In this document: positions 1-21,684 of the stretch, piece after piece
How positions within the stretch are numbered: position 1 is the first letter of the stretch
Layout of the letters: the number at the start of each line of letters is the position of its first letter
Source of the DNA: a virus
Virus record (IMG/VR): IMGVR_UViG_3300045988_103300
Coordinates: 1-21,684 of that record
DNA length: 21,684 nt
Direction: 5' to 3' (one strand)
Made by a program: the position numbers and the translations under genes
Notes under the pieces: generated by a model
What the model was told of the DNA's origin: nothing
Seen by the model: the letters and a program-made list of their open reading frames with translations, nothing else
Databases searched by the model: none

Positions 1-4
1 TCCT

Positions 5-448
5 TTATATATTTTTGTCATTGTTAATTGGATCTCCAAATTTAAACTGGACTTCATTATTCTGAATAGCTACAATAGTCTCAGGTTGATTTAATCCAAA
101 CATACTATTTATAGTCTTAATAATCTCATTTGCAGCTCTAATATCTCCCTTACTAATAGCAGTATCCAGTAATGATTCCAATCTTGATAATTGTATATGT
201 CTAAGGTTTTTTATAAGGTTATCGTTCTTTTCAGCAATTATCTTATAAGCTTCTCCAATATATCTTGCAGCTGTTGATTGGCTTACATTATATTTACTTT
301 GAAGTTCCTCACTTACTTTATTTCTTGACCATCCTTTATTAAATAACCTTGCAGCATAAAGATATTTAGTCTTTACTTCGTCTATTTGTTCCTTTTCTAC
401 CTCTGCCTTTTTCGGTCTCCCTACTTTCTTCTTTATTTGCTCCTTCAT
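5..448 (-). CDS. Small-terminase-like DNA-binding protein (147 aa)
   Basis: ORF-track 5..454 starts on TTG; the first ATG is 446-448. It has a basic N-terminus (KKKVGRPKK), then a helix-turn-helix-like segment (WSRNKVSEELQSKYNVSQSTAARYI) and a helical C-terminal half, the usual small-terminase layout. Ends TAA 5-7. Motif recognition only; the large terminase would be off the left edge. Confidence 0.45.
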   Translation of the reverse strand: MKEQIKKKVGRPKKAEVEKEQIDEVKTKYLYAARLFNKGWSRNKVSEELQSKYNVSQSTAARYIGEAYKIIAEKNDNLIKNLRHIQLSRLESLLDTAISKGDIRAANEIIKTINSMFGLNQPETIVAIQNNEVQFKFGDPINNDKNI

Positions 449-698
449 CCTCAATAGTTTTTAGTTTTTCAACATATTCAAAGTAGTAAACTCCAAGTCT
501 CTTTATAAGGTTAAGAACACAAGTTCCGCAGTTTATATTCATTTTATATGGCTGCTCTATTAGTTCCTCATAAATAGCTCTCATTCTTTCAGTATCTTCC
601 TTTTGGATATTACGACAATAGTTAGCTCTAACAGCACATTTAAACCTATTATCGAATTTACTTAAATATTCATACTGTTCTTTTGTTAATTCTTTCAT
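366..698 (-). CDS. Hypothetical Cys-rich protein (110 aa)
   Basis: ATG 696-698, TAA 366-368. Four Cys are arranged C-x6-C (CAVRANYC) and C-x2-C (CGTC), possibly a small zinc-binding fold. The last 83 nt overlap the small-terminase-like gene in another frame. Confidence 0.45.
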   Translation of the reverse strand: MKELTKEQYEYLSKFDNRFKCAVRANYCRNIQKEDTERMRAIYEELIEQPYKMNINCGTCVLNLIKRLGVYYFEYVEKLKTIEDEGANKEESRETEKGRGRKGTNRRSKD

Positions 699-720
699 TT
701 TTATTTAAAATATATTATTT

Positions 721-1047
721 TTAATCCAAGTATTTATAAACTATATCTATTAGTTTGGTAATCATATCTTTAATTAGAATCATACAATCCTTTATAACTG
801 GAGTCATAAATGCAATTAAAGCAATATATGCAATCATTAAGAAGCTTAATTGTCCAGTTACTAAGATATATAGTAAACTTGCCCACCAAGTGCAGCATAG
901 AGAACATCCAAATAAAGGTATAGACCAATCAGTATATTTAACTCCAGGATATAGTTTACTTCATACCCATCTATTTGCCTTGTCCATAGCTCCAGATAAA
1001 TCAATACAGAAGACAAGAATAATAGCTATAAAAAGTATGCTTAACAT
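721..1047 (-). CDS. Integral membrane protein, DUF1360-like, with in-frame TGA (108 aa)
   Basis: Not on the ORF track because of TGA at 961-963. ATG 1045-1047, TAA 721-723. Hand translation: MLSILFIAIILVFCIDLSGAMDKANRWV-W-SKLYPGVKYTDWSIPLFGCSLCCTWWASLLYILVTGQLSFLMIAYIALIAFMTPV... It has several hydrophobic helices and a PLFGC..C..W motif resembling DUF1360 membrane proteins. The plus-strand ORF 755..1069 is its antisense shadow. Confidence 0.6.
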
Positions 1048-1286
1048 AACCTCTCTCTTATTTGTTTAATAAATCTCTGAATAGTCGTATGACTAATTCC
1101 CAGAATCTTCCCAACTTCTCTATAACTTCGATATTCAGCATATAAGATAATTATAGTCTTATCTGCTCTATTTAATGCCTCTCATTTTGGATAAATTGAA
1201 AGTAATCTATCATCCATCTCTGTAAAGGTATCTATTTCAAAGTTATACTCAATTAATAAATCATCAATATTAATCTTCTGCTTCAT
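1041..1286 (-). CDS. Sigma-70 region-4-like HTH protein, with in-frame TGA (81 aa)
   Basis: Not on the ORF track because of TGA at 1182-1184. ATG 1284-1286, TAA 1041-1043. Hand translation: MKQKINIDDLLIEYNFEIDTFTEMDDRLLSIYPK-W-EALNRADKTIIILYAEYRSYREVGKILGISHTTIQRFIKQIRERLC. The segment L..ADKTIIILYAEYRSYREVGKILGISHTTIQRFI fits the ECF/sigma-70 region 4 (LuxR-like HTH) pattern. Confidence 0.55.
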
Positions 1287-1578
1287 TTAACCAATCCTCT
1301 AAATTATCCGTTTGTTGTTCTAATGGCTCTTTAAATATCTCATAGTACTTTTTATATTGGTAGTAGTATCTACTATTCTTTGAAAACCAATTATTCTTAA
1401 ATACTCTTGTAATCCAATACTTCAGCTCATTCTTACTATCTAATGACTGAAGCTTGGAATTAGATGTTTCCAGAAGTGCAATGCAGACCATTTGTGTGCA
1501 ATCGTCATCTGCACCAAATTTTTCTTTTAACTCCATAATAAACGGATAGTATTTCTCTATTATTTCATTGTTATTCAT
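1270..1578 (-). CDS. Sigma-70 region-2-like protein (102 aa)
   Basis: ATG 1576-1578, TAA 1270-1272. The segment DDDCTQMVCIALLE...ELKYWITRVFKNNWFSKNSR resembles ECF sigma region 2 (acidic-Q-x-hydrophobic ... W-hydrophobic-x-x-hydrophobic-x-x-N-x-x-x-x-x-x-R). It lies directly upstream of, and overlaps by 17 nt, the region-4-like ORF. Confidence 0.45.
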   Translation of the reverse strand: MNNNEIIEKYYPFIMELKEKFGADDDCTQMVCIALLETSNSKLQSLDSKNELKYWITRVFKNNWFSKNSRYYYQYKKYYEIFKEPLEQQTDNLEDWLNEAED

Positions 1579-2062
1579 ATTCCCAAATAAACCCTCCAGC
1601 TGTTTTTCGCTGACCTTTAAGAACTTTTACAATGTTTCTGGATTGTATATTAAGTCCCCGTTCAGCATCTATTGCGGAATCTCATCTCTTAATCAAACTT
1701 CCATCTAATGATAGCTGTCTAATTGCTTTCTTATGAGAAATTCCTACTTTAATATTATGACTGCCATAATTATTGTTATATTCATAAGTACAGTACTCTA
1801 AATTATCTAAGTTATTATTTAGCTTATTTTCATCCTTATGGTTAATACATAAGTCACTTTTACCTATGAAAACTTCTGCCACTAGTCTATGTATTAGATA
1901 TTTCTTTTGCCCAAACTGATTATATAAAGTAACATAATAATATCCACTATTTTGGAGTTGAGGTTTGATATTTTTCGGAACTGAGGTTCTAGTACTCCAG
2001 ACCGAACCGTCAGTTCCTATTAAATAGTTTTCATATCCAGGTATTGCCTTATATGTCGTCAT
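1571..2062 (-). CDS. HNH homing endonuclease with C-terminal HTH tail, in-frame TGA (163 aa)
   Basis: ORF-track 1682..2062 stops at TGA 1682-1684. Read-through continues 36 codons to TAA 1571-1573: ...LIKR-W-DSAIDAERGLNIQSRNIVKVLKGQRKTAGGFIWEYE. This is the typical DNA-binding tail of phage homing endonucleases (..RKTAGGF.W.Y). The N-terminus YKAIPGYENYLIGTDGSVWS is NUMOD4-like. HNH core: HRLVAEVF...INHKDENKLNNNLDNLEYCT..YN. Confidence 0.85.
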
Positions 2063-2486
2063 TTCTTATATAATTACTAAAAGTTGTGTCTATTTCTAAT
2101 TTAATTGCTTTCTTTAAAGATAACTCTGTTTTTAAAGAGTATTTATATTCTCCTCCAAAATCAGTTGTACTTCTTCCATATTTCATTGAATCTTTAATAA
2201 AAGCTCTTTTTACATCTTTATAAATATAAACTCCATCATCAAATATAATGACTAATATAGAGTTACATTTACTAAGTATATCAAACTTATCCCTGTTTAT
2301 AATTGTAGTTGGATATTTATCTGATTTAAATCTTCTCCTTTTAACTTCAATTATATAGTCTATATTATTCCAAGTAAATGTTCCATCATATCTGGAATAA
2401 TCGTCTTTACATCATTCTATTTCTATATTATATTTATCTTTAAATAGATTCTTTATAAAGACTAAACTTCTTATATCTGTTTTCAT
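2049..2486 (-). CDS. Possible PD-(D/E)xK-fold nuclease, with in-frame TGA (145 aa)
   Basis: Not on the ORF track because of TGA at 2412-2414. ATG 2484-2486 shares one base with the TAA of the upstream gene; TAA 2049-2051. Hand translation: MKTDIRSLVFIKNLFKDKYNIEIE-W-CKDDYSRYDGTFTWNNIDYIIEVKRRRFKSDKYPTTIINRDKFDILSKCNSILVIIFDDGVYIYKDVKRAFIKDSMKYGRSTTDFGGEYKYSLKTELSLKKAIKLEIDTTFSNYIRNDDI. The D...IEVK motif is compatible with a restriction-endonuclease-like fold. Confidence 0.4.
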
Positions 2487-2725
2487 TATCTTACATTATG
2501 AATTTTTAAGGTTACATCACAATACTGTTCATATAATTCAGATACTTCTGAACTTCCAGGATTATGCCACATTACAGAGTCTAATTTATGCTGGAGTTCT
2601 GCCTGTTCTAATCTAAGCTCAAATGTTTTAGTTTGGTAGTCTCCATAAGCATTATATACTCTAATACCAGCTATAATAAAGCTAAGTACTAATAATCCAG
2701 CTAATATTTTATTTATCTTTTTCAT
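2486..2725 (-). CDS. Small N-terminally membrane-anchored protein (79 aa)
   Basis: ORF-track 2486..2767 begins on TTG; the likely start is ATG 2723-2725 (MKKINKILAGLLVLSFIIAGIRVY...). One hydrophobic helix is followed by a helical soluble part. TAA 2486-2488. Confidence 0.5.
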   Translation of the reverse strand: MKKINKILAGLLVLSFIIAGIRVYNAYGDYQTKTFELRLEQAELQHKLDSVMWHNPGSSEVSELYEQYCDVTLKIHNVR

Positions 2726-2736
2726 AATTAAATATA

Positions 2737-2916
2737 TTAGAAAGAAATACCTAAACCAAAAAACCAAGAGGATTTCTTTACCTTTTCATTGGTTTCAATC
2801 TCCTTTAATGCCTCATTACATAATTCTTGAGCTTTCTCAATAGAACCATCTTCAGTAATCTTACCATCTAATATATCAAGAAAATATTCAAGTGCTTCAA
2901 TTTGTTTAGTTTTCAT
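2737..2916 (-). CDS. Small hypothetical protein (59 aa)
   Basis: Hand translation: MKTKQIEALEYFLDILDGKITEDGSIEKAQELCNEALKEIETNEKVKKSSWFFGLGISF, ATG 2914-2916, TAA 2737-2739. It is the first ORF downstream of the leftward promoter and is too short for the ORF track. Confidence 0.35.
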   Translation of the reverse strand: MKTKQIEALEYFLDILDGKITEDGSIEKAQELCNEALKEIETNEKVKKSSWFFGLGISF

Positions 2917-2962
2917 AATTTATAAAGTTTAATTGTTAATATTATGTCTTACTTTCATAGTA

Positions 2963-2994
2963 CAAATATACAACAAAAAATTCATATTTCCAAA
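2963..2994 (-). promoter_or_regulatory. Leftward Bacteroidota-type promoter candidate
   Basis: On the minus strand, TTTG (complement of 2991-2994), then 20 nt, then TATATTTG (complement of 2963-2970). This matches the Bacteroides consensus TTTG-N19-21-TAnnTTTG. It lies about 45 nt upstream of ATG 2916. Confidence 0.55.
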
Positions 2995-3052
2995 TATTTT
3001 ATGCATTTTTTCAAAAAAAATATTACTATTTGTATTTTTTAGTGCTAAAAAT

Positions 3053-3083
3053 TTTGTAGATTAAAAAATTATTCTTATATTTG
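3053..3083 (+). promoter_or_regulatory. Rightward Bacteroidota-type promoter candidate 1
   Basis: TTTG 3053-3056, 19 nt spacer, TATATTTG 3076-3083. Confidence 0.45.
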
Positions 3084-3132
3084 TGGTGTGATAATAAAAA
3101 TACAATTTTAAATAAAAATAATGCTTAAATTA

Positions 3133-3164
3133 TTTGGAGATTGAGAAAAATTGTTGTATATTTG
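3133..3164 (+). promoter_or_regulatory. Rightward Bacteroidota-type promoter candidate 2
   Basis: TTTG 3133-3136, 20 nt spacer, TATATTTG 3157-3164. The -7 region is identical over 20 nt to that of the leftward promoter. Confidence 0.5.
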
Positions 3165-3238
3165 TACTATCAAACTAAAACTACTTCCATATTGAAAATT
3201 GAGCTGGGATTAATTTCCAGTTTAATTTTAACCTTTAC

Positions 3239-3289
3239 TGTAACTTTTTTACTAATATTTTGTAGTAAGATAAATAAAAAAAGTTACAT
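3239..3289 (+). promoter_or_regulatory. Conserved 51-nt element, copy A (TGTAAC-N39-GTTACA)
   Basis: Sequence: tgtaacttttttactaatattttgtagtaagataaataaaaaaagttacat. It ends 33 nt upstream of the helicase-like ATG. 42 of 51 positions are identical, without gaps, to copy B at 21200-21250. The terminal arms are inverted repeats. Confidence 0.6.
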
Positions 3290-3322
3290 ATAAAATTTAT
3301 TAACTTATTAAAAATTACTATT

Positions 3323-5041
3323 ATGAAAACTTATTTAAATAATTTAATCAATGAATTACCTACTAACTGCTTATTTGACAAAGGTAAAGTAGGATGTGGT
3401 GGAACTTCAATGGCTTTAGAGTGTGATAAGCCTTATGTTATATGTGTTCCATTTGTAAGCTTAGTTGAGAATAAACTTGCTCAATATCCTAATGAAAGAC
3501 GTAAAGAGCCTATTTTTGGAGTTTATCAAGGTATTACTAAGACAGACATTGAAGCTTATGTATCTTCAGTTAAATGCCCTAAAATCATTGTTACTTATAA
3601 TTCTCTTTATAAAGTAATAGAAGCGGTAAATCCTAAAGATTATAGCCTATTAATTGATGAATATCATATACTATTTAATCAATATAGTCTTAGAAGAGAC
3701 GCAATTAAAGATGTATTAAAGACATATAGCTTATTTAAAGAATATACATTTATGACTGCTACTCCCTTAGAAGATGAATTTGTTTTAGATGAATTGTCTA
3801 AACTGCCATTAGTAAGACAAGAATGGGATGATGTTATCGAGACTAAAGTTCAGACTGTCAAATGCAAGAATGTAGAAGCTTCCACAATTAAGCTTATAAA
3901 TGGATTTTTAAGTGGGAATGTTGAAGGTAATGCTTATATATTTGTTAACTCTGTTGACTTTATAAAGAATCTTATTTTAAAGGCTAAACTTACAGCAGAT
4001 AACACAAGAGTAGTATATTCTAAGAATAATAGAACTAAACTGCCAATTCAGAATTCTTCAGTAAATGATGAACCTAAGAAGATTAATTTGTTGACTTCTA
4101 CTGTATTTGAAGGTTCTGATATTTATGATGAAAATGGAAGAATTATTGTAGTTAGTGATTCCTCTAAAGCTCAGACTCTTTTAGATATATCTACTTCAAT
4201 TCAACAGATTGCTGGTAGAATTAGAAATAGTAAATATTTAAATTGGATTACTCATCTTTATTCAGCCACAAGATATGCAGAGATAGATTATGATACATTT
4301 AAAAATAATACATTAAAGAATATTGAAGAAACAAAGATTGCAGTTGAATCATATAATCAGCTTCCAGAAGTAGCTCGTAAGAAGATTACAGACTTTACAA
4401 GTGACACATATATTCAAATTAATGAGGATTATACCTTTGAATTTGACCCAAATATGGCTAAAGTAGATATATTCAATTTTAAGGTTGCAAGAGGTTTATA
4501 CTCTGTAAGAGTTAATCTTACTAATGAATATCTAAAGAATGGCTTTATAAAGGTTGCTGAATGTGAAGATAAATCTATTAAGATAGACCTTGAAGCTCCT
4601 AGTAAGTCATTTCAGGAGCTTATTAAAGATGTAAGAGCTGAATGGGAAACTAAATTTAAAGTTGGAACTCCTATATTAAATGAAGCTCTAATTAAATATC
4701 CTTGGTTAAATGATGCAATTAATAAACTGGGATTTGAAAGAATGGCAACTTTGGGTTATTGCATTAAAGATATTAAAGAGGAGCTTGTTAAAATATCAGA
4801 TAAAAATATGCCAAATAAGGTTGCCAAATTACTTACAAGAGATATTCAGAATGGTATGTTCTACAATTTAGCTTTATTAAAGAATAAGATTGCTGATGTA
4901 TATAAGACTTTAGGTATAAAGAAAACTGCAAAGGCAACAGATATTGAACACTATTTTGAAGTTAGAAAATCAACTAAAACTGAAAAGGATGTTAGAAGCA
5001 AAGGATACATTATTATTAGACCAAGATTCATATTTAAATAG
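3323..5041 (+). CDS. SF2 (DExH-type) helicase-like ATPase (572 aa)
   Basis: ATG 3323, TAG 5039-5041. It has a P-loop-like GKVGCGGTS near the N-terminus, a Walker B/DExH box (LLIDEYH) and a motif III-like FMTATP. All 4 Trp codons are TGG. It is the only long plus-strand gene. Confidence 0.6.
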   Translation: MKTYLNNLINELPTNCLFDKGKVGCGGTSMALECDKPYVICVPFVSLVENKLAQYPNERRKEPIFGVYQGITKTDIEAYVSSVKCPKIIVTYNSLYKVIEAVNPKDYSLLIDEYHILFNQYSLRRDAIKDVLKTYSLFKEYTFMTATPLEDEFVLDELSKLPLVRQEWDDVIETKVQTVKCKNVEASTIKLINGFLSGNVEGNAYIFVNSVDFIKNLILKAKLTADNTRVVYSKNNRTKLPIQNSSVNDEPKKINLLTSTVFEGSDIYDENGRIIVVSDSSKAQTLLDISTSIQQIAGRIRNSKYLNWITHLYSATRYAEIDYDTFKNNTLKNIEETKIAVESYNQLPEVARKKITDFTSDTYIQINEDYTFEFDPNMAKVDIFNFKVARGLYSVRVNLTNEYLKNGFIKVAECEDKSIKIDLEAPSKSFQELIKDVRAEWETKFKVGTPILNEALIKYPWLNDAINKLGFERMATLGYCIKDIKEELVKISDKNMPNKVAKLLTRDIQNGMFYNLALLKNKIADVYKTLGIKKTAKATDIEHYFEVRKSTKTEKDVRSKGYIIIRPRFIFK

Positions 5042-5201
5042 AATTGCGGATATTAAAGAAACTCTTAAAAAGTCAGAAGATACTATTAAGGAGTTTGATA
5101 AGTGAATGAATGAATTTAAAGAGAATTCTAAGAAATTAGGAGATATTATAGATAGAGTATTAGCACAAAGAGATTTTACATTTATTTCAAAATTTGATTA
5201 A
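4989..5201 (+). CDS. Possible small coiled-coil protein (70 aa if TGA 5103-5105 is read as Trp)
   Basis: ATG 4989 overlaps the helicase 3' end in another frame. Translation: MLEAKDTLLLDQDSYLNRIADIKETLKKSEDTIKEFDK-W-MNEFKENSKKLGDIIDRVLAQRDFTFISKFD, TAA 5199-5201. Alternatively there are two short ORFs, since the TGA is immediately followed by ATG (tgaatgaatgaa). Ambiguous. Confidence 0.25.
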
Positions 5202-5203
5202 TT

Positions 5204-5338
5204 ATGGATGATTTTTTATTTAAAAAGCTTGAAGAACTAGAATATAGAATAGTTCAATTAGAGAACCAAAACAAAGGGTTAGTTTGGGAAGAAGTAGAAG
5301 AAAAACCAGAGATTCCTAACGCAACATATATTGACTAA
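5204..5338 (+). CDS. Small hypothetical protein (44 aa)
   Basis: MDDFLFKKLEELEYRIVQLENQNKGLVWEEVEEKPEIPNATYID, TAA 5336-5338. It is tightly packed with the flanking small ORFs. Confidence 0.3.
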   Translation: MDDFLFKKLEELEYRIVQLENQNKGLVWEEVEEKPEIPNATYID

Positions 5339-5339
5339 T

Positions 5340-5480
5340 ATGAAGTACTTTACATATAAATTATGCTTAAATGGAGTAAATTACGTTTATGTAATTCCCG
5401 AAAATAGTAAATTCTTAGTAGATTTACAAACTGGAGAATTAATACCTAAAGATGAGAAATTATTTGAGATAATGGAATAA
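5340..5480 (+). CDS. Small hypothetical protein (46 aa)
   Basis: MKYFTYKLCLNGVNYVYVIPENSKFLVDLQTGELIPKDEKLFEIME, TAA 5478-5480, directly followed by a strong terminator. Confidence 0.3.
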   Translation: MKYFTYKLCLNGVNYVYVIPENSKFLVDLQTGELIPKDEKLFEIME

Positions 5481-5483
5481 ACA

Positions 5484-5517
5484 AAAAGGAGGGTTATTTG
5501 CCCTCCTTTTCTTTTTT
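5484..5517. terminator. Bidirectional rho-independent terminator between convergent units
   Basis: Perfect 10-bp stem: aaaaggaggg (5484-5493), loop ttatttg, ccctcctttt (5501-5510). It is followed by a T-run on the plus strand and preceded by an A-run (a T-run on the minus strand). It sits between the plus-strand stop at 5480 and the minus-strand stop at 5519. Confidence 0.85.
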
Positions 5518-5518
5518 A

Positions 5519-6088
5519 TTAAACATATCTTCACTTGAATCCTTTAGCTGTATTTGCTAATCCACCACATACTCTACTAATAGCTCCTCTATCAGTTCCT
5601 ACAGATTTGGCTGCTTCTGTGCAACTTTCATACTCTTGAATAAAATTACCATCTAAATCATACTGAGCTACTTTACGACATCTTTGTTTGTTATGAGCAT
5701 CTACTTTATCTCTTCAAGATTCTGGGCAATTATGTTTCTTTCCCTTATTAGAATTAGACAGTTTCTTCTTTCATTCAGAATTAAATTTGACTCCGTAATT
5801 GCCTCCTTCTCCTCCAGGTTTCAAATTTAAACACATAGGATCAGTGTCCCATTTATCTCCAATTAGTTTGTATTCTAATTTAGATAATTCATCTGCATTA
5901 GTGCAAGTTGCCAAAATAATCTTTTGGTATGCATTAGGGAATCTTTTGTAATAATTAGTAATAATCCTTCCTGATCCTTTATATGGATCTTTATTTATGT
6001 CTTTACCTCTATAAATCCTTTTCCCAATATAATACTTGCCTCTTAATGTACCTGCAGTTAAAATTATTTTATAACAATAGTAAAACAT
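5519..6088 (-). CDS. GIY-YIG homing endonuclease with three in-frame TGAs (189 aa)
   Basis: ORF-track 5771..6088 (YCYKI...GKYYIGK...YKGSG GIY-YIG core) stops at TGA 5771-5773. Read-through gives ...KFNSE-W-KKKLSNSNKGKKHNCPES-W-RDKVDAHNKQRCRKVAQYDLDGNFIQEYESCTEAAKSVGTDRGAISRVCGGLANTAKGFK-W-RYV, ending TAA 5519-5521. The extension has NUMOD3-like basic repeats and the classic ..GF.W.Y tail. TGAs are at 5771, 5714 and 5531. Confidence 0.85.
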
Positions 6089-6540
6089 TATATAATAGTA
6101 AATTTCTGTCGTCTTTGCATCCCGTCTTTATTCTTTAATCCCAAGTGTATTCAACTTGCTATACCATTCTTAGGCTTTTCATATATCAACTGGTCTCAAT
6201 TTAATTCTTCAATAGCTTCAGCAATCCAACTTTGGAATACTTTCATATTACCATTAATTGGAGATATATCTGCTGCATACCCTGTTAAATGAGCAGAAGT
6301 TGAAGATCCTCCTACTGCTTTATTAAGCTCCTTATTTCTAAAACCAGAGGAAATCCTGATGCCTGCGTTACCAAGCTGATTGTCATCACAATACTTTGCC
6401 CATCTCTCTCTTATTGGGTCTAAAAGCTTCTCGACCAACTCTATCAGGTGCTCTGTTATACTCTCATCTGGAGTGTTATCTATATGCTTAATTGAAGCAG
6501 TATCAGATCTTGTTAATTCTTCGAGTGTGAAATACTTCAT
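6088..6540 (-). CDS. Endolysin, Peptidase_M15 (zinc D-Ala-D-Ala carboxypeptidase-like) family, two in-frame TGAs (150 aa)
   Basis: ORF-track 6196..6540 carries SSGFRNKELNKAVGGSSTSAHLTGYAADI (SxGxR..N...GG...S.H..G.A.D, M15 metal/active-site pattern) and stops at TGA 6196-6198. Read-through gives ...IEELN-W-DQLIYEKPKNGIAS-W-IHLGLKNKDGMQRRQKFTII, ending TAA 6088-6090. This restores the family's C-terminal ..DQLI.e.....W(I/V)H.. block. Confidence 0.8.
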
Positions 6541-6701
6541 TATTTAAGTATATCTTTAATCATAACATATCTATAAAATAGATGTGAAGCCACACCTATT
6601 ACAAGTAATACTACAGTAATCCAAAAAGGAATTACTTTGATTAGTAAACATATCAGCAGAATAATAACTACTGCAATTACATATTTTAACCAATATTTCA
6701 T
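6540..6701 (-). CDS. Holin candidate, two transmembrane helices (53 aa)
   Basis: Hand translation: MKYWLKYVIAVVIILLICLLIKVIPFWITVVLLVIGVASHLFYRYVMIKDILK. ATG 6699-6701. TAA 6540-6542 shares one base with the endolysin ATG. Call based on size, topology and position. Confidence 0.55.
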   Translation of the reverse strand: MKYWLKYVIAVVIILLICLLIKVIPFWITVVLLVIGVASHLFYRYVMIKDILK

Positions 6702-6702
6702 A

Positions 6703-7359
6703 TTATATTTTATTTAAAATTACACTTATCTGTATTCCAGCTCTTCTTAGATGTACTCAAGTATCATAAGGCATAGGTGTATCACAGAATGACAAACCTA
6801 AAATGCCAATATCTTTATCCTCAGTCTTTAAATAAAATACTGCTATTTCATTCACTCTGTTGGATTTAAATGCATAATATAATCTTGGATCATCTGCTTC
6901 TAAACTATCTATATTACCAAACCATCCATCATTCTTAGAAAACTCTATAATTGAAGTATAGTCAGATAACAGGAAATCTTTATAATGGCTACTTACAGAT
7001 CTTATTCCTGGTTTTACTTCCTCTGCATTCATTACTCCATAGGTAAATGGAAGTCCCCCTAATCCAGTAGTTCCATTATGATATTCAATAACCCAAGCTC
7101 TATCAGCATTTGTGCTTTGAAGCAATTCTTTAAGCTTATATTTAATCTTTAAAGTTGCTTCATTTCTTGCAATAGTTTTAGAATTGTGAGTTTGTTCAAT
7201 ATAGGTTACAACCTTATTATAAACAATAGAGGGATTAAGTGTAATAACCATTACATAGGATATAAATATTAATCCAATCCCTGCTTTAAATATCTTTAGT
7301 AATCCATATTTATCAACCCATTCTAATACTTTACCAAACCAATTTAATTTATTTTCCAT
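6703..7359 (-). CDS. Membrane-anchored protein of unknown function, in-frame TGA near C-terminus (218 aa)
   Basis: ORF-track 6757..7359 stops at TGA 6757-6759. Read-through adds -W-VHLRRAGIQISVILNKI up to TAA 6703-6705, one base before the holin ATG, which closes the gap. One N-terminal hydrophobic helix (AGIGLIFISYVMVITL). The extension has no family support; the argument is gene packing only. Confidence 0.5.
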
Positions 7360-7784
7360 TACATATCATCAGTGCAAGTACCCAGTGTGTTGTCAACTTG
7401 GAAATCAGCTCTAACAAACACTCCGCAGGTAATATCTTTGAACTTTTGATAGAATGGAGTATAAATTAAAGGATAAGCTATTTCAACTTCTGGATATAGG
7501 TTATTAAAACGATTAATTATATTTTGCAGTGCGAGCATACCTGCTGACTGTTCCTCCAATTGGTTGTTATCAGTCTCATCCCATCTTGATACGAAGTATA
7601 GGTTTAAAGAGTAAGTGATAGTATCTTCATCTACACTAAAAGTATTAGGTGTTATATAGAACACATTATACTCAATAGTTGGTAAGCTATTTAACTCATA
7701 AATATCTTTACTTCCTACAAAATTGATGTTTGGCTCTTCTAATGCACAAGCTTTTAAATTGCTAATTATCTCATAGTAGGTCAT
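7359..7784 (-). CDS. Hypothetical virion/head-completion-region protein (141 aa)
   Basis: ATG 7782-7784, TAA 7359-7361, which shares one base with the next ATG. No recognisable motif. Confidence 0.6.
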   Translation of the reverse strand: MTYYEIISNLKACALEEPNINFVGSKDIYELNSLPTIEYNVFYITPNTFSVDEDTITYSLNLYFVSRWDETDNNQLEEQSAGMLALQNIINRFNNLYPEVEIAYPLIYTPFYQKFKDITCGVFVRADFQVDNTLGTCTDDM

Positions 7785-7786
7785 AA

Positions 7787-8476
7787 TTACTTACTCTTTT
7801 TATTGTTACTTGAAGGAAAATCATAAGCTCTTTGAAGAGGCCCCTCTCCAGGTTTAATGCTCCATCCTTTACCTCTTGCTCCACCAAGCCAAATATTGCA
7901 AGATGAGCTAGAGTAAAGATTGGGAAACATATCCTTTAATGGCTTATATGTATAAAGCTCAGGGAATTCGTTATAATATGTAATTATAAAGTCCTGTAAA
8001 CGAGTCTTAAAGAAATCCGCCTTATCTCTATAATACTTCTTAATTTGATTTACTTGACTTGCTTCAGCAGCAATATCTTTCTCATCATCAGTTCTCATAA
8101 CTCCAAAATTACCAAGCTTATAAGATATAGGAATTACTATCTCGCTAAGTACTTGATAAAGTAAATAAGGCTGAACATAATAGTCTAATAGCTCTTTATA
8201 TCTGTAGTTATCAGAATCATCAATAGAATCACTTGGAAGTGGCTCAGGAGGTTCTATTGGATGAACTGGAGTATGAGGATCAATCCAATTAATACATTTC
8301 TTTTGTAATGCTTCCAATAGCTTAGTACCAATAGTTGACTGAAGTTCTACATCTTGGGCACTTGTGATGGCTGCTTGTAAATATTTACCCGATATATTGT
8401 TATCTAATGTAGAATTTGACTTTATATAGTCTTCTGAAATAAGCAGTACATTTCTATAGTTAAGTTGTTCCATCAT
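7787..8476 (-). CDS. Possible head-tail connector (gp6-like) protein (229 aa)
   Basis: The N-terminal pattern ISEDYIKSNSTLDNNISGKYLQAAITSAQDVELQSTIGTKLLEAL resembles the start of gp6-like head-tail connector/DNA-packaging proteins. It is located after the portal. Weak assignment. Confidence 0.35.
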   Translation of the reverse strand: MMEQLNYRNVLLISEDYIKSNSTLDNNISGKYLQAAITSAQDVELQSTIGTKLLEALQKKCINWIDPHTPVHPIEPPEPLPSDSIDDSDNYRYKELLDYYVQPYLLYQVLSEIVIPISYKLGNFGVMRTDDEKDIAAEASQVNQIKKYYRDKADFFKTRLQDFIITYYNEFPELYTYKPLKDMFPNLYSSSSCNIWLGGARGKGWSIKPGEGPLQRAYDFPSSNNKKSK

Positions 8477-9068
8477 AAATAAATTTATTGTTTTTATAAG
8501 GTCTATTTTCTTTTAAAGCTAAATATAATCCAGAACGTTCTCCATTAACTGATTTAACAGCTTCTTTCATTGAATTATATCTTGCAATAAAATTCCCATT
8601 CATATCAAATCTTAATATAGGCTTAACTCTAGTAATTCGTCCTTTGGAAGCATTTCCAATTTTAATAAGTGTTTCCAAAGTATAGATTCCTTTCTTTCCT
8701 TTATTCCAGGGTGTTTTACCTTTTTTAGAATTTGACATTTTTGCTCTACTCTCATTAGAAAAAGAATACCCGTATGTACCTTCTCCTCCTGATGTTATAT
8801 TGTAACCATTTTCAGGAGTATTTGTTTTATATTTATGTATCAATATCCTTTCTAATGTCTTAGCACAAGCTTCTGGTAAATTATCTTTAATTATGATATG
8901 TTCAAATCCATCTCAGCTATATTTTTGTATCGCTTTATAAAAGTAAGCTTGAGTAGAGTATCCATATCCATTTTTTCACCTAGCTTGCACACTTTGTCCA
9001 GTAATGCCAAAATATAGCTTATTGTTATACTTATTTATATGGCAATAAACAGTATAATTATTCAACAT
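8460..9068 (-). CDS. GIY-YIG homing endonuclease with two in-frame TGAs (202 aa)
   Basis: ORF-track 8460..8843 begins on TTG and lacks the catalytic domain. Extending upstream through TGAs at 8913-8915 and 8976-8978 to ATG 9066-9068 gives MLNNYTVYCHINKYNNKLYFGITGQSVQAR-W-KNGYGYSTQAYFYKAIQKYS-W-DGFEHIIIKDNLPEACAKTLERILIHKYKT...GYNITSGGEG. This is a complete GIY-YIG domain followed by NUMOD3-like basic repeats. TAA 8460-8462. Confidence 0.85.
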
Positions 9069-10149
9069 TTTGTTTGCTATCTTCTTGTCCATTTGGAGTT
9101 AAGCTAAAAGGAGTTATAGTTATTGAACCTTTCATTCCAAATATCTTATCAAATGTATCTACTATTTCGACCTGAATTGGTCTAACTACTGTACGATTAT
9201 AAAGTTTAAAAGCTTCATTAAATTCTTGTTCGTTGAATCCACTTGAGTAGTTAAGGCCAAAAAGTACACTATTAGCTCTAAATGCGCAGAATATCTGTTC
9301 TCTTGTCCTATCAGATAAAGCACTATATTTCTCATCAAAATCATCAGAGTCTAAACGCTCAATAGTAGTCTTATTTGTTTCATCATCATTATATGAAATA
9401 AGAACTCTACCAGCATTTTGAAATCCTGAGAATTTCTCATTAATATTCATCTCAATCTCTTCTTTAACTTCGTCTGTAGGCTGTCCATTATTAAAGTTAA
9501 TGATAAGATTGCCCATAAATCCGTTATGAAGAGAATTTAGATGAAACTCATTAATATTCTTCTCAGTTTCGCAAGATAGGATAGCTGCACCATAAACAGG
9601 GACTGGATATACTTTTCTTGTTATATAGCCCTTATTATAAACAACACTTGTAGGATTATCATCTGAATAATTAAATTTTGGATATTTGATAGCTTTAATA
9701 GACCAAGCAGACCAATCATCGGCATAATAGAATACTTCATTCTTTTCATCAGAACGAATCTTCATAAAGTCAAGATGATATATTTCTGAAACTCTACCTA
9801 CCATATCTCTAATTATTTGTAAAGCATATCCTCCAAAAATCATCTTATCTTTAGATACTTTACGCATAATATCCATAATAGTCTCACCTTTCTTATTTAC
9901 AGTTACTTCAAATCCTGGTGCATTACATACAACATCATTACCAACAATAAAGTCAGCAGTCCCATTAATGATAGATTGAAGAGTAGCTACATTTAAGTAT
10001 AAATCCCATAGATATAATGGATAGCGATTATCTTCACCCCAAGAAATCCAATCAGAACCCCTTTTTCTCGATTCTACAGGAAGTACTAAATTTGACACTA
10101 CAACAGGATCAATTGCACTTAATTGTACTTTTGTTTTATTTTCGCTCAT
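9058..10149 (-). CDS. Portal protein (363 aa)
   Basis: ORF-track 9058..10206 starts on TTG; the likely start is ATG 10147-10149 (MSENKTKVQ...). Portal-family features: ..WISWGEDNRYPLYLWDLYLNVATLQSIINGTADFIVG.., ..MIFGGYALQII.., ..FLGLNYSSGFNEQEF.. All 5 Trp codons are TGG. Confidence 0.75.
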   Translation of the reverse strand: MSENKTKVQLSAIDPVVVSNLVLPVESRKRGSDWISWGEDNRYPLYLWDLYLNVATLQSIINGTADFIVGNDVVCNAPGFEVTVNKKGETIMDIMRKVSKDKMIFGGYALQIIRDMVGRVSEIYHLDFMKIRSDEKNEVFYYADDWSAWSIKAIKYPKFNYSDDNPTSVVYNKGYITRKVYPVPVYGAAILSCETEKNINEFHLNSLHNGFMGNLIINFNNGQPTDEVKEEIEMNINEKFSGFQNAGRVLISYNDDETNKTTIERLDSDDFDEKYSALSDRTREQIFCAFRANSVLFGLNYSSGFNEQEFNEAFKLYNRTVVRPIQVEIVDTFDKIFGMKGSITITPFSLTPNGQEDSKQNVE

Positions 10150-10528
10150 AAGCCATATATTTGTTTTGTTTATCGTATTGGTATTTATTATTCTGATAAT
10201 CTCCAACTCTTATTAGTCCTGAACTCAATACAGGTATAGGTTTACCAGCAACTAATATCTGTGTTCCTGTAGTAAGAGTATTTTCATAAGTTACCAGAAT
10301 AACTGGATTACCATATAGCTCTGACTGCATAGGATTATTTACATCTACAATTACTTCAAGTTTATTTGGGTTACTAAACAGAATATACTGATATTCACCA
10401 TCAGGCATATCATCAGATAATGTAATATCAAACTTATAGTAGATATTTTCAGCATAATTCTGATTTTCTAAGTTATATACATAAACTTCTTTAGTAATAG
10501 TATTCTGCATTAATATTGAATAATTCAT
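10136..10528 (-). CDS. Hypothetical protein (130 aa)
   Basis: ORF-track start 10537 is TTG; the first ATG is 10526-10528. TAA 10136-10138 overlaps the portal start by 14 nt. It is the first gene after a terminator. Confidence 0.55.
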   Translation of the reverse strand: MNYSILMQNTITKEVYVYNLENQNYAENIYYKFDITLSDDMPDGEYQYILFSNPNKLEVIVDVNNPMQSELYGNPVILVTYENTLTTGTQILVAGKPIPVLSSGLIRVGDYQNNKYQYDKQNKYMAYERK

Positions 10529-10600
10529 ATTTTGCAATAGTTTTACATTAATTTACATATCTTTTTCTTAAAATATAAAAGACTATGCATATGTATTAAT

Positions 10601-10629
10601 ATAAAAATAGGGAGAATAGAATCTCCCTA
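10601..10629 (-). terminator. Rho-independent terminator after the 323-aa LRR gene
   Basis: 8-bp stem: tagggaga (10608-10615), loop atagaa, tctcccta (10622-10629). On the minus strand it is followed by TTTTTAT (complement of 10601-10607). Confidence 0.75.
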
Positions 10630-10635
10630 AATTTA

Positions 10636-11607
10636 CTATGCAGAAGCTAATGTTCAGTTCTTAGATGTAGCTAAAGCTTTTTGTTCTTCTGTAAGAGCAT
10701 TATAAACTGCAGAATTAAATGTAATAGTTTGTGTAGAAATTCCAGTTAAATCTGACACTGCTTCTAGAACATTATCAACTGAACTAGACGTTAATGAAGG
10801 AAGATTAGCTAAAGTAAATGACTTACTTGTAACTACACCTCCGAATTCTGTTAATTCAGTTAGCCAGTATGAACTTCCAAATGTATAGCCAAAAGCTGTG
10901 GAGTTTAATGAATTATTAGGAGATATAGTTATTTTGCCTAAAGATTTTAATTTTTTACAATATGTAAACATCTGATTTGTTTGACCAGTACAGTTTGGAG
11001 CGTAAATATCTGGAATGGTTTCAATTGATCCACAATAATTGAAAATGCCAGAAAGAGAAGTTGCTATAGAAAAATCCATATTTGGTAAAGTAAGCAAACT
11101 ACTACATTTACTAAAAGTTTGAAAATATTGAGATAATTTTAAATTTGCATCTATTTCAACTAAATGTTGGCAGTTATAGAAAAGTTGACTACCTTGAGTA
11201 TGGGTACTATTTAATAATATTATTTTATGTATTGCATTACTGCTAGAAGTAGTATAAAACATATTATTCATATTTTTCCCTTGGCAATCAAATGTGAATT
11301 CATCATTTTCAGACCATTCACATCCGTAGAAAAAATCAGCATAAGAAGATTTATTTAGTATAAAATAATCCTCCAATTTTAATTCCCCACCATCTCTAAA
11401 TTGATGCATATTAGAATATCCTAATGATAATGGAATAATACTTAAATCAATTTTACCTCCACCTCCAGAAATCTGTCCTATCTTATCTGCATAGCTTCTA
11501 AAGGTATCTGAATCCGATACAGCAACACCTTTAGCTACAATAGCATCTTTAATGGCACTCTTAGTACCTTCAAGATACGTTAATTTATCAGAAATTGTAT
11601 TTGCCAT
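10636..11607 (-). CDS. BspA-type leucine-rich-repeat tail/receptor-binding protein, in-frame TGA (323 aa)
   Basis: ORF-track 10654..11607 stops at TGA 10654-10656. Read-through gives ...EEQKALATSKN-W-TLASA, TAG 10636-10638. The N-terminus (LTYLEGTKSAIKDAIVAKGVAVSDSDTFRSYADKIGQI) is typical of phage LRR fibre proteins. Repeats of the F..C..L type are present (FYGCEW.., FYNCQHLVEI, FSKCSSLLTL, FNYCGSIETI, FTYCKKLKSL). Confidence 0.7.
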
Positions 11608-11608
11608 A

Positions 11609-12130
11609 TTAGATATATTTAAATTTTACCCCTTTATAAGTGTCTGTTCTTCCTTTAAGACAATCTATAACTCTACTATGAGTATACCCATCTATTGATG
11701 TTTCAATTGCATTTTTATATGTTTTAACTAGTAAATCATTAATAAATAGCCCTACAGGTTTACTAATTTTATCAATACATCTATTTATTCTAGTTCCATA
11801 TGTATTATTATACTTTGCATCACATCATTCTAAATTTTCTACCCTATTATCTGTCTTATTTTCATTTATATGGTTAACATATGGTAGATTGTCAGGATTT
11901 GGAATAAATGCTTCTGCTACTAGTCTGTGAACTTTAATAGCTTTAGGTTTATCTAAGCCAGATACTAGAATTACATAATTATAGCCATATTTATCTATAT
12001 GCTGTTTTAGCTTTTTATGTATTTGTTTTCTGGTTCTTCCAATAGAATCTTTAAAAGTCAATGGGTTACTATATACATCTCCTGTAGAAGATACACTATA
12101 GTTAGGATAATTTGTTAATACTCTATTCAT
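11609..12130 (-). CDS. HNH homing endonuclease, in-frame TGA in the HNH core (173 aa)
   Basis: Likely start ATG 12128-12130 ([26 protein letters not shown]4-like). ORF-track 11825..12208 stops at TGA 11825-11827. Read-through gives ...[92 protein letters not shown] 11609-11611. NLEW is the conserved HNH_3 motif. Confidence 0.85.
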
Positions 12131-12737
12131 TTGGAATTTCACCATTAATTGTATCAAGAGTAGTTGAGATATTACCAATCTGAGCTTGAATTGCTGAGAT
12201 TTCTCCATCTAACTCTGTCATCTTTGTATTATATGCATCTGTAGTTACATAGCTTGATAATTCACTTTTATCTGCTTTAAGTGCAACTTCATCTTTAGTA
12301 GCTAATCCAGATACATCAGGAATCTTATTCTCTACAGCTGTAAGCTCTTCTTTAGTAGCAAAATCCTCAGTACTTGGAATATCTGCCTTGAGAGCATAGT
12401 TAGAAAGATCAATAGATAGATGTAAATCTTCACCCTCTCTATTAAATGACATAGGAGAGTTTACTTGAAATACTTCCATCTTAGATGTTTCTAATTCAGT
12501 AATATCATTCTTAATTGGCTCTAACTTAGGTTCAAGTATAACATCCAACTGAGAATTAATTTGCTCATCAATTATTTCAACAGCCTTATCTTCGGAAATG
12601 TAATTACCTTTAGGTTGAAATCTGGCATCTGCTTCAATCTTTGTATAAGAACCAACTGGAAGCTGAGCTGTCTCAATACCACATTTCTTACTAACATAGA
12701 AGGTCTGAGTATTCTTAGTATTCTTTAATATAATCAT
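12123..12737 (-). CDS. Tail-fibre-like protein, short paralogue (204 aa)
   Basis: ORF-track start 12764 is TTG; the first ATG is 12735-12737. TAG 12123-12125. It shares low-complexity fibre segments (..[48 protein letters not shown]..) with the central part of the 741-aa fibre. No Trp. Confidence 0.55.
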
Positions 12738-12744
12738 AGTTTTA

Positions 12745-12966
12745 TTATTTAAGAGATTCTTCAATAGCCTTCTCAGCTTGTTCTTTATAAATCCTGTCTT
12801 GTTCCAGGGATATTTCTCTTAGATGAGTTAAATCGCAATCTAATGGACAAATACACTCTTTAAATGAGTTATACCCTTTAATGTCCATTTCGTCTTTATA
12901 GTTAGTCAGAAGCATACTATCTTCAGGCTTAACTACTTGATACTTTTCTTTAATTTCAACTTTCAT
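12745..12966 (-). CDS. Small protein, paralogue of 16039..16272 (73 aa)
   Basis: ATG 12964-12966, TAA 12745-12747. It shares ..C(I)CPL.(A/C)DL...(R).I..EQ...Y.. with the 77-aa protein at 16039..16272 and occupies the same position (between an LRR gene and a fibre gene). Confidence 0.55.
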   Translation of the reverse strand: MKVEIKEKYQVVKPEDSMLLTNYKDEMDIKGYNSFKECICPLDCDLTHLREISLEQDRIYKEQAEKAIEESLK

Positions 12967-12967
12967 A

Positions 12968-13810
12968 TTAGTATGTTACTGACCAGCCTTTACTGGTGAT
13001 TTGTGATTTTTGTTCCTCTGTTAATGAATTATATACAGTTTGATGAAATTTGATTATTAAATTTCTATCTGTAGTATATAATCCATCTATAACATTATCT
13101 ACTGACTGACTCGTTAATACTGGTAATTTTGATAACTTTAATATTTCTATGTTAGTGCTTTTCCCTATATTAGTAAACCCTCCTAAATCTGTCAAATAAG
13201 AAAAAGGCCCAGAAGCAAATATATTTTGGTAATCCTGTCACTTTTCTGCATTATATCTAGGAACAGATTCTAAAGCTATACATCCTCTAAACATATTTTC
13301 AACACTTATAGCATTATCCATATTTATATTAGGAGCATTTTTTAAAGATGAGCATCCGTCAAACATATTGTAAAAAGCTATAGCTGTTGTGCCATTAATA
13401 TCTGGTACAGATACTAATGATGAGCAGTTTTGAAATGTTTGCCCAAGATGTACAAAATTTGATAGTATATTGGGAACTATTTTTAAATTTGTACATCCAT
13501 AAAATAAACCATTTGCTGCTCCTTTATTTGCGTTTGGAAAATAGGTCATATCGGATACATCCTCAATAGAAGTGCTTTCGAATATACTATTATTACCTTT
13601 ATACCAACTATTTACTGTATTTGCATCACAATCAGTAATTTCAGTCTGTCCTGGAAATATATTATCTATAACTAATTGCTTAAATTCAGTACTTTTAAAT
13701 ACTATAGGGGAGCAAATATTACTAGGCCAGACTTTGGTACTGCCAACATAAATAGCAGTACCTTGTCTGTCACCTACATAAAATGTTTTTAAATCATCTC
13801 TAATATTCAT
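12968..13810 (-). CDS. BspA-type LRR tail/receptor-binding protein, fusion of two track ORFs across TGA (280 aa)
   Basis: ORF-track 13238..13810 ends at TGA 13238-13240. ORF-track 12968..13195 is in the same frame and begins on TTG. The joining sequence is ...RYNAEK-W-QDYQNIFASGPFSYLTDLGGF... The fused protein has the same architecture as the 323-aa paralogue: LRR units FYGCTNLKIV, FQNCSSLVSV, FDGCSSLKNA, FRGCIALESV, then a C-terminal LSKLPVLTSQSVDNVIDGL...LTEEQKSQITSKGW module. Confidence 0.75.
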
Positions 13811-13811
13811 A

Positions 13812-16037
13812 TTATTCTACAATTAAATATTGTGTATTAGGATCTTTAGTTGATAAACCATCATACTCTGATTGAGTTAGAACAGTAATAGTATTTATTT
13901 GAGGTTGGGTTCCAGTTCCAGCTTCAATATAGTTTCCAGCAGGCTGAATACCTAAATCTGATAAACTCTTATTGCCAGATAACTCAACAGAATTAATCTG
14001 AGGTTTATTTGTTAACTGAGTATAATCGGTAGCCCCTCCACCTCCAGATATTTCAAGATTACCTTCTCCTAAAATACTTTCACCATTAATAGTCTTTATA
14101 TTAGTACCAGAAACTAGTTGCTCTTGATAACTATGATAACTAGTATCTGCTGATACTCCAGTTGGAGTAATAGTAGTTTGAACTACAGTATGATTAGCTG
14201 TAGTACTTTCAAAATGGAAAGTAGCTTGAATATTTTCTCCTGAAACAAAACATACTTCTGGAGCTGCTATATCACCATAACCTAGAATATTTACATAATA
14301 AAGCTCAAATGGTGTTTTATTAGCTATAGCATTCTTAACAGCAGCGAAATCTCCAGAAAGATGAGTAGTGGAATTTATAAATAGAAATGGAATATTAGAA
14401 CCACTTTCAATTTCTATATTACCTTCTCCAAGTAAAGACTGACTATTGATTGTTTTGATATTAGTTCCACTTACAAGCAAATCTTGCTTAGTAGCCATCT
14501 CTTTATCAAGAGAATCAATCTTATCTCCATCTTCTTCTTGTTTTGTTTTAATAATTGATATATCTGAAGTATTAGTTGCTACTTGAGTAGATAAAGATTC
14601 TACTACAGAAGAATCTGCTTTACCTGCAAGTTCTATTTTTGTTGCATAATCTCCTACAGGCTGTTTAGTAGCAAGCTGCTCATCAACATAAGTCTTATCT
14701 GCTTTACCTGCTAAATCTCCAGAAACCTCTGTTTCAGTTACAAAGTTAGAATCATTAGTAAGCTCACTAACTTTAGTTGGAATATCACTCTTTAAAGCAT
14801 AATCTCCTTTATCTTGTTTTGCATCAATCTTACTTTGTAAAGAAGATCTTAGAGTCTCAATTTCCTCATTAACTGAATCGTTAGTTGCATAATCACCAAC
14901 TGGTTGGTATCCAGATAAATCTACAGATAACTGAGTCTTATCTCCATTAAAAGCTAATGGAGCTTGAGGAGCAAATACTCCTTGTTTTTCCTCAAGTTTG
15001 GCATCTACTTCTTCTTTAGTATATCCTTTATTAGTAAGATCAACCTCAGTAACTTTAACAGTCATATTACCATTATTTACTAAGATTGCATTAATAACTA
15101 CTAATACACCATTATCTTGGAAATAATAGCCATATAAATCAATAGTTTCGGGATGCTCAATAGTTGCAACAGGAATAACTATAATATCACCTTTATATGT
15201 AATCTGGCAGAATAAATAGAAGTCCAGATTAGTTCTAATAAAGTCATAGATATGTTTCTGTCTTACAGGATCATTCTCATCTAAATTAAGTAAGAAATGA
15301 TTCTCAAAAGCAGAGATTACATTATCTATAATAGATATATTCTTTCCTGCTGTAAGCGTTTCCTGTTTTGAAGCTATCTCTTTATTAATAGCTGTATTTA
15401 AAGCATCAATTTCAGCTTTGGTATATTTATCTGCTAATTGTGCATATAGAGGACCATTAACAATACCAGCTTGGTTAGTCTCTGTATTATATATTGGAAG
15501 TTCAACTGCTTCTCCAGTTTGATTACCAAATACAGGAGCTAAAGTAACTTTAGATGGGACTGATTGAATATTAATGGCAGGTACGATTGAAGCTGCTCCA
15601 GATAATTCAGTTCCATTTAAAGATGGTTTGTTACGAATAGTATTATAATCTGCAGAAATAGTATTCTCTTCAATTACTATACCATCACCTTGAACAAGTG
15701 TATTTTGCTTTCCAGCAGTGGCTTCAGTAATCTCTGCAGTTACCTCTTCTTTAGTTGGATAGTCAGCTAGTTTCTCAGTAATCTGATTATCAACTCCTTC
15801 AACTGACGGAATTCCAAGTTCATCAGAAGTCATACTTCCATTTAACTCAACTCCATTAATTTCAGGTTTATTTTGAATATCAAAATAACTGTTTGTTCCT
15901 AACTGAGAACCATCCATAACCTTAACTTCATCATCCTTGTCAATAACAATAACTTTAGTCACATTTGACTTATCTATCGTTTCAACTTCAAGGACATTAA
16001 GATAAGGAAGAATTGTCTTTTCAGTTTCGTTTGCCAT
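13812..16037 (-). CDS. Long tail fibre protein (741 aa)
   Basis: ATG 16035-16037, TAA 13812-13814. Recurrent fibre motifs: NKPxINGxELxG (three times: IQNKPEINGVELNGSMTSDELGI, IRNKPSLNGTELSG, LTNKPQINSVELSGNKSLSDLGI) and LVSGTNIKTIN(S/G)xS(L/I)LGEGN(I/L)EI (twice). Central Ala/Lys/Asp-rich repeats are present (GDYATK.ELAGKAD). By my reading it contains no Trp. Confidence 0.75.
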   Translation of the reverse strand: MANETEKTILPYLNVLEVETIDKSNVTKVIVIDKDDEVKVMDGSQLGTNSYFDIQNKPEINGVELNGSMTSDELGIPSVEGVDNQITEKLADYPTKEEVTAEITEATAGKQNTLVQGDGIVIEENTISADYNTIRNKPSLNGTELSGAASIVPAINIQSVPSKVTLAPVFGNQTGEAVELPIYNTETNQAGIVNGPLYAQLADKYTKAEIDALNTAINKEIASKQETLTAGKNISIIDNVISAFENHFLLNLDENDPVRQKHIYDFIRTNLDFYLFCQITYKGDIIVIPVATIEHPETIDLYGYYFQDNGVLVVINAILVNNGNMTVKVTEVDLTNKGYTKEEVDAKLEEKQGVFAPQAPLAFNGDKTQLSVDLSGYQPVGDYATNDSVNEEIETLRSSLQSKIDAKQDKGDYALKSDIPTKVSELTNDSNFVTETEVSGDLAGKADKTYVDEQLATKQPVGDYATKIELAGKADSSVVESLSTQVATNTSDISIIKTKQEEDGDKIDSLDKEMATKQDLLVSGTNIKTINSQSLLGEGNIEIESGSNIPFLFINSTTHLSGDFAAVKNAIANKTPFELYYVNILGYGDIAAPEVCFVSGENIQATFHFESTTANHTVVQTTITPTGVSADTSYHSYQEQLVSGTNIKTINGESILGEGNLEISGGGGATDYTQLTNKPQINSVELSGNKSLSDLGIQPAGNYIEAGTGTQPQINTITVLTQSEYDGLSTKDPNTQYLIVE

Positions 16038-16038
16038 A

Positions 16039-16272
16039 TTATTCTATATGTTTAGGTTTTAAACTCATCTCTTTAAGTTCAAGGTATTCTTTATGCTGTT
16101 CCTCTGTAATTACCCTATAGACAGATAAATCTGCATTTAAAGGGCAGTACATTAGTGTTGAGGCTGTATAAAACTTGATATTATCTCCATCAGTATATTT
16201 AGTAACATAATATCCTTTATCAGTATATACCTTGATAAAAACGTCTGTTTGTGTTATATGTAAATGTTCCAT
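16039..16272 (-). CDS. Small protein, paralogue of 12745..12966 (77 aa)
   Basis: ATG 16270-16272 shares one base with the TAA of the 500-aa LRR gene. TAA 16039-16041. The motif ..MYCPLNADLSVYRVITEEQHKEY.. matches ..CICPLDCDLTHLREISLEQDRIY.. of the 73-aa protein. Confidence 0.55.
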   Translation of the reverse strand: MEHLHITQTDVFIKVYTDKGYYVTKYTDGDNIKFYTASTLMYCPLNADLSVYRVITEEQHKEYLELKEMSLKPKHIE

Positions 16273-17774
16273 TATGCAAGAATCCAGTTTTTATTAGTAG
16301 CTATTGCTTTCTGTTCATCTGCTAGTTTAGATAAATGAGACTCTCCTAATACTAATGTATATTGAGTATCTCCAGTTCTATCTTTAAGTGCATCTAAAAT
16401 AGATACTAATGAGTCTATAGTTAGAGCTTCAAGACCTAAACTAAAATCAAGATAATCAGCATCTAAAGTTCCAGTTAAAGTAATAGTAGTAAGATTTGGG
16501 CAATCACTAAAAATAGCTCCTCCCATAGTTAATCCAGAAAAGTTGGTAGTTACTGTTGTTAAACTTTGGCAACTTCCAAACATTCCTCCTGCAGATTGTA
16601 CTGAAGAAAGGTCTATATTCCAAGAACTTAAAGTAGTATTTTGGAACATACCATCTGCCTCAATTAGTGCAGGTAACTCTATATTCCAATTACCAATAGA
16701 AGTATTCCAGAACATCATTTTTCCATTAGATAAAACTGGCAACGAATAACCCCAATCTGTTCAACCTACTCTTAAACATTGACTAAACATTTCTTCTGCA
16801 TTAACTAATCTACTTGTATCAAGTATAGGATTTTCTAATAGACCACAATTAGAAAACATACCTCTTGCTTCAACTAATATAGCATTTAATGTTATAGACT
16901 TTAATTTATTACAGTTAGCAAACATATAATCGCCATTAGTCATTTTAGGTGTACTTGCAGTAAAAGAAGTTAAACCAGTAAATCCAAACATATTATTTCC
17001 AGATGTTAATTCTGGCATATCTATATTGAACGAGGTTAACGCACTATCTCCATTAAACATTCCAGCTCCATTCTGTAAATTAGGAAGCTCCTTAGTAAAG
17101 GATGTTAACTGAGGACAACTTTGTAATATTCCTTCTCCATTAGTTACATTAGTAAAATCGAAGCCTTCAGGAACTTCAGTAAACTCACTACCTTGTAGTT
17201 TAATTTTATTTGCTGCTACGTCAATACTTCCTCCAGTTGGCACATTAACAGTTACATCAATAAACTCCATATAATCATATCCATCTGCAGGATGAATCAT
17301 TGTAGTTCCATTCTCTGTAATAGTAACTTCTCTATGCTCCTCAATTGGAATCTCTACATCTACTTCAATACTTGATAAACCTTGATAGCCAGCATCAGGT
17401 TTAACTTCAGTCATTGATAGGTTTTTATCTATTGTTATATGTTTCTCTTGTAAAGTAGGAGTTGGTACTGGAACATTTATTTGTGCAGAAACCTTCTCCA
17501 TAACATCATAATCTGGATCAGGTAAAATATCTATTAATCCATTAGATGTAATTGCAATCTCTTTAGTAGATTGTACTGTGGGAACAACAACATCAACAGA
17601 TACATTTACTTTCGACATACCATCATAACCCTCATCTGGAGTTACAACGAACTCAGCATTCTGAGTATATTCTACAGATTTCTCCTGTAATTTACATTCT
17701 TGAGCAGCTAAAGCTTCAATATCTCTTGAAGTTGTATTCTTTGCTACTTCTGGTGTTGTATATTTAATAGCCAT
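16272..17774 (-). CDS. BspA-type LRR tail/receptor-binding protein, fusion of two track ORFs across TGA (500 aa)
   Basis: ORF-track 16761..17774 ends at TGA 16761-16763. ORF-track 16272..16742 is in the same frame and begins on TTG. Junction: ...MFSQCLRVG-W-TDWGYSLPVLSNGKMMFWNT..., in mid-LRR array. The N-terminus has four ~38-aa tandem repeats. There are LRR units on both sides of the TGA (MFANCNKLKSITL, MFSNCGLLENPIL | MFGSCQSLTTVT, IFSDCPNLTTITL) and a C-terminal ..LADEQKAIATNKNWILA module. Confidence 0.8.
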
Positions 17775-17809
17775 TTTCTATAAAATATAAATAGTTAATT
17801 ATCTGTCCA

Positions 17810-17848
17810 TAAACAAAATAAGGGGCAAGTAAATTAATACTCGCCCCT
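17810..17848 (-). terminator. Rho-independent terminator after the tube-like gene
   Basis: Stem: aggggcaagta (17821-17831), loop aattaa, tactcgcccct (17838-17848), with one mismatch. On the minus strand it is followed by TTATTTTGTTT (complement of 17810-17820). Confidence 0.7.
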
Positions 17849-17857
17849 CTTCTGTTG

Positions 17858-18382
17858 TTAAGCACCTACAACACTTTGAATAGCTTCAGCACTCAACTCA
17901 TAAGGATATGATTCAGAGTCAGTAGCTAAAGTCAGCGTATAAGCGTTCTGATCACCTTTTGCAGTACCAGTAACACCCGTACCAGCGGAAGCGCTTACAT
18001 AGTCATCTTTTCCTAAGAACCAGTATTTGCCATTAGAATCTTCTACAACAACTACAAGTTGTCCAATAGAAAGAGCAGCAATCTCGATTCTTTTCTTAGT
18101 CTCCATCTTTGTAAATACAAGAGCAAGCTCATTACTTACATAGTTGGTTCCTGCAGTTTCGTCAACGTTCAATGTTGAGGTTAGAGAACCAGTACCTTTG
18201 CGGAATTGGTAATTATACCATTTAGCTGAAGATTCAAGAGTAATAGCTGAGATTTGATTAGTCTCATCATCTACAGTTACACTCTTAACATTATCGTACT
18301 GAGTAATCCATACCTGTTTGATACCACCAAGCGAAGATTCGCAATCCAGGGTAATACCAGCGATAGTTATTAAACAAGCCAT
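17858..18382 (-). CDS. Putative major tail (tube) protein (174 aa)
   Basis: It lies immediately after the capsid gene, is followed by a terminator and is visibly less AT-rich (codon bias of abundant proteins). The pattern ..GGIKQVWI......V......I.....W..Y.F....+..L...ALVF.K......I..L..G.LVVVVEDSNGKYWFLG.. resembles tail-tube proteins. Tentative. Confidence 0.4.
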   Translation of the reverse strand: MACLITIAGITLDCESSLGGIKQVWITQYDNVKSVTVDDETNQISAITLESSAKWYNYQFRKGTGSLTSTLNVDETAGTNYVSNELALVFTKMETKKRIEIAALSIGQLVVVVEDSNGKYWFLGKDDYVSASAGTGVTGTAKGDQNAYTLTLATDSESYPYELSAEAIQSVVGA

Positions 18383-18420
18383 ATAATTTCAATCTTATTT
18401 AAAGTTAAACTCTATTGAAA

Positions 18421-19326
18421 TTAGGCTTTGGCACCAAGAACTACCTCATCAGGGAATGCAACCTGTACGCCAGCGTTAAATTCAATAGCTAATCTAAATT
18501 CGCGGAAATCTTGTGAATACCACAATTCAAACTTCTCTTCATCGTTCATCATATCGCAACCATAGAAGAAGTTCTTATCTAACTGACCAGCAACAATCTT
18601 ATCAGTTCCATTAAGACCATTAACAGCGATTACTTTAACCTGCGAACCAGGAAGCATAATCTCACCATTAAGATTCTCACCACTATAGTGGTAGTAGTTC
18701 TTAGCAACTAACTCCTGGATAAATTTACGGAAAGTATCACTACCAACTAAGATAGAAGCACCATCCAGAACCTTCTCAGGAATAGCGTTATAAACAGCCA
18801 TAATGTCATCATAAGCAGATGCTCCAGTAATTACTACATCAACAACACCATCAGCAGCACCAAGGATCTTTAACAGACCATCAAAATACTTCAGGTTATT
18901 TGTTTCAGAAGCAGTATCACCCTGCCAAATAGCAGTCTCGATAGCAGCCTTAACGTTCTCAACTACTGCATTTACGAAATCCTCTTCAAAAGGAAGCGTC
19001 TTCTGACCAGCAGCTACTCGTACTTGATACTGAGTCCAGTATTTAAGCATCTCTTTATCACAATATGCCATATTGATCTTAATATTACCAGTAGCCAGAA
19101 TTCTCTGAGAAAGAGTCTGAGTTCCAGCTTCATTCCAACCACAAGCTAGGCCATCGCCAAACTGAATAGCAGTTGATAACAGGTTAAGAGCAGCACTAGT
19201 TTTGATGTCAGTTTGAAGATTGAACAACGAAGCACTCTTAGCCTTTAATACAGCCTCTTTAATAAGAGGAAGACGTCTCTGCTCTACATAAGCAGTAAGA
19301 CTAGTCATTACAGGACTATTTGCCAT
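18421..19326 (-). CDS. Major capsid protein, HK97 fold (301 aa)
   Basis: Position after protease and scaffold, size, and motifs typical of HK97-like MCPs (..AIWQGDT....YFDGLLKIL.., C-terminal ..EFNAGVQVAFPDEVV..). Less AT-rich than neighbouring genes. All 4 Trp codons are TGG. Confidence 0.75.
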   Translation of the reverse strand: MANSPVMTSLTAYVEQRRLPLIKEAVLKAKSASLFNLQTDIKTSAALNLLSTAIQFGDGLACGWNEAGTQTLSQRILATGNIKINMAYCDKEMLKYWTQYQVRVAAGQKTLPFEEDFVNAVVENVKAAIETAIWQGDTASETNNLKYFDGLLKILGAADGVVDVVITGASAYDDIMAVYNAIPEKVLDGASILVGSDTFRKFIQELVAKNYYHYSGENLNGEIMLPGSQVKVIAVNGLNGTDKIVAGQLDKNFFYGCDMMNDEEKFELWYSQDFREFRLAIEFNAGVQVAFPDEVVLGAKA

Positions 19327-19348
19327 AATTTTATAAATAATTTAATAA

Positions 19349-19960
19349 TTAACCAATAAAGTTTTTAAGCTTTTTATCAATAACAGGATTACCAGTCATT
19401 ATTGAAGCTTTGCCTTCTATCTGTTCCTCAGCTGAAAATGCAGCACTCATTTTGCTCATCTTTTCAACCGTCTTTTCTGTAGCTTCAGATTTACCCTCTA
19501 ATTCAGCTACTTTCTTAACAAGCTTATCAACAATGTCATAAAGCTCATTAATTTCGCGATGAATTGCATCAATTGCATCAGTTACAGTTTCTTTATCTCC
19601 ATCAGTAGCTACTTCAGGATCAACTGGCTCTTCAGCAGTTTCTACCTTGCGTTTTCCACAAGCAGCATCAACTTCTGCTTTAGCTGCTTCTTCTGGATCA
19701 ACTTCAGCTTTTGGATCAGTAATGGACTCTACTTTACCGTCTTTAACAACAATAGTTTTGCCATCTTCGGTAACATACTCACCATCAGCAGCAGGTGCAT
19801 ATTCTCCAGTATCAGTATCCATTGTATATACACTCATACCTGCCCTTAGATCCTCATCCTCACTACCATCGTAAGTTAGAACTCCAGCACTAGTCTTAAC
19901 ATCGTTAAATTTTGCTAAGAGTTTACTAAGTTCGATTCTCAGTTTAGTTAATTTGTTCAT
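19349..19960 (-). CDS. Scaffolding protein (203 aa)
   Basis: A highly acidic, Ala/Glu/Lys-rich helical protein (..INELYDIVDKLVKKVAELEGKSEATEKTVEKMSKM..) directly upstream of the capsid gene. No Trp. Confidence 0.6.
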   Translation of the reverse strand: MNKLTKLRIELSKLLAKFNDVKTSAGVLTYDGSEDEDLRAGMSVYTMDTDTGEYAPAADGEYVTEDGKTIVVKDGKVESITDPKAEVDPEEAAKAEVDAACGKRKVETAEEPVDPEVATDGDKETVTDAIDAIHREINELYDIVDKLVKKVAELEGKSEATEKTVEKMSKMSAAFSAEEQIEGKASIMTGNPVIDKKLKNFIG

Positions 19961-20555
19961 ACTTAAATTTAAAATTTTTATGATAGTTTTGTTTATTTTT
20001 GCAACATTTTATAATAGCACTATGATCAAAATTTCCGTTTCTTTCAGCGTCCATAGCAGATTTCCAAGTGCATATATAAGTATCATTAATATCTGTCATA
20101 ATTATACGTTTACTTACTTTTTCTTTCTGCTGTTCAGTTTGTTTAGTTCCTAATCTACATTCTCTTAACTTTAATTTTGTTTCATCCTTTAATACTCTTC
20201 CAGACTGTTTTAAAGACATTTTGTGTTTAGATTCTTCACTGTGTTTAAATCCAGTATTAGAACCTCCACCTTCATTTAAATTATAACCATTATTTAATGT
20301 ATCAAATAACTGAATATATTTAATTTCTGCATTATTTAGTTGTCTTTTCAATAATTCTGTAGAAGAACAACAAAAGATTTGAAGAATTTCCCATTTAAAG
20401 TTATTGAATTCATATTTCCTAATCGCTCTATGAAAATATGTAAGATTAGAACTGTATTTATGTTCATTCTTTCTTCTCAAGAAATTATTTGTTTGTCCTA
20501 CATATTTATTGCCATTTATAAGATTTGTTGCTAGATATATAACTCCACTATACAT
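19944..20555 (-). CDS. GIY-YIG homing endonuclease (203 aa), no TGA
   Basis: GVIYLATNLINGNKYVGQT...RRKNEH...AIRKYEFNNFKWEIL...E..YI.....NGYNLNEGG is a complete GIY-YIG domain. It is followed by NUMOD3-like repeats (HSEESKHKMS, LKDETKLKLRE, QTEQQKEKVSK) and a C-terminal DNA-binding tail. It is inserted between the protease and scaffold genes, overlapping the scaffold start by 17 nt. Confidence 0.85.
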   Translation of the reverse strand: MYSGVIYLATNLINGNKYVGQTNNFLRRKNEHKYSSNLTYFHRAIRKYEFNNFKWEILQIFCCSSTELLKRQLNNAEIKYIQLFDTLNNGYNLNEGGGSNTGFKHSEESKHKMSLKQSGRVLKDETKLKLRECRLGTKQTEQQKEKVSKRIIMTDINDTYICTWKSAMDAERNGNFDHSAIIKCCKNKQNYHKNFKFKYEQIN

Positions 20556-20556
20556 T

Positions 20557-21147
20557 CTATTTAACTCTTTTTATCTTCTTAATCATATTAAGGATCTCTT
20601 TTATTTCGTCATATTCATCAGACTTTCTCTCTAAAGTAAATAAACCTTCAATTGAGAACCCTTTAAACTTACCAGCTTTAATTGCATCCCAAATAACTTG
20701 ATTATCTACTTTATAAGTGGCAAATAAAGAACCATCAGGAACATCCTGGAATTCAACTGGAGATATTCCTCTATTAATATCCTTTACATAGATTTCTTGT
20801 AGAGTAATTCCATTTAAATCAGAATCTTCTAAATGTTCAATATTTACATCTGTAGTTCTCTTATCATACAGCATCTTCTCTGCCATTTTACGAAGAGTTT
20901 CCTTATCATACTGTATGTAGTATTCTCCGAGTTTCTCATCTCGTCTGAAAATTGGAGTATCACTTAACATTAAGCAAGATGTTACTAAATGCTTATCTTC
21001 ATCCATCGAGAACTTCTGAGAATTACTAAAAGCAACCCAGTTAACTTGTGTAGCTGGTTTGCTTGTTAAAGCAACATATTCTATTCCATCACAATCATCA
21101 GTAATCACTGCCTGAAATAATGGAAGATCATTATAAGTAATTTCCAT
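20557..21147 (-). CDS. Prohead protease, XkdF-like (196 aa)
   Basis: The pattern ..YVALTSKPATQ... ...IFRRDEKLGEYYIQYDKETLRKMAEKM......DVNIEH.......G.TLQEIYV..........W....KV.N..IWDAIKAGKFKGFSIEG matches the XkdF-type putative serine protease domain. It lies upstream of the scaffold and capsid genes. TAG 20557-20559. Confidence 0.6.
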   Translation of the reverse strand: MEITYNDLPLFQAVITDDCDGIEYVALTSKPATQVNWVAFSNSQKFSMDEDKHLVTSCLMLSDTPIFRRDEKLGEYYIQYDKETLRKMAEKMLYDKRTTDVNIEHLEDSDLNGITLQEIYVKDINRGISPVEFQDVPDGSLFATYKVDNQVIWDAIKAGKFKGFSIEGLFTLERKSDEYDEIKEILNMIKKIKRVK

Positions 21148-21199
21148 TTTTATTAATATATAGCACTTTATAAATTTGTAATATTTTTAGAATATCTAA

Positions 21200-21250
21200 T
21201 GTAACCTTTTTACTCATATTTTGTAGTTAATAAGAATAAAAAAGTTACAT
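21200..21250 (+). promoter_or_regulatory. Conserved 51-nt element, copy B (ATGTAAC-N37-GTTACAT)
   Basis: Sequence: tgtaacctttttactcatattttgtagttaataagaataaaaaagttacat. 42/51 positions are identical to copy A (3239-3289), same length and same orientation. It lies in the 112-nt gap between two minus-strand virion genes. Confidence 0.6.
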
Positions 21251-21259
21251 TAAACATTT

Positions 21260-21684
21260 CTAGAATGAAGCATTAGATTCAGTAACTGCTACCTTAGTTT
21301 GAGCTGAAGTAATATCAGATTCAACAACATAACATTTAATTGGATTGTTAAGTTGGTCTGTTTCTTTATCTCCAAGTAAGTTTCGAGTATATTCAACTGG
21401 AGCTGTATTTAAATTAGCTGGAGCAGATACTGATGCTGATACTCCTGAAGCAGATGCACCACTAGTTTCGTCTACTTCCCAGATCTTTTTAACATTAGCT
21501 ATACCAGCTGCAATTGCTGCAGCAGCGGCGGCAGCACCTAAAGCTGGACCAACAATTGGAATTCCTGCCATTGCAGAATAAGCACTGTTAGCTGCACTAT
21601 ATGTATCAATTAAAGCTTGAGCTGTTGCAAATCCTTTACCTACTTTACTTTCCTCTCCCCATATAGTTGCCATACTTCCTGCAA
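21260..21684 (-). CDS. C-terminal part of a Gly/Ala-rich virion protein (partial, open to window edge)
   Basis: The frame stays open upstream of the track ATG (21671-21673) to the window end. It has a hydrophobic Gly/Ala zipper (MAGIPIVGPALGAAAAAAAIAAGIA) of the kind seen in tape-measure or ejection proteins. TAG 21260-21262. Confidence 0.5.
   Translation of the reverse strand, partial: AGSMATIWGEESKVGKGFATAQALIDTYSAANSAYSAMAGIPIVGPALGAAAAAAAIAAGIANVKKIWEVDETSGASASGVSASVSAPANLNTAPVEYTRNLLGDKETDQLNNPIKCYVVESDITSAQTKVAVTESNASF

Follow-up and report, generated by a model that had tools for sequence, protein, structure and literature searches.

A compact ~32.4-kb tailed phage of human-gut type that reads TGA as tryptophan, probably in a standard-code host

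Twelve minus-strand genes in a 21.7-kb stretch of phage DNA (hereafter the window) contain one or more in-frame TGA codons, raising the questions of whether these are stops, which amino acid they specify if not, and how a host cell would read them. The window makes up two-thirds of the circular ~32.4-kb genome of a tailed phage found in human-gut-type metagenomes, the circle being closed via the related contigs L008 and L002; the genome is 30% GC, has ~40 genes, and no integrase was found in it. A first-pass annotation had listed 16 sense TGAs in 12 genes, and all 16 coordinates prove to be TCA on the plus strand, that is, TGA on the minus strand, each in frame within a table-4 open reading frame and together falling in exactly 12 genes (Table 1). 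The 33 gene frames of the window hold 6,862 sense codons with no TAA, no TAG, and 16 TGAs, and the off-frame densities per codon are 6.0%, 2.7%, and 3.5%, respectively. No gene ends in TGA, as had been claimed: the terminal codons of the 33 genes are TAA in 28 and TAG in five, and genes outside the window likewise end in TAA or TAG.

Table 1. Features of the window, with sense TGAs given by their lowest plus-strand coordinate
Coordinates	Strand	Feature	Length (aa)	Sense TGA	Observations
721..1047	-	Membrane protein	108	961 (codon 29)	TGA kept in 5 relatives; 79 open codons downstream
1041..1286	-	HTH / sigma-70 region-4-like protein	81	1182 (codon 35)	Pfam HTH_50 and Sigma70_r4_2 start at residue 36; no start codon after TGA
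1571..2062	-	HNH homing endonuclease	163	1682 (codon 127)	I-HmuI NUMOD-like domain at residues 128-161; residues 4-162 align with I-HmuI (PDB), with Tyr at the TGA column
2049..2486	-	Protein	145	2412 (codon 25)	120 open codons past TGA (P ~2e-5); relatives called as 145 aa
2963..3164	both	Divergent promoter region			Bacteroidota-type promoters at 2963-2994 (-), 3053-3083 (+), 3133-3164 (+)
3323..5041	+	SF2 helicase	572	none (4 TGG)	Sole large divergent gene
5481..5511	both	Bidirectional intrinsic terminator			AAAAGGAGGG-loop-CCCTCCTTTTT; directly 3′ of the stop of 5519-6088; closes the long minus-strand operon
5519..6088	-	GIY-like / NUMOD1 homing endonuclease	189	5771, 5714, 5531	NUMOD1 at residues 139-171, after two TGAs
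6088..6540	-	Peptidase_M15_3 endolysin	150	6196, 6151	Invariant H132, the last zinc-ligand His, lies past both TGAs
6703..7359	-	Protein	218	6757 (codon 201)	TGAs at 4 sites in the L008 orthologue
8460..9092	-	GIY-YIG / NUMOD3 homing endonuclease	210	8976, 8913	NUMOD3 downstream, residues 108-134
10636..11607	-	BspA-type LRR tail protein	323	10654 (codon 318)
11609..12130	-	HNH homing endonuclease	173 (from ATG 12130)	11825	HNH_3 crosses TGA (residue 128 in a 199-aa model)
12968..13810	-	LRR tail protein	280	13238 (codon 191)	L007 orthologue called as 280 aa; 89 open codons past TGA
16272..17774	-	BspA-LRR / DUF285 tail protein	500	16761 (codon 338)	LRR_5 (259-365) and DUF285 (283-409) cross TGA; 162 open codons after it (P ~4e-7)

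Under the standard code, 55 to 499 nt separate each terminating TGA from the next gene start, close to the unexplained gaps of about 100 to 450 nt described previously. The tight junctions expected on read-through are found for nine of the 12 TGA-carrying genes (from a 17-nt overlap to a 1-nt gap) and are missing for three, with a 22-nt gap after 721-1047, a ~100-nt gap after 10636-11607, and 5519-6088 being the last gene, followed by the terminator. Two further in-frame TGAs, at 7366 and 7369, would require gene 6703 to start at a TTG at 7377; this start was dropped in favor of the ATG at 7359, in agreement with 218-aa calls in relatives. A small plus-strand ORF (4989-5201) has a TGA at 5103 with an ATG directly after it, and this codon could be either a 17th sense TGA or a single genuine TGA stop.

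Were the TGAs real stops, left by pseudogenes or assembly errors, or selenocysteine codons, the proteins would be truncated or split, and public gene calls on L003-L005 are indeed fragmented, as under code 11; for some contigs of this phage family, public calls already apply code 4. We give this explanation almost no credence: separately assembled contigs from different samples carry these TGAs again, the TAA- and TAG-free stretches downstream of them have a joint chance probability of ~1e-36, and their columns match Trp rather than Cys or Sec. Conservation and domain-spanning alignments already refute it. Pfam domains align across or beyond the TGAs, with catalytic residues downstream, NUMOD domains lie downstream of TGAs in three endonucleases, and read-through at 13238 links the LRR part of that tail protein to a C-terminal module common to two paralogues. 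Complete domains thus require read-through, which supports the sense-codon interpretation.

The alignments show that TGA is a sense codon for Trp (translation table 4), leaving TAA and TAG as the sole terminators. The claim that several TGAs occupy family-invariant Trp positions stands at 6151, where all 24 lysin homologues have W in the corresponding column (130); it is too strong for the GIY-YIG endonuclease, with Trp in 22 of 25 (8976) and 21 of 25 (8913), and for 5531, the third TGA of its gene, where homologues carry W or F within a C-terminal G(F/Y)x(W/F)xY motif. At the other lysin column (115), the residue is F, Y, or W. TGA 11825, proposed as a Trp of the HNH core, does align with the W of I-HmuI 'NLRW' (PDB 1U3E); a PDB sequence search with the GIY-YIG protein returned nothing. 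Codon usage in relatives points the same way. The codon at 10654 is TGA in nine and TGG in three, and paralogues end in ...KNW or ...KGW; the lysin homologue in L015, a 51% GC, Bacteroidales-like cellular sequence, has TGG at the 6151 column; and across the family, where another codon stands opposite TGA, it is most often TGG (609 pairs) and next most often a Tyr codon. Phages of Absconditabacteria and Gracilibacteria, which occur in human-associated samples, read TGA as glycine (code 25), an assignment that is scarcely conceivable here and already refuted by the alignments, in which homologues show W, F, or Y at these columns and G at none of them, and Gly codons are absent from the 15 commonest opposite TGA.

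The 10.6 kb beyond the window contains 21 further sense TGAs in terminase, tape measure, and tail proteins, with five, eight, and five in proteins of 726, 1,144, and 919 aa and one in the terminase, all of these genes ending in TAA or TAG. Genome-wide, there are 37 TGAs and 87 TGGs, such that TGA makes up 30% of Trp codons, and TGA occurs in 17 of the 37 genes tallied, including the lysin, terminase, tape measure, tail and LRR proteins, and four homing endonucleases. Standard-code ORFs are therefore wrong, as had been asserted for the window, in 12 of its 33 genes, which are truncated or split, and in 17 of 37 across the genome. The major capsid, scaffold, portal, and helicase genes lack TGA, the helicase also doing so in L017, L018, and L019; its AlphaFold model (pLDDT 81) has Foldseek matches to Mfd, RecQ, DEAD-box proteins, and UvsW, and a PDB sequence search with its profile gave nothing. 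A clean early/late split of TGA use is not evident, given the TGA-free capsid, scaffold, and portal genes on the one hand and, on the other, TGAs in the sigma-region-4-like gene and other small genes near the minus-strand promoter. T follows sense TGAs in 11% of cases versus 22 to 26% after TGG and after all codons, and follows 22 of 37 real stops; this bias at the +4 position is drawn from 37 codons, with an estimated P of ~0.04.

Several features point, indirectly but consistently, to a walled, standard-code member of the Bacteroidota as the host, which we think likely. The promoter consensus TTTG-N17-23-TAnnTTTG (taken from PMC12632263) matches the window six times versus 1.57 expected, with none of 100 shuffles reaching six and three of the matches in the divergent gap, and Shine-Dalgarno cores are found upstream of two of 32 genes versus a 12% background. 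The M15 lysin, a peptidoglycan peptidase with homologues in Bacteroidales, shares 51% identity with the product of a gene adjoining T6SS, Mfa-fimbrillin, and HU-HIG genes, and the helicase has a homologue on a Hymenobacter chromosome. Scanning species-representative genomes with the capsid protein yielded only two phage contigs, 48% identical, and the two metagenome-assembled bins that contain relatives disagree, one being labeled 'Azospirillum sp. CAG:239' and the other (L014) Bacteroidaceae; these bins are useless for host calling and informative on genetic codes. The relatives differ in code: L013 keeps TGA as a stop under code 11, TAG is recoded in L014, code 4 applies to L017 and L018, and L019 lacks TGA altogether, which fits the 'stop depletion first' route proposed for recoded phages.

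No switch would be needed if the host itself, either Mollicutes-like or from a code-4 gut lineage not yet described, translated UGA as Trp and the phage simply shared its native code. Such a host would suit a phage genome without tRNA, release factor, or synthetase and with TGA in nearly half of its genes, regulators included; Pfam DUF285 takes its name from Mycoplasma, and 22 of 27 cultured-phage genomes predicted to use table 4 infect Mycoplasma or Spiroplasma (Cook et al., PMC11210395). Against it stand the Bacteroidota-type promoters, the lack of Shine-Dalgarno sites, the Bacteroidota homologues, and the close relatives on code 11 or code 15, and none of 50,697 deposited phage records was matched by megablast of the whole window or by tblastn of the capsid protein. 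Low-GC Mollicutes encode Trp mostly as TGA, and TGA is just 30% of Trp codons here, at 30% GC. Mollicutes also lack a wall, and a peptidoglycan peptidase such as this lysin is useless against them. We therefore judge a native code-4 host quite improbable. With a standard-code host, the difference in code would be the phage's own, as Borges et al. describe for 'alternatively coded' gut phages, and such phage-specific recoding of TGA to Trp by this ~32.4-kb phage is, overall, the probable reading.

No machinery for decoding UGA was found in the phage genome. ARAGORN and Rfam, the latter at both the gathering threshold and E<=5, found no tRNA, including one with a UCA anticodon, on the closed genome, a result that does not refute recoding, and no phage protein has a release factor or aminoacyl-tRNA synthetase domain, including that of Trp-tRNA synthetase. 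The closed genome thus lacks a code-change device (suppressor tRNA, RF1, or TrpRS), such devices being typical of Borges-type phages and not obligatory. Permissive ARAGORN settings proposed a 'tca' tRNA at c[27-99], which has a poor cloverleaf and lies inside the coding ORF 5-454 (small-terminase-like and overlapping the terminase start), and a second candidate at 5434-5514, with a weak Rfam sraA match, whose structure is that of the bidirectional intrinsic terminator.

A dedicated suppressor tRNA could nonetheless read UGA if it lay outside the genome (encoded by the host strain, by a resident prophage, or by a phage infecting the same cell) or were a non-canonical phage RNA too aberrant to detect. 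Suppressor tRNAs are the sole code-change device repeatedly met in recoded phages, Borges et al. suspect that some escape detection, and a cognate tRNA makes it easier to decode five to eight TGAs per protein efficiently. The empty searches described above argue against one, as do the few real intergenic gaps, which are occupied by promoters and the terminator, and a phage present in hundreds of samples would run a risk if it relied on a tRNA provided in trans; on balance, we consider a dedicated tRNA unlikely, if well worth keeping in view.

Our preferred, and still tentative, decoding step, to which we give somewhat less than an even chance, is that a small uncharacterized phage protein weakens host RF2 and that host tRNA-Trp(CCA) then reads UGA. 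Decoding of this kind would be moderately inefficient, which would account for the absence of TGA from high-copy proteins, for the presence of five to eight TGAs in low-copy proteins, and for the avoidance of a following T at sense TGAs. Whichever the decoding step, in a standard-code host full-length lysin, packaging, and tail proteins would be made only after the onset of UGA decoding, which would then gate late functions and lysis. Proteins with eight TGAs require decoding of at least ~50 to 90% per codon, which is much for near-cognate reading, and no candidate for an RF2-interfering protein was identified; both count against this step. In a broader form, a protein-only or host-tRNA-reprogramming switch, acting for instance by inhibiting RF2 or by modifying tRNA-Trp, would lead a standard-code Bacteroidota cell to translate UGA as Trp with no tRNA, release factor, or synthetase supplied by the phage. 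We hold this to be doubtful; the factor would have to come from one of the few uncharacterized small ORFs that lack TGA, namely 2737-2916, 2486-2767, 366-698, or the small plus-strand ORFs at 4989-5470.

Stop recoding is established in phages, as the first-pass annotation recognized, and this instance alone is no discovery. Ivanova et al. are said to have described TGA-to-Trp recoded phages in 2014. Like other table-4 gut phages (Borges et al., bioRxiv 10.1101/2021.08.26.457843; Cook et al. 2024, PMC11210395), the phage combines low GC, TGA aligned with Trp, loss of TGA as a stop, recoded lysin and structural genes, an apparently standard-code host, and close relatives on codes 11, 15, and 4. 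A Sup-TCA tRNA is present in 35% of code-4 phages in the former study and 15% in the latter, such that having none detectable is the majority condition (65 to 85%). [quoted passage not shown] The same authors describe small recoded clades of 22 to 34 kb, some of which mix codes 11, 15, and 4; Garnet (34 +/- 5 kb, Prevotella prophages), Amethyst (34 +/- 6 kb), and Topaz (22 +/- 3 kb) resemble this phage by description only, in size, gut origin, and mixed codes, and Garnet also in its Bacteroidota host, which is the probable host here, although the described Garnet and Topaz examples are TAG-recoded prophages with an integrase.

Mycoplasma and Spiroplasma phages, native to code 4, share TGA as Trp and need no phage suppressor tRNA, but differ in the lysin, promoters, TGA usage, and database matches discussed above. 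The code-15 crAss-like and Lak phages (TAG to Gln, PMC9523058) share the concept of a reassigned stop in a Bacteroidota phage with proposed late-gene gating, and the TAG read-through in L014 provides a family link; they differ in codon and amino acid, they have genomes larger by a factor of 3 to 17, and a Sup-CTA tRNA is present in about half of them. Proteomic validation has been for code 15 only (Peters et al. 2022, PMC9523058; Cook et al. 2024, PMC11210395).

The phage is an abundant, compact example of its kind that occurs in hundreds of samples, with its 102-aa protein indexed in 268 blocks of the sequence collection. Standard-code annotation affects its lysin, terminase, tape measure, and receptor-binding proteins, making predictions of function and host range wrong. 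It offers a convenient system for asking how tRNA-less recoded phages decode UGA, and its relatives, which span three coding states and include a 'TGA-free' intermediate, offer a route to follow the evolution of code change. If a tRNA-less switch is indeed at work, a ~32-kb phage would build proteins with five to eight UGAs in a standard-code cell, and do so efficiently enough.

The first-pass annotation had read TGA as a sense codon (Trp) 16 times in 12 minus-strand genes between 961 and 16763, and each of these triplets is indeed TCA on the plus strand, that is, TGA on the minus strand, and in frame. Across the 33 gene frames of the window (6862 sense codons) there are no in-frame TAA or TAG codons, 16 TGA, and 60 TGG; off frame, TAA, TAG, and TGA make up 6.0%, 2.7%, and 3.5% of codons. 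The TAA/TAG-free stretches after the TGAs reach 162 codons (joint chance probability ~1e-36), and all 33 genes terminate in TAA (28) or TAG (5), with none ending in TGA, as had been claimed. When ORFs of at least 100 aa are summed, re-calling with table 4 (TGA as Trp) takes the window from 5889 to 6693 aa and the related locus L002 from 5078 to 7388 aa; public gene calls for some related contigs already have table 4 lengths (500, 280, 323, 210, 150, and 189 aa). The proposal that read-through yields tight gene junctions holds for nine of the 12 genes; the remainder are a gene with a 22-nt gap, one with a ~100-nt gap, and the operon's final gene. We also note a small ORF overlapping the 3' end of the helicase gene, in the TGA-free plus-strand module, with a TGA followed immediately by ATG. 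It either has a 17th sense TGA and codes for 70 aa, in line with the gene calls of L007 (the same genome as the window) and L008, or is divided into ORFs of 38 and 31 aa and would hold the genome's only real TGA stop.

TGAs were masked as X before every search to avoid bias, and protein domains nonetheless extend across or beyond them. HNH_3 spans the TGA in the HNH gene at 11825 (residue 128 of a 199-aa model; coordinates for single codons are the lowest on the plus strand), and both LRR_5 and DUF285 cross TGA residue 338 of the 500-aa protein. NUMOD domains lie downstream of TGAs in three endonucleases, the HTH of the 81-aa protein begins right after a TGA where there is no start codon, and the invariant His132 of the lysin is downstream of both of its TGAs (6196 and 6151).

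Several TGAs had been placed at family-invariant Trp positions. The alignment of I-HmuI (PDB 1U3E) crosses the TGA at 11825 and places Trp ('NLRW') there, and in the second HNH gene it aligns across the TGA at 1682 with Tyr at the codon. All 24 lysin homologues have Trp at 6151, encoded by TGG in the homologue on a 150-kb, 51% GC contig (L015), and Phe, Tyr, or Trp at 6196. The GIY-YIG positions 8976 and 8913 are mostly Trp (22/25 and 21/25 homologues), short of strict invariance. In close relatives the codon at 10654 is TGA (nine) or TGG (three), and when every orthologue pair from the fetched loci is compared, TGA stands opposite TGA (2250), TGG (609), TAT (104), and TAC (43), the same spectrum as is found opposite TGG. 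Gly had been named as one residue that would change the assignment, and no Gly codon is among the 15 commonest opposite TGA. Taking together the alignment columns, the TGA/TGG exchange between orthologues, and the domains needing read-through, we conclude on comparative grounds that this phage genome uses TGA as a Trp codon; Gly, selenocysteine, and stop are ruled out by the homologue columns, the orthologue codons, and the domains lying across or after TGAs. The first-pass observation is thus confirmed, and frames, domains, and homologue columns support its interpretation.

Recoding is genome-wide. L007, a 32,322-bp contig, is 99.99% identical to the window, and overlaps between L008 and L002 at either end close a circle of ~32.4 kb. 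The ~10.6 kb outside the window encodes terminase, the bulk of a 919-aa tape measure, and proteins of 206, 162, 726, and 1144 aa; sense TGAs number five in the 726-aa protein, eight in the 1144-aa protein, five in the tape measure, one in terminase, and two in the 162-aa protein, and all of these genes terminate in TAA or TAG. Genome totals are 37 TGA versus 87 TGG, such that TGA constitutes 30% of Trp codons, and 17 of 37 genes have at least one TGA. TGA is absent from the capsid, scaffold, portal, and helicase genes, and the 741-aa tail protein (Phage_tail_C) lacks Trp codons of either kind, with ~8 expected at the genome average; its L002 orthologue has one TGA and no TGG. T follows 11% of sense TGAs versus 22-26% of TGG and of all codons, and follows 22 of 37 real stops.

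The window is 30% GC and coding nearly throughout, on the minus strand, and exact look-up finds its proteins on contigs of 29-33 kb in numerous metagenome samples, which by their names look like human gut cohorts. Protein family searches recognised a phage late region with head maturation protease, scaffold-like protein, major capsid protein, portal, DUF6712 protein, Peptidase_M15_3 lysin, three BspA-type LRR/DUF285 tail proteins, the 741-aa tail protein, and five homing endonucleases (two HNH, three GIY-type).

Coordinates of features in the window
Position	Strand	Feature	Details
5-454	-	ORF reading like a small terminase subunit	HTH-like '...SQSTAARYIGEAY...'
1041-1286	-	81-aa ORF	Sigma70_r4_2 and HTH_50; own GAGG and ATG
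1270-1578	-	102-aa ORF	sigma-70/ECF region 2, TIGR02937, E 3e-5
1571-2062	-	Homing endonuclease	HNH
3323-5041	+	SF2 helicase	GxGGT, DEYH, TAT, QxxGRxxR
4989-5201	+	Small ORF	TGA at 5103
5481-5511		Perfect bidirectional intrinsic terminator	AAAAGGAGGG-CAAATAA-CCCTCCTTTTT
5519-6088	-	Homing endonuclease
6088-6540	-	Lysin	Peptidase_M15_3
8460-9092	-	Homing endonuclease
10636-11607	-	BspA-LRR/DUF285 protein
11609-12130	-	Homing endonuclease	HNH
12968-13810	-	BspA-LRR/DUF285 protein
13812-16037	-	741-aa tail protein	Phage_tail_C
16272-17774	-	BspA-LRR/DUF285 protein	500 aa
19944-20555	-	Homing endonuclease

The endonuclease genes, five in 21.7 kb, hold seven of the 16 TGAs. That at 19944-20555 is missing from L001-L006, and others also vary between relatives (L009 and L010, for example, have no GIY-YIG gene after portal), a pattern indicating active presence/absence polymorphism. 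The BspA-LRR/DUF285 proteins have a common C-terminal module ending ...EEQK..(S/T/N)K(N/G)W, and because these three regions are the most divergent between relatives otherwise 92-99% identical, the comparison suggests they are swappable receptor-binding proteins. An ECF-type sigma factor is seemingly divided over two ORFs (1041-1578) that differ in frame and share 17 nt; the arrangement is kept in relatives and may represent either a sigma factor split in two or a frameshift. The end of the small terminase-like ORF overlaps the large terminase start (ATG at about window 21), and this ORF is uncalled in public gene sets for the relatives, which have a 345-nt gap at the matching place. The plus-strand gene is identified as an SF2 helicase by its motifs and by its predicted structure (pLDDT 81), which resembles Mfd, RecQ, DEAD-box helicases, and UvsW in a Foldseek search.

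Evidence on the host is indirect, but several independent lines of it favour a Bacteroidota that uses the standard code. The lysin is a predicted peptidoglycan peptidase, and its closest long-contig homologue (51% identity) adjoins T6SS, Mfa-fimbrillin, and HU-HIG genes. A native code 4 host would read TGA as Trp unaided; Mollicutes, the only free-living bacteria known to have code 4, are wall-less, and a peptidoglycan lysin speaks against them. We rank this explanation last and consider it improbable. A homologue of the helicase (45% identity) is present on the chromosome of Hymenobacter sp. J193, the relative L014 falls in a Bacteroidaceae bin, and Shine-Dalgarno cores lie upstream of 2/32 genes (background, 12%). 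The Bacteroidota sigma-A consensus TTTG-N17-23-TAnnTTTG (PMC12632263) has six matches in the window versus 1.6 expected, with 0/100 shuffles reaching six; three are in a single divergent intergenic region, one toward the long minus-strand operon and two toward the helicase gene. In the Bacteroidales-like contig L015, we note that the lysin homologue (3001-3489) is directly downstream of T6SS tube, VgrG, and PAAR genes, and therefore is a probable peptidoglycan-targeting T6SS effector, a relative of a phage endolysin.

A search for a tRNA with anticodon UCA, as the first-pass annotation advised, found none on the closed ~32.4 kb genome, nor any other tRNA (ARAGORN; Rfam at gathering threshold and E<=5), and protein family searches found no domain of a release factor, a synthetase, or a tRNA-modifying enzyme in any protein of the genome. 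Two candidates from permissive ARAGORN were worth checking: one sits inside a coding ORF, and the other is the terminator at which the helicase module meets the long minus-strand operon head-on. We tentatively favour RF2 interference combined with host tRNA-Trp reading UGA; a UGA-reading tRNA supplied in trans, or undetected, ranks second and seems rather unlikely. Host RNA polymerase would initiate at the divergent Bacteroidota-type promoters, and the helicase would be made without recoding. For the lysin, terminase, tape measure, and tail proteins to reach full length, UGA would have to be decoded, which would make virion completion and lysis dependent on altered termination at UGA. Decoding appears costly, because proteins made in many copies avoid TGA and those made in few copies tolerate 5-8, although this distribution and the T after the codon are weak evidence.

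Four coding states occur in this one phage family. L013 (capsid protein 48% identical, 46% GC) keeps the standard code and terminates at TGA; in L014 (capsid protein 48% identical, 30% GC) TAG is read through, two large genes having eight each, and TGA is a stop; L019 (helicase 48% identical, 25.7% GC) has neither in-frame TGA nor TGA stops; and TGA is Trp in the window, L001-L012, L017, and L018 (the last two code 4, helicases 70% and 54% identical). The helicase lacks TGA in the window, L017, L018, and L019. These states mirror the account of Borges et al. (bioRxiv 10.1101/2021.08.26.457843): there are small recoded phage clades (22-34 kb), codes 11, 15, and 4 are mixed in some clades, low-GC genomes become depleted of a stop codon before it is reassigned, and a TGA suppressor tRNA can be detected in only 35% of code 4 phages. 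Cook et al. (PMC11210395) report table 4 in 46 gut vOTUs (0.08%), and suppressor tRNAs in 15% of table 4 phages. TGA-to-Trp recoding is thus already known in phages, and the window is of value mainly because it comes from a compact phage that lacks tRNAs and whose relatives span several coding states.

Follow-up and report, generated by a model that had tools for sequence, protein, structure and literature searches.

Sigma factors are nearly always single polypeptides, with the linker between sigma-2 and sigma-4 threaded through RNA polymerase. The window analyzed here, which is the whole 21,684-nucleotide stretch of IMG/VR virus record IMGVR_UViG_3300045988_103300, raises the question of whether a phage may divide such a factor between two genes. 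It represents some two thirds of a phage genome about 31 kb in size, and nearly all of its genes lie on the minus strand. ORF A, the putative sigma-2-like subunit (1270..1578, minus strand), starts at the ATG at 1578, encodes 102 amino acids (aa), and stops at a TAA at 1270-1272 (GAT TAA). ORF B, the putative sigma-4-like helix-turn-helix (HTH) subunit (1041..1286, minus strand), has its own ATG at 1286-1284, encodes 81 aa, and ends with a TAA at 1041. B begins before A has ended, giving a 17-nt overlap (ATGAAGCAGAAGATTAA; 1270..1286, minus strand), and B is read in the +1 frame relative to A. Recomputation of the ORFs reproduced the coordinates, the TAA stop of A, the overlap, and the +1 frame given in the initial annotation of this locus. 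ORF A comprises the equivalents of regions 2.1 to 2.4 and then an acidic C-terminal tail, and the A family has a motif of its own (SKTSRYYYxYKK) after the region 2.4 equivalent; in ORF B, some 35 aa of linker-like sequence at the N terminus precede the HTH. A Shine-Dalgarno-like GAGGA is located 8 nt before the ATG of ORF B. This element is absent from the other lineages and most window genes have no Shine-Dalgarno sequence, so it was set aside as evidence for the ORF B start. We propose, with a probability of roughly 0.72, that A and B together act as one two-subunit ECF-type (group 4-like) sigma factor.

The reading of ORF B depends on the genetic code. Under translation table 11, the frame ends after 34 codons at a TGA (1182..1286), and this in-frame TGA, read here as tryptophan, is codon 35 (window positions 1182-1184). 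Relatives carry TGG at the position of the window TGA in B (IYPK-W-L), and they carry TGA at positions of window TGG codons in A (ELKY-W-I and ED-W-LNE). None of the 33 genes in the window ends in TGA, while in-frame TGA occurs 16 times and TGG 59 times. In the related loci L004 and L005, the A frame likewise takes a TGA as sense and ends at the same TAA. The exchange of TGA and TGG at conserved tryptophans, combined with the lack of TGA at gene ends, therefore indicates that the phage uses code 4 (TGA = Trp). A search for tRNA genes came up empty for the window and for 11 related loci, and thus gave no suppressor tRNA to account for the TGA reading. Judged from these codon comparisons, the 81-aa ORF B exists solely if TGA is a sense codon, and the phage family uses code 4. 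The TGA recoding implied by the initial annotation was right in this respect.

Similarity to sigma factors was assessed with TIGR02937 (NCBIfam, sigma70-ECF), a curated ECF-type model of 165 positions with a whole-protein cut-off of 42.9 bits. Residues 4-95 of ORF A aligned to profile positions 4-105 (E = 3.4e-5, 23.6 bits), and residues 36-80 of ORF B aligned to positions 116-161 (E = 4.7e-6, 26.3 bits), both scores lying below the cut-off. The two ORFs thus fall on complementary, nonoverlapping halves of one model, and when joined in silico they matched it as a single stretch (positions 4-161 of 165) with 47.3 bits (E = 1.7e-12), above 42.9. At the level of this profile, A and B pass the ECF-type sequence test only as a sum, and neither polypeptide reaches the cut-off by itself. 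In the Pfam scan, the best score of ORF B was to HTH_50 (1.9e-8), with Sigma70_r4_2 (1.3e-5; 25.2 bits versus a cut-off of 25.7) and Sigma70_r4 (21.8 versus 24.1) just below their thresholds; its HTH matches the generic models HTH_23 and NUMOD1 as well as HTH_50. Pfam returned no match for ORF A, Sigma70_r2 included, and a PHROGs scan of ORF A gave nothing useful. When PDB sequences were searched with the narrow (A2), broad (A4), and single-chain (A3) HMM profiles, no significant sigma-2 match emerged. The matches in these searches were weak and confined to sigma-4/HTH sequences, with the best sigma match of the narrow A profile at an E value of 1.1 and none for the broad profile. Profile searches for sigma-70 regions 2 and 4 had been put forward in the initial annotation as a check on its proposal, and similarity was found for both halves with TIGR02937, with no Pfam region 2 match for A. 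On this profile evidence, the sigma resemblance of A and B exceeds chance.

Some of these results would also suit a reading in which A/B is not a sigma factor. B would then be an HTH activator or repressor acting with the host sigma-A holoenzyme, A would be a helical accessory or a gp55-like, sigma-2-only factor working without B, and the pair would have a remote ECF ancestry with a changed function. The lack of a Pfam region 2 match and of a PDB fold match for A, and the better score of B against the generic HTH_50, are consistent with that reading. The placement of A and B on complementary halves of one sigma model, jointly above its curated cut-off, argues against it, as do the conserved residues of A and the existence of homologues in which both halves form one chain.

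An AlphaFold2 (AF2) model of A built with a deep alignment (pLDDT 90.7, pTM 0.74) has five helices over residues 1-83, followed by the less confident acidic tail. Foldseek comparison of two A models with the PDB retrieved no sigma factor among its matches (best E = 2.7). In BFVD, the best Foldseek matches of A were phage proteins of 160-232 aa (TMq 0.6-0.7, probability 1.0, E values of 0.014-0.1; TMq 0.52-0.71 for the top 13), three of which are named "RNA polymerase sigma-70 region 2," "RpoE … sigma24 homolog," and "Sigma-70 family RNA polymerase sigma factor." An hhalign comparison placed the A family in register with Escherichia coli RpoE (P = 0.004), with DDxxQ on DVVQE and WIxRVxxN on WLYRIAVN, and the single-chain family was collinear with the same protein across both domains (P = 0.008). 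At least 90% of 121 diverse A-family sequences retain D26, Q29, and N62, and the alignment of these residues with the DVVQE and WLYRIAVN segments of RpoE counts against a non-sigma role. The BFVD matches named as sigma factors suggest that A corresponds to the N-terminal domain of ECF-like sigma factors from a divergent branch specific to phages, and on the modeled fold this is the assignment we adopt, with a match to the canonical sigma-2 fold of the PDB being absent.

A search of 1.84 billion representative proteins with the A-family profile recovered 442 relatives, most of them about 100 aa long. Among the best 149 matches of this profile, approximately 21 are longer proteins of 156-245 aa, and 20 of these single-chain relatives were aligned, each with an A-like N-terminal domain followed by a B-like HTH C-terminal domain. 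P0161 (43.4 bits) and P0172 (44.1 bits) matched TIGR02937 end to end above its cut-off, while six other single-chain proteins scored 26-39 bits. PHROG 1740, "RNA polymerase sigma factor," was matched by 7 of the 20 at an E value of at most 0.001 (best, 3e-12), and the matches inspected span nearly the whole single-chain protein. BLASTP likewise aligned ORF B with the C terminus of the single-chain protein P0043 (8e-12). Pfam found no Sigma70 domains in ten single-chain homologues, and the homologues of A bear only the name "hypothetical protein" in their sources. Searches of 50,697 GenBank phage records with blastn and tblastn found no relatives of the region, of A, of P0161, or of P0171, the HNH gene being the sole match of the region, and a profile search of genome contigs with the narrow A alignment found no A relatives. 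The single-chain homologues with both halves suggest that the two parts work as a unit, and with them the non-sigma reading becomes unlikely, rather than negligible. The initial proposal of one ORF resembling region 2 and another resembling region 4 is borne out by the TIGR02937 halves and their joint score, the single-chain homologues, PHROG 1740, and the BFVD matches.

Three origins for the split had been considered at the outset, namely a genuine two-subunit factor, a +1 frameshift that fuses the two frames, and a sequencing or assembly indel. The length of both proteins is strongly constrained among relatives. Twenty-eight of 29 close A homologues, down to 47% identity, are 100-104 aa long, and the single odd one has an N-terminal endonuclease fragment attached. 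Nearly all of the 108 B homologues are 81-88 aa long, with a few shorter entries of 47-58 aa, and most of them have a precomputed PF08281 match. A single B sequence appears in 873 indexed blocks of the assembly collection, for the most part on contigs 20-50 kb long, and the pair of 100-104 aa and 81-88 aa proteins recurs in well over a hundred independent assemblies (ENA, Logan, JGI, and NCBI). An identical 17-nt A/B overlap is found in L004-L008. In L001-L003, A and B are kept apart by 446 nt that hold an HNH homing endonuclease gene, with the stop of A and the ATG of B retained in a different relative frame. The split extends to the distant lineages L014, L015/L016, L017, L019, and L020 (approximately 25-40% identical), each with an A-like gene of 100-110 aa and, overlapping its end, a B-like HTH gene of 90-109 aa. 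The overlaps in these five lineages are 26, 8, 50, 11, and 11 nt long, and their sequences are unrelated, with no common slippery motif. In L015-L017, the same CSLC-motif membrane protein comes after the B-like gene, and in L017 a terminase follows as well. A and B strictly co-occur and are adjacent throughout the lineages examined, which, like the single-chain homologues, lends indirect support to an interaction of the two subunits, and B retains an ATG in each lineage.

An indel that broke a single sigma gene in this window would be in keeping with the single-chain homologues of other phage lineages. The same two-gene layout in independent assemblies from many samples, the uniform lengths of the A and B homologues, the 873 blocks for one B, and the presence of the split in lineages that share only approximately 25-40% identity with the window exclude such an error for practical purposes, and that explanation is refuted. 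The comparison with orthologues of related phages, suggested along with it, found the split in close relatives and in six overlapping lineages, and found uninterrupted single chains in distant relatives.

A programmed +1 frameshift inside the 17-nt overlap would yield a fused sigma factor of about 180 aa, possibly beside free A. Such a product would match single-chain homologues of 156-190 aa in size, the concatenate of A and B passes the ECF model, and B stands in the +1 frame in all six overlapping lineages, with overlap lengths of the form 3n+2. Same-strand gene overlaps longer than 4 nt usually belong to the 3n+2 class, so the frame bias needs no special cause. There is no motif common to the overlaps, and the window has no slippery codon before the TAA of A. 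The ATG of B persists in every lineage, and in L001-L003 the HNH stretch splits A from B and alters their relative frame with both genes intact. The recurrence in independent assemblies and the HNH insertion together make a programmed frameshift very unlikely, and we leave very little room for it. The comparative data instead select the two-subunit option, with the pair recurring in more than 100 assemblies and five distant lineages, and A and B are almost certainly two separately translated genes, as judged from gene structure across the relatives.

The genomic context of the pair offers candidates for both its own transcription and its targets. A gap-free operon that runs from 2916 to 5 on the minus strand contains A and B. 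In front of it, a divergent intergenic region (2917-3322) contains the window's only two matches to the pattern TTTG-N20-TAnnTTTG, with 0.19 expected. TTTG-N20-TAnnTTTG is the Bacteroidota sigma-A promoter consensus, and we take the two sites to be of this type by comparison with the consensus of Bacteroides. One candidate early promoter, TTTG-N20-TATATTTG (2963..2994, minus strand), heads the operon, and the genes that follow it are, in order, those for proteins of 59 aa, 79 aa, and 145 aa, the HNH gene, A, B, and the membrane protein. The other candidate early promoter with this pattern (3133-3164, plus strand) is its divergent partner and faces a 572-aa gene on the plus strand. The divergent pair is kept in L001-L004 and L006-L012.

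A second pattern, AC-N15-TATATWTTA, marks candidate phage promoters at four places, all on the minus strand. The copy AC-N15-TATATTTTA at 706..731 lies directly after the A, B, and membrane protein genes and 7 nt before the ATG of a 110-aa gene that heads the packaging block. Two further copies of AC-N15-TATATTTTA are both downstream of a terminator hairpin, one at 10569..10594, upstream of a 130-aa gene and the portal block, and the other at 17781..17806, 6 nt before the ATG of a 500-aa gene. The copy AC-N15-TATATATTA at 21154..21179 is 6 nt before the ATG of a 196-aa gene. Each of the four lies on the sense strand in one of the few gaps between genes, just upstream of a late gene block. The pattern was derived from three sites and the fourth (706-731) was found with it, compared with 0.21 expected per window, although the motif was partly defined after the sites had been viewed. 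The sites recur at the same places in L001-L004 and L006-L012, where extra copies precede another late gene and a T5orf172-type gene. The 11-mer TTTATATTTTA showed no enrichment when one mismatch was allowed. The informative signal is the bipartite pattern with its positional conservation and not the 11-mer.

ECF promoters have a characteristic geometry from a -35 AAC to the -10, and the spacing from AC to TATAT in the phage pattern resembles it. At most sites the pattern is only 6-7 nt from an ATG, and it could be a translation-initiation signal or another kind of signal. The resemblance of the -10-like TATATTTTA to the host-type -7 element TATATTTG also favors the non-sigma reading of A/B introduced above, in which host sigma-A with an activator could serve these sites. 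The initial annotation had suggested that a phage sigma factor might read a 51-nt element, a hairpin repeat at approximately 3239-3288 and 21200-21249. Its placement is not promoter-like, and it was rejected as a promoter on position and orientation. AC-N15-TATATWTTA, a separate and conserved motif, is the better candidate for a promoter read by A/B.

We infer RNA polymerase binding, association of A with B, translational coupling, and promoter choice in the following scheme for the two-subunit sigma factor. Host sigma-A would transcribe the early operon carrying A and B from the host-type promoter, and the 17-nt overlap probably couples translation of the two genes. A would supply the sigma-2 function, binding the beta-prime clamp helices through the helix with the conserved D26 and Q29 and reading or melting a -10-like element. 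B would supply the sigma-4 function, binding the beta flap while its HTH reads a -35-like element. The break between the two proteins would fall in the acidic sigma-2/sigma-4 linker. A and B would assemble on core RNA polymerase, and the resulting holoenzyme would redirect the host enzyme to middle/late promoters of the phage, for which we regard the AC-N15-TATATWTTA sites ahead of the packaging and morphogenesis genes as the best cognate candidates.

To our knowledge, natural two-piece sigma factors are few, and comprise SigO-RsoA, T4 gp55/gp33, and SPO1 gp33/gp34. SPO1 gp33 and gp34 are both small phage proteins that are needed to bring host core RNA polymerase to late promoters; gp34 is by itself a complete sigma-like protein, to which gp33 is auxiliary. 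A/B resembles that system in the joint requirement for two small phage polypeptides, which A/B would share, and differs from it in that the SPO1 pair has no clean sigma-2/sigma-4 split. In Bacillus subtilis, SigO-RsoA's sigma-2 and sigma-4 functions are described, in the passage of PMC7826278 that concerns them (citing MacLellan et al. 2009 and Xue et al. 2016), as residing on two polypeptides that act jointly on core RNA polymerase. The domain split is given differently in PMC10141391, with sigma-2 and sigma-3 on one side and sigma-4 on the other. With two small subunits and sigma-2 and sigma-4 on separate, co-encoded polypeptides, SigO-RsoA (YvrI-YvrHa) would be the closest functional analogue of A/B. 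It is cellular and stress regulated, however, while A/B is phage borne, appears to be cut cleanly in an ECF-like sigma-2/sigma-4 linker, and still has single-chain homologues. Neither SigO nor RsoA was among the matches of any search.

T4 gp55/gp33 is often called a split sigma factor (PMC12867686) and is also discussed in bioRxiv 10.1101/2024.09.12.612765. For its late genes, the phage uses this pair in place of the host sigma factor, and T4 late promoters have a strong AT-rich -10-like element; in both respects the two systems may be alike. They differ in that gp33 binds the beta flap without reading DNA, whereas B has a typical sigma-4 HTH; in that the T4 pair needs the sliding clamp gp45 as an activator, while no clamp gene was seen in the window; and in that the candidate A/B promoters are bipartite. 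No sequence similarity to gp55 or gp33 was found in any search. Compared with the single-chain ECF sigma factors (TIGR02937 and PHROG 1740), A and B in sum are collinear with the profile over positions 4-161 of 165, and differ in being two genes with a stop and a start of their own and in being too divergent for Pfam Sigma70_r2. On these comparisons, we class A/B as an ECF-like factor in two-subunit form rather than as a standard member. A literature search of partial coverage found no paper on the split factor of this phage family.

A large clade without annotation, made up of hundreds of 50%-identity clusters of approximately 100-aa phage proteins, with their HTH partners of approximately 80-110 aa, may represent natural heterodimeric ECF-like sigma factors that derive from, or are ancestral to, single-chain forms, with the pair of the code 4 gut phages reading AC-N15-TATATWTTA for the switch from early (host sigma) to late transcription. 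We hold the chances for and against this broader hypothesis to be even. We read the locus as encoding an ECF-like factor that is carried by phages, split cleanly, and conserved widely, for which single-chain relatives exist and a promoter class is plausible. A clean cut in the linker across many phage lineages, beside single-chain relatives, provides a natural comparison series, and it opens the questions of what part the linker plays in initiation and promoter escape and how two free domains assemble on the core enzyme. A further question is whether the split brings regulatory benefits, for instance separate dosing of the two halves, or lets the locus tolerate a homing endonuclease gene between them. 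Orthogonal split sigma parts would also be of interest for synthetic circuits. The A family has no Pfam match, nor do the single-chain relatives that were scanned have a Sigma70 domain there, so current annotation largely misses these genes. Recognition of A/B genes, together with the candidate promoter motif, may aid in reading the transcription program of the very abundant, uncultured code 4 gut phages. If the proposal is true, dividing a sigma factor in two would be a common strategy among phages, beyond the isolated cases of one Bacillus operon and T4.

Sequence comparison indicates that the phage uses genetic code 4, since no gene in the window terminates in TGA, 16 in-frame TGA codons occur within it, and conserved tryptophan positions are encoded by TGA in some relatives and by TGG in others. 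The in-frame TGA codons are present in early and late genes alike; an example is codon 35 (1182-1184) of B, the sigma-4-like partner of the sigma-2-like A in the proposed two-subunit sigma factor. No tRNA genes were found in the window or in 11 related loci, which between them apparently account for most of the roughly 31-kb genome.

The host-type promoter signals point to a phage of Bacteroidota. Two perfect TTTG-N20-TAnnTTTG motifs, which we take to represent the Bacteroidota sigma-A promoter consensus, form a divergent pair (2963-2994 on the minus strand and 3133-3164 on the plus strand) with a 20-nt core in common (TTGTTGTATATTTGTACTAT), and this pair is conserved among the related loci (L001 to L004 and L006 to L012). 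Most of the phage genes lack a Shine-Dalgarno sequence, which is consistent with such a host. However, a Bacteroidota host sits oddly with the use of code 4 and the lack of a suppressor tRNA.

The 51-nt element (3239-3288 and 21200-21249), located within repeat D1 (3209-3298 and 21170-21259), is a hairpin of the form TGTAAC(T/C)TTTTT…AAAAAAGTTACA with a conserved loop. The initial annotation had proposed it as a promoter motif for the phage sigma factor, a role to which its position is unsuited. Both copies are in the plus-strand orientation despite adjoining genes on opposite strands, and folding is predicted for both strands, with z-scores between -2.5 and -8.8. A variant in relatives has altered stem bases (TGTCAG…CTTGACA) and is placed ahead of a terminator. 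In the window, a bidirectional GC-rich terminator (5484-5510) lies where plus-strand and minus-strand gene blocks converge, and terminator hairpins at 17810-17845 and 10600-10625 are directly upstream of two of the sites of the candidate phage promoter motif AC-N15-TATATTTTA.

Free-standing homing endonuclease genes of the HNH/NUMOD and GIY-YIG types are numerous (1571-2062, 5519-6088, 8460-9092, 11609-12208, and 19944-20555 in the window), and their presence and location differ among close relatives. An HNH gene is immediately 5′ of A in the window, and L001 to L003 carry one between A and B (3263-3778 in those loci). In L006 and L008, such a gene lies just downstream of B, next to a changed B C terminus (…ARCISNIRNKICGRIC). 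A membrane protein of 108 aa that bears a conserved CSLC…WW motif is encoded downstream of the sigma pair (721-1047, minus strand), and it follows the pair both in the window's family and in the distant lineages L015 to L017. This protein could have a holin-like role or act as a regulatory partner, e.g., as an anti-sigma-like membrane protein.

The roughly 31-kb phage was also found on two very long contigs, inspected over up to 20 kb: an ENA scaffold of 198 kb (L010) and a 193-kb entry among the contigs listed for P0223. Possible interpretations of these contigs are concatemers, chimeric scaffolds, and a phage copy that is integrated or host linked, and the contigs offer a possible clue to the phage host.

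Follow-up and report, generated by a model that had tools for sequence, protein, structure and literature searches.

Bacteroidota-type control signals in a TGA-recoded phage of ~31 kb with a probable standard-code Bacteroidales host

Described recoded phages and the phage of the window

Among the recoded gut phages that have been described (Borges et al., bioRxiv 10.1101/2021.08.26.457843; Cook et al., PMC11210395), the Garnet and Amethyst clades have genomes of ~34 kb, and a Garnet prophage is located in Prevotella; these phages are small, AT-rich and partially recoded, with the lysis genes and many of the structural genes being recoded, and the replication-type gene not. In the UHGV table-4 genomes, the coding density rises from ~79% to 90%, and the extent of recoding varies between close relatives; suppressor tRNAs are common in table-4 phages without being a defining feature, as 15-35% have one (35% and 15% in the two studies, i.e. 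most are without a detectable one). The reported extent of recoding is 26-71% for recoded phages of standard-code hosts and 90% for native-code cases. A second group is formed by the zeta crAss-like phages (proposed Echekviridae), which have genomes of 155-177 kb and opal or amber suppression (PMC12386605). In the phages of Mycoplasma and Spiroplasma, which are of low GC and have no suppressor tRNA (none is needed there), TGA encodes tryptophan as well, but it is the dominant tryptophan codon (80-95%) and is present in almost all of the genes.

Here, we have analysed a stretch of 21,684 nt, referred to as the window, from a tailed phage of ~31 kb, together with its relatives; the principal features are collected in Table 1. 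With these recoded gut phages, the phage of the window shares the small size, the AT-richness, the recoding of lysis and many structural genes but not of a replication-type gene, the rise in coding density, the varying recoding of close relatives and, with most of the table-4 phages, the lack of a detectable suppressor tRNA; its partial recoding (22% of the tryptophan codons, 13 of 34 genes) is within the range reported for standard-code hosts. It is probably an addition to the known group of recoded gut phages of standard-code hosts. Unlike the described Garnet, Amethyst and Topaz representatives, which recode TAG, it recodes TGA, and it also differs from them in that its capsid, scaffold and tail-tube-like genes are free of TGA, while the terminase, tail tip, fibre and endolysin genes contain it. 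With the zeta crAss-like phages, it has in common the reading of TGA as tryptophan, a GC content of ~31-33%, a gut origin and predicted Bacteroidales hosts, but it is five times smaller, its TerL and portal proteins are unrelated to theirs, and it has no tRNA block. In comparison with the Mycoplasma and Spiroplasma phages, it avoids TGA in highly expressed genes and has a peptidoglycan endolysin. The closest cultured relatives by portal protein are the Nonlabens phages P12024S/L (~35.7 kb, i.e. of similar size) and Bacteroides phage BS-TP3, which all have Bacteroidota hosts; the homology covers 83-90% of the portal length, but at 23-26% identity, and for the capsid no match could be detected among cultured phages.

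Table 1. Features of the window (strand "." for features without orientation).
Feature	Positions	Strand	Details
First gene of leftward operon, 59 aa	2737-2916	-	no TGA
Inverted repeat, 31 nt	arms 2946-2976 and 3151-3181	.	90% complementary; links P1 and P3
P1, predicted promoter	2963-2994	-	-33 TTTG 2991-2994, 20-nt spacer, -7 TATATTTG 2963-2970
P2, predicted promoter	3053-3083	+	-33 TTTG 3053-3056, 19-nt spacer, -7 TATATTTG 3076-3083
P3, predicted promoter	3133-3164	+	-33 TTTG(GA) 3133-3136, 20-nt spacer, -7 TATATTTG 3157-3164
Terminator-like hairpin	3203-3229	+	6 bp, 3203-3208 / 3216-3221, then T-rich run
Helicase-like P-loop/DEYH protein, 572 aa, main rightward gene	3323-5041	+	TGA-free
Bidirectional intrinsic terminator	5484-5510	.	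11-bp stem, T-runs on both sides
Endolysin, Peptidase_M15_3	6088-6540	-	Pfam E=6.5e-14; phrog_894 endolysin E=4.4e-29
Portal protein	9058-10149	-	marker for searches of relatives
HNH_3/NUMOD4 homing endonuclease	11609-12208	-	in-frame TGA 11825-11827 within ...NLEW...
Major-capsid-like protein	18421-19326	-	no Shine-Dalgarno motif, no TGA

TGA as a tryptophan codon and the search for its decoder

The phage reads TGA as tryptophan, as the sequence-only reading had it. There are 17 in-frame TGAs, distributed over 13 of the 34 genes of the window and amounting to 22% of the tryptophan codons, and under code 4 every gene of the window ends in TAA or TAG, none in TGA; the coding density increases from 0.79 to 0.90 under code 4, and reaches 0.93 under table 4 in a complete relative, where 20 of 36 genes contain TGA. 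Among relatives, TGA is exchanged with TGG: at the TGA sites of the window, they have TGA 376 times, TGG 84 times and Phe/Tyr codons 72 times, and at the TGG sites of the window, TGG 1663 times and TGA 326 times. At the TGA of the homing endonuclease, which is located in an NLEW stretch that we take to be a conserved signature of the HNH_3 endonucleases, relatives have TGA (32), TGG (17) or TAC (5). The base that follows the in-frame TGAs has no readthrough-type bias relative to TGG. Annotation of the family needs table 4, as table 11 loses a fifth of the coding sequence.

The distribution of TGA among the genes is unusual. TGA is present in the terminase, distal tail, fibre, endolysin (two in-frame TGAs, 6196-6198 and 6151-6153) and homing endonuclease genes, and absent from the helicase-like, capsid, scaffold and major tail-tube-like genes; over 43 distinct orthologs of the capsid-like gene, there is one TGA against 172 TGG, and over 21 distinct orthologs of the helicase-like gene, one against 95. 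The helicase-like gene has no Pfam or PHROG match, so that its name rests on motifs that were read from its sequence. Three genes of the leftward operon that faces promoter P1 also contain TGA (721-1047, 1041-1286 and 2049-2486); therefore, the division is not cleanly one of early and late genes. In the phage itself, ~40-55% of the genes contain TGA; relatives span 0% to ~50% TGA use, including two in which TGA is absent in frame and also terminates no gene (none of 22 stops in one and none of 10 in the other).

We have searched the phage family for genes that could decode TGA. The override of host termination that the sequence-only reading had called for would involve a tRNA-Trp(UCA), a release factor or an aminoacyl-tRNA synthetase, and no gene for any of these was found in the complete relatives. 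ARAGORN detected no tRNA in the window or in ~120 family loci, including the fully covered 31,122-bp genome, and Rfam gave no tRNA-like match at the gathering threshold or at E<=5 in the family loci scanned; its weak matches (sraA over the terminator, 5476-5574, and a microRNA family) are regarded as chance matches. As regards a release factor such as RF1, or a TrpRS, the inventory of the 36 genes of the complete relative, by size and annotation and with part of the ORFs scanned against Pfam, leaves no unassigned ORF of fitting size. The loop of the hairpin downstream of P3 was also considered as an anticodon loop, and was rejected by eye, as it has no UCA anticodon.

The divergent intergenic region and its three promoter-type motifs

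The window has a divergent intergenic region of 406 nt (2917-3322; 17% GC), which had been described as the only long one; this is essentially right, since it is the longest gap and the next, at ~5202-5518, contains small ORFs and the bidirectional terminator, which separates the rightward unit from the leftward late genes. The boxes -33 TTTG and -7 TAnnTTTG form the consensus of the Bacteroidota primary sigma factor, sigma-ABfr, for which rules on translation starts come from the same source (PMC7366714). The pattern TTTGN{19,21}TANNTTTG has exactly three matches in the window, all of them in this region and precisely at the coordinates and on the strands that had been reported from sequence alone (2963-2994 minus, 3053-3083 and 3133-3164 plus). 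Shuffles of the whole window give 0.61 expected matches of the paired motif, and dinucleotide-preserving shuffles of the region alone give 0.031, with at least three matches in 0 of 20,000; taken alone, the -7 box (TANNTTTG) shows no enrichment over the window, with 41 occurrences against 33 expected, and the signal therefore lies in the pairing of the boxes and in their placement. The -7 box is the same in all three sites and conforms to TAnnTTTG. A scan of the region for sigma-70-type promoters found 8, i.e. below the 11.4 expected by chance.

As in the sigma-ABfr promoters of Bacteroidota, both boxes are present, their spacing is 19-21 nt and the sites are located upstream of genes: P1 faces the leftward operon of small genes, whose first ATG is at 2916 on the minus strand, and P2 and P3 are oriented towards the ATG at 3323 of the helicase-like gene on the plus strand. 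They differ from typical sigma-ABfr sites in that they are predicted sites in a phage, with three of them within 200 nt and two forming a mirror pair. When 18 distinct relatives are aligned, P2 and P3 show conservation of both boxes, -33 and -7, while the spacers drift; for P3, TTTGGA and TAnnTTTG are invariant in the 18 sequences with four different spacers, and for P2, the boxes are retained in most of the aligned relatives with a spacer that varies. P1 is found in relatives of the window type (L004, L007, L029, L043 and L046), and is lost in relatives that have a different left flank, where P2 and P3 are kept.

These comparisons lead us to infer that P1, P2 and P3 function as Bacteroidota-type promoters. 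The region would then be the divergent early control region of the phage, with P1 driving the leftward operon of the small genes and the terminase, and P2 and P3 driving transcription to the right, in the direction of the helicase-like gene; all three would be read by the primary sigma factor of a Bacteroidota host. Two genes (1270-1578 and 1041-1286) were considered as encoding a phage sigma factor, which found no support, as they have an HTH match only, with Sigma70_r4_2 just below the cut-off and no match to sigma region 2.

An alternative, which we regard as rather improbable, is that the three motifs belong to an inverted repeat bound by a regulator, as its arms, or to a replication origin, and resemble the promoter consensus by chance. 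P1 and P3 do lie in a 31-nt inverted repeat that reaches past the -7 box, mirroring this box and ~17 nt of the initially transcribed sequence of both; a 20-mer, TTGTTGTATATTTGTACTAT, occurs exactly, on both strands, at P1 and P3 (0.02 expected), and the motif-bearing region is of very low GC and located at a switch of the GC skew. However, P2 is outside the repeat, conservation coincides exactly with the -33 and -7 boxes, which are 19-21 nt apart and have free spacers between them, every copy is directed at its adjacent gene, and the exchange of the left flank in some relatives removes P1 and leaves P2 and P3 in place. A regulator site would also be compatible with the promoter explanation, because a repressor could bind overlapping operators.

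A terminator-like hairpin is located ~35 nt downstream of the inferred start of P3 and ~100 nt upstream of the helicase-like ATG. Its six predicted pairs are maintained in 8 sequences, with three showing compensatory double changes and none broken. In some relatives, a small ORF is inserted between P3 and the hairpin.

The translation starts are in accordance with the same assignment. Leaders of sigma-ABfr genes in Bacteroidota have no Shine-Dalgarno sequence and are enriched in A at -3 and around -13; in the window, a GGAG, GAGG or AGGA motif is present at just 2-3 of 33 starts, while 23 of 32 starts have A at -3 and 20 of 32 have it at -13. The start contexts that had been quoted, taattattaaattatttataaaatt-ATG at the capsid-like gene and tattaacttattaaaaattactatt-ATG at the helicase-like gene, are correct. 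In a crude pipeline, the window (Shine-Dalgarno 7%, A at -3 72%, promoter-motif density 0.14/kb) resembles Bacteroides phage B40-8 (9%, 57% and 0.18/kb), and is unlike Mycoplasma phages P1 and MAV1 and a Clostridium phage in both start signals and motif density. With boxes that are kept across relatives while the spacers drift, and with start contexts and motif density that match those of a Bacteroides phage, the Bacteroidota-like character that the sequence-only reading had given to these signals stands. Its further argument, that BspA-type LRR tail proteins are common in phages of Bacteroidota, holds in part: two tail proteins (10636-11607 and 16272-17774) do have real matches to LRR_5 (BspA-type) and DUF285, but these carry little taxonomic weight, because DUF285, which the same proteins match, is a Pfam family with Mycoplasma in its name.

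The probable host and a possible supply of a suppressor

The Bacteroidota-type promoters, together with starts that have A at -3 and no Shine-Dalgarno sequence, indicate that the host is most likely a gut Bacteroidales bacterium with the standard code. The search for relatives agrees with this assignment, in that the cultured and the integrated relatives and the partners in recombination are all associated with Bacteroidota, and no relative was found among mollicute phages. Among 50,697 phage records, the matches of portal tblastn were confined to phages of Nonlabens and Bacteroides and one faecal contig without assignment, and neither the whole window in megablast nor the capsid in tblastn had a match; the terminase had 847 matches at 24-28% identity, scattered over many host phyla and therefore uninformative on the host. 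Chromosomally integrated relatives were found only in Bacteroidota (Bacteroidales and Chitinophagaceae): a syntenic protease-capsid-portal module is located beside hutH/hutU in a 5.18-Mb Chitinophagaceae contig, where the flanking host genes are intact in table 11, and another is located beside a polysaccharide flippase in an 84-kb Bacteroidales contig. The M15 endolysin adjoins a small membrane protein of 53 aa (6540-6701), which points to a host with a cell wall; mollicutes have no peptidoglycan.

A phage that is recoded at TGA in a standard-code host requires that TGA be suppressed in the infected cell. Of the proposed override of TGA termination, the reading of TGA as tryptophan in a Bacteroidota-type phage is upheld, while no agent is visible: as neither a tRNA nor a gene with room for a release factor or TrpRS was found in the complete relatives, a standard-code host does not by itself account for the decoding of TGA, which counts against this reading. 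In our judgement, the phage is probably a TGA-recoded phage of ~31 kb with Bacteroidota control signals and a standard-code Bacteroidales host, whose decoder is not a recognisable phage tRNA. The case is well supported as one of a recoded phage that is assigned to a phylum of standard code by its signals for transcription and translation start, which are of the host type, rather than by spacers or a prophage of its own lineage.

A Firmicutes host (Lachnospiraceae or Oscillospirales) is improbable. The two closest GTDB matches are contigs binned with Firmicutes MAGs, L105 (53% portal identity) with Acutalibacteraceae and L106 (48%) with Lachnospiraceae; for the Jade phages, a recoding of 'infected Firmicutes cells' has been described, and Holdemanella is the predicted host of one opal-suppressing zeta crAss-like phage. 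The two contigs, however, are phage-sized (6.7 and 29.8 kb), so that their link to Firmicutes is one of binning only, and L105 has a Shine-Dalgarno motif at 0 of 9 starts; by the same crude start calls, the window (7%) is close to the Bacteroides phage (9%) and far from the Clostridium phage (44%). Integrated relatives occur only in Bacteroidota, and the partner in the exchange of the fibre gene is crAss-like.

Decidedly improbable is a host from an unrecognised Bacteroidota lineage that decodes UGA as tryptophan or terminates poorly at UGA, where no override would be needed. Such a host would reconcile the Bacteroidota signals with a phage that has no decoding machinery, and the two relatives without any TGA look like phages of hosts in which TGA is ambiguous. 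Yet no Bacteroidota lineage that reads UGA as tryptophan is reported in the Codetta survey of 42,109 genomes (PMC13092985); at 30% GC, free reading should make TGA dominant, whereas highly expressed genes, such as that of the capsid, keep TGG, and the host genes beside the Chitinophagaceae prophage relative are intact in table 11.

A mollicute host (Mycoplasmatales) that natively reads TGA as tryptophan, the code-4 alternative of the sequence-only reading, would fit the absence of all three decoding factors from the phage, the low GC of the window (30%), the DUF285 match and the fact that 22 of 27 cultured table-4 phages have Mycoplasma or Spiroplasma hosts (PMC11210395), but it is very unlikely in view of the peptidoglycan-directed endolysin and lysis cassette, of a TGA share of 22% against 95% in Mycoplasma phage P1 and 80% in MAV1, which are of similar GC, of the presence of TGA in 13 of 34 genes against 9 of 9 and 14 of 16, of the nearly TGA-free capsid, tail-tube-like and helicase-like genes (and entirely TGA-free relatives), of the Bacteroidota-type promoter and start signals, and of the prophage relatives in Bacteroidales and Chitinophagaceae, with no mollicute phage or prophage among the organisms listed by the GTDB scan or by the searches with the portal, capsid and terminase proteins.

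For a standard-code Bacteroidales host, a possible source of suppression is suggested by a shared fibre gene. Genuine ~30-kb contigs of the family share 2,256 nt of this gene, at 92-98% identity, with TGA-recoded contigs of 85-171 kb, whose TerL matches only Crassvirales and other Bacteroidota phages; these large contigs are placed in the zeta group by size, GC and recoding only. One 148.6-kb IMG/VR contig, considered as a prophage in a host contig, is a crAss-like phage joined to a small phage via the fibre gene, and thus contains no host DNA. Within GenBank, the large phage has its closest relative in MT835470 (117 kb), a standard-code genome in which no tRNA is encoded and which is uninformative on the supply of a suppressor.

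We tentatively propose, as an unlikely possibility, that the phage borrows its code change: the packaging, distal tail, fibre and lysis genes would be gated by TGA, and an opal suppressor would be supplied in trans. The capsid, scaffold, tail-tube-like and helicase-like genes would stay readable in the standard code, and a productive burst would require the suppressor, whose likeliest source would be a crAss-like phage, itself TGA-recoded, that infects the same Bacteroidales cell together with the small phage; alternatively, a suppressor tRNA could be resident in the host strain. If this is true, the small phage depends, as a 'translational satellite', on the genetic-code switch of another phage.

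The comparison sharpens the open question of how TGA is read in phages that have no detectable suppressor tRNA. The question can be tested in this family, where the genome is small (31 kb, ~36 genes, which makes for a small search space for a decoding factor), relatives range from 0% to ~50% TGA, and the functions that are gated follow a gene-by-gene pattern.

Putative promoters and translation starts of the phage genes

The three matches to the Bacteroides promoter consensus TTTG-N19-21-TAnnTTTG that the sequence-only reading had noted in the divergent intergenic region (2917-3322) have been located at the same coordinates and on the same strands (P1 leftward, P2 and P3 rightward), and exactly these three occur in the window. 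When only the 406-nt, 17%-GC intergenic region was shuffled, 20,000 times, the mean was 0.031 matches, and three were reached in 0 of the 20,000; the -7 octamer by itself is not enriched, and a sigma-70 scan returned fewer matches than expected. P1-P3 agree with the Bacteroides primary sigma consensus as summarised in PMC7366714. The comparison of the region 5' of the helicase-like gene in 23 related loci, which yielded 18 distinct sequences (window included), has revealed that TTTGGA and TAnnTTTG of P3 are invariant and accompanied by four unrelated spacers, that the boxes of P2 are likewise kept, with a varying spacer, in most of the sequences, and that P1 is found in every relative with a homologous left flank. 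Fixed boxes with free spacers are the pattern that promoters should leave, and on every criterion applied at the sequence level the region appears to be a set of Bacteroidota primary-sigma promoters. P1 and P3 lie within a 31-nt inverted repeat, which runs approximately 17 nt beyond the -7 box.

Between P3 and the helicase-like gene, the pairing of a hairpin is kept in a second sequence type found in relatives (GGCAGG...CCTGCC, then ACTTTTT), with double changes at three of six pairs and none broken; some relatives have an additional small ORF 3' of P3 and ahead of the hairpin. For the window lineage, the likely output of P3 is either a short leader transcript that is terminated or read-through, under regulation, that reaches the helicase-like gene. 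The leader of this gene also holds an AT-rich inverted repeat with perfect arms of 12 nt (TGTAACTTTTTT / AAAAAAGTTACA), which is not predicted by RNAalifold; at the matching place, relatives have GTCAA...TTGAC.

The reported lack of Shine-Dalgarno sequences also holds, as GGAG, GAGG or AGGA occurs within 4-18 nt of just 2-3 of 33 starts and upstream G is depleted. Adenine occupies position -3 in 23 of 32 starts and position -13 in 20 of 32; both are positions with reported A enrichment in Bacteroidetes mRNAs (PMC7366714).

Start-site and promoter signals in the window and in control phages, all run through one crude pipeline for calling ORFs and starts
Sequence	Shine-Dalgarno	A at -3	Promoter motifs per kb
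Window	7%	72%	0.14
Bacteroides phage B40-8	9%	57%	0.18
Mycoplasma phage P1	33%	33%	0
Mycoplasma phage MAV1	31%	44%	0.06
Clostridium phage phiCD119	44%	44%	0.04

TGA as a tryptophan codon across the family

Under table 4 (TGA read as Trp), all gene stops are TAA or TAG, and the coding density goes up from 0.79 to 0.90; the 17 in-frame TGAs, next to 59 TGGs, are spread over 13 of 34 genes, and the base 3' of them has no read-through-type bias. By sequence context, they sit where Trp fits: within ...NLEW... of an HNH_3 endonuclease, in the G-F-x-W-x-Y at the C-terminus of a GIY-YIG enzyme, and at the ...KNW(T/I)LA ends of paralogous LRR proteins, where two paralogues have TGG. The codon-level comparison with relatives is the direct evidence that points to TGA being read as Trp: where the window has TGA, the codon counts in relatives are 376 for TGA, 84 for TGG and 72 for Phe or Tyr codons; where it has TGG, they are 1663 for TGG and 326 for TGA.

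The unusual feature is the gene-specific pattern of TGA use across the family, as seen when the window genes are compared with loci L001-L103. The ratio of TGA to TGG is 1:95 in the helicase-like gene, 1:172 in the capsid, 1:96 in the tail-tube-like gene, 0:25 in the scaffold and 0:29 in the holin-like gene; the TGA share of Trp codons is 0.31 and 0.41 in the large tail proteins, 0.42 in the endolysin (TGA in 26 of 27 orthologs), 0.47 in the terminase (34 of 34), 0.6-0.7 in the homing endonucleases, which are among the most TGA-rich genes, 0.79 in one LRR tail protein and 0.96 in the fibre. Between relatives, TGA is about as frequent as TGG in L029 and L033, while L086 (IMGVR_UViG_3300029905_000019) and L105 (JAXKHT010000109.1), at a GC of about 28-30%, have zero TGA in frame and none among their stop codons (0 of 22 and 0 of 10), which looks like an "unassigned codon" stage.

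The host and the decoding of TGA

The proposal of a Bacteroidota-type host in conflict with the phage's own code is supported by portal matches, chromosomal relatives, exchange with crAss-like phages and the start-site controls. Among cultured phages, the portal matches Nonlabens and Bacteroides phages only. A GTDB scan with one genome per species returned five relatives, two of them on larger-than-phage contigs, both Bacteroidota: on a 5.18-Mb Chitinophagaceae contig the protease-capsid-portal module has hutH and hutU as neighbours, and on an 84-kb Bacteroidales contig its neighbour is a polysaccharide flippase. A Firmicutes host is suggested by closer GTDB matches in Acutalibacteraceae (L105) and Lachnospiraceae (L106) MAGs, which are GTDB species representatives; however, both contigs are phage-sized, so that binning is their only tie to these hosts, and one of them has a Shine-Dalgarno motif at 0 of 9 starts, and mis-binning is the probable explanation. 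Such contigs could mislead host-prediction tools. The alternative of a mollicute that natively reads TGA as Trp fails on separate grounds: the lysis cassette includes a peptidoglycan peptidase; TGA makes up 22% of Trp codons, compared with 95% and 80% in two Mycoplasma phages whose GC is similar; throughout the family, TGA is nearly absent from the genes for the capsid, scaffold, tail-tube-like and helicase-like proteins; and mollicute-phage matches are absent for all proteins searched.

A Bacteroidota host is also indicated by the fibre gene. In the 148.6-kb contig IMGVR_UViG_3300045988_175865 (L104, L116, L067), a member of the small family stands at the end and a crAss-like phage, also present on contigs of 85-171 kb, lies upstream of the fibre gene. 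The large phage uses TGA about twice as often as TGG, its coding density goes from about 0.5 to 0.94 on recoding, it is without Shine-Dalgarno motifs, and the matches of its terminase are limited to Crassvirales and other Bacteroidota phages. A mere assembly artefact is ruled out by genuine 27-31-kb family contigs (e.g. L072), in which the shared fibre segment extends over as much as 2,256 nt at 92-98% identity. The exchange is thus real and recent, and therefore implies a common host; zeta-group crAss-like phages of such size and coding have predicted hosts mostly in Bacteroidales genera, e.g. Parabacteroides, Bacteroides, Prevotella and Phocaeicola (PMC12386605).

According to a survey of 42,109 genomes with Codetta (PMC13092985), UGA is read as Trp in Mycoplasmatales, several insect and protist endosymbionts and one Patescibacteriota family, with no Bacteroidota among them; a host of that phylum would thus stop at TGA, so that the phage would require suppression there. 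None of the agents named in the sequence-only reading has been found: the window and all scanned family loci, including an end-to-end 31,122-bp contig, have no tRNA, thus no tRNA-Trp(UCA) (no Rfam tRNA match even at E<=5), and this contig (36 genes, 93% coding under table 4, 33 TGA vs 79 TGG, 20 of 36 genes recoded) has no unassigned ORF big enough for a release factor or TrpRS. Such absence is not unusual for table-4 phages: in two surveys (incl. PMC11210395), a suppressor tRNA was detectable in just 35% and 15% of them. Suppression would come from a phage factor that escaped detection, a suppressor in the host strain or, as a speculative and novel case, a co-infecting suppressor-bearing crAss-like phage; the closest GenBank relative of the large contigs (MT835470) is standard-code and without tRNA, and is therefore uninformative on a tRNA(UCA) in them. 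Decoding of TGA in the infected cell would be conditional or costly and would act as a gate on packaging, on completion of the tail and on lysis, along the lines of the lysis-timing model (Borges et al., 10.1101/2021.08.26.457843).

The phenomenon itself is already known. The phage behaves in the manner of the gut phages, described from 2014 onwards, that are recoded while their hosts use the standard code. It shares small size and variable recoding among close relatives with the Garnet/Amethyst type, from which it differs in using TGA and sparing its capsid genes. Its lack of any tRNA, the pattern of gated genes and the exchange of fibre sequence with crAss-like phages that are themselves TGA-recoded add somewhat to its interest.

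Gene content of the window

The window (30% GC) covers the modules for structure and lysis of a tailed phage, nearly all of them on the minus strand. The IMG/VR relatives are 28-33 kb with differing end points, and the genome is therefore approximately 31 kb; the terminase, two large tail proteins and the remaining tape measure lie outside the window.

Features of the window
Feature	Position	Strand	Remarks
P1	2963-2994	minus	
P2	3053-3083	plus	
P3	3133-3164	plus	
Hairpin	3203-3229	plus	6 bp, then T-run; ~35 nt 3' of inferred P3 start
12-nt inverted repeat	3239-3250 / 3277-3288		
Helicase-like protein	3323-5041	plus	P-loop/DEYH; sole sizeable plus-strand gene
Bidirectional intrinsic terminator	5484-5510		strong; 11-bp stem, T-runs both sides
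M15 endolysin	6088-6540		adjoins 53-aa membrane protein
Portal	9058-10149	minus	
LRR tail proteins	10636-11607, 12968-13810, 16272-17774	minus	LRR_5 in first and third, DUF285 also in one of these; second a likely paralogue
Capsid-like protein	18421-19326	minus	
Protease-like protein	20557-21147	minus	
Tape-measure protein, C-terminus	21260-21673	minus	
Fibre		minus	741 aa
Homing endonucleases	1571-2062, 5519-6088, 8460-9092, 11609-12208, 19944-20555		
Small overlapping ORFs	1270-1578, 1041-1286	minus	

The helicase-like gene is followed by small ORFs and then by the terminator, which separates the rightward unit from the leftward late genes; a weak Rfam sraA match (5476-5574) overlaps the terminator and is probably due to chance. 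In the smaller ORF of the overlapping pair, an HTH lies downstream of an in-frame TGA (HTH_50 above the cut-off, Sigma70_r4_2 just below), and the other has no domain match; the pair might represent a split phage sigma factor or an activator of late genes, though this reading is unsupported. The LRR_5/DUF285 scan took in the first and third LRR tail proteins; the second is likely their paralogue. All three have in common a C-terminal module with the ending ...TEEQK...(T/S/N)K(N/G)W..., with its Trp encoded by TGA in one protein and by TGG in two, and a fourth copy occurs in one relative's genome. The five homing endonuclease genes are free-standing (two HNH_3/NUMOD4, three GIY-YIG/NUMOD) and split the structural and lysis modules of the 31-kb phage.

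What the first reader, a model, noticed from the sequence alone, without database searches (positions are those of the whole stretch)
3239..3289. Conserved 51-nt element present twice, 18 kb apart (3239-3289 and 21200-21250)
Copy A is tgtaacttttttactaatattttgtagtaagataaataaaaaaagttacat. Copy B is tgtaacctttttactcatattttgtagttaataagaataaaaaagttacat. They are the same length, in the same orientation, and identical at 42/51 positions without gaps by hand alignment. Both are bounded by inverted arms TGTAAC/GTTACA (7 bp, ATGTAAC/GTTACAT, in copy B). Both contain ATTTTGTAG, whose TTTG lies exactly 20 nt upstream of GTTACAT. That is a host-like -33 box combined with a non-host box at the -7 position. 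A third ATTTTGTAG at 3051-3059 provides the -33 box of a canonical promoter. The element could be a phage-specific promoter class (possibly read by the phage sigma-like protein), an operator for a dimeric regulator, or a conserved RNA leader/hairpin.
Basis: seen in the sequence. Interest (0 to 1): 0.7.

Follow-up and report, generated by a model that had tools for sequence, protein, structure and literature searches.

The report
Repeated hairpin cassette in a phage

Summary
Observation confirmed: copies at 3239-3289 and 21200-21250, 42/51 identical, far beyond chance. The window is about two thirds of a ~31-kb uncultured phage that reads TGA as sense and has Bacteroidota-type promoters. Near-identical genomes carry a third copy (C, inverted) outside the window and often a fourth (D), which the window has lost. 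Sister lineages have four or five copies. The outer arms change between lineages but stay complementary (TGTAAC/GTTACA, TGTCAA/TTGACA, TGAGGG/CCCTCA, CCTTACA/TGTAAGG and others). A T-tract/A-tract clamp and two interior boxes persist. The ancestral copy lies behind a terminator-like hairpin, in front of an SF2-helicase gene, in diverse phages and Bacteroidota prophages. The extra copies lie 1-10 nt after stop codons. Different arm types coexist in one genome, and arm type does not track the phage's sigma-region-4-like HTH protein. So it is a selected hairpin, not a -33/-7 promoter or a dimer operator. Most likely mechanism (about 0.4): a hairpin in transcripts at gene boundaries. Rivals: a DNA hairpin used by the adjacent helicase for replication (about 0.25), a promoter cassette (about 0.15), a selfish palindrome (about 0.1). 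No Rfam match.

The parts
3239..3289 (+). Copy A of the hairpin cassette (site A, the ancestral site): arm TGTAAC, T6, interior ACTAATATTTTGTAGTAAGATAAAT, A7, arm GTTACA(T). It ends 34 nt before the helicase ATG.
   Evidence: The same position and orientation are found in all lineages and in distant relatives. RNA fold -10.7 kcal/mol, z = -3.3.
21200..21250 (+). Copy B (site B): same element, arm TGTAAC(C), right arm GTTACA(T). It lies 9-10 nt after the TAG stop of the tape-measure-like gene (stop at 21260-21262, minus strand) and 52 nt before the ATG of the XkdF-type protease gene (21147, minus strand). The leftward mRNA therefore carries its reverse complement.
   Evidence: As RNA the reverse-complement strand folds at -17.7 kcal/mol (z = -7.4), against -9.9 for the forward strand. 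Site B is kept in all lineages with lineage-specific arms.
3204..3229 (+). Terminator-like hairpin (CTGGGA ttaat TTCCAG) plus a T-rich run (TTTAATTTT), 9 nt upstream of copy A. Relatives have a stronger GC hairpin here (GGCAGG tgaaaat CCTGCC ACTTTTT).
   Evidence: Read from the sequence and from relatives. The consensus terminator scan did not flag the window's own version.
3323..5041 (+). 572-aa SF2 (DExH) helicase-like gene. It is one of the few rightward genes, has no in-frame TGA, and is the gene the element is ancestrally linked to.
   Evidence: Motifs GCGGTS, LLIDEYH, MTATP and QQIAGRIRN are visible in the translation. The family has 673+ members and one hit carries PF13307. It is mostly found in Bacteroidota genomes. 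There is no Pfam, PHROG or PDB sequence hit for the window protein itself.
2963..3164 (.). Cluster of three full Bacteroidota-type promoter matches (TTTG-N19-20-TAnnTTTG): leftward 2994->2963, rightward 3053-3083 and 3133-3164. These are the only such matches lying in intergenic DNA of the composite genome. The other three hits lie on the + strand inside leftward genes and are probably chance.
   Evidence: 6 matches in the composite genome against 1.6 expected, three of them here. The 31-nt inverted repeat 2946-2976 / 3151-3181 (I2) is the shared core of the divergent pair.
10608..10629 (.). Empty site D. A bidirectional GC hairpin terminator sits between the 323-aa and 130-aa genes. In near-identical genomes (085915, 100074) and in all lineage 2/3 genomes, a fourth copy (TGTCAAGTTTTTTACTCACTCAAAGTACTAAGAAAAAATAAAAACTGACA) lies beside this hairpin. 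The window has none.
1041..1286 (-). 81-aa HTH protein (HTH_50; borderline sigma-70 region 4), the only sigma-like candidate. It was tested as a possible reader of the arms and does not co-vary with them.
   Evidence: A homologous small protein in relative L233 carries a recorded Sigma70_r4_2 hit.

Best explanation
The repeat is a copy of a T/A-clamped hairpin cassette. It consists of a 4-10-nt arm of free sequence, a run of 5-7 T, a 20-45-nt interior with two conserved boxes, a run of at least 5 A, and the complementary arm. In this clade the boxes read TTTTTACTCA and GTAnTAAGA. In relatives they read ..TGAAAT.. and ..TATAAAGA/TATAGA... The ancestral copy sits behind a terminator-like hairpin and just upstream of an SF2-helicase gene in many Bacteroidota phages and prophages. 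In this ~31-kb phage clade it has been duplicated to two to four further intergenic junctions. It acts by forming the hairpin, not by presenting two promoter hexamers or two operator half-sites. My preferred mechanism is that the hairpin forms in the transcripts that cross it and marks gene boundaries. At site A it would be a structured 5' leader of the helicase message. At sites B, C, D and E it would be a hairpin starting 1-10 nt after a stop codon. There it would protect or define the 3' end of the upstream cistron, or serve as a double-strand-specific processing site, much as RNase III sites do in T7 or REP hairpins do in E. coli operons. What is shown: the repeat, its distribution, arm covariation, its positions, and the predicted stability. 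What is inferred: that RNA is the folding molecule, and that the effect is on processing or stability.
For: The stem is selected. About 19 arm versions were listed, all but one perfectly self-complementary. Each left arm pairs with its own right arm at a mean of -4.7 kcal/mol, against -0.7 with other arms. The Mann-Whitney p is 3.9e-5, and 0 of 20000 permutations reach the observed value. Such hairpins are enriched upstream of helicase homologs: 8/24 viral loci against 0.013 expected per locus, and 8/56 bacterial loci against 0.009. Different arm types coexist in one genome: in lineage 1, copies A, B and C are TGTAAC-armed and D is TGTCAA-armed, and 134784 is a mosaic. So the arms matter as partners of each other. 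For position, C, D and E start 1-2 nt after a stop codon and B starts 9-10 nt after. C and D lie between the stop codon and the GC terminator. At B, C (lineages 2-4), D and E, the strand present in the local mRNA is the better-folding one: -8 to -17.7 kcal/mol with z down to -7.4, against -1 to -10 for the other strand. Copies can flip (C in lineage 1), be lost (D in the window) or be gained (E in lineage 3) between close relatives. That fits a modulatory structural element. There is no Bacteroidota promoter consensus inside the element.
Against: RNAalifold finds no consensus structure on the MAFFT alignments in either orientation. Lineage-3 and lineage-4 versions of copy A fold no better than shuffles in the mRNA sense, with z about 0. 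At site A the mRNA would carry the opposite strand of the element from the one carried at B-E. Yet box 1 (ACTCA) is nearly invariant at all sites. An RNA-binding factor could not read both strands, although on the reverse-complement strand box 1 can pair with box 2 through G.U pairs. A terminator-like hairpin directly precedes copy A in nearly all lineages. In this clade only 30-34 nt separate the element from the ATG, so the helicase message may start inside the element, in which case the hairpin could not form in that RNA. A generic boundary hairpin does not explain the tight, universal linkage to the helicase gene. There are no transcript data.
Confidence: 0.4

Rival explanations
1. A DNA hairpin (single-stranded or cruciform) serves as a replication signal read by the adjacent SF2 helicase. 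It could be an origin, a helicase-loading site or a primosome-assembly-type site. This would be analogous to the ~55-nt n'-pas hairpin that the SF2 DExH helicase PriA recognises in phiX174, and to the ssi signals of plasmids (comparison from general knowledge). The copy next to the helicase gene would be the primary site and the dispersed copies would be additional priming or loading sites.
For: The element is linked to the helicase gene over 30-54% protein identity in phages and Bacteroidota prophages. A cis site next to its initiator gene is a common arrangement. The stem covaries while the loop boxes keep their sequence whatever the local transcription sense. That is what a DNA-level, strand-specific recognition predicts. 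In every complete lineage-2 genome the four copies are on the same DNA strand and fairly evenly spaced: 7.5, 9.5, 9.4 and 5.7 kb in 073522. A/T tracts flank the interior. The phage encodes no recognisable primase or polymerase among the genes scanned.
Against: Copy E (lineage 3) and copy C (lineage 1) lie on the other strand. Distant relatives have only one copy, or two in tandem. Copies D and E are dispensable. The helicase has no detectable similarity to PriA or to any solved structure by sequence. Nothing is known about this phage's replication mode.
Confidence: 0.25
2. A promoter cassette. The interior boxes form a non-canonical promoter, dependent on a phage or host factor, that starts the helicase transcription unit behind an upstream terminator. 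This would resemble the composite terminator-promoter PeSL cassettes of T4-type phages. The arms would allow supercoil-dependent cruciform extrusion or would be incidental. The extra copies would fire antisense or primer RNAs.
For: The architecture terminator-like hairpin, then element, then helicase ATG is conserved. In this clade only 30-34 nt lie between the element and the ATG, so there is no room for another promoter. An A/T-rich TAnAnA box (TAAGAT, TATAGA, TATATA, TATAAA) lies 11-13 nt before the right arm in many lineages. The orientation at site A never changes. PeSLs show that repeated promoter-plus-stem-loop cassettes exist in phages (PMC2839356, PMC4122927).
Against: There is no match to the Bacteroidota TTTG/TAnnTTTG consensus that the same phage uses 100-250 nt upstream. 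The distance from the T-tract or box 1 to box 2 is not fixed across lineages, ranging from 7 to 12 nt and more. Arm covariation is unexplained by a simple promoter. At B, D, E and C (lineages 2-4) it would fire into the 3' end of a convergent gene. No phage sigma factor could be demonstrated, and the HTH variants do not track the element.
Confidence: 0.15
3. A selfish or neutral repeated palindrome, a REP- or MITE-like element. It spreads by recombination or an unknown transposase into safe intergenic spots beside terminators, with no function for the phage beyond serving as a substrate for module exchange.
For: It has terminal inverted repeats. It shows presence/absence and orientation polymorphism between close relatives. 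Mosaic genomes have arm types that follow the local module. It sits beside terminator hairpins.
Against: No target-site duplication is visible at any copy (flanks). No transposase was seen in the genes scanned. The site-A copy is retained in the same place and orientation across very distant relatives, while the surrounding intergenic DNA has diverged beyond recognition. The interior boxes are conserved at every site. This argues for purifying selection.
Confidence: 0.1
4. An operator bound by a symmetric dimeric regulator, with one monomer on each arm and the DNA bent by the A-tracts.
For: The arms are perfectly symmetric and change in the same way on both sides. A-tracts could bend the DNA. 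A small HTH protein is encoded nearby.
Against: Copies with different arms coexist in one genome. About 19 arm versions would each need a matching protein. The recognition-helix variants of the 81-aa HTH do not correlate with arm type. Half-sites 44 bp apart are atypical.
Confidence: 0.04

Closest known systems
REP (repetitive extragenic palindromic) elements of enterobacteria
   Same: They are short (35-50 nt) imperfect palindromes repeated in intergenic DNA. They often lie just after stop codons or between cistrons, occur in either orientation, are transcribed as hairpins that shape mRNA 3' ends and stability, and are polymorphic between strains (general knowledge).
   Different: REPs occur in hundreds of copies in bacterial chromosomes, are GC-rich, and are mobilised by RAYT transposases. 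Here there are only 3-5 copies in a phage, the element is AT-rich with a T/A clamp, the ancestral copy is tied to one gene (the helicase), and no transposase was seen.
PeSL (promoter-early stem-loop) cassettes of T4-type phages (PMC2839356, PMC4122927)
   Same: They are repeated intergenic regulatory cassettes in phage genomes that combine a stem-loop with promoter-like sequence. They sit at module boundaries and act as recombination points that shuffle modules. In this clade, too, mosaic genomes carry arm types that follow the local module.
   Different: PeSLs contain a consensus host sigma-70 promoter and point with the genes. This element has no host (Bacteroidota) promoter consensus, and most copies point against the flanking genes. 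PeSL stem-loops are poly-G/poly-C terminators, whereas here the paired arms enclose the conserved core.
RNase III processing sites of phage T7 (R0.3, R0.5, R1 and others)
   Same: They form a family of ~50-60-nt related hairpins repeated in intergenic regions of one phage. One lies in the leader before the first gene and the others lie between cistrons. They define and stabilise message ends (general knowledge).
   Different: All T7 sites lie in one transcriptional sense and have a characteristic internal loop at the cleavage site. Here site A and the other sites present opposite strands to the mRNA. No cleavage data exist, and the stems are only 10-20 bp of mostly A-U pairs.
Primosome assembly / single-strand initiation hairpins (phiX174 n'-pas, plasmid ssi) recognised by the SF2 helicase PriA
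   Same: They are ~50-nt intergenic hairpins with structure-dependent recognition, functionally coupled to an SF2 DExH helicase and strand-specific (general knowledge).
   Different: No homology between this helicase and PriA was detected. The phage is a tailed dsDNA phage. Two copies break the strand rule. No replication data exist.
ECF-sigma promoters with a TGTAAC/TGAAAC -35 box (for example B. subtilis sigma-X and sigma-W)
   Same: The left arm TGTAAC is identical to the sigma-X -35 motif (recalled from memory), and GTA lies about 17 nt downstream.
   Different: The motif is replaced by unrelated arms in relatives, always together with its complement. There is no CGT-type -10 box. No ECF sigma is encoded: the 102-aa protein has no sigma fold and the 81-aa HTH does not co-vary with the arms.

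Membership tests
Bacteroidota primary-sigma promoter | -33 TTTG and -7 TAnnTTTG separated by about 19-21 nt | tested here: not met
   A regex scan of the composite genome finds the consensus three times in 2963-3164 but not in any copy of the element. The TTTG inside copies A and B is not conserved in copy C or in other lineages.
   Both boxes vary. GTTACAT co-varies with the left arm. Copies B, D, E and C (lineages 2-4) point antisense to the flanking genes.
ECF-sigma-dependent promoter | A cognate sigma factor (regions 2 and 4) encoded or available, with a -35 AAC motif and a -10 CGT motif at fixed spacing | tested here: not met
   The 81-aa HTH is borderline for Sigma70_r4_2 at 25.2 against 25.7 bits. 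The 102-aa neighbour has no Pfam, PDB or Foldseek sigma match. The arms are replaced by non-AAC sequences in relatives.
Operator of a symmetric dimeric regulator | All sites in one genome share the half-site sequence read by one protein | tested here: not met
   TGTAAC-armed and TGTCAA-armed copies coexist in 085915, 100074 and 134784. HTH variants do not track arm type.
Intrinsic (Rho-independent) terminator | GC-rich stem with a short loop, followed directly by a U-run | tested here: not met
   The stem is mostly A-T with a 20-30-nt interior. The T-run is inside the stem, not after it. The terminator scan did not call it, whereas separate GC hairpins beside the element were called at 5484-5510, 10608-10629 and 17820-17849.
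Conserved nucleic-acid hairpin (structured cis element) | Base pairing maintained by compensatory substitutions across relatives | tested here: met
   About 19 arm versions were listed, all but one perfectly complementary. In the partner-swap test, 0 of 20000 permutations reached the observed value. Enrichment over background is more than 10-fold. Caveat: RNAalifold on MAFFT alignments gives no consensus structure.
Any Rfam family | Covariance-model match at or near the gathering score | tested here: not met
   There were no hits at gathering threshold in the window, L011 or L023. The E-value scan of 3120-3340 gave only chance miRNA hits, 19 and 17 bits against gathering scores of 70 and 90.
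REP-like repeated extragenic palindrome | Multi-copy, intergenic, hairpin-forming, variable orientation; associated RAYT transposase | tested here: inconclusive
   The first four features are met. No transposase-like gene was seen among the genes scanned. Copy number is only 3-5.
PeSL-type promoter/terminator cassette | Host-consensus early promoter plus terminator stem-loop; flanks shuffled modules | tested here: inconclusive
   The adjacent GC hairpin is present at sites A, C and D. Mosaic genomes exist. The host-consensus promoter is absent. Promoter activity is not testable here.
MITE / small transposable element | Terminal inverted repeats plus a target-site duplication; cognate transposase | tested here: not met
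   TIR-like arms are present, but no direct duplication flanks any copy (flanks). The arms differ between copies in one genome.
RNase III processing site | About two turns of dsRNA in a transcript, cleaved by RNase III | not testable with these tools
   Predicted stems of 12-20 bp form on the mRNA-sense strand at sites B-E. Cleavage cannot be tested computationally.
Primosome-assembly / ssi hairpin | Single-stranded DNA hairpin bound by a helicase that then recruits priming | not testable with these tools
   A hairpin and an adjacent SF2 helicase gene are present. Binding and priming cannot be tested. There is no sequence similarity to PriA.

The most novel reading that the evidence does not exclude
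The hairpin is a DNA-level signal for the neighbouring orphan SF2 helicase. That would make it a phage-encoded counterpart of the PriA/pas system, in which a helicase recognises a structured ~50-nt hairpin to start or re-prime replication. The 3-5 dispersed copies would act as extra origins or priming sites in a small Bacteroidota phage that has no polymerase or primase of its own. This would define a new helicase-plus-hairpin replication module that is widespread in Bacteroidota phages and prophages.
Probability: 0.22. Interest if true: 0.8.

Novelty: new variant of a known kind. Interest (0 to 1): 0.58.

Why it matters
Regulatory and replication signals of Bacteroidota phages are almost unknown, although these phages dominate the human gut virome. 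This element gives a concrete, easily recognised cis-signal: an arm, a T-tract, a two-box core, an A-tract and the complementary arm. It is tied to a large orphan helicase family (673+ members, mostly in Bacteroidota) and has comparative support for base pairing. It can be searched for in thousands of genomes and tested directly by end-mapping, helicase binding and reporter assays. It also marks module junctions in a clade of mosaic, TGA-recoded ~31-kb phages, so it may explain how their modules are exchanged. If the replication reading holds, it would reveal how small phages without a polymerase or primase start DNA synthesis.

Tried and rejected
(1) Megablast of the whole window against INPHARED found no match. 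tblastn of the helicase found only hits of about 30% identity, annotated hypothetical or 'DEAD-like helicase'. So no annotated relative is available to borrow from.

(2) I suspected a split ECF-type sigma, with the 102-aa ORF as region 2 and the 81-aa ORF as region 4, and TGTAAC as its -35 box. The 102-aa protein has no Pfam or PHROG hit and no PDB profile hit. Its AlphaFold model (pLDDT 77) has no Foldseek match, best E = 7. Its homologs are always separate ORFs of about 100 aa. The idea was dropped.

(3) I at first thought all copies within a genome share the same arms, implying a co-evolving protein. The fourth copy D and the mosaic genomes overturned this.

(4) I thought all copies are co-oriented with the helicase gene. 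Copy E in lineage 3 and copy C in lineage 1 overturned this as a strict rule.

(5) RNAalifold on forward and reverse-complement alignments gave an empty consensus. A column-wise pair count was abandoned because one-nucleotide bulges shift the register. It was replaced by the partner-swap duplex test.

(6) Strand asymmetry of folding (the reverse complement more stable through G.U pairs) is intrinsic to the element in this clade. It is absent in distant relatives, so it does not settle which strand is functional.

(7) I considered sigma-70-like use of TTGACA (the right arm in lineage 2) as a -35 box. No conserved -10 follows at 16-18 nt. Rejected by inspection.

(8) I considered similarity to Cas12a-type repeats (TACT..GTAG) and to geminivirus-type nick sites (TAATATT). 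The motifs are not conserved among copies. Rejected by inspection.

(9) ARAGORN and Rfam found no tRNA or known RNA.
Full report
**1. The observation**

They are 42/51 identical without gaps.

TGTAAC-N30-50-GTTACA and the core TTTTTACTNATATTTTGTAGT each occur exactly twice in the window. About 0.03 matches are expected, and 0 of 100 dinucleotide-preserving shuffles gave two. The pair is the longest direct repeat in the window.

TGTAACyTTTTTA pairs with TAAAAAAGTTACA, giving 12-13 bp.

**2. What genome this is**

There is no close relative in GenBank phages. IMG/VR holds about 45 contigs of the same clade, mostly 29-32 kb, and one shows a terminal overlap implying a circular or permuted genome of about 31 kb.

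I joined the window to the missing third from the near-identical contig 085915, giving a 32.2-kb composite.

- The rightward genes are the 572-aa gene downstream of copy A and a few small ORFs after it.
- Everything else runs leftward: small early proteins, an HNH endonuclease, an 81-aa HTH, TerS-like and TerL, tail genes, a tape-measure-like gene, an XkdF-type protease, scaffold, major capsid protein, portal and others.
- TGA is a sense codon in most leftward genes, for example 11 in-frame TGAs in one 1118-aa gene. TAA and TAG are the stops. No tRNA is detectable.
- Full Bacteroidota-type promoter matches (TTTG-N19-21-TAnnTTTG) cluster only at 2963-3164: one leftward and two rightward.
- The 572-aa protein has DExH-helicase motifs. 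Its family has 673+ members and lies overwhelmingly in Bacteroidota genomes, so the host is very probably a member of Bacteroidota.

**3.

| Site | Location | Orientation and notes |
|---|---|---|
| A | 34 nt upstream of the helicase ATG | Forward in every lineage |
| B | Between the tape-measure-like gene and the protease gene | Same DNA strand as A in every lineage |
| C | Between a 213-aa gene and a GC hairpin, outside the window | Inverted in lineage 1; same strand as A in lineages 2-4 |
| D | Beside the GC hairpin between the 323-aa and 130-aa genes | Present in 085915, 100074 and all lineage 2/3 genomes; absent from the window |
| E | 1 nt after the helicase stop codon | Lineage 3 only; inverted |

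- Copy C reads TGTAACCTTTTTACTCATATTTGGTACTAAGATAATATAAAAAAGTTACA.
- Copy D has TGTCAAG...CTGACA arms even in lineage-1 genomes. The window retains only the hairpin at 10608-10629.
- I rebuilt nine further genomes. Every complete lineage 2/3 genome has copies at A, D, B and C, all on the same DNA strand as the helicase gene.
- Copy E is described.

**4. The arms pair; they are not read as sequence**

Across lineages the arms change but remain complementary. In this clade they are:

- TGTAAC/GTTACA
- TGTCAA/TTGACA
- TGTCA/TGACA
- TGTC/GACA
- ATGTCTA/TAGACAT

In helicase-linked elements of distant phages and prophages they are:

- TGAGGG/CCCTCA
- TTAC/GTAA
- AATCCTTACA/TGTAAGGATT
- CCTTA/TAAGG
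- CCACA/TATGG (one C.A mismatch)
- CGCAT/ATGCG
- ATGTAG/CTACAT
- CCTATA/TATAGG
- GACGGA/TCCGTC
- GTAAT/ATTAC
- TTCCATA/TATGGAA
- TGGAA/TTCCA

Some of these were found by a detector that demands complementarity. The fair statistics are therefore these:

- Enrichment: 8/24 viral loci and 8/56 bacterial loci have such a hairpin just upstream of the helicase gene. The background expectation is 0.013 and 0.009 per locus.
- Partner-swap test on 12 arm classes defined by position: own-arm duplex mean -4.7 kcal/mol against -0.7 for swapped partners, p = 3.9e-5, with 0 of 20000 permutations reaching the observed value.

Different arm types coexist in one genome. The two recognition-helix versions of the 81-aa HTH occur with either arm type. 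So the arms matter as partners of each other. This excludes a sequence-specific dimer operator and a -35-type box.

**5. What is conserved inside**

A run of 5-7 T follows the left arm and a run of at least 5 A precedes the right arm in every version.

In this clade, box 1 (TTTTTACTCA) is nearly invariant. Box 2 (GTAnTAAGA or GTATAGA) is well conserved among 26 distinct variants from five sites.

More distant versions keep ..TGAAAT.. and ..TATAAAGA/TATAGA.. boxes.

**6. Local grammar**

At site A the order in all lineages is: terminator-like hairpin plus T-run, then 10-20 nt, then the element, then the helicase ATG. The last gap is 30-34 nt in this clade. The window's own upstream hairpin (3204-3229) is weak and was not called by the terminator scan.

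At C and D the element lies between a stop codon and a GC terminator. At C, D and E it begins 1-2 nt after the stop codon, and at B 9-10 nt after.

At B, C (lineages 2-4), D and E the local mRNA carries the reverse complement of the element. That strand folds best:

- Copy B: -17.7 kcal/mol, z = -7.4, against -9.9 for the other strand.
- The same direction holds in about 24 of 26 variants.

In distant site-A elements the two strands fold equally well. RNAalifold gives no consensus structure on either alignment.

**7.

- The -33 TTTG / -7 GTTACAT promoter is refuted by non-conservation, by covariation of GTTACAT with the left arm, and by the antisense orientation of most copies.
- The sigma idea fails. 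Only a borderline sigma-region-4-like HTH exists. The adjacent 102-aa protein has no sigma-like sequence or fold.
- The dimer operator is refuted, as shown in section 4.
- The 'conserved hairpin/leader' option is supported.

**8. Mechanism**

*Shown.* This is a selected hairpin cassette, ancestrally tied to the helicase gene, and multiplied to gene boundaries in this clade.

*Inferred (about 0.4).* It acts in transcripts as a boundary hairpin: a leader before the helicase gene, and a 3' or intercistronic hairpin elsewhere. It would affect processing or stability, as RNase III sites do in T7 or REP hairpins do in E. coli.

The main weaknesses of this reading are:

- the opposite strand sense at site A;
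- the conservation of box 1 regardless of sense;
- the terminator immediately upstream of copy A;
- the unexplained specificity for the helicase gene.

*Rival 1 (about 0.25).* A DNA hairpin recognised by the adjacent SF2 helicase for replication initiation or priming, like PriA and its pas hairpin. This explains the gene linkage, the sense-independent box conservation, and the same-strand, evenly spaced copies in lineage 2. Copies E and C (lineage 1) contradict it.

*Rival 2 (about 0.15).* A PeSL-like promoter cassette (PMC2839356, PMC4122927). This explains the order terminator, element, gene, but not the arms or the antisense copies.

*Rival 3 (about 0.1).* A selfish palindrome.

**9. Novelty**

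There is no Rfam match and no annotated relative. I found no description of this element in the papers read.

It is a new variant of a known kind of feature: a repeated extragenic palindrome or regulatory cassette. It has unusually clear comparative support for its stem and a specific link to an orphan helicase family.

Noticed in passing
window-wide, e.g. 5519-6088, 6088-6540, 8460-9092, 16272-17774 (minus strand); L011 620-3291: TGA is read as a sense codon, most likely Trp (for example ...SAGG[TGA]DSLL...). Most leftward genes contain in-frame TGAs, and adjacent code-11 ORFs merge into single genes under code 4. TAA and TAG are the only stops. The helicase gene has no TGA. No suppressor tRNA is found by ARAGORN or Rfam anywhere in the ~31-kb genome. 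Borges et al. (bioRxiv 10.1101/2021.08.26.457843) detected suppressor tRNAs in only 35% of code-4 phages, so this is a known but unresolved situation.
   Followed up: partly
window 2946-2976 and 3151-3181: A 31-nt inverted repeat, 90% complementary, is the shared core (TTGTTGTATATTTGTACTAT) of two divergent Bacteroidota-type promoters. A third promoter match lies at 3053-3083. The rightward ones are followed after about 35-130 nt by the terminator-like hairpin at 3204-3229, so they may make only a short RNA unless the hairpin is read through.
   Followed up: partly
window 1571-2062, 11609-12208 (HNH); 5519-6088, 8460-9092, 19944-20555 (GIY-YIG): There are five free-standing homing-endonuclease genes in a ~31-kb phage. 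Their presence or absence accounts for much of the length difference from contig 085915. The 87-nt repeat 1764-1850 / 11796-11882 (D2) is similarity between the two HNH genes.
   Followed up: partly
window 1041-1578 (minus strand): A conserved pair of overlapping small ORFs: a 102-aa protein with no detectable homology or fold match, and an 81-aa HTH of sigma-region-4 type. The same kind of pair (73 aa with a Sigma70_r4_2 hit, plus 89 aa) sits near the helicase gene in the distant relative L233. Function unknown.
   Followed up: partly
L256 4221-4266 and lineage-3 genomes 094921, 111924, 105798: In lineage 3 the helicase gene is flanked by inverted copies of the element (A upstream, E downstream). 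In some distant relatives (L233) the helicase gene points the same way as all other genes, whereas in this clade it points the opposite way. Recombination between inverted copies could have flipped the gene.
   Followed up: no
L264 2241-2283 and 2343-2385: A distant relative (47% helicase identity) has two identical tandem copies of its version of the element (TTAC T7 AATTCTGGGTATATATAAAAAATAAAAA GTAA), 102 nt apart, upstream of the helicase gene.
   Followed up: no
IMG/VR contigs 085915, 034549, 080512, 023824, 111621, 170948, 111919: About seven of the roughly 45 clade contigs begin or end within about 400 nt of copy A. That is more than the 2-3 expected for random break points. The cause could be a physical genome end, a pac region, or assembly breaks at a mosaic junction.
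   Followed up: no
IMGVR_UViG_3300045988_175865 (148,631 nt; loci L022, L048, L093, L118, L154, L167): This 148-kb 'viral' contig contains segments of this ~31-kb phage clade with mixed lineage signatures. It is probably a chimeric or concatenated assembly.
   Followed up: no
window 10636-11607, 12968-13810, 16272-17774 (minus strand): Several paralogous tail proteins carry BspA-type leucine-rich repeats and a shared C-terminal motif (...LTEEQK..TSKNW/GW...). The region around them differs most between close relatives and looks like a host-range cassette.
   Followed up: no

Follow-up and report, generated by a model that had tools for sequence, protein, structure and literature searches.

Why are TGA codons so unevenly distributed in a 21,684-nt stretch of phage DNA (the window), and does their distribution amount to a switch in which the genetic code gates the timing of gene expression, as the first-pass annotation suggested? 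The window derives from a common gut phage with a ~30-kb genome, whose host probably belongs to the order Bacteroidales. Its in-frame Trp codons comprise 16 TGA and 57 TGG. In a composite whole genome these numbers rise to 37 and 85, with TGA carried by 17 of 37 genes (46%), and the third of the genome outside the window holds 21 of the 37 TGA codons. Every per-gene TGA and TGG count in the first-pass annotation was reproduced, and the scaffold and the 741-aa and 204-aa fibres do lack Trp.

TGA as a tryptophan codon

TGA is, genome-wide, a Trp sense codon (genetic code 4) and not a stop in this phage lineage. No gene is terminated by TGA, the stops of the composite genome being 32 TAA, 5 TAG and 0 TGA. 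The reading as Trp, already proposed from the first inspection, follows from the presence of TGA where the endolysin has an invariant Trp, from TGG at the matching site of paralogues, and from free exchange of TGA and TGG among close relatives. The endolysin (Pfam Peptidase_M15_3; 6088..6540, minus strand) has two TGA codons (codon 115 at 6196-6198 and codon 130 at 6151-6153) and two TGG. Trp130 is invariant across homologues, including those on Bacteroidales chromosomes, and is encoded by TGA in 12 of 12 distinct recoded alleles, even those with swapped C-terminal modules. It lies in a W-x-H motif whose His we take to be a catalytic zinc ligand in this peptidase family. An endolysin that includes Trp130 requires TGA decoding, and the dependence claimed for this protein is upheld.

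The paralogue evidence comes from a 323-aa BspA-type LRR protein (10636..11607, minus; one TGA at 10654-10656, two TGG). Its TGA sits six codons before the TAG stop, at a C-terminal site where the three LRR paralogues have Trp encoded by TGG. Alignment columns with both TGA and TGG among close relatives number 16 in a 1114-aa protein, 11 in a 726-aa protein and seven in a tape-measure-like protein. A 500-aa BspA-type LRR/DUF285 protein (16272..17774, minus; one TGA at 16761-16763, five TGG) falls into two ORFs when read in code 11. The gene g218 (6703..7359, minus; one TGA at 6757-6759, four TGG) adjoins the endolysin and encodes an N-terminal membrane segment; its counterpart in the standard-code relative L057 aligns past the TGA and through the residues that follow.

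Uneven use of TGA among gene families

Several head and tube genes, all on the minus strand, use TGG exclusively: portal protein (9058..10149; five TGG), tube-like protein (17858..18382; three), major capsid protein (18421..19326; four) and Peptidase_S78_2 prohead protease (20557..21147; two). The scaffold-like protein (19349..19960, minus) is Trp-free in this allele. In the corresponding families the TGA share of Trp codons is 12/165 for portal (relative L055 has two TGA), 1/109 for tube, 1/183 for capsid and 0/29 for scaffold. The capsid-tube region, where a strong terminator (17820-17849) follows the tube-like gene, has the highest GC content in the window; the capsid gene has 40% GC and an A-ending share of Lys, Glu and Gln codons of 0.33, compared with 0.66 genome-wide.

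The absence of TGA from core morphogenesis genes, as first described, proves to be an effect of the window's edge. Outside the window the large terminase and the neck protein each have two TGA and one TGG, and the 726-aa and 1114-aa structural proteins have four TGA with 12 TGG and eight with 10, respectively. The tape-measure-like protein, of whose 919 aa the window holds the C-terminal 137 (21260..21673, minus), has five TGA and four TGG in the full gene of close relative L002. Nor does a boundary between core morphogenesis and accessory genes hold among relatives, which carry TGA in protease (one TGA and one TGG in L002), portal and capsid.

Homing endonucleases, again all on the minus strand, are frequent carriers of TGA. 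Those of HNH/NUMOD4 (Pfam; 1571..2062; one TGA at 1682-1684, two TGG) and GIY-YIG/NUMOD1 type (5519..6088; three TGA at 5771-5773, 5714-5716 and 5531-5533, one TGG; family TGA share 78%) are missing in some relatives. A GIY-YIG/NUMOD3 gene (8460..9092; two TGA at 8976-8978 and 8913-8915, one TGG) is missing in relatives L009-L014, and the sole Trp of an HNH_3/NUMOD4 gene (11609..12130) is TGA (11825-11827), the family having 20 TGA and no TGG. A third GIY-YIG gene (19944..20555; no TGA, two TGG), missing in L001-L008, is a counter-example. This gene and the two HNH genes had gone unmentioned in the first-pass annotation, as had the early-side genes g145, g81 (the sigma region-4 gene) and g108 described below. 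Among receptor-binding candidates, the family of the 323-aa LRR protein has a TGA share of 79%, and a 280-aa LRR-like protein (12968..13810, minus) has one TGA (13238-13240) and three TGG. The 741-aa tail fibre (Phage_tail_C; 13812..16037, minus), Trp-free in this allele, shows 31 TGA and two TGG in relatives.

The original partition of the window's genes (0/18 against 16/37, Fisher p=0.007) was chosen after the data had been seen. A permutation test for heterogeneity between genes is not significant in the window or the whole genome (p=0.17), and genome-wide counts by class do not differ either (morphogenesis plus helicase 24 TGA/62 TGG, the rest 13/23; p=0.39). The claim of uneven use is confirmed in part: as a bias of gene families it is reproducible across ~50 related loci. 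There TGA makes up 0-7% of Trp codons in the capsid, scaffold, tube, portal and helicase families and 57-100% in those of the homing endonucleases, the fibre and one type of LRR protein; the protease too almost never has TGA. Use is highest in homing endonucleases, LRR/fibre proteins, the tape-measure-like protein and the endolysin, and a paired per-genome test finds TGA enriched in these same classes, with p-values that overstate independence since the genomes are close kin. The membrane protein g218 shows no enrichment in this test.

TGA use tracks composition and conservation, the kind of pattern that the first-pass annotation had itself named as speaking against its interpretation. The family TGA share rises with A-over-G third-position preference in Lys, Glu and Gln codons (rho 0.61, p=0.001) and falls as family identity increases (rho -0.60, p=0.0015). 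TGA-only columns make up 5/46 of those where standard-code relatives have Trp and 65/149 of younger Trp columns (p=3.6e-5). Codon bias and conservation explain no more than 38% of the variance between families, however: the endolysin, the 741-aa fibre and one HNH endonuclease lie far above prediction, and scaffold, helicase, tube and portal far below.

Early-side genes and the timing of decoding

A divergent intergenic control region (2963..3164) contains three Bacteroidota-type promoters (2963-2994, minus; 3053-3083 and 3133-3164, plus) with the consensus TTTG-N19-20-TAtaTTTG. This bipartite motif occurs four times in the window, where 0.77 matches would be expected; three of the four are in the control region in the correct orientation, and their position is kept in relatives despite diverged spacer sequence. 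On the plus strand lies an SF2 helicase-like gene of 572 aa (3323..5041; no TGA, four TGG), which is TGA-free in all seven alleles examined (0/30 Trp codons). Its AlphaFold model (pLDDT 82) gives Foldseek matches to DEAD-box, RecQ, PriA and the HSV origin-binding helicase, and Pfam Helicase_C_2 is matched by 3 of 34 homologues.

The minus-strand operon, which begins at the host-type promoter, opens with two TGA-free genes, g59 and g79. The third, g145 (2049..2486), has TGA at codon 25 (2412-2414), a column that is TGA in all alleles. Further along are g102 (1270..1578; no TGA, three TGG), resembling ECF sigma-factor region 2 (NCBIfam TIGR02937, E=3.4e-5, under the curated cutoff) and carrying one TGA in relative L077; g81 (1041..1286), a sigma-70 region-4/HTH protein (Pfam HTH_50, Sigma70_r4_2 and Sigma70_r4) whose sole Trp, codon 35 (1182-1184), is TGA in all alleles; and the membrane protein g108 (721..1047; one TGA at 961-963, four TGG). 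Since both the operon's third gene and the region-4 gene of the phage ECF sigma factor contain TGA, decoding of this codon is needed early.

These genes bear directly on code-gated timing after Borges et al., according to which the host reads TGA as stop, the TGA-free helicase, g59 and g79 are made first, and phage-induced decoding later releases the sigma factor, homing endonucleases, tail and receptor-binding proteins and endolysin. The TGA-free state of these first genes fits such a scheme, as do the constant TGA at endolysin Trp130, the outlying endolysin, fibre and HNH families, the paired enrichment and host signals indicating the standard code. The same classes are enriched in Agate phages, and the 46% of genes with TGA is inside the range of 26-71% given for recoded phages whose hosts use the standard code (preprint 10.1101/2021.08.26.457843). 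Against it, a TGA is present as early as the third gene behind a host-type promoter, TGA use has no block structure, the base that follows TGA is no different from that following TGG, one GIY-YIG gene lacks TGA and the endolysin's membrane neighbour is unenriched. Late capsid, scaffold and tube genes are TGA-free whereas terminase and tape-measure-like genes are TGA-rich, so the split is not temporal. Of the phage-supplied suppressor function invoked in the first-pass annotation, neither a tRNA nor any other recognisable code-change gene was found in 72 loci. A timing gate is weakly supported by the pattern, and we think it unlikely.

The host and its code

The promoters, missing Shine-Dalgarno sites and homologue contexts make a standard-code member of the Bacteroidota the most likely host, in line with the standard-code host posited in the first-pass annotation. 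A literature search found no code-4 member of this phylum, and we know of none. Were the host itself an unrecognised code-4 bacterium, no suppressor would be needed and the pattern would be ordinary codon usage; this would suit the lack of a tRNA in any relative, the occurrence of TGA in every module, early genes included, its disuse as a stop, and a following base that does not differ between TGA and TGG (p=0.07), as for a normal sense codon. We nevertheless judge it improbable. Besides the Bacteroidota signals, an endolysin that is a peptidoglycan peptidase argues against wall-less Mollicutes, and TGA supplies 30% of Trp codons where 66% of Lys, Glu and Gln codons end in A (p=6e-16), an under-use consistent with selection against TGA or recent capture. 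Relative L057, with 67% capsid identity and 19 common gene families, has no in-frame TGA; nor has any more distant relative, the higher-GC ones stopping at TGA.

Chance, in the form of sampling noise among the window's ~70 Trp codons and an after-the-fact partition, is very improbable: the single-genome tests are indeed not significant and each TGA-free gene has just two to five Trp codons, but depletion and enrichment recur in the same families in lineages as distant as 56-69% capsid identity, with capsid and tube families nearly devoid of TGA against ~35% elsewhere in the same genomes.

Comparison with known recoded phages

The lineage belongs among the known recoded gut phages. Agate gut phages are TGA-recoded with predicted standard-code gut hosts (Borges et al., preprint 10.1101/2021.08.26.457843), and share with this phage TGA as Trp, close standard-code relatives and depletion of TGA stops in AT-rich relatives. 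The enriched classes agree as well: the Agate families that prefer TGA (homing endonuclease, tail protein and lysis-cassette protein) have their parallels here in the homing endonucleases, the fibre/LRR proteins and the endolysin. Agate genomes, however, are large (~127 kb in a lineage that was analysed), often encode a TGA suppressor tRNA and keep replication genes as a standard-code block, unlike this ~30-kb phage, which has no tRNA, whose head genes are TGA-free and whose terminase and early-side genes contain TGA. The Garnet, Amethyst and Topaz clades (22-34 kb; same preprint) are similar in size, have recoded structural and lysis genes, and in some cases infect Bacteroidetes (Prevotella); the likeness is by description, and their described representatives are TAG-recoded and keep structural and lysis genes together in one uninterrupted stretch of alternative coding.

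Those crAss-like phages that have reassigned TGA or TAG (Yutin et al. 2021, PMC7886860; Peters et al. 2022, PMC9523058) have Bacteroidales hosts, as this phage probably does, and are likewise AT-rich, without Shine-Dalgarno sites and recoded in late genes; they differ in their ~100-kb genomes, usual suppressor tRNAs and block-wise code use. The best named matches of the GIY-YIG endonuclease and endolysin are partly in Bacteroides crAss-like phages, and no capsid similarity to GenBank phages was detected. Mycoplasma and Spiroplasma phages (Cook et al. 2024, PMC11210395) also decode TGA as Trp and carry no suppressor tRNA of their own, sharing code 4 with hosts that have no peptidoglycan; the M15 peptidoglycan peptidase, Bacteroidota-type promoters and under-use of TGA relative to AT bias set this phage apart.

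A proposed mutation-selection gradient

On balance we favour, by a modest degree, a mutation-selection gradient acting on a genome-wide code-4 Trp codon over a temporal gate. Several points count against it: the families with far more or far less TGA than codon bias and conservation predict are the very classes a gate would predict, TGA is fixed at Trp130 and missing from the helicase and first two operon genes, and the related genomes are not independent samples. Under such a gradient, TGA would have been taken over as a Trp codon by an AT-rich ancestor in which it was a rare stop; relatives of this ancestor have kept the standard code. AT-biased mutation would then convert TGG to TGA and add newly arisen TGA Trp codons, which may build up fastest in fast-evolving, high-turnover or low-copy genes such as homing endonucleases, LRR/fibre receptor-binding cassettes, tape-measure-like protein, terminase and endolysin. 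The conserved, GC-richer and, from their roles, presumably high-copy capsid, scaffold, tube, portal and protease would retain ancestral TGG because TGA may be decoded less efficiently in a host that probably has release factor 2; expression level would thus drive the retention. Decoding of TGA itself would fall to the host or to a phage factor, other than a tRNA, that has escaped recognition.

Genome organization and gene content

Nearly all genes of the window (21.7 kb, GC about 30%) lie on the minus strand. Many are split at TGA under the standard code 11 and are full-length, with recognisable domains, under code 4, where TGA is read as Trp; the summed length of window ORFs of at least 60 aa is 6590 aa under code 11 against 8381 aa under code 4. 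Domain matches identify a portal (9058-10149), a capsid (18421-19326), a Peptidase_S78_2 protease (20557-21147), a Peptidase_M15_3 endolysin (6088-6540), a 741-aa Phage_tail_C fibre encoded by one gene, three BspA-type LRR proteins (10636-11607, 12968-13810 and 16272-17774, all on the minus strand) and homing endonucleases, three GIY-YIG and two HNH (1571-2062, 5519-6088, 8460-9092, 11609-12130 and 19944-20555). The last window ORF is the C-terminus of a 919-aa tape-measure-like protein. Proteins of 726, 1114, 213, 130, 141 and 110 aa obtained no function from PHROGs, Pfam or NCBIfam. The full gene circle was rebuilt from the window and two close recoded relatives, L009 and L002, with 92-99% nucleotide identity in shared segments.

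An identical capsid protein occurs on many contigs of about 29-32 kb, and several of these contigs have cohort-style names of the kind used in human metagenome work. In the collection, 315 blocks index a 110-aa protein encoded in the window, and a capsid search returned 4482 homologues. The window therefore belongs to an abundant phage lineage of about 30 kb. Neither the whole window (megablast) nor the capsid (tblastn) matched any GenBank phage. One relative with 91% capsid identity (loci L038, L077 and L079) sits at the end of IMG/VR contig 3300045988_175865 (148,631 bp), an arrangement that might reflect a junction with host DNA, a chimera or the assembly of several phages together.

The sole large plus-strand gene (3323-5041), called helicase-like in the first-pass annotation, is indeed predicted to encode an SF2 helicase with two RecA-like domains, Walker A, DExH and motif VI. 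Profile and sequence searches against PDB sequences found no match, and only a fold search made the identification: the model (pLDDT 82) hit DEAD-box, RecQ, PriA and the HSV origin-binding helicase with Foldseek probability 1.0. Invariant motifs are G21..G26.T28 (Walker A-like), D112-E113-x-H115 (DExH), T145-A146-T147 and Q294-Q295-I296-x-G298-R299 (motif VI). The helicase and g145, g79 and g59, small genes at the head of the minus-strand operon, are specific to the recoded genome in a comparison with the standard-code relative L057. The helicase is nonetheless hardly credible as a code-change factor, since its homologues are common in Bacteroidota elements. By eye, g145 (2049-2486, minus strand) has a PD-(D/E)xK-nuclease-like motif (…YDG…IDYIIEVKRR…), without a database match.

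TGA as a tryptophan codon

The alignments show that TGA is Trp in this phage. At the second TGA of the endolysin, codon 130, homologues (Bacteroidales chromosomal ones included) have an invariant Trp, and the first, codon 115, aligns with Phe, Tyr or Trp; with TGA read as Trp, the peptide across the TGA site is ...NGIASWIHLGLK. The 323-aa LRR protein (10636-11607) has a TGA six codons before its end, where both paralogues have a Trp encoded by TGG. The 1114-aa protein has 16 columns in which close relatives mix TGA and TGG, the 726-aa protein 11 and the tape-measure-like protein seven; terminase, protease, portal and some further proteins also have at least one. Standard-code relatives have Trp in columns that hold 230 TGA codons, and those relatives align beyond in-frame TGA. 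No gene of the composite genome ends in TGA (32 TAA, 5 TAG, 0 TGA). Code 25, the reading as Gly found in Absconditabacteria/Gracilibacteria hosts, is excluded, since TGA aligns with Trp or aromatic residues. With in-frame TGA at conserved Trp, no TGA stops and standard-code relatives all present, the lineage is, as judged from sequence, a TGA-to-Trp recoded phage.

Within the capsid family, recoding is limited to certain lineages: all relatives of at least 88% capsid identity, L055 and L056 (69%) and L059 (56%). L057, with 67% capsid identity, 27% GC and 19 families in common, has no in-frame TGA, and relatives more distant than L057 also have none. Together with L075 it makes up IMG/VR contig 3300029905_000019, rebuilt to 30,128 bp. 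Its structural gene order is the same and its early region different, without homologues of the helicase, g145, g79 or g59; a different gene occupies the endolysin position, and TGA stops end only two ORFs. Higher-GC relatives use TGA stops, whereas AT-rich standard-code relatives have none among 41 homologous genes. That pattern matches the published recoding route of stop-codon depletion followed by capture (preprint 10.1101/2021.08.26.457843).

Distribution of TGA among genes

The window contains 16 in-frame TGA and 57 TGG codons. The per-gene counts of the first-pass annotation were all reproduced, with the addition of a third GIY-YIG gene (19944-20555; 0 TGA, 2 TGG) and of TGA codons that had been missed in g145, the sigma region-4 gene, the membrane protein gene g108 and both HNH genes. 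Its partition into TGA-free and TGA-bearing genes is nominally significant (0/18 against 16/37, Fisher p=0.007), but it was chosen post hoc and among-gene heterogeneity gives a permutation p=0.17.

That TGA is absent from core morphogenesis genes, as had been proposed, does not hold for the complete genome, where 21 of the 37 TGA codons lie outside the window in the remaining third. The large terminase and a neck-like protein there have 2 TGA and 1 TGG each, the 726-aa protein 4 and 12, the 1114-aa protein 8 and 10, and the tape-measure-like protein, of which the C-terminus is inside the window, 5 and 4. TGA also occurs in the L002 protease (1 TGA, 1 TGG) and, in L055 of the 69%-identity lineage, in the capsid (one) and portal (two). 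The apparent absence therefore results from the position of the window's end, and is an example of a partial window suggesting a misleading class bias. In the composite genome (37 TGA, 85 TGG), TGA is present in 17 of 37 genes, and morphogenesis genes plus helicase (24 TGA, 62 TGG) are not distinguished from the rest (13 and 23; p=0.39).

A narrower bias among gene families is real. TGA fractions of Trp codons were calculated over distinct alleles from 55 IMG/VR loci found by capsid and 14 earlier loci. They are low in capsid (1/183), tube (1/109), scaffold (0/29), helicase (0/30), portal (12/165) and protease (8/55); intermediate in the 726-aa (32%), 1114-aa (39%) and tape-measure-like (47%) proteins, terminase (55%), neck (50%) and endolysin (44%); and high in GIY-YIG families (57-78%), the 323-aa LRR protein (79%), the 741-aa fibre (94%) and the HNH_3/NUMOD4 gene at 11609-12130 on the minus strand (100%). 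A paired per-genome test gave small q-values for both enriched and depleted families, inflated because the genomes are close relatives. In that test the endolysin share is 0.46 against 0.30 in the rest of the genome (q=0.006; 9 non-independent loci), and the adjoining membrane protein, at 0.33 against 0.30, is not enriched.

Several of these families are themselves variable. The N-terminal 110 aa of the endolysin are near-invariant, and the C-terminal ~40 aa exist among relatives (compared at window 6088-6540 and loci L101-L103) in two unrelated-looking versions, suggestive of module swapping; the TGA at the invariant Trp is present in both. The three LRR paralogues have in common a C-terminal module of ~60 aa (…LTS.SVDNV…EEQK…KNW…) and have highly divergent N-terminal parts, with mean identities among relatives of 43-58% for these families, which suggests that they may be exchangeable receptor-binding cassettes. 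Four of the five homing endonuclease genes are cleanly missing in some close relatives (segments 1521-2041, 5524-6087, 8473-9100 and 19807-20560) and therefore look like actively mobile insertions.

What the bias follows

Two general properties of the families correlate with TGA share, which rises with the third-position preference for A over G in Lys, Glu and Gln codons (rho 0.61, p=0.001) and falls as conservation increases (rho -0.60, p=0.0015). GC content within the window is highest in the capsid-tube segment, and the capsid favours G-ending codons (A-ending share 0.33 against 0.66 overall). Columns with only TGA make up 5 of the 46 in which Trp is common to standard-code relatives, against 65 of 149 younger Trp columns (p=3.6e-5). 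TGA accounts for 30% of Trp codons, against 66% A-ending Lys/Glu/Gln codons (p=6e-16), and is therefore disfavoured or recently captured. Results of this type were given in the first-pass annotation as ones that would refute a class bias. A mutation-selection gradient acting on a genome-wide Trp codon is the best-supported explanation of the distribution: conserved, GC-richer and presumed high-copy head and tube genes would retain TGG, and fast-evolving or mobile genes, presumed low-copy, would drift to TGA. Codon preference and conservation nevertheless explain only 38% of between-family variance, with the endolysin, the fibre and one HNH gene as the strongest positive outliers and scaffold, helicase, tube and portal as the strongest negative ones.

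Some of these outliers are what a code-gated timing switch, the explanation first put forward, would predict: the helicase is TGA-free and a negative outlier, and the endolysin, a positive one, has TGA at Trp130 in 12 of 12 distinct alleles, including those with the swapped C-terminal module. A switch may act on the endolysin and the helicase, but the distribution does not require one, and a number of observations speak against it. At 2963-3164 lie three perfect Bacteroidota-type promoters (TTTG-N19-20-TAtaTTTG; -33 TTTG / -7 TAnnTTTG), facing both ways in the sole divergent intergenic region, where 0.77 matches would be expected in the whole window; their positions are kept in relatives despite spacer divergence. 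From one of them the minus-strand operon runs through g59, g79, g145, an HNH endonuclease, sigma region 2, sigma region 4 and g108, and onward. The third gene, g145, has TGA at codon 25, the sigma region-4 gene has TGA as its single Trp codon, g108 also carries TGA, and the sigma region-2 gene has one TGA in another lineage. Decoding is therefore needed before phage-sigma-dependent transcription could start. Conversely, the TGA-free genes include the clearly late capsid, scaffold and tube, and there is no block structure. TGA is thus not confined to late or lysis modules with TGA-free early genes, as in the scheme of Borges et al. A special read-through context at TGA was rejected, the following base being no different from that after TGG (p=0.07).

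Other features of transcription can be noted. Between the proximal plus-strand promoter (3133-3164) and the start of the helicase gene (3323) there is a leader of ~150 nt. Three hairpins resemble strong terminators: a bidirectional one at 5483-5511, where the helicase unit and minus-strand genes meet; one at 17820-17849, directly after the tube gene; and one at 10608-10629, after gene g130. Two small minus-strand genes, g102 (1270-1578; ECF sigma region 2-like, TIGR02937 positions 4-105, an NCBIfam match below the curated cutoff) and g81 (1041-1286; sigma region 4), overlap by 17 nt and, taken as a pair, look like a single ECF sigma factor. L057 shows this division as well (6565-6873 and 6866-7186 of the rebuilt genome), and the pair may represent either a split sigma factor or a case of programmed frameshifting.

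Host

The promoters, the absence of Shine-Dalgarno motifs from phage genes and the contexts of homologues point indirectly to a Bacteroidota host, probably one with the standard code, and the phage probably infects Bacteroidales. Promoters of the E. coli sigma-70 type show no enrichment (87, against 114 in shuffles). The nearest cellular endolysin homologue (53% identity) lies on a contig with Mfa-like fimbrillins, HU-HIG and a contractile injection system; one helicase homologue is in an element with a Bacteroidales-type integrase, beside BACON-domain genes, and another in a Hymenobacter chromosome. In tblastn searches the endolysin and a GIY-YIG gene matched many Bacteroides and Prevotella phages. 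A capsid scan of GTDB genomes gave weak host evidence, in the form of only two distant phage-like contigs in bins labelled 'Azospirillum sp. CAG:239' and 'Bacteroidaceae' MAG. We know of no code-4 member of the Bacteroidota, and a literature search found none. A wall-less code-4 host (Mollicutes) is rejected in view of the M15 peptidoglycan peptidase, the Bacteroidota promoters and the shortfall of TGA (30% of Trp, against 66% A-ending).

Decoding without a suppressor tRNA

Suppressor tRNAs are common, but not universal, in TGA-recoded phages of standard-code hosts. Neither the phage-supplied suppressor on which the first-pass annotation relied, which would be a tRNA with anticodon UCA, nor another code-change gene was found by ARAGORN, Rfam or domain scans. 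ARAGORN detected no tRNA in the window and 71 related loci, except a tRNA-Leu(CAG) in the distant standard-code L069, and Rfam none in the whole genome circle at E<=1. Relaxed, intron-tolerant and mitochondrial ARAGORN modes returned only non-conserved noise in coding regions and a terminator hairpin (5434-5514); the hairpin at 5483-5511 accounts for a weak Rfam sraA match and a false relaxed-mode 'tRNA-Ser'. Pfam, PHROGs and NCBIfam scans contained no release-factor or tRNA-synthetase domains. The tRNA-Leu of L069 (48% capsid identity, 56% GC) is at its very end (19185-19269) and may mark the integration site of a temperate family member.

One rather unlikely possibility is that the phage, lacking any tRNA gene, makes a standard-code cell read UGA as Trp, the density of TGA serving as a dose throttle. 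Release factor 2 might be neutralised, so that host tRNA-Trp would read UGA, or the anticodon of tRNA-Trp might be edited or modified. Under such a throttle, presumed high-copy head genes would have almost no TGA, and TGA would be fixed in the sigma region-4 gene and at the essential endolysin Trp.

Recoded gut phages and lysis regulation by recoded stops are already published. Borges et al. reported gut phages of standard-code hosts in which TGA or TAG is recoded, and put forward code-gated lysis; in their TGA-recoded Agate phages, TGA is preferred in a homing endonuclease, in a tail protein and in a membrane protein of the lysis cassette. TGA suppressor tRNAs were detected in only 35% of their code-4 genomes (preprint 10.1101/2021.08.26.457843). 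Cook et al. reported suppressor tRNAs in 15% (PMC11210395). The TGA-enriched classes are the same here as in Agate, but the present lineage is small, without tRNA and probably Bacteroidales-infecting. Our finding therefore adds another lineage of an already described type, small and tRNA-less, and not a principle. As an abundant, compact lineage with many sequenced variants and standard-code relatives, it is suited to separating selection on TGA from neutral drift. Its most interesting point is TGA decoding without a phage tRNA: the sigma factor, terminase, tail and endolysin all need it, so that the lineage could allow a direct test of how most code-4 gut phages decode TGA.

What the first reader, a model, noticed from the sequence alone, without database searches (positions are those of the whole stretch)
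10636..10692. Internal control: three paralogous C-termini encode the same Trp as TGG, TGG and TGA
The three LRR proteins end in a shared module: ...LADEQKAIATNKN-W-ILA (16272..), ...LTEEQKSQITSKG-W-SVTY (12968..) and ...LTEEQKALATSKN-*-TLASA (10636..). In the first two the Trp codon is TGG (checked on the DNA: aac tgg att; ggc tgg tca). In the third the aligned codon is TGA (10654-10656), followed by 5 more sense codons, a TAG and then a terminator hairpin. This gives within-genome evidence for TGA=Trp that does not depend on external families.
Basis: seen in the sequence. Interest (0 to 1): 0.65.

Follow-up and report, generated by a model that had tools for sequence, protein, structure and literature searches.

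The report
TGA read as tryptophan in phage
The TGA six codons before the end of a phage tail-protein gene is a tryptophan codon, not a stop; this confirms that the uncultured phage uses the already known "code 4" variant of the genetic code, although no phage gene that could decode TGA was found.

Summary
On the minus strand the gene 10636..11607 reads ...LTEEQKALATSKN-TGA-TLASA-TAG and is followed by a terminator hairpin. Its two paralogues have TGG at the aligned column.

- In 31 related phage contigs the orthologous codon is TGA in 28 and TGG in 3. Those 3 carry the window's own 3' end allele.
- The tail TLAS(A/SN) is kept at the amino-acid level through synonymous changes.
- Across the window, TGA/TGG is the dominant exchange at Trp codons.
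- One TGA aligns with the conserved Trp of the HNH motif of I-HmuI.
- 96 of the 120 best homologues have W at the column, and none ends naturally before it.

Taken alone, the three-paralogue comparison could not exclude a harmless TGG-to-TGA nonsense truncation.

Phages that read TGA as Trp are already described, so this is a new member of a known kind. The open question is how TGA is decoded:
- No tRNA was found in the window or in near-complete relatives, and no release factor or Trp-tRNA synthetase among the genes annotated.
- The phage has a peptidoglycan hydrolase.
- TGA is under-used, and it is absent from capsid genes.

The parts
10654..10656 (-). In-frame TGA, codon 318 of the LRR tail protein P3, read as Trp
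   Evidence: DNA read. The orthologous codon is TGA in 28 and TGG in 3 of 31 related loci, or 29 and 4 by blastn mapping. It aligns to W in 96 of 120 homologues.
10636..11607 (-). P3, a 323-aa receptor-binding-type protein with a BspA-like LRR core. It has a conserved N-terminal ~50 aa and a C-terminal ~45-aa module ending ...SKNWTLASA, and its real stop is TAG at 10636-10638.
   Evidence: (LRR_5 at 19.3 bits, below the cut-off) and 10/11. The AlphaFold model of the 92%-identical P0001 has pLDDT 89.4, and residues 319-323 (WTLAS) form a confident terminal beta strand.
10608..10629 (-). Intrinsic-terminator-like hairpin plus T run, 6 nt after the TAG
   Evidence: The same hairpin follows the TAG in L004, L020 and L022.
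12968..13810 (-). P2, a 280-aa paralogue. Its C-terminal W276 is TGG (12983-12985) and it has an internal in-frame TGA at codon 191 (13238-13240).
   Evidence: In relatives the C-terminal W codon is TGG 13, TGA 2, TTG 1.
16272..17774 (-). P1, a 500-aa paralogue (LRR_5 58 bits, DUF285 27.7 bits). Its C-terminal W497 is TGG (16284-16286) and it has an internal in-frame TGA at codon 338 (16761-16763).
   Evidence: In relatives the C-terminal W codon is TGG 12, TGA 1. The 162 sense codons that follow the internal TGA have P=5e-7 of arising by chance.
11825..11827 (-). In-frame TGA in the HNH_3 homing endonuclease gene (11609..12208), within the motif ENLE-W-CD
   Evidence: The Pfam HNH_3 match spans it. 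It aligns to the Trp of NLRWVT in I-HmuI, PDB 1U3E. In relatives the codon is TGA 15, TGG 3.
6088..6540 (-). Peptidase_M15_3 endolysin with two in-frame TGAs (codons 115 and 130). It shows that the host has peptidoglycan.
   Evidence: Pfam 52.4 bits, phrog_894 endolysin, and a match to the 1LBU zinc D-Ala-D-Ala carboxypeptidase motif. Codon 115 in relatives is TGA 6, TTC 7, TTT 9; codon 130 is TGA in 22 of 22.
17858..21147 (-). Capsid module: tube-like protein, major capsid protein, scaffold, a GIY-YIG insert and protease. The structural genes avoid TGA throughout the phage family.
   Evidence: TGA share of Trp codons: MCP 0 of 132, scaffold 0 of 22, tube-like 1 of 84, protease 4 of 52.
3323..5041 (+). 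The only plus-strand gene, a 572-aa P-loop protein of unknown family. It is free of TGA in all 17 orthologues.
   Evidence: 0 of 78 Trp codons. No significant PHROG or Pfam match.

Best explanation
**What is shown.** The TGA at 10654-10656 is a sense codon for tryptophan. The gene ends at the TAG at 10636-10638, and the last six residues, WTLASA, form the terminal beta strand of a conserved C-terminal module shared by the three LRR tail proteins. The window is about 70% of the ~30 kb genome of an uncultured tailed phage in which TGA is never needed as a terminator. All 33 genes can end in TAA (28) or TAG (5), and 16 in-frame TGAs in 12 genes stand for Trp. This is genetic code 4.

**What is inferred (probability about 0.55).** The phage belongs to the 'alternatively coded phage' type. 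It would infect a walled host that probably uses the standard code, and TGA would be decoded only in the infected cell and less efficiently than TGG. That would explain three things:
- TGA makes up only 21% of Trp codons in a genome where other A-ending codons make up 62-89%.
- TGA is excluded from the most highly expressed capsid genes and from the single opposite-strand gene.
- TGA is common in tail-fibre, receptor-binding, lysis and homing-endonuclease genes.

**What is not identified.** The decoding agent. No phage tRNA was found, and no release factor or Trp-tRNA synthetase among the genes that could be annotated.
For: - **Orthologues.** The column is TGA in 28 and TGG in 3 of 31 loci. 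The three TGG loci share the window's 3' allele, and L020 differs at 3 of ~105 bases, including the TGG/TGA third base. The tail TLAS(A/SN) is conserved through synonymous codon changes.
- **Window-wide codon exchange.** At the window's TGA sites, relatives have TGA 193, TGG 19, TTT/TTC 17 and GGA 9. At its TGG sites they have TGG 881, TGA 136 and TAT 26.
- **Open reading after TGA.** The combined chance probability of the open runs is about 1e-35. Under code 4 the genes tile neatly.
- **External anchors.** One TGA aligns to the Trp of I-HmuI. In two other phages, L072 and L080, the homologue has TGG at the column. A separate, ~30%-identical lineage (L081, L082) has TGA there.
- **Homologue census.** 96 of 120 have W, 6 have Y, and 7 are cut exactly before the column.
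- **Structure.** Residues 319-323 form a beta strand at pLDDT ~96.
- **For the inferred part.**
  - TGA is 16 of 75 Trp codons against 66% A-ending for Lys, Glu and Gln (P=5e-15).
  - TGA use is gene-specific.
  - 12 of 33 genes (36%) carry an in-frame TGA. That lies inside the 26-71% reported for recoded phages of standard-code hosts, against ~90% for phages sharing a recoded host's code (bioRxiv 10.1101/2021.08.26.457843).
  - More distant relatives of the capsid genes include a TAG-recoded-looking member, a TGA-recoded one and one that looks close to standard.
  - The endolysin is a Peptidase_M15_3.
Against: - No protein-level data exist.
- ARAGORN found no tRNA in the window or in 71 related loci.
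- Rfam found nothing at gathering score in the window plus six loci from three related contigs, and nothing tRNA-like at E<=1 in the window, L047 and L085, which together span about one genome equivalent.
- No RF1 or TrpRS was seen among the ORFs.
- A standard-code host would therefore need an unknown decoding mechanism.
- TGA also occurs in terminase and in small regulator-like genes, so not everything outside the late structural and lysis genes is standard-coded.
- One site shows TGA/GGA exchange.
Confidence: 0.93

Rival explanations
1. The host itself uses code 4, that is, it has a tRNA-Trp(UCA) and no RF2 activity on UGA. The phage simply shares its host's code and needs no machinery of its own.
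For: No tRNA was found in the phage genomes, and no RF or TrpRS among the annotated genes. TGA is not required as a terminator in any of the 33 genes. TGA is present in terminase and in regulator-like genes as well as in late genes. Most GenBank phages predicted to use table 4 infect Mycoplasma or Spiroplasma (PMC11210395).
Against: By established knowledge, the free-living code-4 bacteria (Mycoplasma, Spiroplasma and relatives) have no cell wall, yet the phage carries a Peptidase_M15_3 endolysin next to a small membrane-protein gene. TGA is strongly under-used, at 21% against 62-89% for other A-ending codons, and it is absent from capsid genes. Only 36% of genes carry a TGA. More distant relatives of the capsid genes include a TAG-recoded-looking member.
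Confidence: 0.3
2. TGA is a genuine stop here. P3 would be a slightly truncated paralogue produced by a tolerated TGG-to-TGA nonsense mutation, and the following TLASA would be untranslated.
For: The mutation is a single transition. Only 6 residues would be lost. The 5-codon open tail has a chance probability of 0.64.
Against: TGA is kept in 28 of 31 orthologues spanning 40-90% protein identity, while the tail stays TLAS(A/SN) through synonymous changes and an in-frame indel. Fifteen other in-frame TGAs lie in the middle of conserved domains. The lost segment would be a confidently predicted terminal beta strand containing a nearly invariant Trp.
Confidence: 0.02
3. TGA encodes another residue: Gly as in code 25 of Gracilibacteria and Absconditabacteria, or Cys, or selenocysteine.
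For: One site (8460..9092, codon 39) shows TGA in 7 relatives and GGA in 9. Code-25 phages exist.
Against: Every other variable TGA site exchanges with TGG, or with the aromatic codons TTT, TTC and TAT, and not with GGN or TGY. TGA aligns to invariant Trp in I-HmuI and in the LRR C-terminal module. Sixteen scattered sites make Sec implausible, and Rfam gave no RNA-element hit.
Confidence: 0.02
4. A phage-encoded suppressor tRNA exists, but it is non-canonical or lies in a part of the genome that was not covered.
For: Published surveys find suppressor tRNAs in only 35% or 15% of code-4 phages, and their authors suspect missed non-canonical tRNAs.
Against: The window, L047 and L085 together cover about one genome equivalent, and no tRNA-like hit appears even at Rfam E<=1. 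Seventy-one loci from dozens of relatives are negative.
Confidence: 0.1

Closest known systems
Alternatively coded (stop-codon-recoded) gut phages that read TGA as Trp, genetic code 4 (Borges et al., bioRxiv 10.1101/2021.08.26.457843; Cook et al., PMC11210395)
   Same: In-frame TGA falls at Trp positions. Recoding is partial and gene-specific, and is heavy in tail and lysis genes. Related phages differ in how much TGA they use, and more distant capsid-gene relatives appear to use other codes. Most members lack a detectable suppressor tRNA. The ~30 kb genome size resembles the small clades described there (Garnet, Amethyst, Topaz).
   Different: I could not test membership of any named clade, because no reference sequences were available. 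In this family the capsid, scaffold and tube-like genes are TGA-free, whereas that work describes structural genes in general as recoded. No tRNA was found, and no RF1 or TrpRS among the genes annotated.
[quoted passage not shown]
   Same: TGA = Trp with no phage suppressor tRNA. The genome is AT-rich (31% GC). The tail proteins contain DUF285/BspA-type repeats, which were first described in Mycoplasma.
   Different: This phage has a peptidoglycan-hydrolase endolysin. TGA is the minority Trp codon (21%). There is no sequence similarity to any GenBank phage record.
BspA-type leucine-rich-repeat / DUF285 proteins (Pfam PF13306, PF03382)
   Same: P1 passes both Pfam cut-offs. P3 and P2 are its paralogues. 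The model of a 92%-identical P3 homologue resembles LRR solenoids such as the Nogo receptor, BACOVA_04585 and TpLRR, but only weakly.
   Different: P3 (19.3 bits against a cut-off of 27.7) and P2 (no hit) fall below the Pfam thresholds. The conserved N-terminal helix module and the C-terminal ...EEQK..A.SK[GN]W... module are not part of those Pfam models.
crAss-like phages with TAG or TGA reassignment (Yutin et al., PMC7886860)
   Same: Stop-codon reassignment in uncultured gut-type phages, with codon use differing between gene modules.
   Different: Genome size and gene content are unrelated (~30 kb against ~100 kb), and those phages usually carry suppressor tRNAs.

Membership tests
Genetic code 4 (TGA = Trp) usage | In-frame TGA codons inside conserved protein-coding genes, with the reading frame staying open afterwards | tested here: met
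   There are 16 in-frame TGAs in 12 of 33 genes. The combined chance probability of the open runs is about 1e-35.
Genetic code 4 (TGA = Trp) usage | TGA aligns with Trp (not Gly, Cys or Sec) in homologues | tested here: met
   TGA/TGG is the dominant exchange. The I-HmuI Trp aligns to a TGA. W is present at the C-terminal column in 96 of 120 homologues. One minor TGA/GGA site exists.
Genetic code 4 (TGA = Trp) usage | TGA is not used as a terminator | tested here: met
   All 33 genes can end at TAA (28) or TAG (5), with tight gene tiling. This is by construction of the ORF calls, but it agrees with start and stop overlaps such as TAATG at 16272.
Genetic code 4 (TGA = Trp) usage | A tRNA with anticodon UCA charged with Trp is available (host- or phage-encoded) | tested here: not met
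   No phage tRNA was found. The host is unknown, so a host tRNA could not be tested.
Genetic code 4 (TGA = Trp) usage | Trp is found at TGA positions in the protein | not testable with these tools
   This needs proteomics.
Recoded phage of a standard-code host (Borges-type) | The host uses the standard code | not testable with these tools
   The only genome-collection hits were two 20-26 kb contigs binned with unrelated MAGs. No prophage junction was found. The 148-kb IMG/VR contig still carried phage genes about 4 kb upstream of the locus first fetched.
Recoded phage of a standard-code host (Borges-type) | Partial recoding, with some genes free of the recoded stop | tested here: met
   36% of genes carry a TGA. 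The capsid module and the plus-strand gene are TGA-free across the family.
Recoded phage of a standard-code host (Borges-type) | Code-change machinery (suppressor tRNA, RF1, TrpRS) | tested here: not met
   No tRNA was found, and no RF1 or TrpRS among the ORFs read or annotated. The literature reports the same absence in 65-85% of code-4 phages.
BspA-type LRR (PF13306) / DUF285 (PF03382) | Score above the Pfam gathering cut-off | tested here: inconclusive
   P1 meets it (58.0 against 27.7, and 27.7 against 25). P3 is below it (19.3 against 27.7). P2 has no hit. P2 and P3 are linked to P1 by BLASTP.

The most novel reading that the evidence does not exclude
A family of ~30 kb phages of a walled bacterium reads TGA as Trp with no phage tRNA, release factor or synthetase. 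It keeps its capsid genes and one opposite-strand gene TGA-free. Two readings follow. Either there is a decoding route that needs no suppressor tRNA, for example a phage factor that disables RF2 or alters the host tRNA-Trp so that UGA is read by near-cognate pairing. Or there is an unrecognised walled bacterial lineage with native code 4.
Probability: 0.3. Interest if true: 0.7.

Novelty: new member of a known kind. Interest (0 to 1): 0.3.

Why it matters
For annotation, the window must be translated with table 4. With table 11, 12 of its 33 genes are split or truncated, including all three receptor-binding-type proteins, the endolysin and four homing endonucleases.

For biology, TGA = Trp in phages is established, so this finding mainly adds a well-controlled example from a large, mosaic, uncultured phage family that has no relative in GenBank.

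The more useful lead is the combination of four features: no detectable suppressor tRNA, a peptidoglycan hydrolase, strong under-use of TGA, and TGA-free capsid genes. Together they make this compact 30 kb family a tractable system for asking how the majority of code-4 phages, which lack a suppressor tRNA, get UGA decoded.

Tried and rejected
- **Megablast of the whole window against GenBank phages:** no match.
- **tblastn of the major capsid protein against the same set:** no match.
- **tblastn of P3:** only a weak LRR hit in two Listeria phage records.
- **tRNA searches:** ARAGORN on the window and 71 loci, Rfam at gathering score, and Rfam at E<=1 all found no tRNA. The only weak Rfam hit was sraA at E=0.66, which I treated as chance.
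- **Host identification:**
I regard these as binned phage contigs, not evidence of a host.
  - Walking ~5.8 kb upstream in a 148-kb IMG/VR contig showed more phage genes in the window's own order over the ~4 kb nearest the starting point, and no host DNA, so I stopped.
  - Cluster look-ups returned no organism names.
- **Structure prediction:** I used the 92%-identical P0001 instead.
- **Fold search against the PDB:** only non-significant LRR matches, with the best E=0.008.
- **Selenocysteine, code 25 and programmed readthrough:** considered and rejected on the codon-exchange spectrum.
- **Pfam and PHROG scans of the unannotated genes:** nothing resembling RF1, TrpRS or a tRNA-modifying enzyme.

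Full report
**1. The observation**

On the minus strand the window reads ...CTT ACA GAA GAA CAA AAA GCT TTA GCT ACA TCT AAG AAC TGA ACA TTA GCT TCT GCA TAG. The TGA is at 10656-10654 and the TAG at 10638-10636. Six bases later an 8-bp GC-containing hairpin followed by TTTTTAT (10629->10608) scores as a terminator. The scan gave two terminator-like hits, the two strands of this one hairpin, against 0.3 expected from shuffles.

- P1 (16272..17774)...AAC TGG ATT CTT GCA TAA.
- P2 (12968..13810)...GGC TGG TCA GTA ACA TAC TAA.

The three proteins are true paralogues. BLASTP gives P3/P2 E=2e-24 and P3/P1 E=4e-10, and both alignments run to the Trp column (alignment A1).

**2. Is the paralogue comparison enough on its own?**

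It is not. A TGG-to-TGA transition six codons from a C-terminus is also the most likely kind of tolerated nonsense mutation. The five open codons after the TGA have a 64% chance of being open by accident, given 8.6% TAA/TAG per off-frame codon. The interpretation therefore had to be tested on orthologues and on the rest of the genome.

**3. Orthologues**

A protein search found 376 homologues, and I read the best 120:
- 96 carry W at the column, followed by 3-6 further residues.
- 6 carry Y.
- 7 stop exactly before the column.
- 11 are fragments or lack the module.

A scan of IMG/VR gave 34 related loci on ~30 kb contigs. I read the DNA of 31 of them:
- The column is TGA in 28 and TGG in 3 (L004, L020, L022).
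- Those three carry the same 3' end, stop codon and terminator as the window.
- Over about the last 105 bases, L020 differs from the window at three positions, one of which is the third base of this codon.
- The tail is conserved as TLASA or TLASSN while its codons change: Thr is ACT or ACA, Ala is GCA, GCG or GCT, and Ser is AGT, TCA or TCT. The only length difference is a 3-nt indel.

Three further comparisons extend this:
- A separate lineage, about 30% identical, has GGT TGA ACT ATC AAA TAA (L081) and GGT TGA AAA ATA AGT TAA (L082) at the same column.
- Two other phages have TGG there: L072, a temperate phage with an integrase, and L080.
- The C-terminal Trp codons of P2 and P1 are themselves TGG/TGA polymorphic among relatives, at 13/2 and 12/1.

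An AlphaFold model of the 92%-identical P0001 has mean pLDDT 89.4. It places WTLAS (319-323) as a terminal beta strand at pLDDT ~96. W319 is nearly invariant in the alignment.

That is rejected.

**4. The rest of the window**

Under table 4 the genes tile on the minus strand with short overlaps. There are 16 in-frame TGAs in 12 of 33 genes. Every gene can end in TAA (28) or TAG (5). The sense runs that follow the first TGA of each gene have a combined chance probability of about 1e-35.

I mapped every Trp codon of the window onto the 34 related loci:

| Codon in window | Codons at the same site in relatives |
|---|---|
| TGA | TGA 193, TGG 19, TTT/TTC 17, GGA 9 |
| TGG | TGG 881, TGA 136, TAT 26, others fewer than 10 each |

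So TGA behaves as a synonym of TGG and is otherwise replaced by aromatic codons.

An external anchor comes from the HNH_3 endonuclease (11609..12208). Its TGA aligns with the Trp of NLRWVT in I-HmuI, PDB 1U3E.

A second internal control exists in the endonuclease C-termini: GGFIWEYE uses TGG (1571..2062) and KGFKwRYV uses TGA (5519..6088).

**5. What the element is**

The annotated genes are as follows:

| Coordinates | Annotation |
|---|---|
| 9058..10149 | Portal protein |
| 18421..19326 | Major capsid protein |
| 20557..21147 | Protease |
| 19349..19960 | Scaffold-like protein |
| 13812..16037 | Tail fibre |
| 10636..11607, 12968..13810, 16272..17774 | Three LRR tail proteins (P3, P2, P1) |
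| 6088..6540 | Peptidase_M15_3 endolysin |
| 6540..6701 | Small membrane protein next to the endolysin |
| 1041..1286 | Sigma-70 region 4-like HTH protein |
| 1571..2062, 5519..6088, 8460..9092, 11609..12208, 19944..20555 | Five free-standing HNH or GIY-YIG/NUMOD endonucleases |

Relatives show that terminase, two large tail proteins and a tape-measure-like protein lie outside the window. The family is large and mosaic. It has no nucleotide or capsid-protein match in GenBank phage records.

**6. How TGA is decoded**

This remains unresolved.

No tRNA was found in three kinds of search:
- ARAGORN on the window and 71 loci.
- Rfam at gathering score on the window plus six loci from three related contigs.
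- Rfam at E<=1 on the window, L047 and L085, which together span about one genome equivalent.

No RF1 or TrpRS was seen among the ORFs.

TGA is not a neutral synonym of TGG:
- It makes up 21% of Trp codons in the window, against 62-89% A-ending use in the Lys, Glu, Gln, Leu-TTR and Arg-AGR pairs (binomial P=5e-15).
- Its use is sharply gene-specific across the family:

| Gene | TGA share of Trp codons in the family |
|---|---|
| Major capsid protein | 0 of 132 |
| Scaffold | 0 of 22 |
| Tube-like protein | 1 of 84 |
| Plus-strand gene 3323..5041 | 0 of 78 |
| P3-type receptor-binding gene | 83% |
| Tail fibre | 95% |
| HNH gene 11609..12208 | 95% |
| Endolysin | 41% |

- Only 36% of the window's genes carry a TGA. 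That lies in the 26-71% range published for recoded phages of standard-code hosts, against ~90% for phages that share a recoded host's code.
- More distant relatives of the capsid genes include a contig that looks TAG-recoded (L079, ORF coverage 0.86 against 0.68), a TGA-recoded one (L070), and L078, which looks close to standard.
- The endolysin implies a walled host, whereas the known free-living code-4 bacteria are wall-less. That last point rests on established knowledge.

I therefore favour a phage-type recoding in a walled, probably standard-code host, with an unidentified decoding agent, at about 0.55. A native code-4 host comes second at about 0.3. The published surveys report the same gap: suppressor tRNAs were found in only 35% and 15% of code-4 phages.

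**7. Comparison with what is known, and verdict**

Phages that read TGA as Trp are well documented. This is a new member of a known kind, and it is very well supported by a within-family TGG/TGA polymorphism.

Its claim that the evidence is independent of external sequences is overstated.

Interest in the finding as stated is modest. The residual interest lies in the missing decoding machinery.

Noticed in passing
window 10636-11607; L001-L034: P3-type genes in more than 30 related phages share a nearly identical N-terminal ~50 aa (MANTISDKLTYLEGTKSAIKDAIVAKGVAV...) and C-terminal ~45 aa, placed around unrelated LRR cores (about 40% overall identity). This looks like cassette exchange of the receptor-binding core between conserved flanks.
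   Followed up: partly
window 1571-2062, 5519-6088, 8460-9092, 11609-12208, 19944-20555: Five free-standing homing-endonuclease genes (HNH_3/NUMOD4 and GIY-YIG/NUMOD1/3) lie within 21.7 kb. In many relatives the blastn alignments break at or beside these genes, which suggests presence/absence polymorphism. They are also among the most TGA-rich genes.
   Followed up: partly
window 16039-17774: P1 and the small gene upstream of it are missing in many relatives, where the alignments jump from about 16043 to 17774. P1 therefore looks like an accessory tail-protein insertion.
   Followed up: no
window 3323-5041 (+): This is the only gene on the plus strand: a 572-aa protein with a P-loop-like GCGGTS motif and no significant Pfam or PHROG match. 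None of its 17 orthologues uses TGA (0 of 78 Trp codons). It is a candidate early gene translatable in the standard code.
   Followed up: partly
window 17858-21147 and family orthologues: The capsid module (tube-like protein, major capsid protein, scaffold, protease) almost never uses TGA across the family, whereas the tail fibre and receptor-binding genes use it for 83-95% of Trp codons. Window-wide, TGA is 21% of Trp codons against 62-89% for other A-ending pairs.
   Followed up: yes
window 5519-6088 codon 186 vs 1571-2062 codon 160: A second within-genome control. The endonuclease C-termini read KGFK-TGA-RYV and GGFI-TGG-EYE. Among relatives the first site is TGA in 15 of 15 and the second is TGG 2, TGA 6.
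   Followed up: partly
window 8460-9092 codon 39: This is the only TGA site that exchanges with a Gly codon: relatives have GGA 9, TGA 7 and TTC 1. It is a single-base change and does not fit the aromatic pattern seen at the other sites.
   Followed up: no
L079 (CAVCAD010000156.1), L070, L078: Distant relatives (33-48% capsid-protein identity) appear to use different codes. L079 gains ORF coverage with TAG as a sense codon (0.86 against 0.68), L070 gains with TGA as a sense codon (0.96 against 0.89), and L078 is close to standard.
   Followed up: partly
window 11609-12208 / 12123-12737: The longest ORF of the HNH gene overlaps the upstream fibre-like gene by 86 nt. The NUMOD4 match starts at residue 33, so the true start is probably a downstream ATG.
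   Followed up: no
L067/L085 (IMGVR_UViG_3300045988_175865, 148,631 bp): A relative lies at the end of a 148-kb 'viral' contig. The ~4 kb of readable genes upstream of the first locus repeat the window's gene order and include no host genes. The contig may be a chain of related phage genomes, but this was not resolved.
   Followed up: partly

Follow-up and report, generated by a model that had tools for sequence, protein, structure and literature searches.

Most receptor-binding proteins of uncultivated gut phages cannot be recognised as such, a barrier both to predicting hosts and to engineering, and the question raised by this locus is which part of an adsorption-type gene region varies and on what that part is mounted. 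The window, the whole stretch of 21,684 nucleotides that was analysed, comes from a tailed phage with a genome of ~30 kb in which TGA is read as Trp. Between 17849 and 10608 its minus strand carries an island of two fibres, three LRR genes, two small proteins and an HNH gene. The initial annotation saw a host-recognition-type module here, diversifying, and this part of its reading is supported. We read the island, with a probability of about 0.6, as a multi-receptor adsorption or host-range island in which plug-in LRR heads, presumed to enter the virion and bind receptors, are mounted on conserved fibres. The locus is a clear, testable case in which the variable part is a BspA-type LRR solenoid rather than the fibre. 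The coordinates first assigned to the seven fibre, LRR and small-protein genes all hold in the window, and the HNH gene is confirmed as well; the LRR genes are intact only if TGA is Trp.

17820..17849, minus strand: terminator-like hairpin, 12-bp stem and T-run, lying past the p174 stop and ahead of the LRR500 start; upstream island edge
16272..17774, minus strand: LRR-A (LRR500), 500 aa; BspA-type LRR from Pfam, PDB 4fs7 and its repeats
16039..16272, minus strand: sm77, 77 aa; start overlaps the LRR-A stop; family confined to this phage clade
13812..16037, minus strand: long fibre (fib741), 741 aa; conserved shaft from its conservation profile; Phage_tail_C
12968..13810, minus strand: LRR-B (LRR280), 280 aa; from homology to LRR323, N- and C-terminal alignments, breakpoints and dN/dS
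12745..12966, minus strand: sm73, 73 aa; paralogue of sm77, starting 1 nt past the LRR-B stop
12123..12737, minus strand: short fibre (fib204), 204 aa from ATG; coiled-coil type with a conserved N-terminus and a 'socket' motif
11609..12130, minus strand: predicted free-standing HNH homing endonuclease (HNH_3 + NUMOD4); ORF readable from 12208, one TGA as Trp
10636..11607, minus strand: LRR-C (LRR323), 323 aa; from homology, N- and C-terminal modules, breakpoints and junctions
10608..10629, minus strand: terminator-like hairpin directly after the LRR-C stop; downstream island edge

Terminator-like hairpins thus flank the island on both sides, that at 17849-17820 being the stronger, and the terminator proposed to close the third LRR gene corresponds to the hairpin just past the LRR323 stop. 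Upstream of the tape measure gene, the tail region also encodes unannotated proteins of 726 and 1118 aa. These two, p174 and p130 have no family match in Pfam, PHROG and further family scans. A search of 50,697 phage records returned no DNA or MCP match to a cultured phage, LRR280 gave weak LRR matches only, and in GTDB genomes there are just two matches, 48% identical, on 20-26-kb contigs of metagenome bins, which give no lead to the host.

Under translation table 11 each of the three LRR genes is split by one in-frame TGA (16761-16763 in LRR-A, 13238-13240 in LRR-B, 10654-10656 in LRR-C), and a standard-code reading of such genomes would make all three heads look like pseudogenes broken by stop codons. 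We give that reading a negligible chance, since stop usage, the alignments and the gene tiling all rule it out. None of the 31 window genes ends in TGA, in-frame TGA occurs 16 times in them against 57 for TGG, and the residue most often opposite TGA in orthologue alignments is W. With table 4, the genes follow one another with 1-2 nt of overlap or spacing, and the HNH, M15 and GIY-YIG proteins become full-length once TGA is taken as Trp. The dN/dS of 0.2-0.4 likewise argues against pseudogenes, as do the orthologues that were found, which are intact in 26/26 cases for LRR-B and 25/25 for LRR-C. The data support genetic code 4 in this phage. In same-allele pairs dN/dS is 0.1-0.4 for all island genes (0.21-0.39 for LRR-B); purifying selection acts on every copy, and no copy is in decay, a possibility that had been entertained for the supernumerary ones. 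The in-frame TGA codons fall in the LRR/small-gene region, the endonuclease and the lysis genes, and the core structural genes contain none. Neither a suppressor tRNA nor any other RNA gene is found in the window or in 27 related loci. Recoded gut phages described previously, 65% of whose code-4 genomes have no detectable suppressor tRNA, share with this phage a low G+C content, in-frame TGA mostly in lysis and accessory late genes, and the absence of a suppressor tRNA, although those clades are mostly much larger than the ~30 kb seen here (Borges et al., bioRxiv 10.1101/2021.08.26.457843).

By profile, the heads belong to the BspA-type LRR family. LRR500 matches LRR_5 (PF13306) at 58 bits (cut-off 27.7) and DUF285 (PF03382) at 27.7 bits (cut-off 25), both above the gathering score, and PDB 4fs7 at 2.6e-11. 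LRR323 falls below the Pfam cut-off (19.3 bits) and matches PDB 4gt6 at 3.9e-6, while LRR280, with no Pfam match, aligns to LRR323 with a BLAST E of 2e-24; orthologues in the database carry PF13306/PF03382. An AF2 model of P0068, an orthologue 92% identical to LRR323, has a pLDDT of 89. Its N-terminal helices span 5-25 and 36-43 and lead through a Gly linker of low confidence into a solenoid, with short strands at regular spacing over residues 60-270, and a C-terminal cap at pLDDT 96-98. The predicted fold is a solenoid of repeated beta-strand/loop units, and in BFVD it matches LRR proteins of the BspA family that are encoded in gut phage genomes.

The three heads share a general layout. LRR-A consists of a position-A N-terminal module (aa 1-30), four beta repeats of ~38 aa each (aa 31-183, nt 17226-17684), Ig-like with a weak Big_9 match, then the LRR solenoid and the shared C-terminal cap. 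LRR-B opens with the N-terminal module of position B (aa 1-29, nt 13724-13810), followed by a hypervariable centre at ~13039-13721 before the cap, and LRR-C has an N-terminal helical 'plug' with Gly linker (aa 1-51, nt 11455-11607) and a hypervariable centre at ~10752-11402, again followed by the cap. The N-terminal modules differ among the three positions, and the centres are at most 28% identical between them. The C-terminal module, correctly proposed as common to the LRR proteins, was identified in 71 LRR proteins across the clade. Paralogy was assessed with Smith-Waterman z-scores against 500 shuffles, which give 32.4 for LRR280/LRR323, 14.9 for LRR500/LRR323 and 6.9 for LRR500/LRR280. With the small proteins (9.4) and fibres (8.0) included, the corresponding members are paralogous as first suggested (z 7-32, unrelated control pairs about -1), and compositional coincidence does not account for the shared motifs.

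The fibres are alike over one region only, 28% identical over 162 aa. The C-terminus of fib741 carries the tail-fibre domain Phage_tail_C (PF24243, 37.8 bits, cut-off 23.7) at 13818-13892. Matches of fib204 are weak and confined to coiled-coil/trimeric-fibre chains (5apz at 1.4e-3, reovirus sigma-1 at 0.45); conservation of its N-terminal ~44 aa extends even to relatives in which just a stub is left, and its C-terminal end bears the 14-residue 'socket' motif at 12138-12179.

The small proteins do have the CPL..DL motif attributed to them, with C43 and P44 invariant; since C43 is their only invariant Cys, the label 'Cys protein' is overstated. The predicted fold of sm77 has five strands and a C-terminal helix. 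Neither sm77 nor sm73 has a Pfam or PHROG match, the fold has no PDB match (best E 0.27), and its BFVD matches are uncharacterised small phage proteins only (TM 0.6-0.77). Compared with the tail-fibre assembly and chaperone families Tfa, Caudo_TAP, gp38 and gp57A, the two proteins show no membership by sequence or fold; they may act like tail-fibre assembly helpers without belonging to those families. We also considered p130 as a third paralogue and rejected it (z about -1).

We compared about 30 close relatives to see where the island varies. Mean pairwise identity is 92% for the MCP, 93% for p174 and 77% for the fibres, where the differences are mostly insertions/deletions, and drops to 54% for LRR-A, 50% for LRR-B (median 29%) and 53% for LRR-C (median 44%). 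The LRR centres are hypervariable, with median pairwise identity of 29-50% over the three positions, whereas both fibres are conserved, fib741 at 85-95% along its length with repeat-block insertions/deletions. When alleles are grouped at an identity of at least 70%, the LRR-A, LRR-B and LRR-C positions have 10, 5 and 10 of them, respectively. Position-specific N-terminal and shared C-terminal modules are kept while the centres change, so that flanks 90-99% identical surround multi-allelic centres, and DNA breakpoints recur at ~17235-17490/16328 (LRR-A), 13721-13723/13039-12967 (LRR-B) and 11401-11407/10752 (LRR-C). This mosaic suggests that diversity arises mainly by allele replacement through recombination at conserved flanks; homologous recombination there would swap a centre for one of many old alleles, and host range would vary as a result.

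Tandem duplication, to which the diversity had been ascribed, probably contributes little of it. The paralogues have no DNA-level repeat and tandem DNA repeats are absent, so any duplication must be ancient, and we reject a recent copying or transfer of cassettes from one of the three positions to another because the centres are at most 28% identical. A diversity-generating retroelement was also rejected: there is no template/variable repeat pair, direct repeats in 10000-18500 do not exceed 37 nt, the window proteins scanned include no reverse-transcriptase match, and the alleles are 25-40% identical and differ by insertions/deletions, unlike the products of adenine-specific mutagenesis.

The same comparison bears on the unit of variation. 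The initial annotation took this to be an LRR-small protein-fibre cassette, duplicated in tandem and diversified in place, with a third, solitary LRR gene and the endonuclease at a boundary. That order does occur twice, every member has a paralogue in the other copy, and a more distant relative, L061, likewise shows LRR-small-fibre. However, what is inserted or deleted is LRR500 plus sm77, a precise 1731-bp block (17774..16043) that leaves out the fibre and is optional in the clade; the insertion unit is therefore LRR plus small protein. The fibres, moreover, are the conserved part and not part of what diversifies, and the three heads have different N-terminal modules, dissimilar centres and no common DNA repeat. 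Together with the pairing of fibre ends with downstream genes described below, this leaves the duplicated cassette fairly unlikely. LRR copy number does vary among related phages, which carry 0 to 3 LRR genes (one in L014 and L036, two in L038, two or three in close relatives). Distant relatives lack the island altogether, and in these p174 lies ~400 nt from the portal gene.

The small proteins accompany the LRR C-terminal module and not the fibre downstream of them. In nine other contexts an ORF of 62-95 aa follows heads ending ...LTEEx..K(G/N)W, and heads with other C-terminal ends have no such small ORF behind them; the small proteins of these other lineages match the family HMM marginally, at 13.8 bits at best. 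LRR-C has the module and no small gene behind it, sm73 is missing from L006 and sm77 from L031; a small protein encoded in cis is thus not an absolute requirement. Most likely, the 73-77-aa proteins would serve as a head assembly factor or cap, similar to the tail-fibre assembly proteins encoded after a receptor-binding gene.

Gene adjacency gives a different phase to the island than LRR-small-fibre. Of 41 distinct junctions examined in unrelated phages, 35 have a gene with the end ...IGxIxxxLDxINGE directly upstream of a gene with an LRR323-type N-terminal module, against a background of 3/5000, and fib204 and LRR323 therefore look like a shaft-and-head pair. A second such pair seems to consist of fib741 and LRR280; the evidence for it is weaker, as their adjacency is seen in two contexts only, the window clade and, outside it, L061. 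We read the island as coding for two conserved fibrous shafts, fib741 and fib204, together with three exchangeable BspA-type LRR heads, each with a short position-specific N-terminal module, a hypervariable solenoid and the shared C-terminal alpha/beta cap. From the adjacency we infer that the N-terminal module docks, without a covalent bond, on the C-terminus of the fibre whose gene lies immediately upstream, LRR323 on the socket end of fib204 and LRR280 on the Phage_tail_C end of fib741. LRR500, which has four beta repeats and an N-terminal module of its own, would be an optional third head, attached elsewhere. L014 has the long fibre without LRR-B, so the fib741 shaft does not require that head. 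A natural chimera also occurs: L028 has lost the short fibre, and the first 44 aa of that fibre stand in place of the LRR-C plug.

We find the plug module in 2015 representative clusters, in almost every case at residues 1-52; it is spread over many small and medium-sized phage genomes; neither it nor the LRR C-terminal cap module is in Pfam. Tentatively, and at somewhat less than even odds, the fibre end ...IGxIxxxLDxINGE(V/I), with the stop directly after it, and the ~50-aa module KLxYLxxTKxAIKxAIxxKGVxVxDxDTFRSYAxKIxxIsGGG of the next gene may form a universal non-covalent plug-and-socket joint that mounts interchangeable heads, LRR and others, in many unrelated gut and environmental phages, with the ..LTEEx..K(G/N)W cap and a 60-95-aa protein of new fold completing the head assembly. 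If true, this would provide a general rule to find and re-target the receptor-binding proteins of uncultivated phages. The partners of short conserved mounting modules can be read from gene order, and because the adjacency rule extends to many phage lineages it could help in annotating the heads and shafts of metagenomic phages and in planning head swaps.

Since fib204 appears to pair with LRR323, the HNH gene between them lies inside a shaft-and-head pair and not at a cassette boundary, where it was originally placed. It matches HNH_3 at 32.4 bits (cut-off 24.8) and PHROG 59 at 2e-37, and forms a ~0.5-kb insertion between fib204 and LRR-C that is present in 13 relatives and absent from 12 at the same site. 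Domain content and presence or absence at a fixed intergenic site point to a selfish homing endonuclease, whose double-strand breaks may also favour co-conversion of the adjoining head. No linkage is seen between its presence and a particular LRR-C allele, HNH-positive genomes having diverse alleles.

Receptor binding is not the only role that virion LRR proteins could have. In cells, LRR proteins of the BspA type act as adhesins and bind ligands of several kinds, and the phage proteins might instead attach to animal-host mucin or glycans, or non-specifically to bacterial capsule, for niche retention as proposed for Ig-like capsid decorations, with the true receptor-binding protein among the 726-aa and 1118-aa proteins. 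The weakly matched Ig-like repeats of LRR500 would fit such a role, as would the large unannotated proteins upstream, and distant relatives without the island must adsorb all the same. We nevertheless consider it unlikely, as multi-allelic hypervariability at three positions within 90-99% identical flanks is the pattern expected of an arms race with variable bacterial surfaces, and homologous heads occupy the receptor-binding position of a temperate siphophage, between tail genes and holin/amidase. The literature that was searched holds no account of BspA/DUF285 LRR proteins as phage receptor-binding proteins.

Very unlikely, in our estimate, is a non-structural role, with the LRR and small genes as late-operon passengers acting in anti-defence, superinfection exclusion or host-surface remodelling. 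LRR-A and sm77 are optional and move as a block, terminators bound the island, and TGA codons mark these genes, the endonuclease and the lysis genes but not the core structural genes. Against this, fibre C-termini and the conserved N-terminal modules go together across many lineages, the spacing with the fibre genes is tight, consistent with translational coupling, and no signal peptide or transmembrane segment is evident in the LRR and small proteins when their sequences are read by eye.

Taken as heads on shafts, the island is a case of multi-head exchange, a familiar phage strategy, built from largely undescribed parts. Branched systems with multiple receptor-binding proteins include CBA120 with tailspikes TSP1-4, G7C with gp63.1/gp66, and SP6 and K1-5 with dual tailspikes. 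Shared with these would be several receptor-binding proteins per virion, along with variable domains on short conserved N-terminal docking modules and module exchange between phages. Unlike their beta-helix tailspikes, the heads here are predicted BspA-type LRR solenoids, and they seem to dock on a coiled-coil fibre, at a C-terminal end that bears a ...LDxINGE motif. In T2/T6-type phages the gp37 fibre has a separate gp38 tip adhesin, and lambda Tfa, Mu U and Caudo_TAP are tail-fibre assembly proteins. As in gp37/gp38, the tip adhesin gene would lie directly downstream of the fibre gene, with hypervariable segments between conserved ones, and as in the assembly systems a small helper gene stands behind the receptor-binding gene. 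The small protein, however, has no PDB or Pfam match and no sequence or fold relation to gp38, Tfa, Mu U or Caudo_TAP, and it follows the head, not the fibre, with LRR323 having none. Relative to BspA-family surface proteins (PF13306, PF03382; solved in 4fs7 and 4gt6), the repeat type is the same, but the phage heads show no secretion or anchoring signals on reading, have phage-specific N-terminal docking modules, and end in a cap module that falls outside the matches to the solved cellular proteins. In the chimallivirus Goslar (Chimalliviridae), DUF7941 paralogues join a shared N-terminal module to variable carbohydrate-binding, hydrolase or LRR domains and are proposed to act in host recognition (bioRxiv 10.64898/2026.04.21.720040). 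The system here likewise joins a conserved N-terminal module to variable domains, but module and phage group differ, the Goslar module being said to be restricted to chimalliviruses (bioRxiv 10.64898/2026.04.21.720040) and the plug module being widespread.

The minus strand carries nearly all genes of the window, whose G+C content is about 30%, and under the standard code a single in-frame TGA stop interrupts each of the three LRR genes. The elements of the island (17849-10608) are as follows.

17849-17820, minus strand, terminator-like hairpin bracketing the island, upstream edge
16272-17774, minus strand, LRR500 (LRR-A, position A), in-frame TGA at 16761-16763
16039-16272, minus strand, sm77, small protein
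13812-16037, minus strand, fib741, long fibre
12968-13810, minus strand, LRR280 (LRR-B, position B), in-frame TGA at 13238-13240
12745-12966, minus strand, sm73, small protein
12123-12737, minus strand, fib204, short fibre
10636-11607, minus strand, LRR323 (LRR-C, position C), in-frame TGA at 10654-10656
10629-10608, minus strand, terminator-like hairpin bracketing the island, downstream edge

When TGA is treated as a sense codon, the entire window tiles into tightly packed genes. The 31 gene stops comprise 26 TAA, 5 TAG and no TGA codons, and the in-frame Trp codons number 16 TGA versus 57 TGG. In orthologue alignments with related contigs, Trp is the commonest residue opposite TGA (357 cells, with 181 for the next residue), and the TGA of LRR323 aligns with a Trp of both paralogues, in ..KNW/..KGW. 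These observations indicate that the phage uses TGA as Trp, and the gene models of the initial annotation are therefore correct, but under code 4 only, as TGA splits the LRR genes under the standard code. Neither the window nor 27 related loci yielded a suppressor tRNA or any other known RNA; the lack of a detected suppressor tRNA is common among TGA-recoded gut phages (bioRxiv 10.1101/2021.08.26.457843). TGA codons occur in the LRR and endonuclease genes, in those of the M15 endolysin and p224, and in four small left-end genes; the capsid, portal, scaffold, protease, p174, fibre and small-protein genes have none. The gene leaders are A/T-rich, and none of the 28-nt stretches upstream of 22 start codons contains a Shine-Dalgarno-like sequence, a resemblance to translation initiation in Bacteroidota that hints at the host.

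4fs7 and 4gt6, two BspA-type LRR proteins of known structure, are sequence matches of LRR500 and LRR323. In Pfam, LRR500 matches LRR_5 with 58 bits (cut-off 27.7) together with DUF285, the LRR_5 match of LRR323 is weak, and LRR280 matches no family. The C-terminal end of fib741 is a Phage_tail_C domain (37.8 bits, cut-off 23.7), fib204 bears only a weak likeness to trimeric coiled-coil chains, and neither sm77 nor sm73 matches a Pfam or PHROG family. An HNH/NUMOD4 endonuclease gene is located between fib204 and LRR323. The island has as neighbours the genes for the major capsid protein, scaffold, XkdF-type protease, tape measure C-terminus, portal, DUF6712 protein and M15 endolysin, which places it within the late structural region.

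A capsid protein search returned 55 related viral contigs, mostly of ~30 kb, in which genes were called under code 4 and mapped with the window proteins. In all close relatives (capsid identity at least 89%), the island lies between p174 and p130/portal; in distant relatives (capsid identity 47-58%), it is absent, and p174 is found ~400 nt from the portal gene. Relatives L014 and L036 carry a single LRR gene, and L038 carries two. Within the close group, 12 genomes have neither LRR-A nor sm77, 13 carry the HNH gene and 12 do not, and the short fibre is missing in L028, sm73 in L006 and sm77 in L031. In L013 and L012, the sequence is continuous from window position 17774 to 16043, a precise 1731-bp insertion/deletion of LRR-A and sm77. 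This clean junction shows that the insertion unit is an LRR gene plus a small-protein gene and excludes the fibre, which the initial annotation had counted as the third member of the unit. An internal deletion in L010 (11584/11583; window 17740 to 16328) fuses the first ~11 and last ~19 codons of LRR-A and leaves sm77 intact; the result appears to be a leftover of the optional module.

Among close relatives, the LRR proteins are more variable than those encoded around them.

Mean pairwise identity among close relatives
Capsid (MCP): 92%
p174: 93%
Both fibres: 77%, mostly repeat-block insertions/deletions
Small proteins: 68-73%
LRR-A: 54%
LRR-B: 50% (median 29%)
LRR-C: 53% (median 44%)

The long fibre of relatives is 85-95% identical to that of the window over its full length, C-terminus included. 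These profiles identify the LRR genes, and not the fibres, as the diversifying element. At each LRR position, the N-terminal module and the last ~20 aa are near-invariant and the centre is replaced completely, and in nine genomes DNA blocks of up to 99% identity break off and resume at common places.

Conserved ends and approximate recurrent breakpoints of the LRR genes
Position A: N-terminal module MAIKYTTPEVAKN... plus beta repeats; C-terminal end ..IATNKNWILA; breakpoints about 17235-17490 and 16328
Position B: N-terminal module MNIRDDLKTFYVGDRQGTAIYVGSTKVWP; C-terminal end ..QITSKGWSVTY; breakpoints 13721-13723 and 13039-12967
Position C: N-terminal module MANTISDKLTYLEGTKSAIKDAIVAKGVAVSDSDTFRSYADKIGQISGGGG; C-terminal end ..LATSKNWTLASA; breakpoints 11401-11407 and 10752

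Clustering of the centres at 70% identity gives 10 alleles at position A, 5 at B and 10 at C. Between positions, centres are at most 28% identical, and none is common to two positions. Comparisons within the same allele yield dN/dS values of 0.21-0.39 for LRR280, 0.23 for LRR323, 0.11-0.25 for the small proteins and 0.15-0.33 for the fibres, and these low values show that all copies are kept by selection. The corresponding genes are also paralogous, as had been proposed: when Smith-Waterman scores are set against 500 composition-preserving shuffles, z is 32.4 for LRR280/LRR323, 14.9 for LRR500/LRR323, 6.9 for LRR500/LRR280, 9.4 for sm77/sm73 and 8.0 for fib741/fib204, versus about -1 for three unrelated control pairs. 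No DNA-level repeat longer than 37 nt and no tandem repeat was found, indicating that the copies are old.

The small-protein family comprises only 67 clusters among 5.8 billion proteins, and those with sizeable contigs are mostly on ~30-kb contigs. Four residues are invariant (T24, Y26, C43 and P44), and the AF2 model (pLDDT 92) has five strands followed by a C-terminal helix. The model finds no relative in the PDB (best E 0.27), and in BFVD it matches solely uncharacterised gut phage proteins of 55-72 aa (TM 0.6-0.77), three of whose genomes also yielded LRR matches. Outside the clade, an ORF of 62-95 aa follows heads (LRR proteins) that end in ..LAKLTEEExAxATxK(G/N)WTL at nine loci (L101, L109, which is L038, L114, L119, L061, L062, L065, L066 and L058), and no such ORF lies downstream of heads with other C-termini; against the small-protein family HMM, these ORFs score marginally (best 13.8 bits). 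Within the clade, sm77 is lost jointly with LRR-A while the long fibre remains, and sm73 is kept in L028 despite loss of the short fibre. This co-occurrence ties the small protein to the LRR C-terminal module rather than to the following fibre.

The fibres, in turn, appear tied to the gene downstream of them. fib204 ends in the ...LDxINGE motif, and LRR323, the next gene but for the HNH insertion, begins with the position-C module. Other phages show this order too: a gene ending in ...LDxINGE or ...ALTAILGE stands immediately ahead of one that begins with the position-C module in L038, where the shaft is collagen-like, in a temperate siphophage, where the head is placed between the tail genes and holin/amidase, in L061, L062 and L065, and in the SPP1-like phage L064. 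We fetched 80 viral loci with the module and looked for the motif in the 25 codons ahead of the module gene start. Of 41 distinct junctions from outside the clade of the window, 35 have it, versus 3 of 5000 random windows from the same loci, and two of the other six carry variants (..TLTEING* and ..NSILGETI). The HNH gene thus lies inside the fib204-LRR323 pair rather than at a cassette boundary, where the initial annotation had placed it.

The position-C module has no Pfam family and occurs in 2015 representative clusters (E <=1e-3). In the best 150 of these, whose proteins are 56-1141 aa long, it occupies residues 1-52 in nearly all cases and is 65-80% identical while the remainder of the protein differs. 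One library protein, P0188 (745 aa), has 11 tandem copies of the LRR323-type module, and P0159 and P0175 have two each. In the AF2 model of P0068, which is 92% identical to LRR323, the module forms two helices (5-25 and 36-43). A Gly linker modelled with low confidence comes next, then the solenoid and, predicted with very high confidence, an alpha/beta cap at the C-terminus. L028 (16453-17475) provides a natural chimera in which the first 44 residues of the otherwise lost short fibre stand in place of the first 26 of LRR-C, as would be expected if the fibre N-terminus is the virion anchor and the module is a plug that normally joins head to fibre. The end of fib741, ..TQSEYDGLSTKDPNTQYLIVE, adjoins the position-B N-terminus of LRR280, and in L061 a fibre ending ..PNDRILYLIP.. 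precedes a 381-aa non-LRR protein starting ..YLGRDIARGYLGSTLVY; fib741-LRR280 may be a second, weaker pair.

We propose that two conserved shafts, incorporated in the virion, would bear exchangeable, receptor-binding LRR heads via a non-covalent joint in which the C-terminal end of the shaft docks with the N-terminal module of the head. The third head, with its own N-terminus, would be optional, and the small protein may assist or cap the head C-terminal end. Recombination in the conserved flanks would exchange the LRR centres, and the HNH gene would be a selfish insertion within the fib204-LRR323 pair. By cutting HNH-free genomes at co-infection, it could carry neighbouring head alleles along; no linkage between the HNH gene and such alleles was seen. 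The reiterated gene set reported initially is confirmed, and its interpretation is supported in part only.

Branched multi-RBP phages are known, as are fibres with a separate tip adhesin and an assembly helper. The island resembles both in logic, as it does the Goslar DUF7941 paralogues (bioRxiv 10.64898/2026.04.21.720040), but its parts are different ones: BspA-type LRR heads, an N-terminal module and fibre-end motif outside Pfam, and a small protein without known fold relatives. BspA/DUF285 LRR proteins are annotated in BFVD records of many gut phage genomes, and our literature search found no paper treating them as phage receptor-binding proteins. The strategy is familiar in phage biology; the junction rule that holds across lineages and the undescribed modules are of use and can be tested.

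Five homing endonuclease genes, all free-standing, lie in the 21.7 kb of the window.

5519-6088, GIY-YIG
8460-9092, GIY-YIG, present/absent polymorphic among close relatives
19944-20555, GIY-YIG, likewise polymorphic
1571-2062, HNH
11609-12130, HNH, likewise polymorphic

GIY-YIG genes occur at other points of the island 3' edge in five genomes (L011, L014, L022, L028 and L029). Many assemblies of the clade (L001, L017, L018, L020 and L034) stop within ~1-3 kb of p174 on its downstream side, where the hypervariable island begins or just past that point, which suggests that strain mixtures break assembly there. One relative, L019, occupies the end of a 148-kb contig (IMGVR_UViG_3300045988_175865, 148,631 nt) and may be either an assembly chimera or a prophage within host DNA. 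The structural gene order is unusual (726-aa and 1118-aa proteins, tape measure, protease, scaffold, capsid, p174, island, p130, portal, DUF6712; window 21673..7787, minus strand; L004 350-8656), and the two proteins ahead of the tape measure gene have no family match. The sole long plus-strand gene (3323-5041, 572 aa) matches nothing in Pfam or PHROG; with its P-loop-like GKVGCGGTS and DExH-like LLIDEYH motifs, it may encode a helicase-type replication protein.
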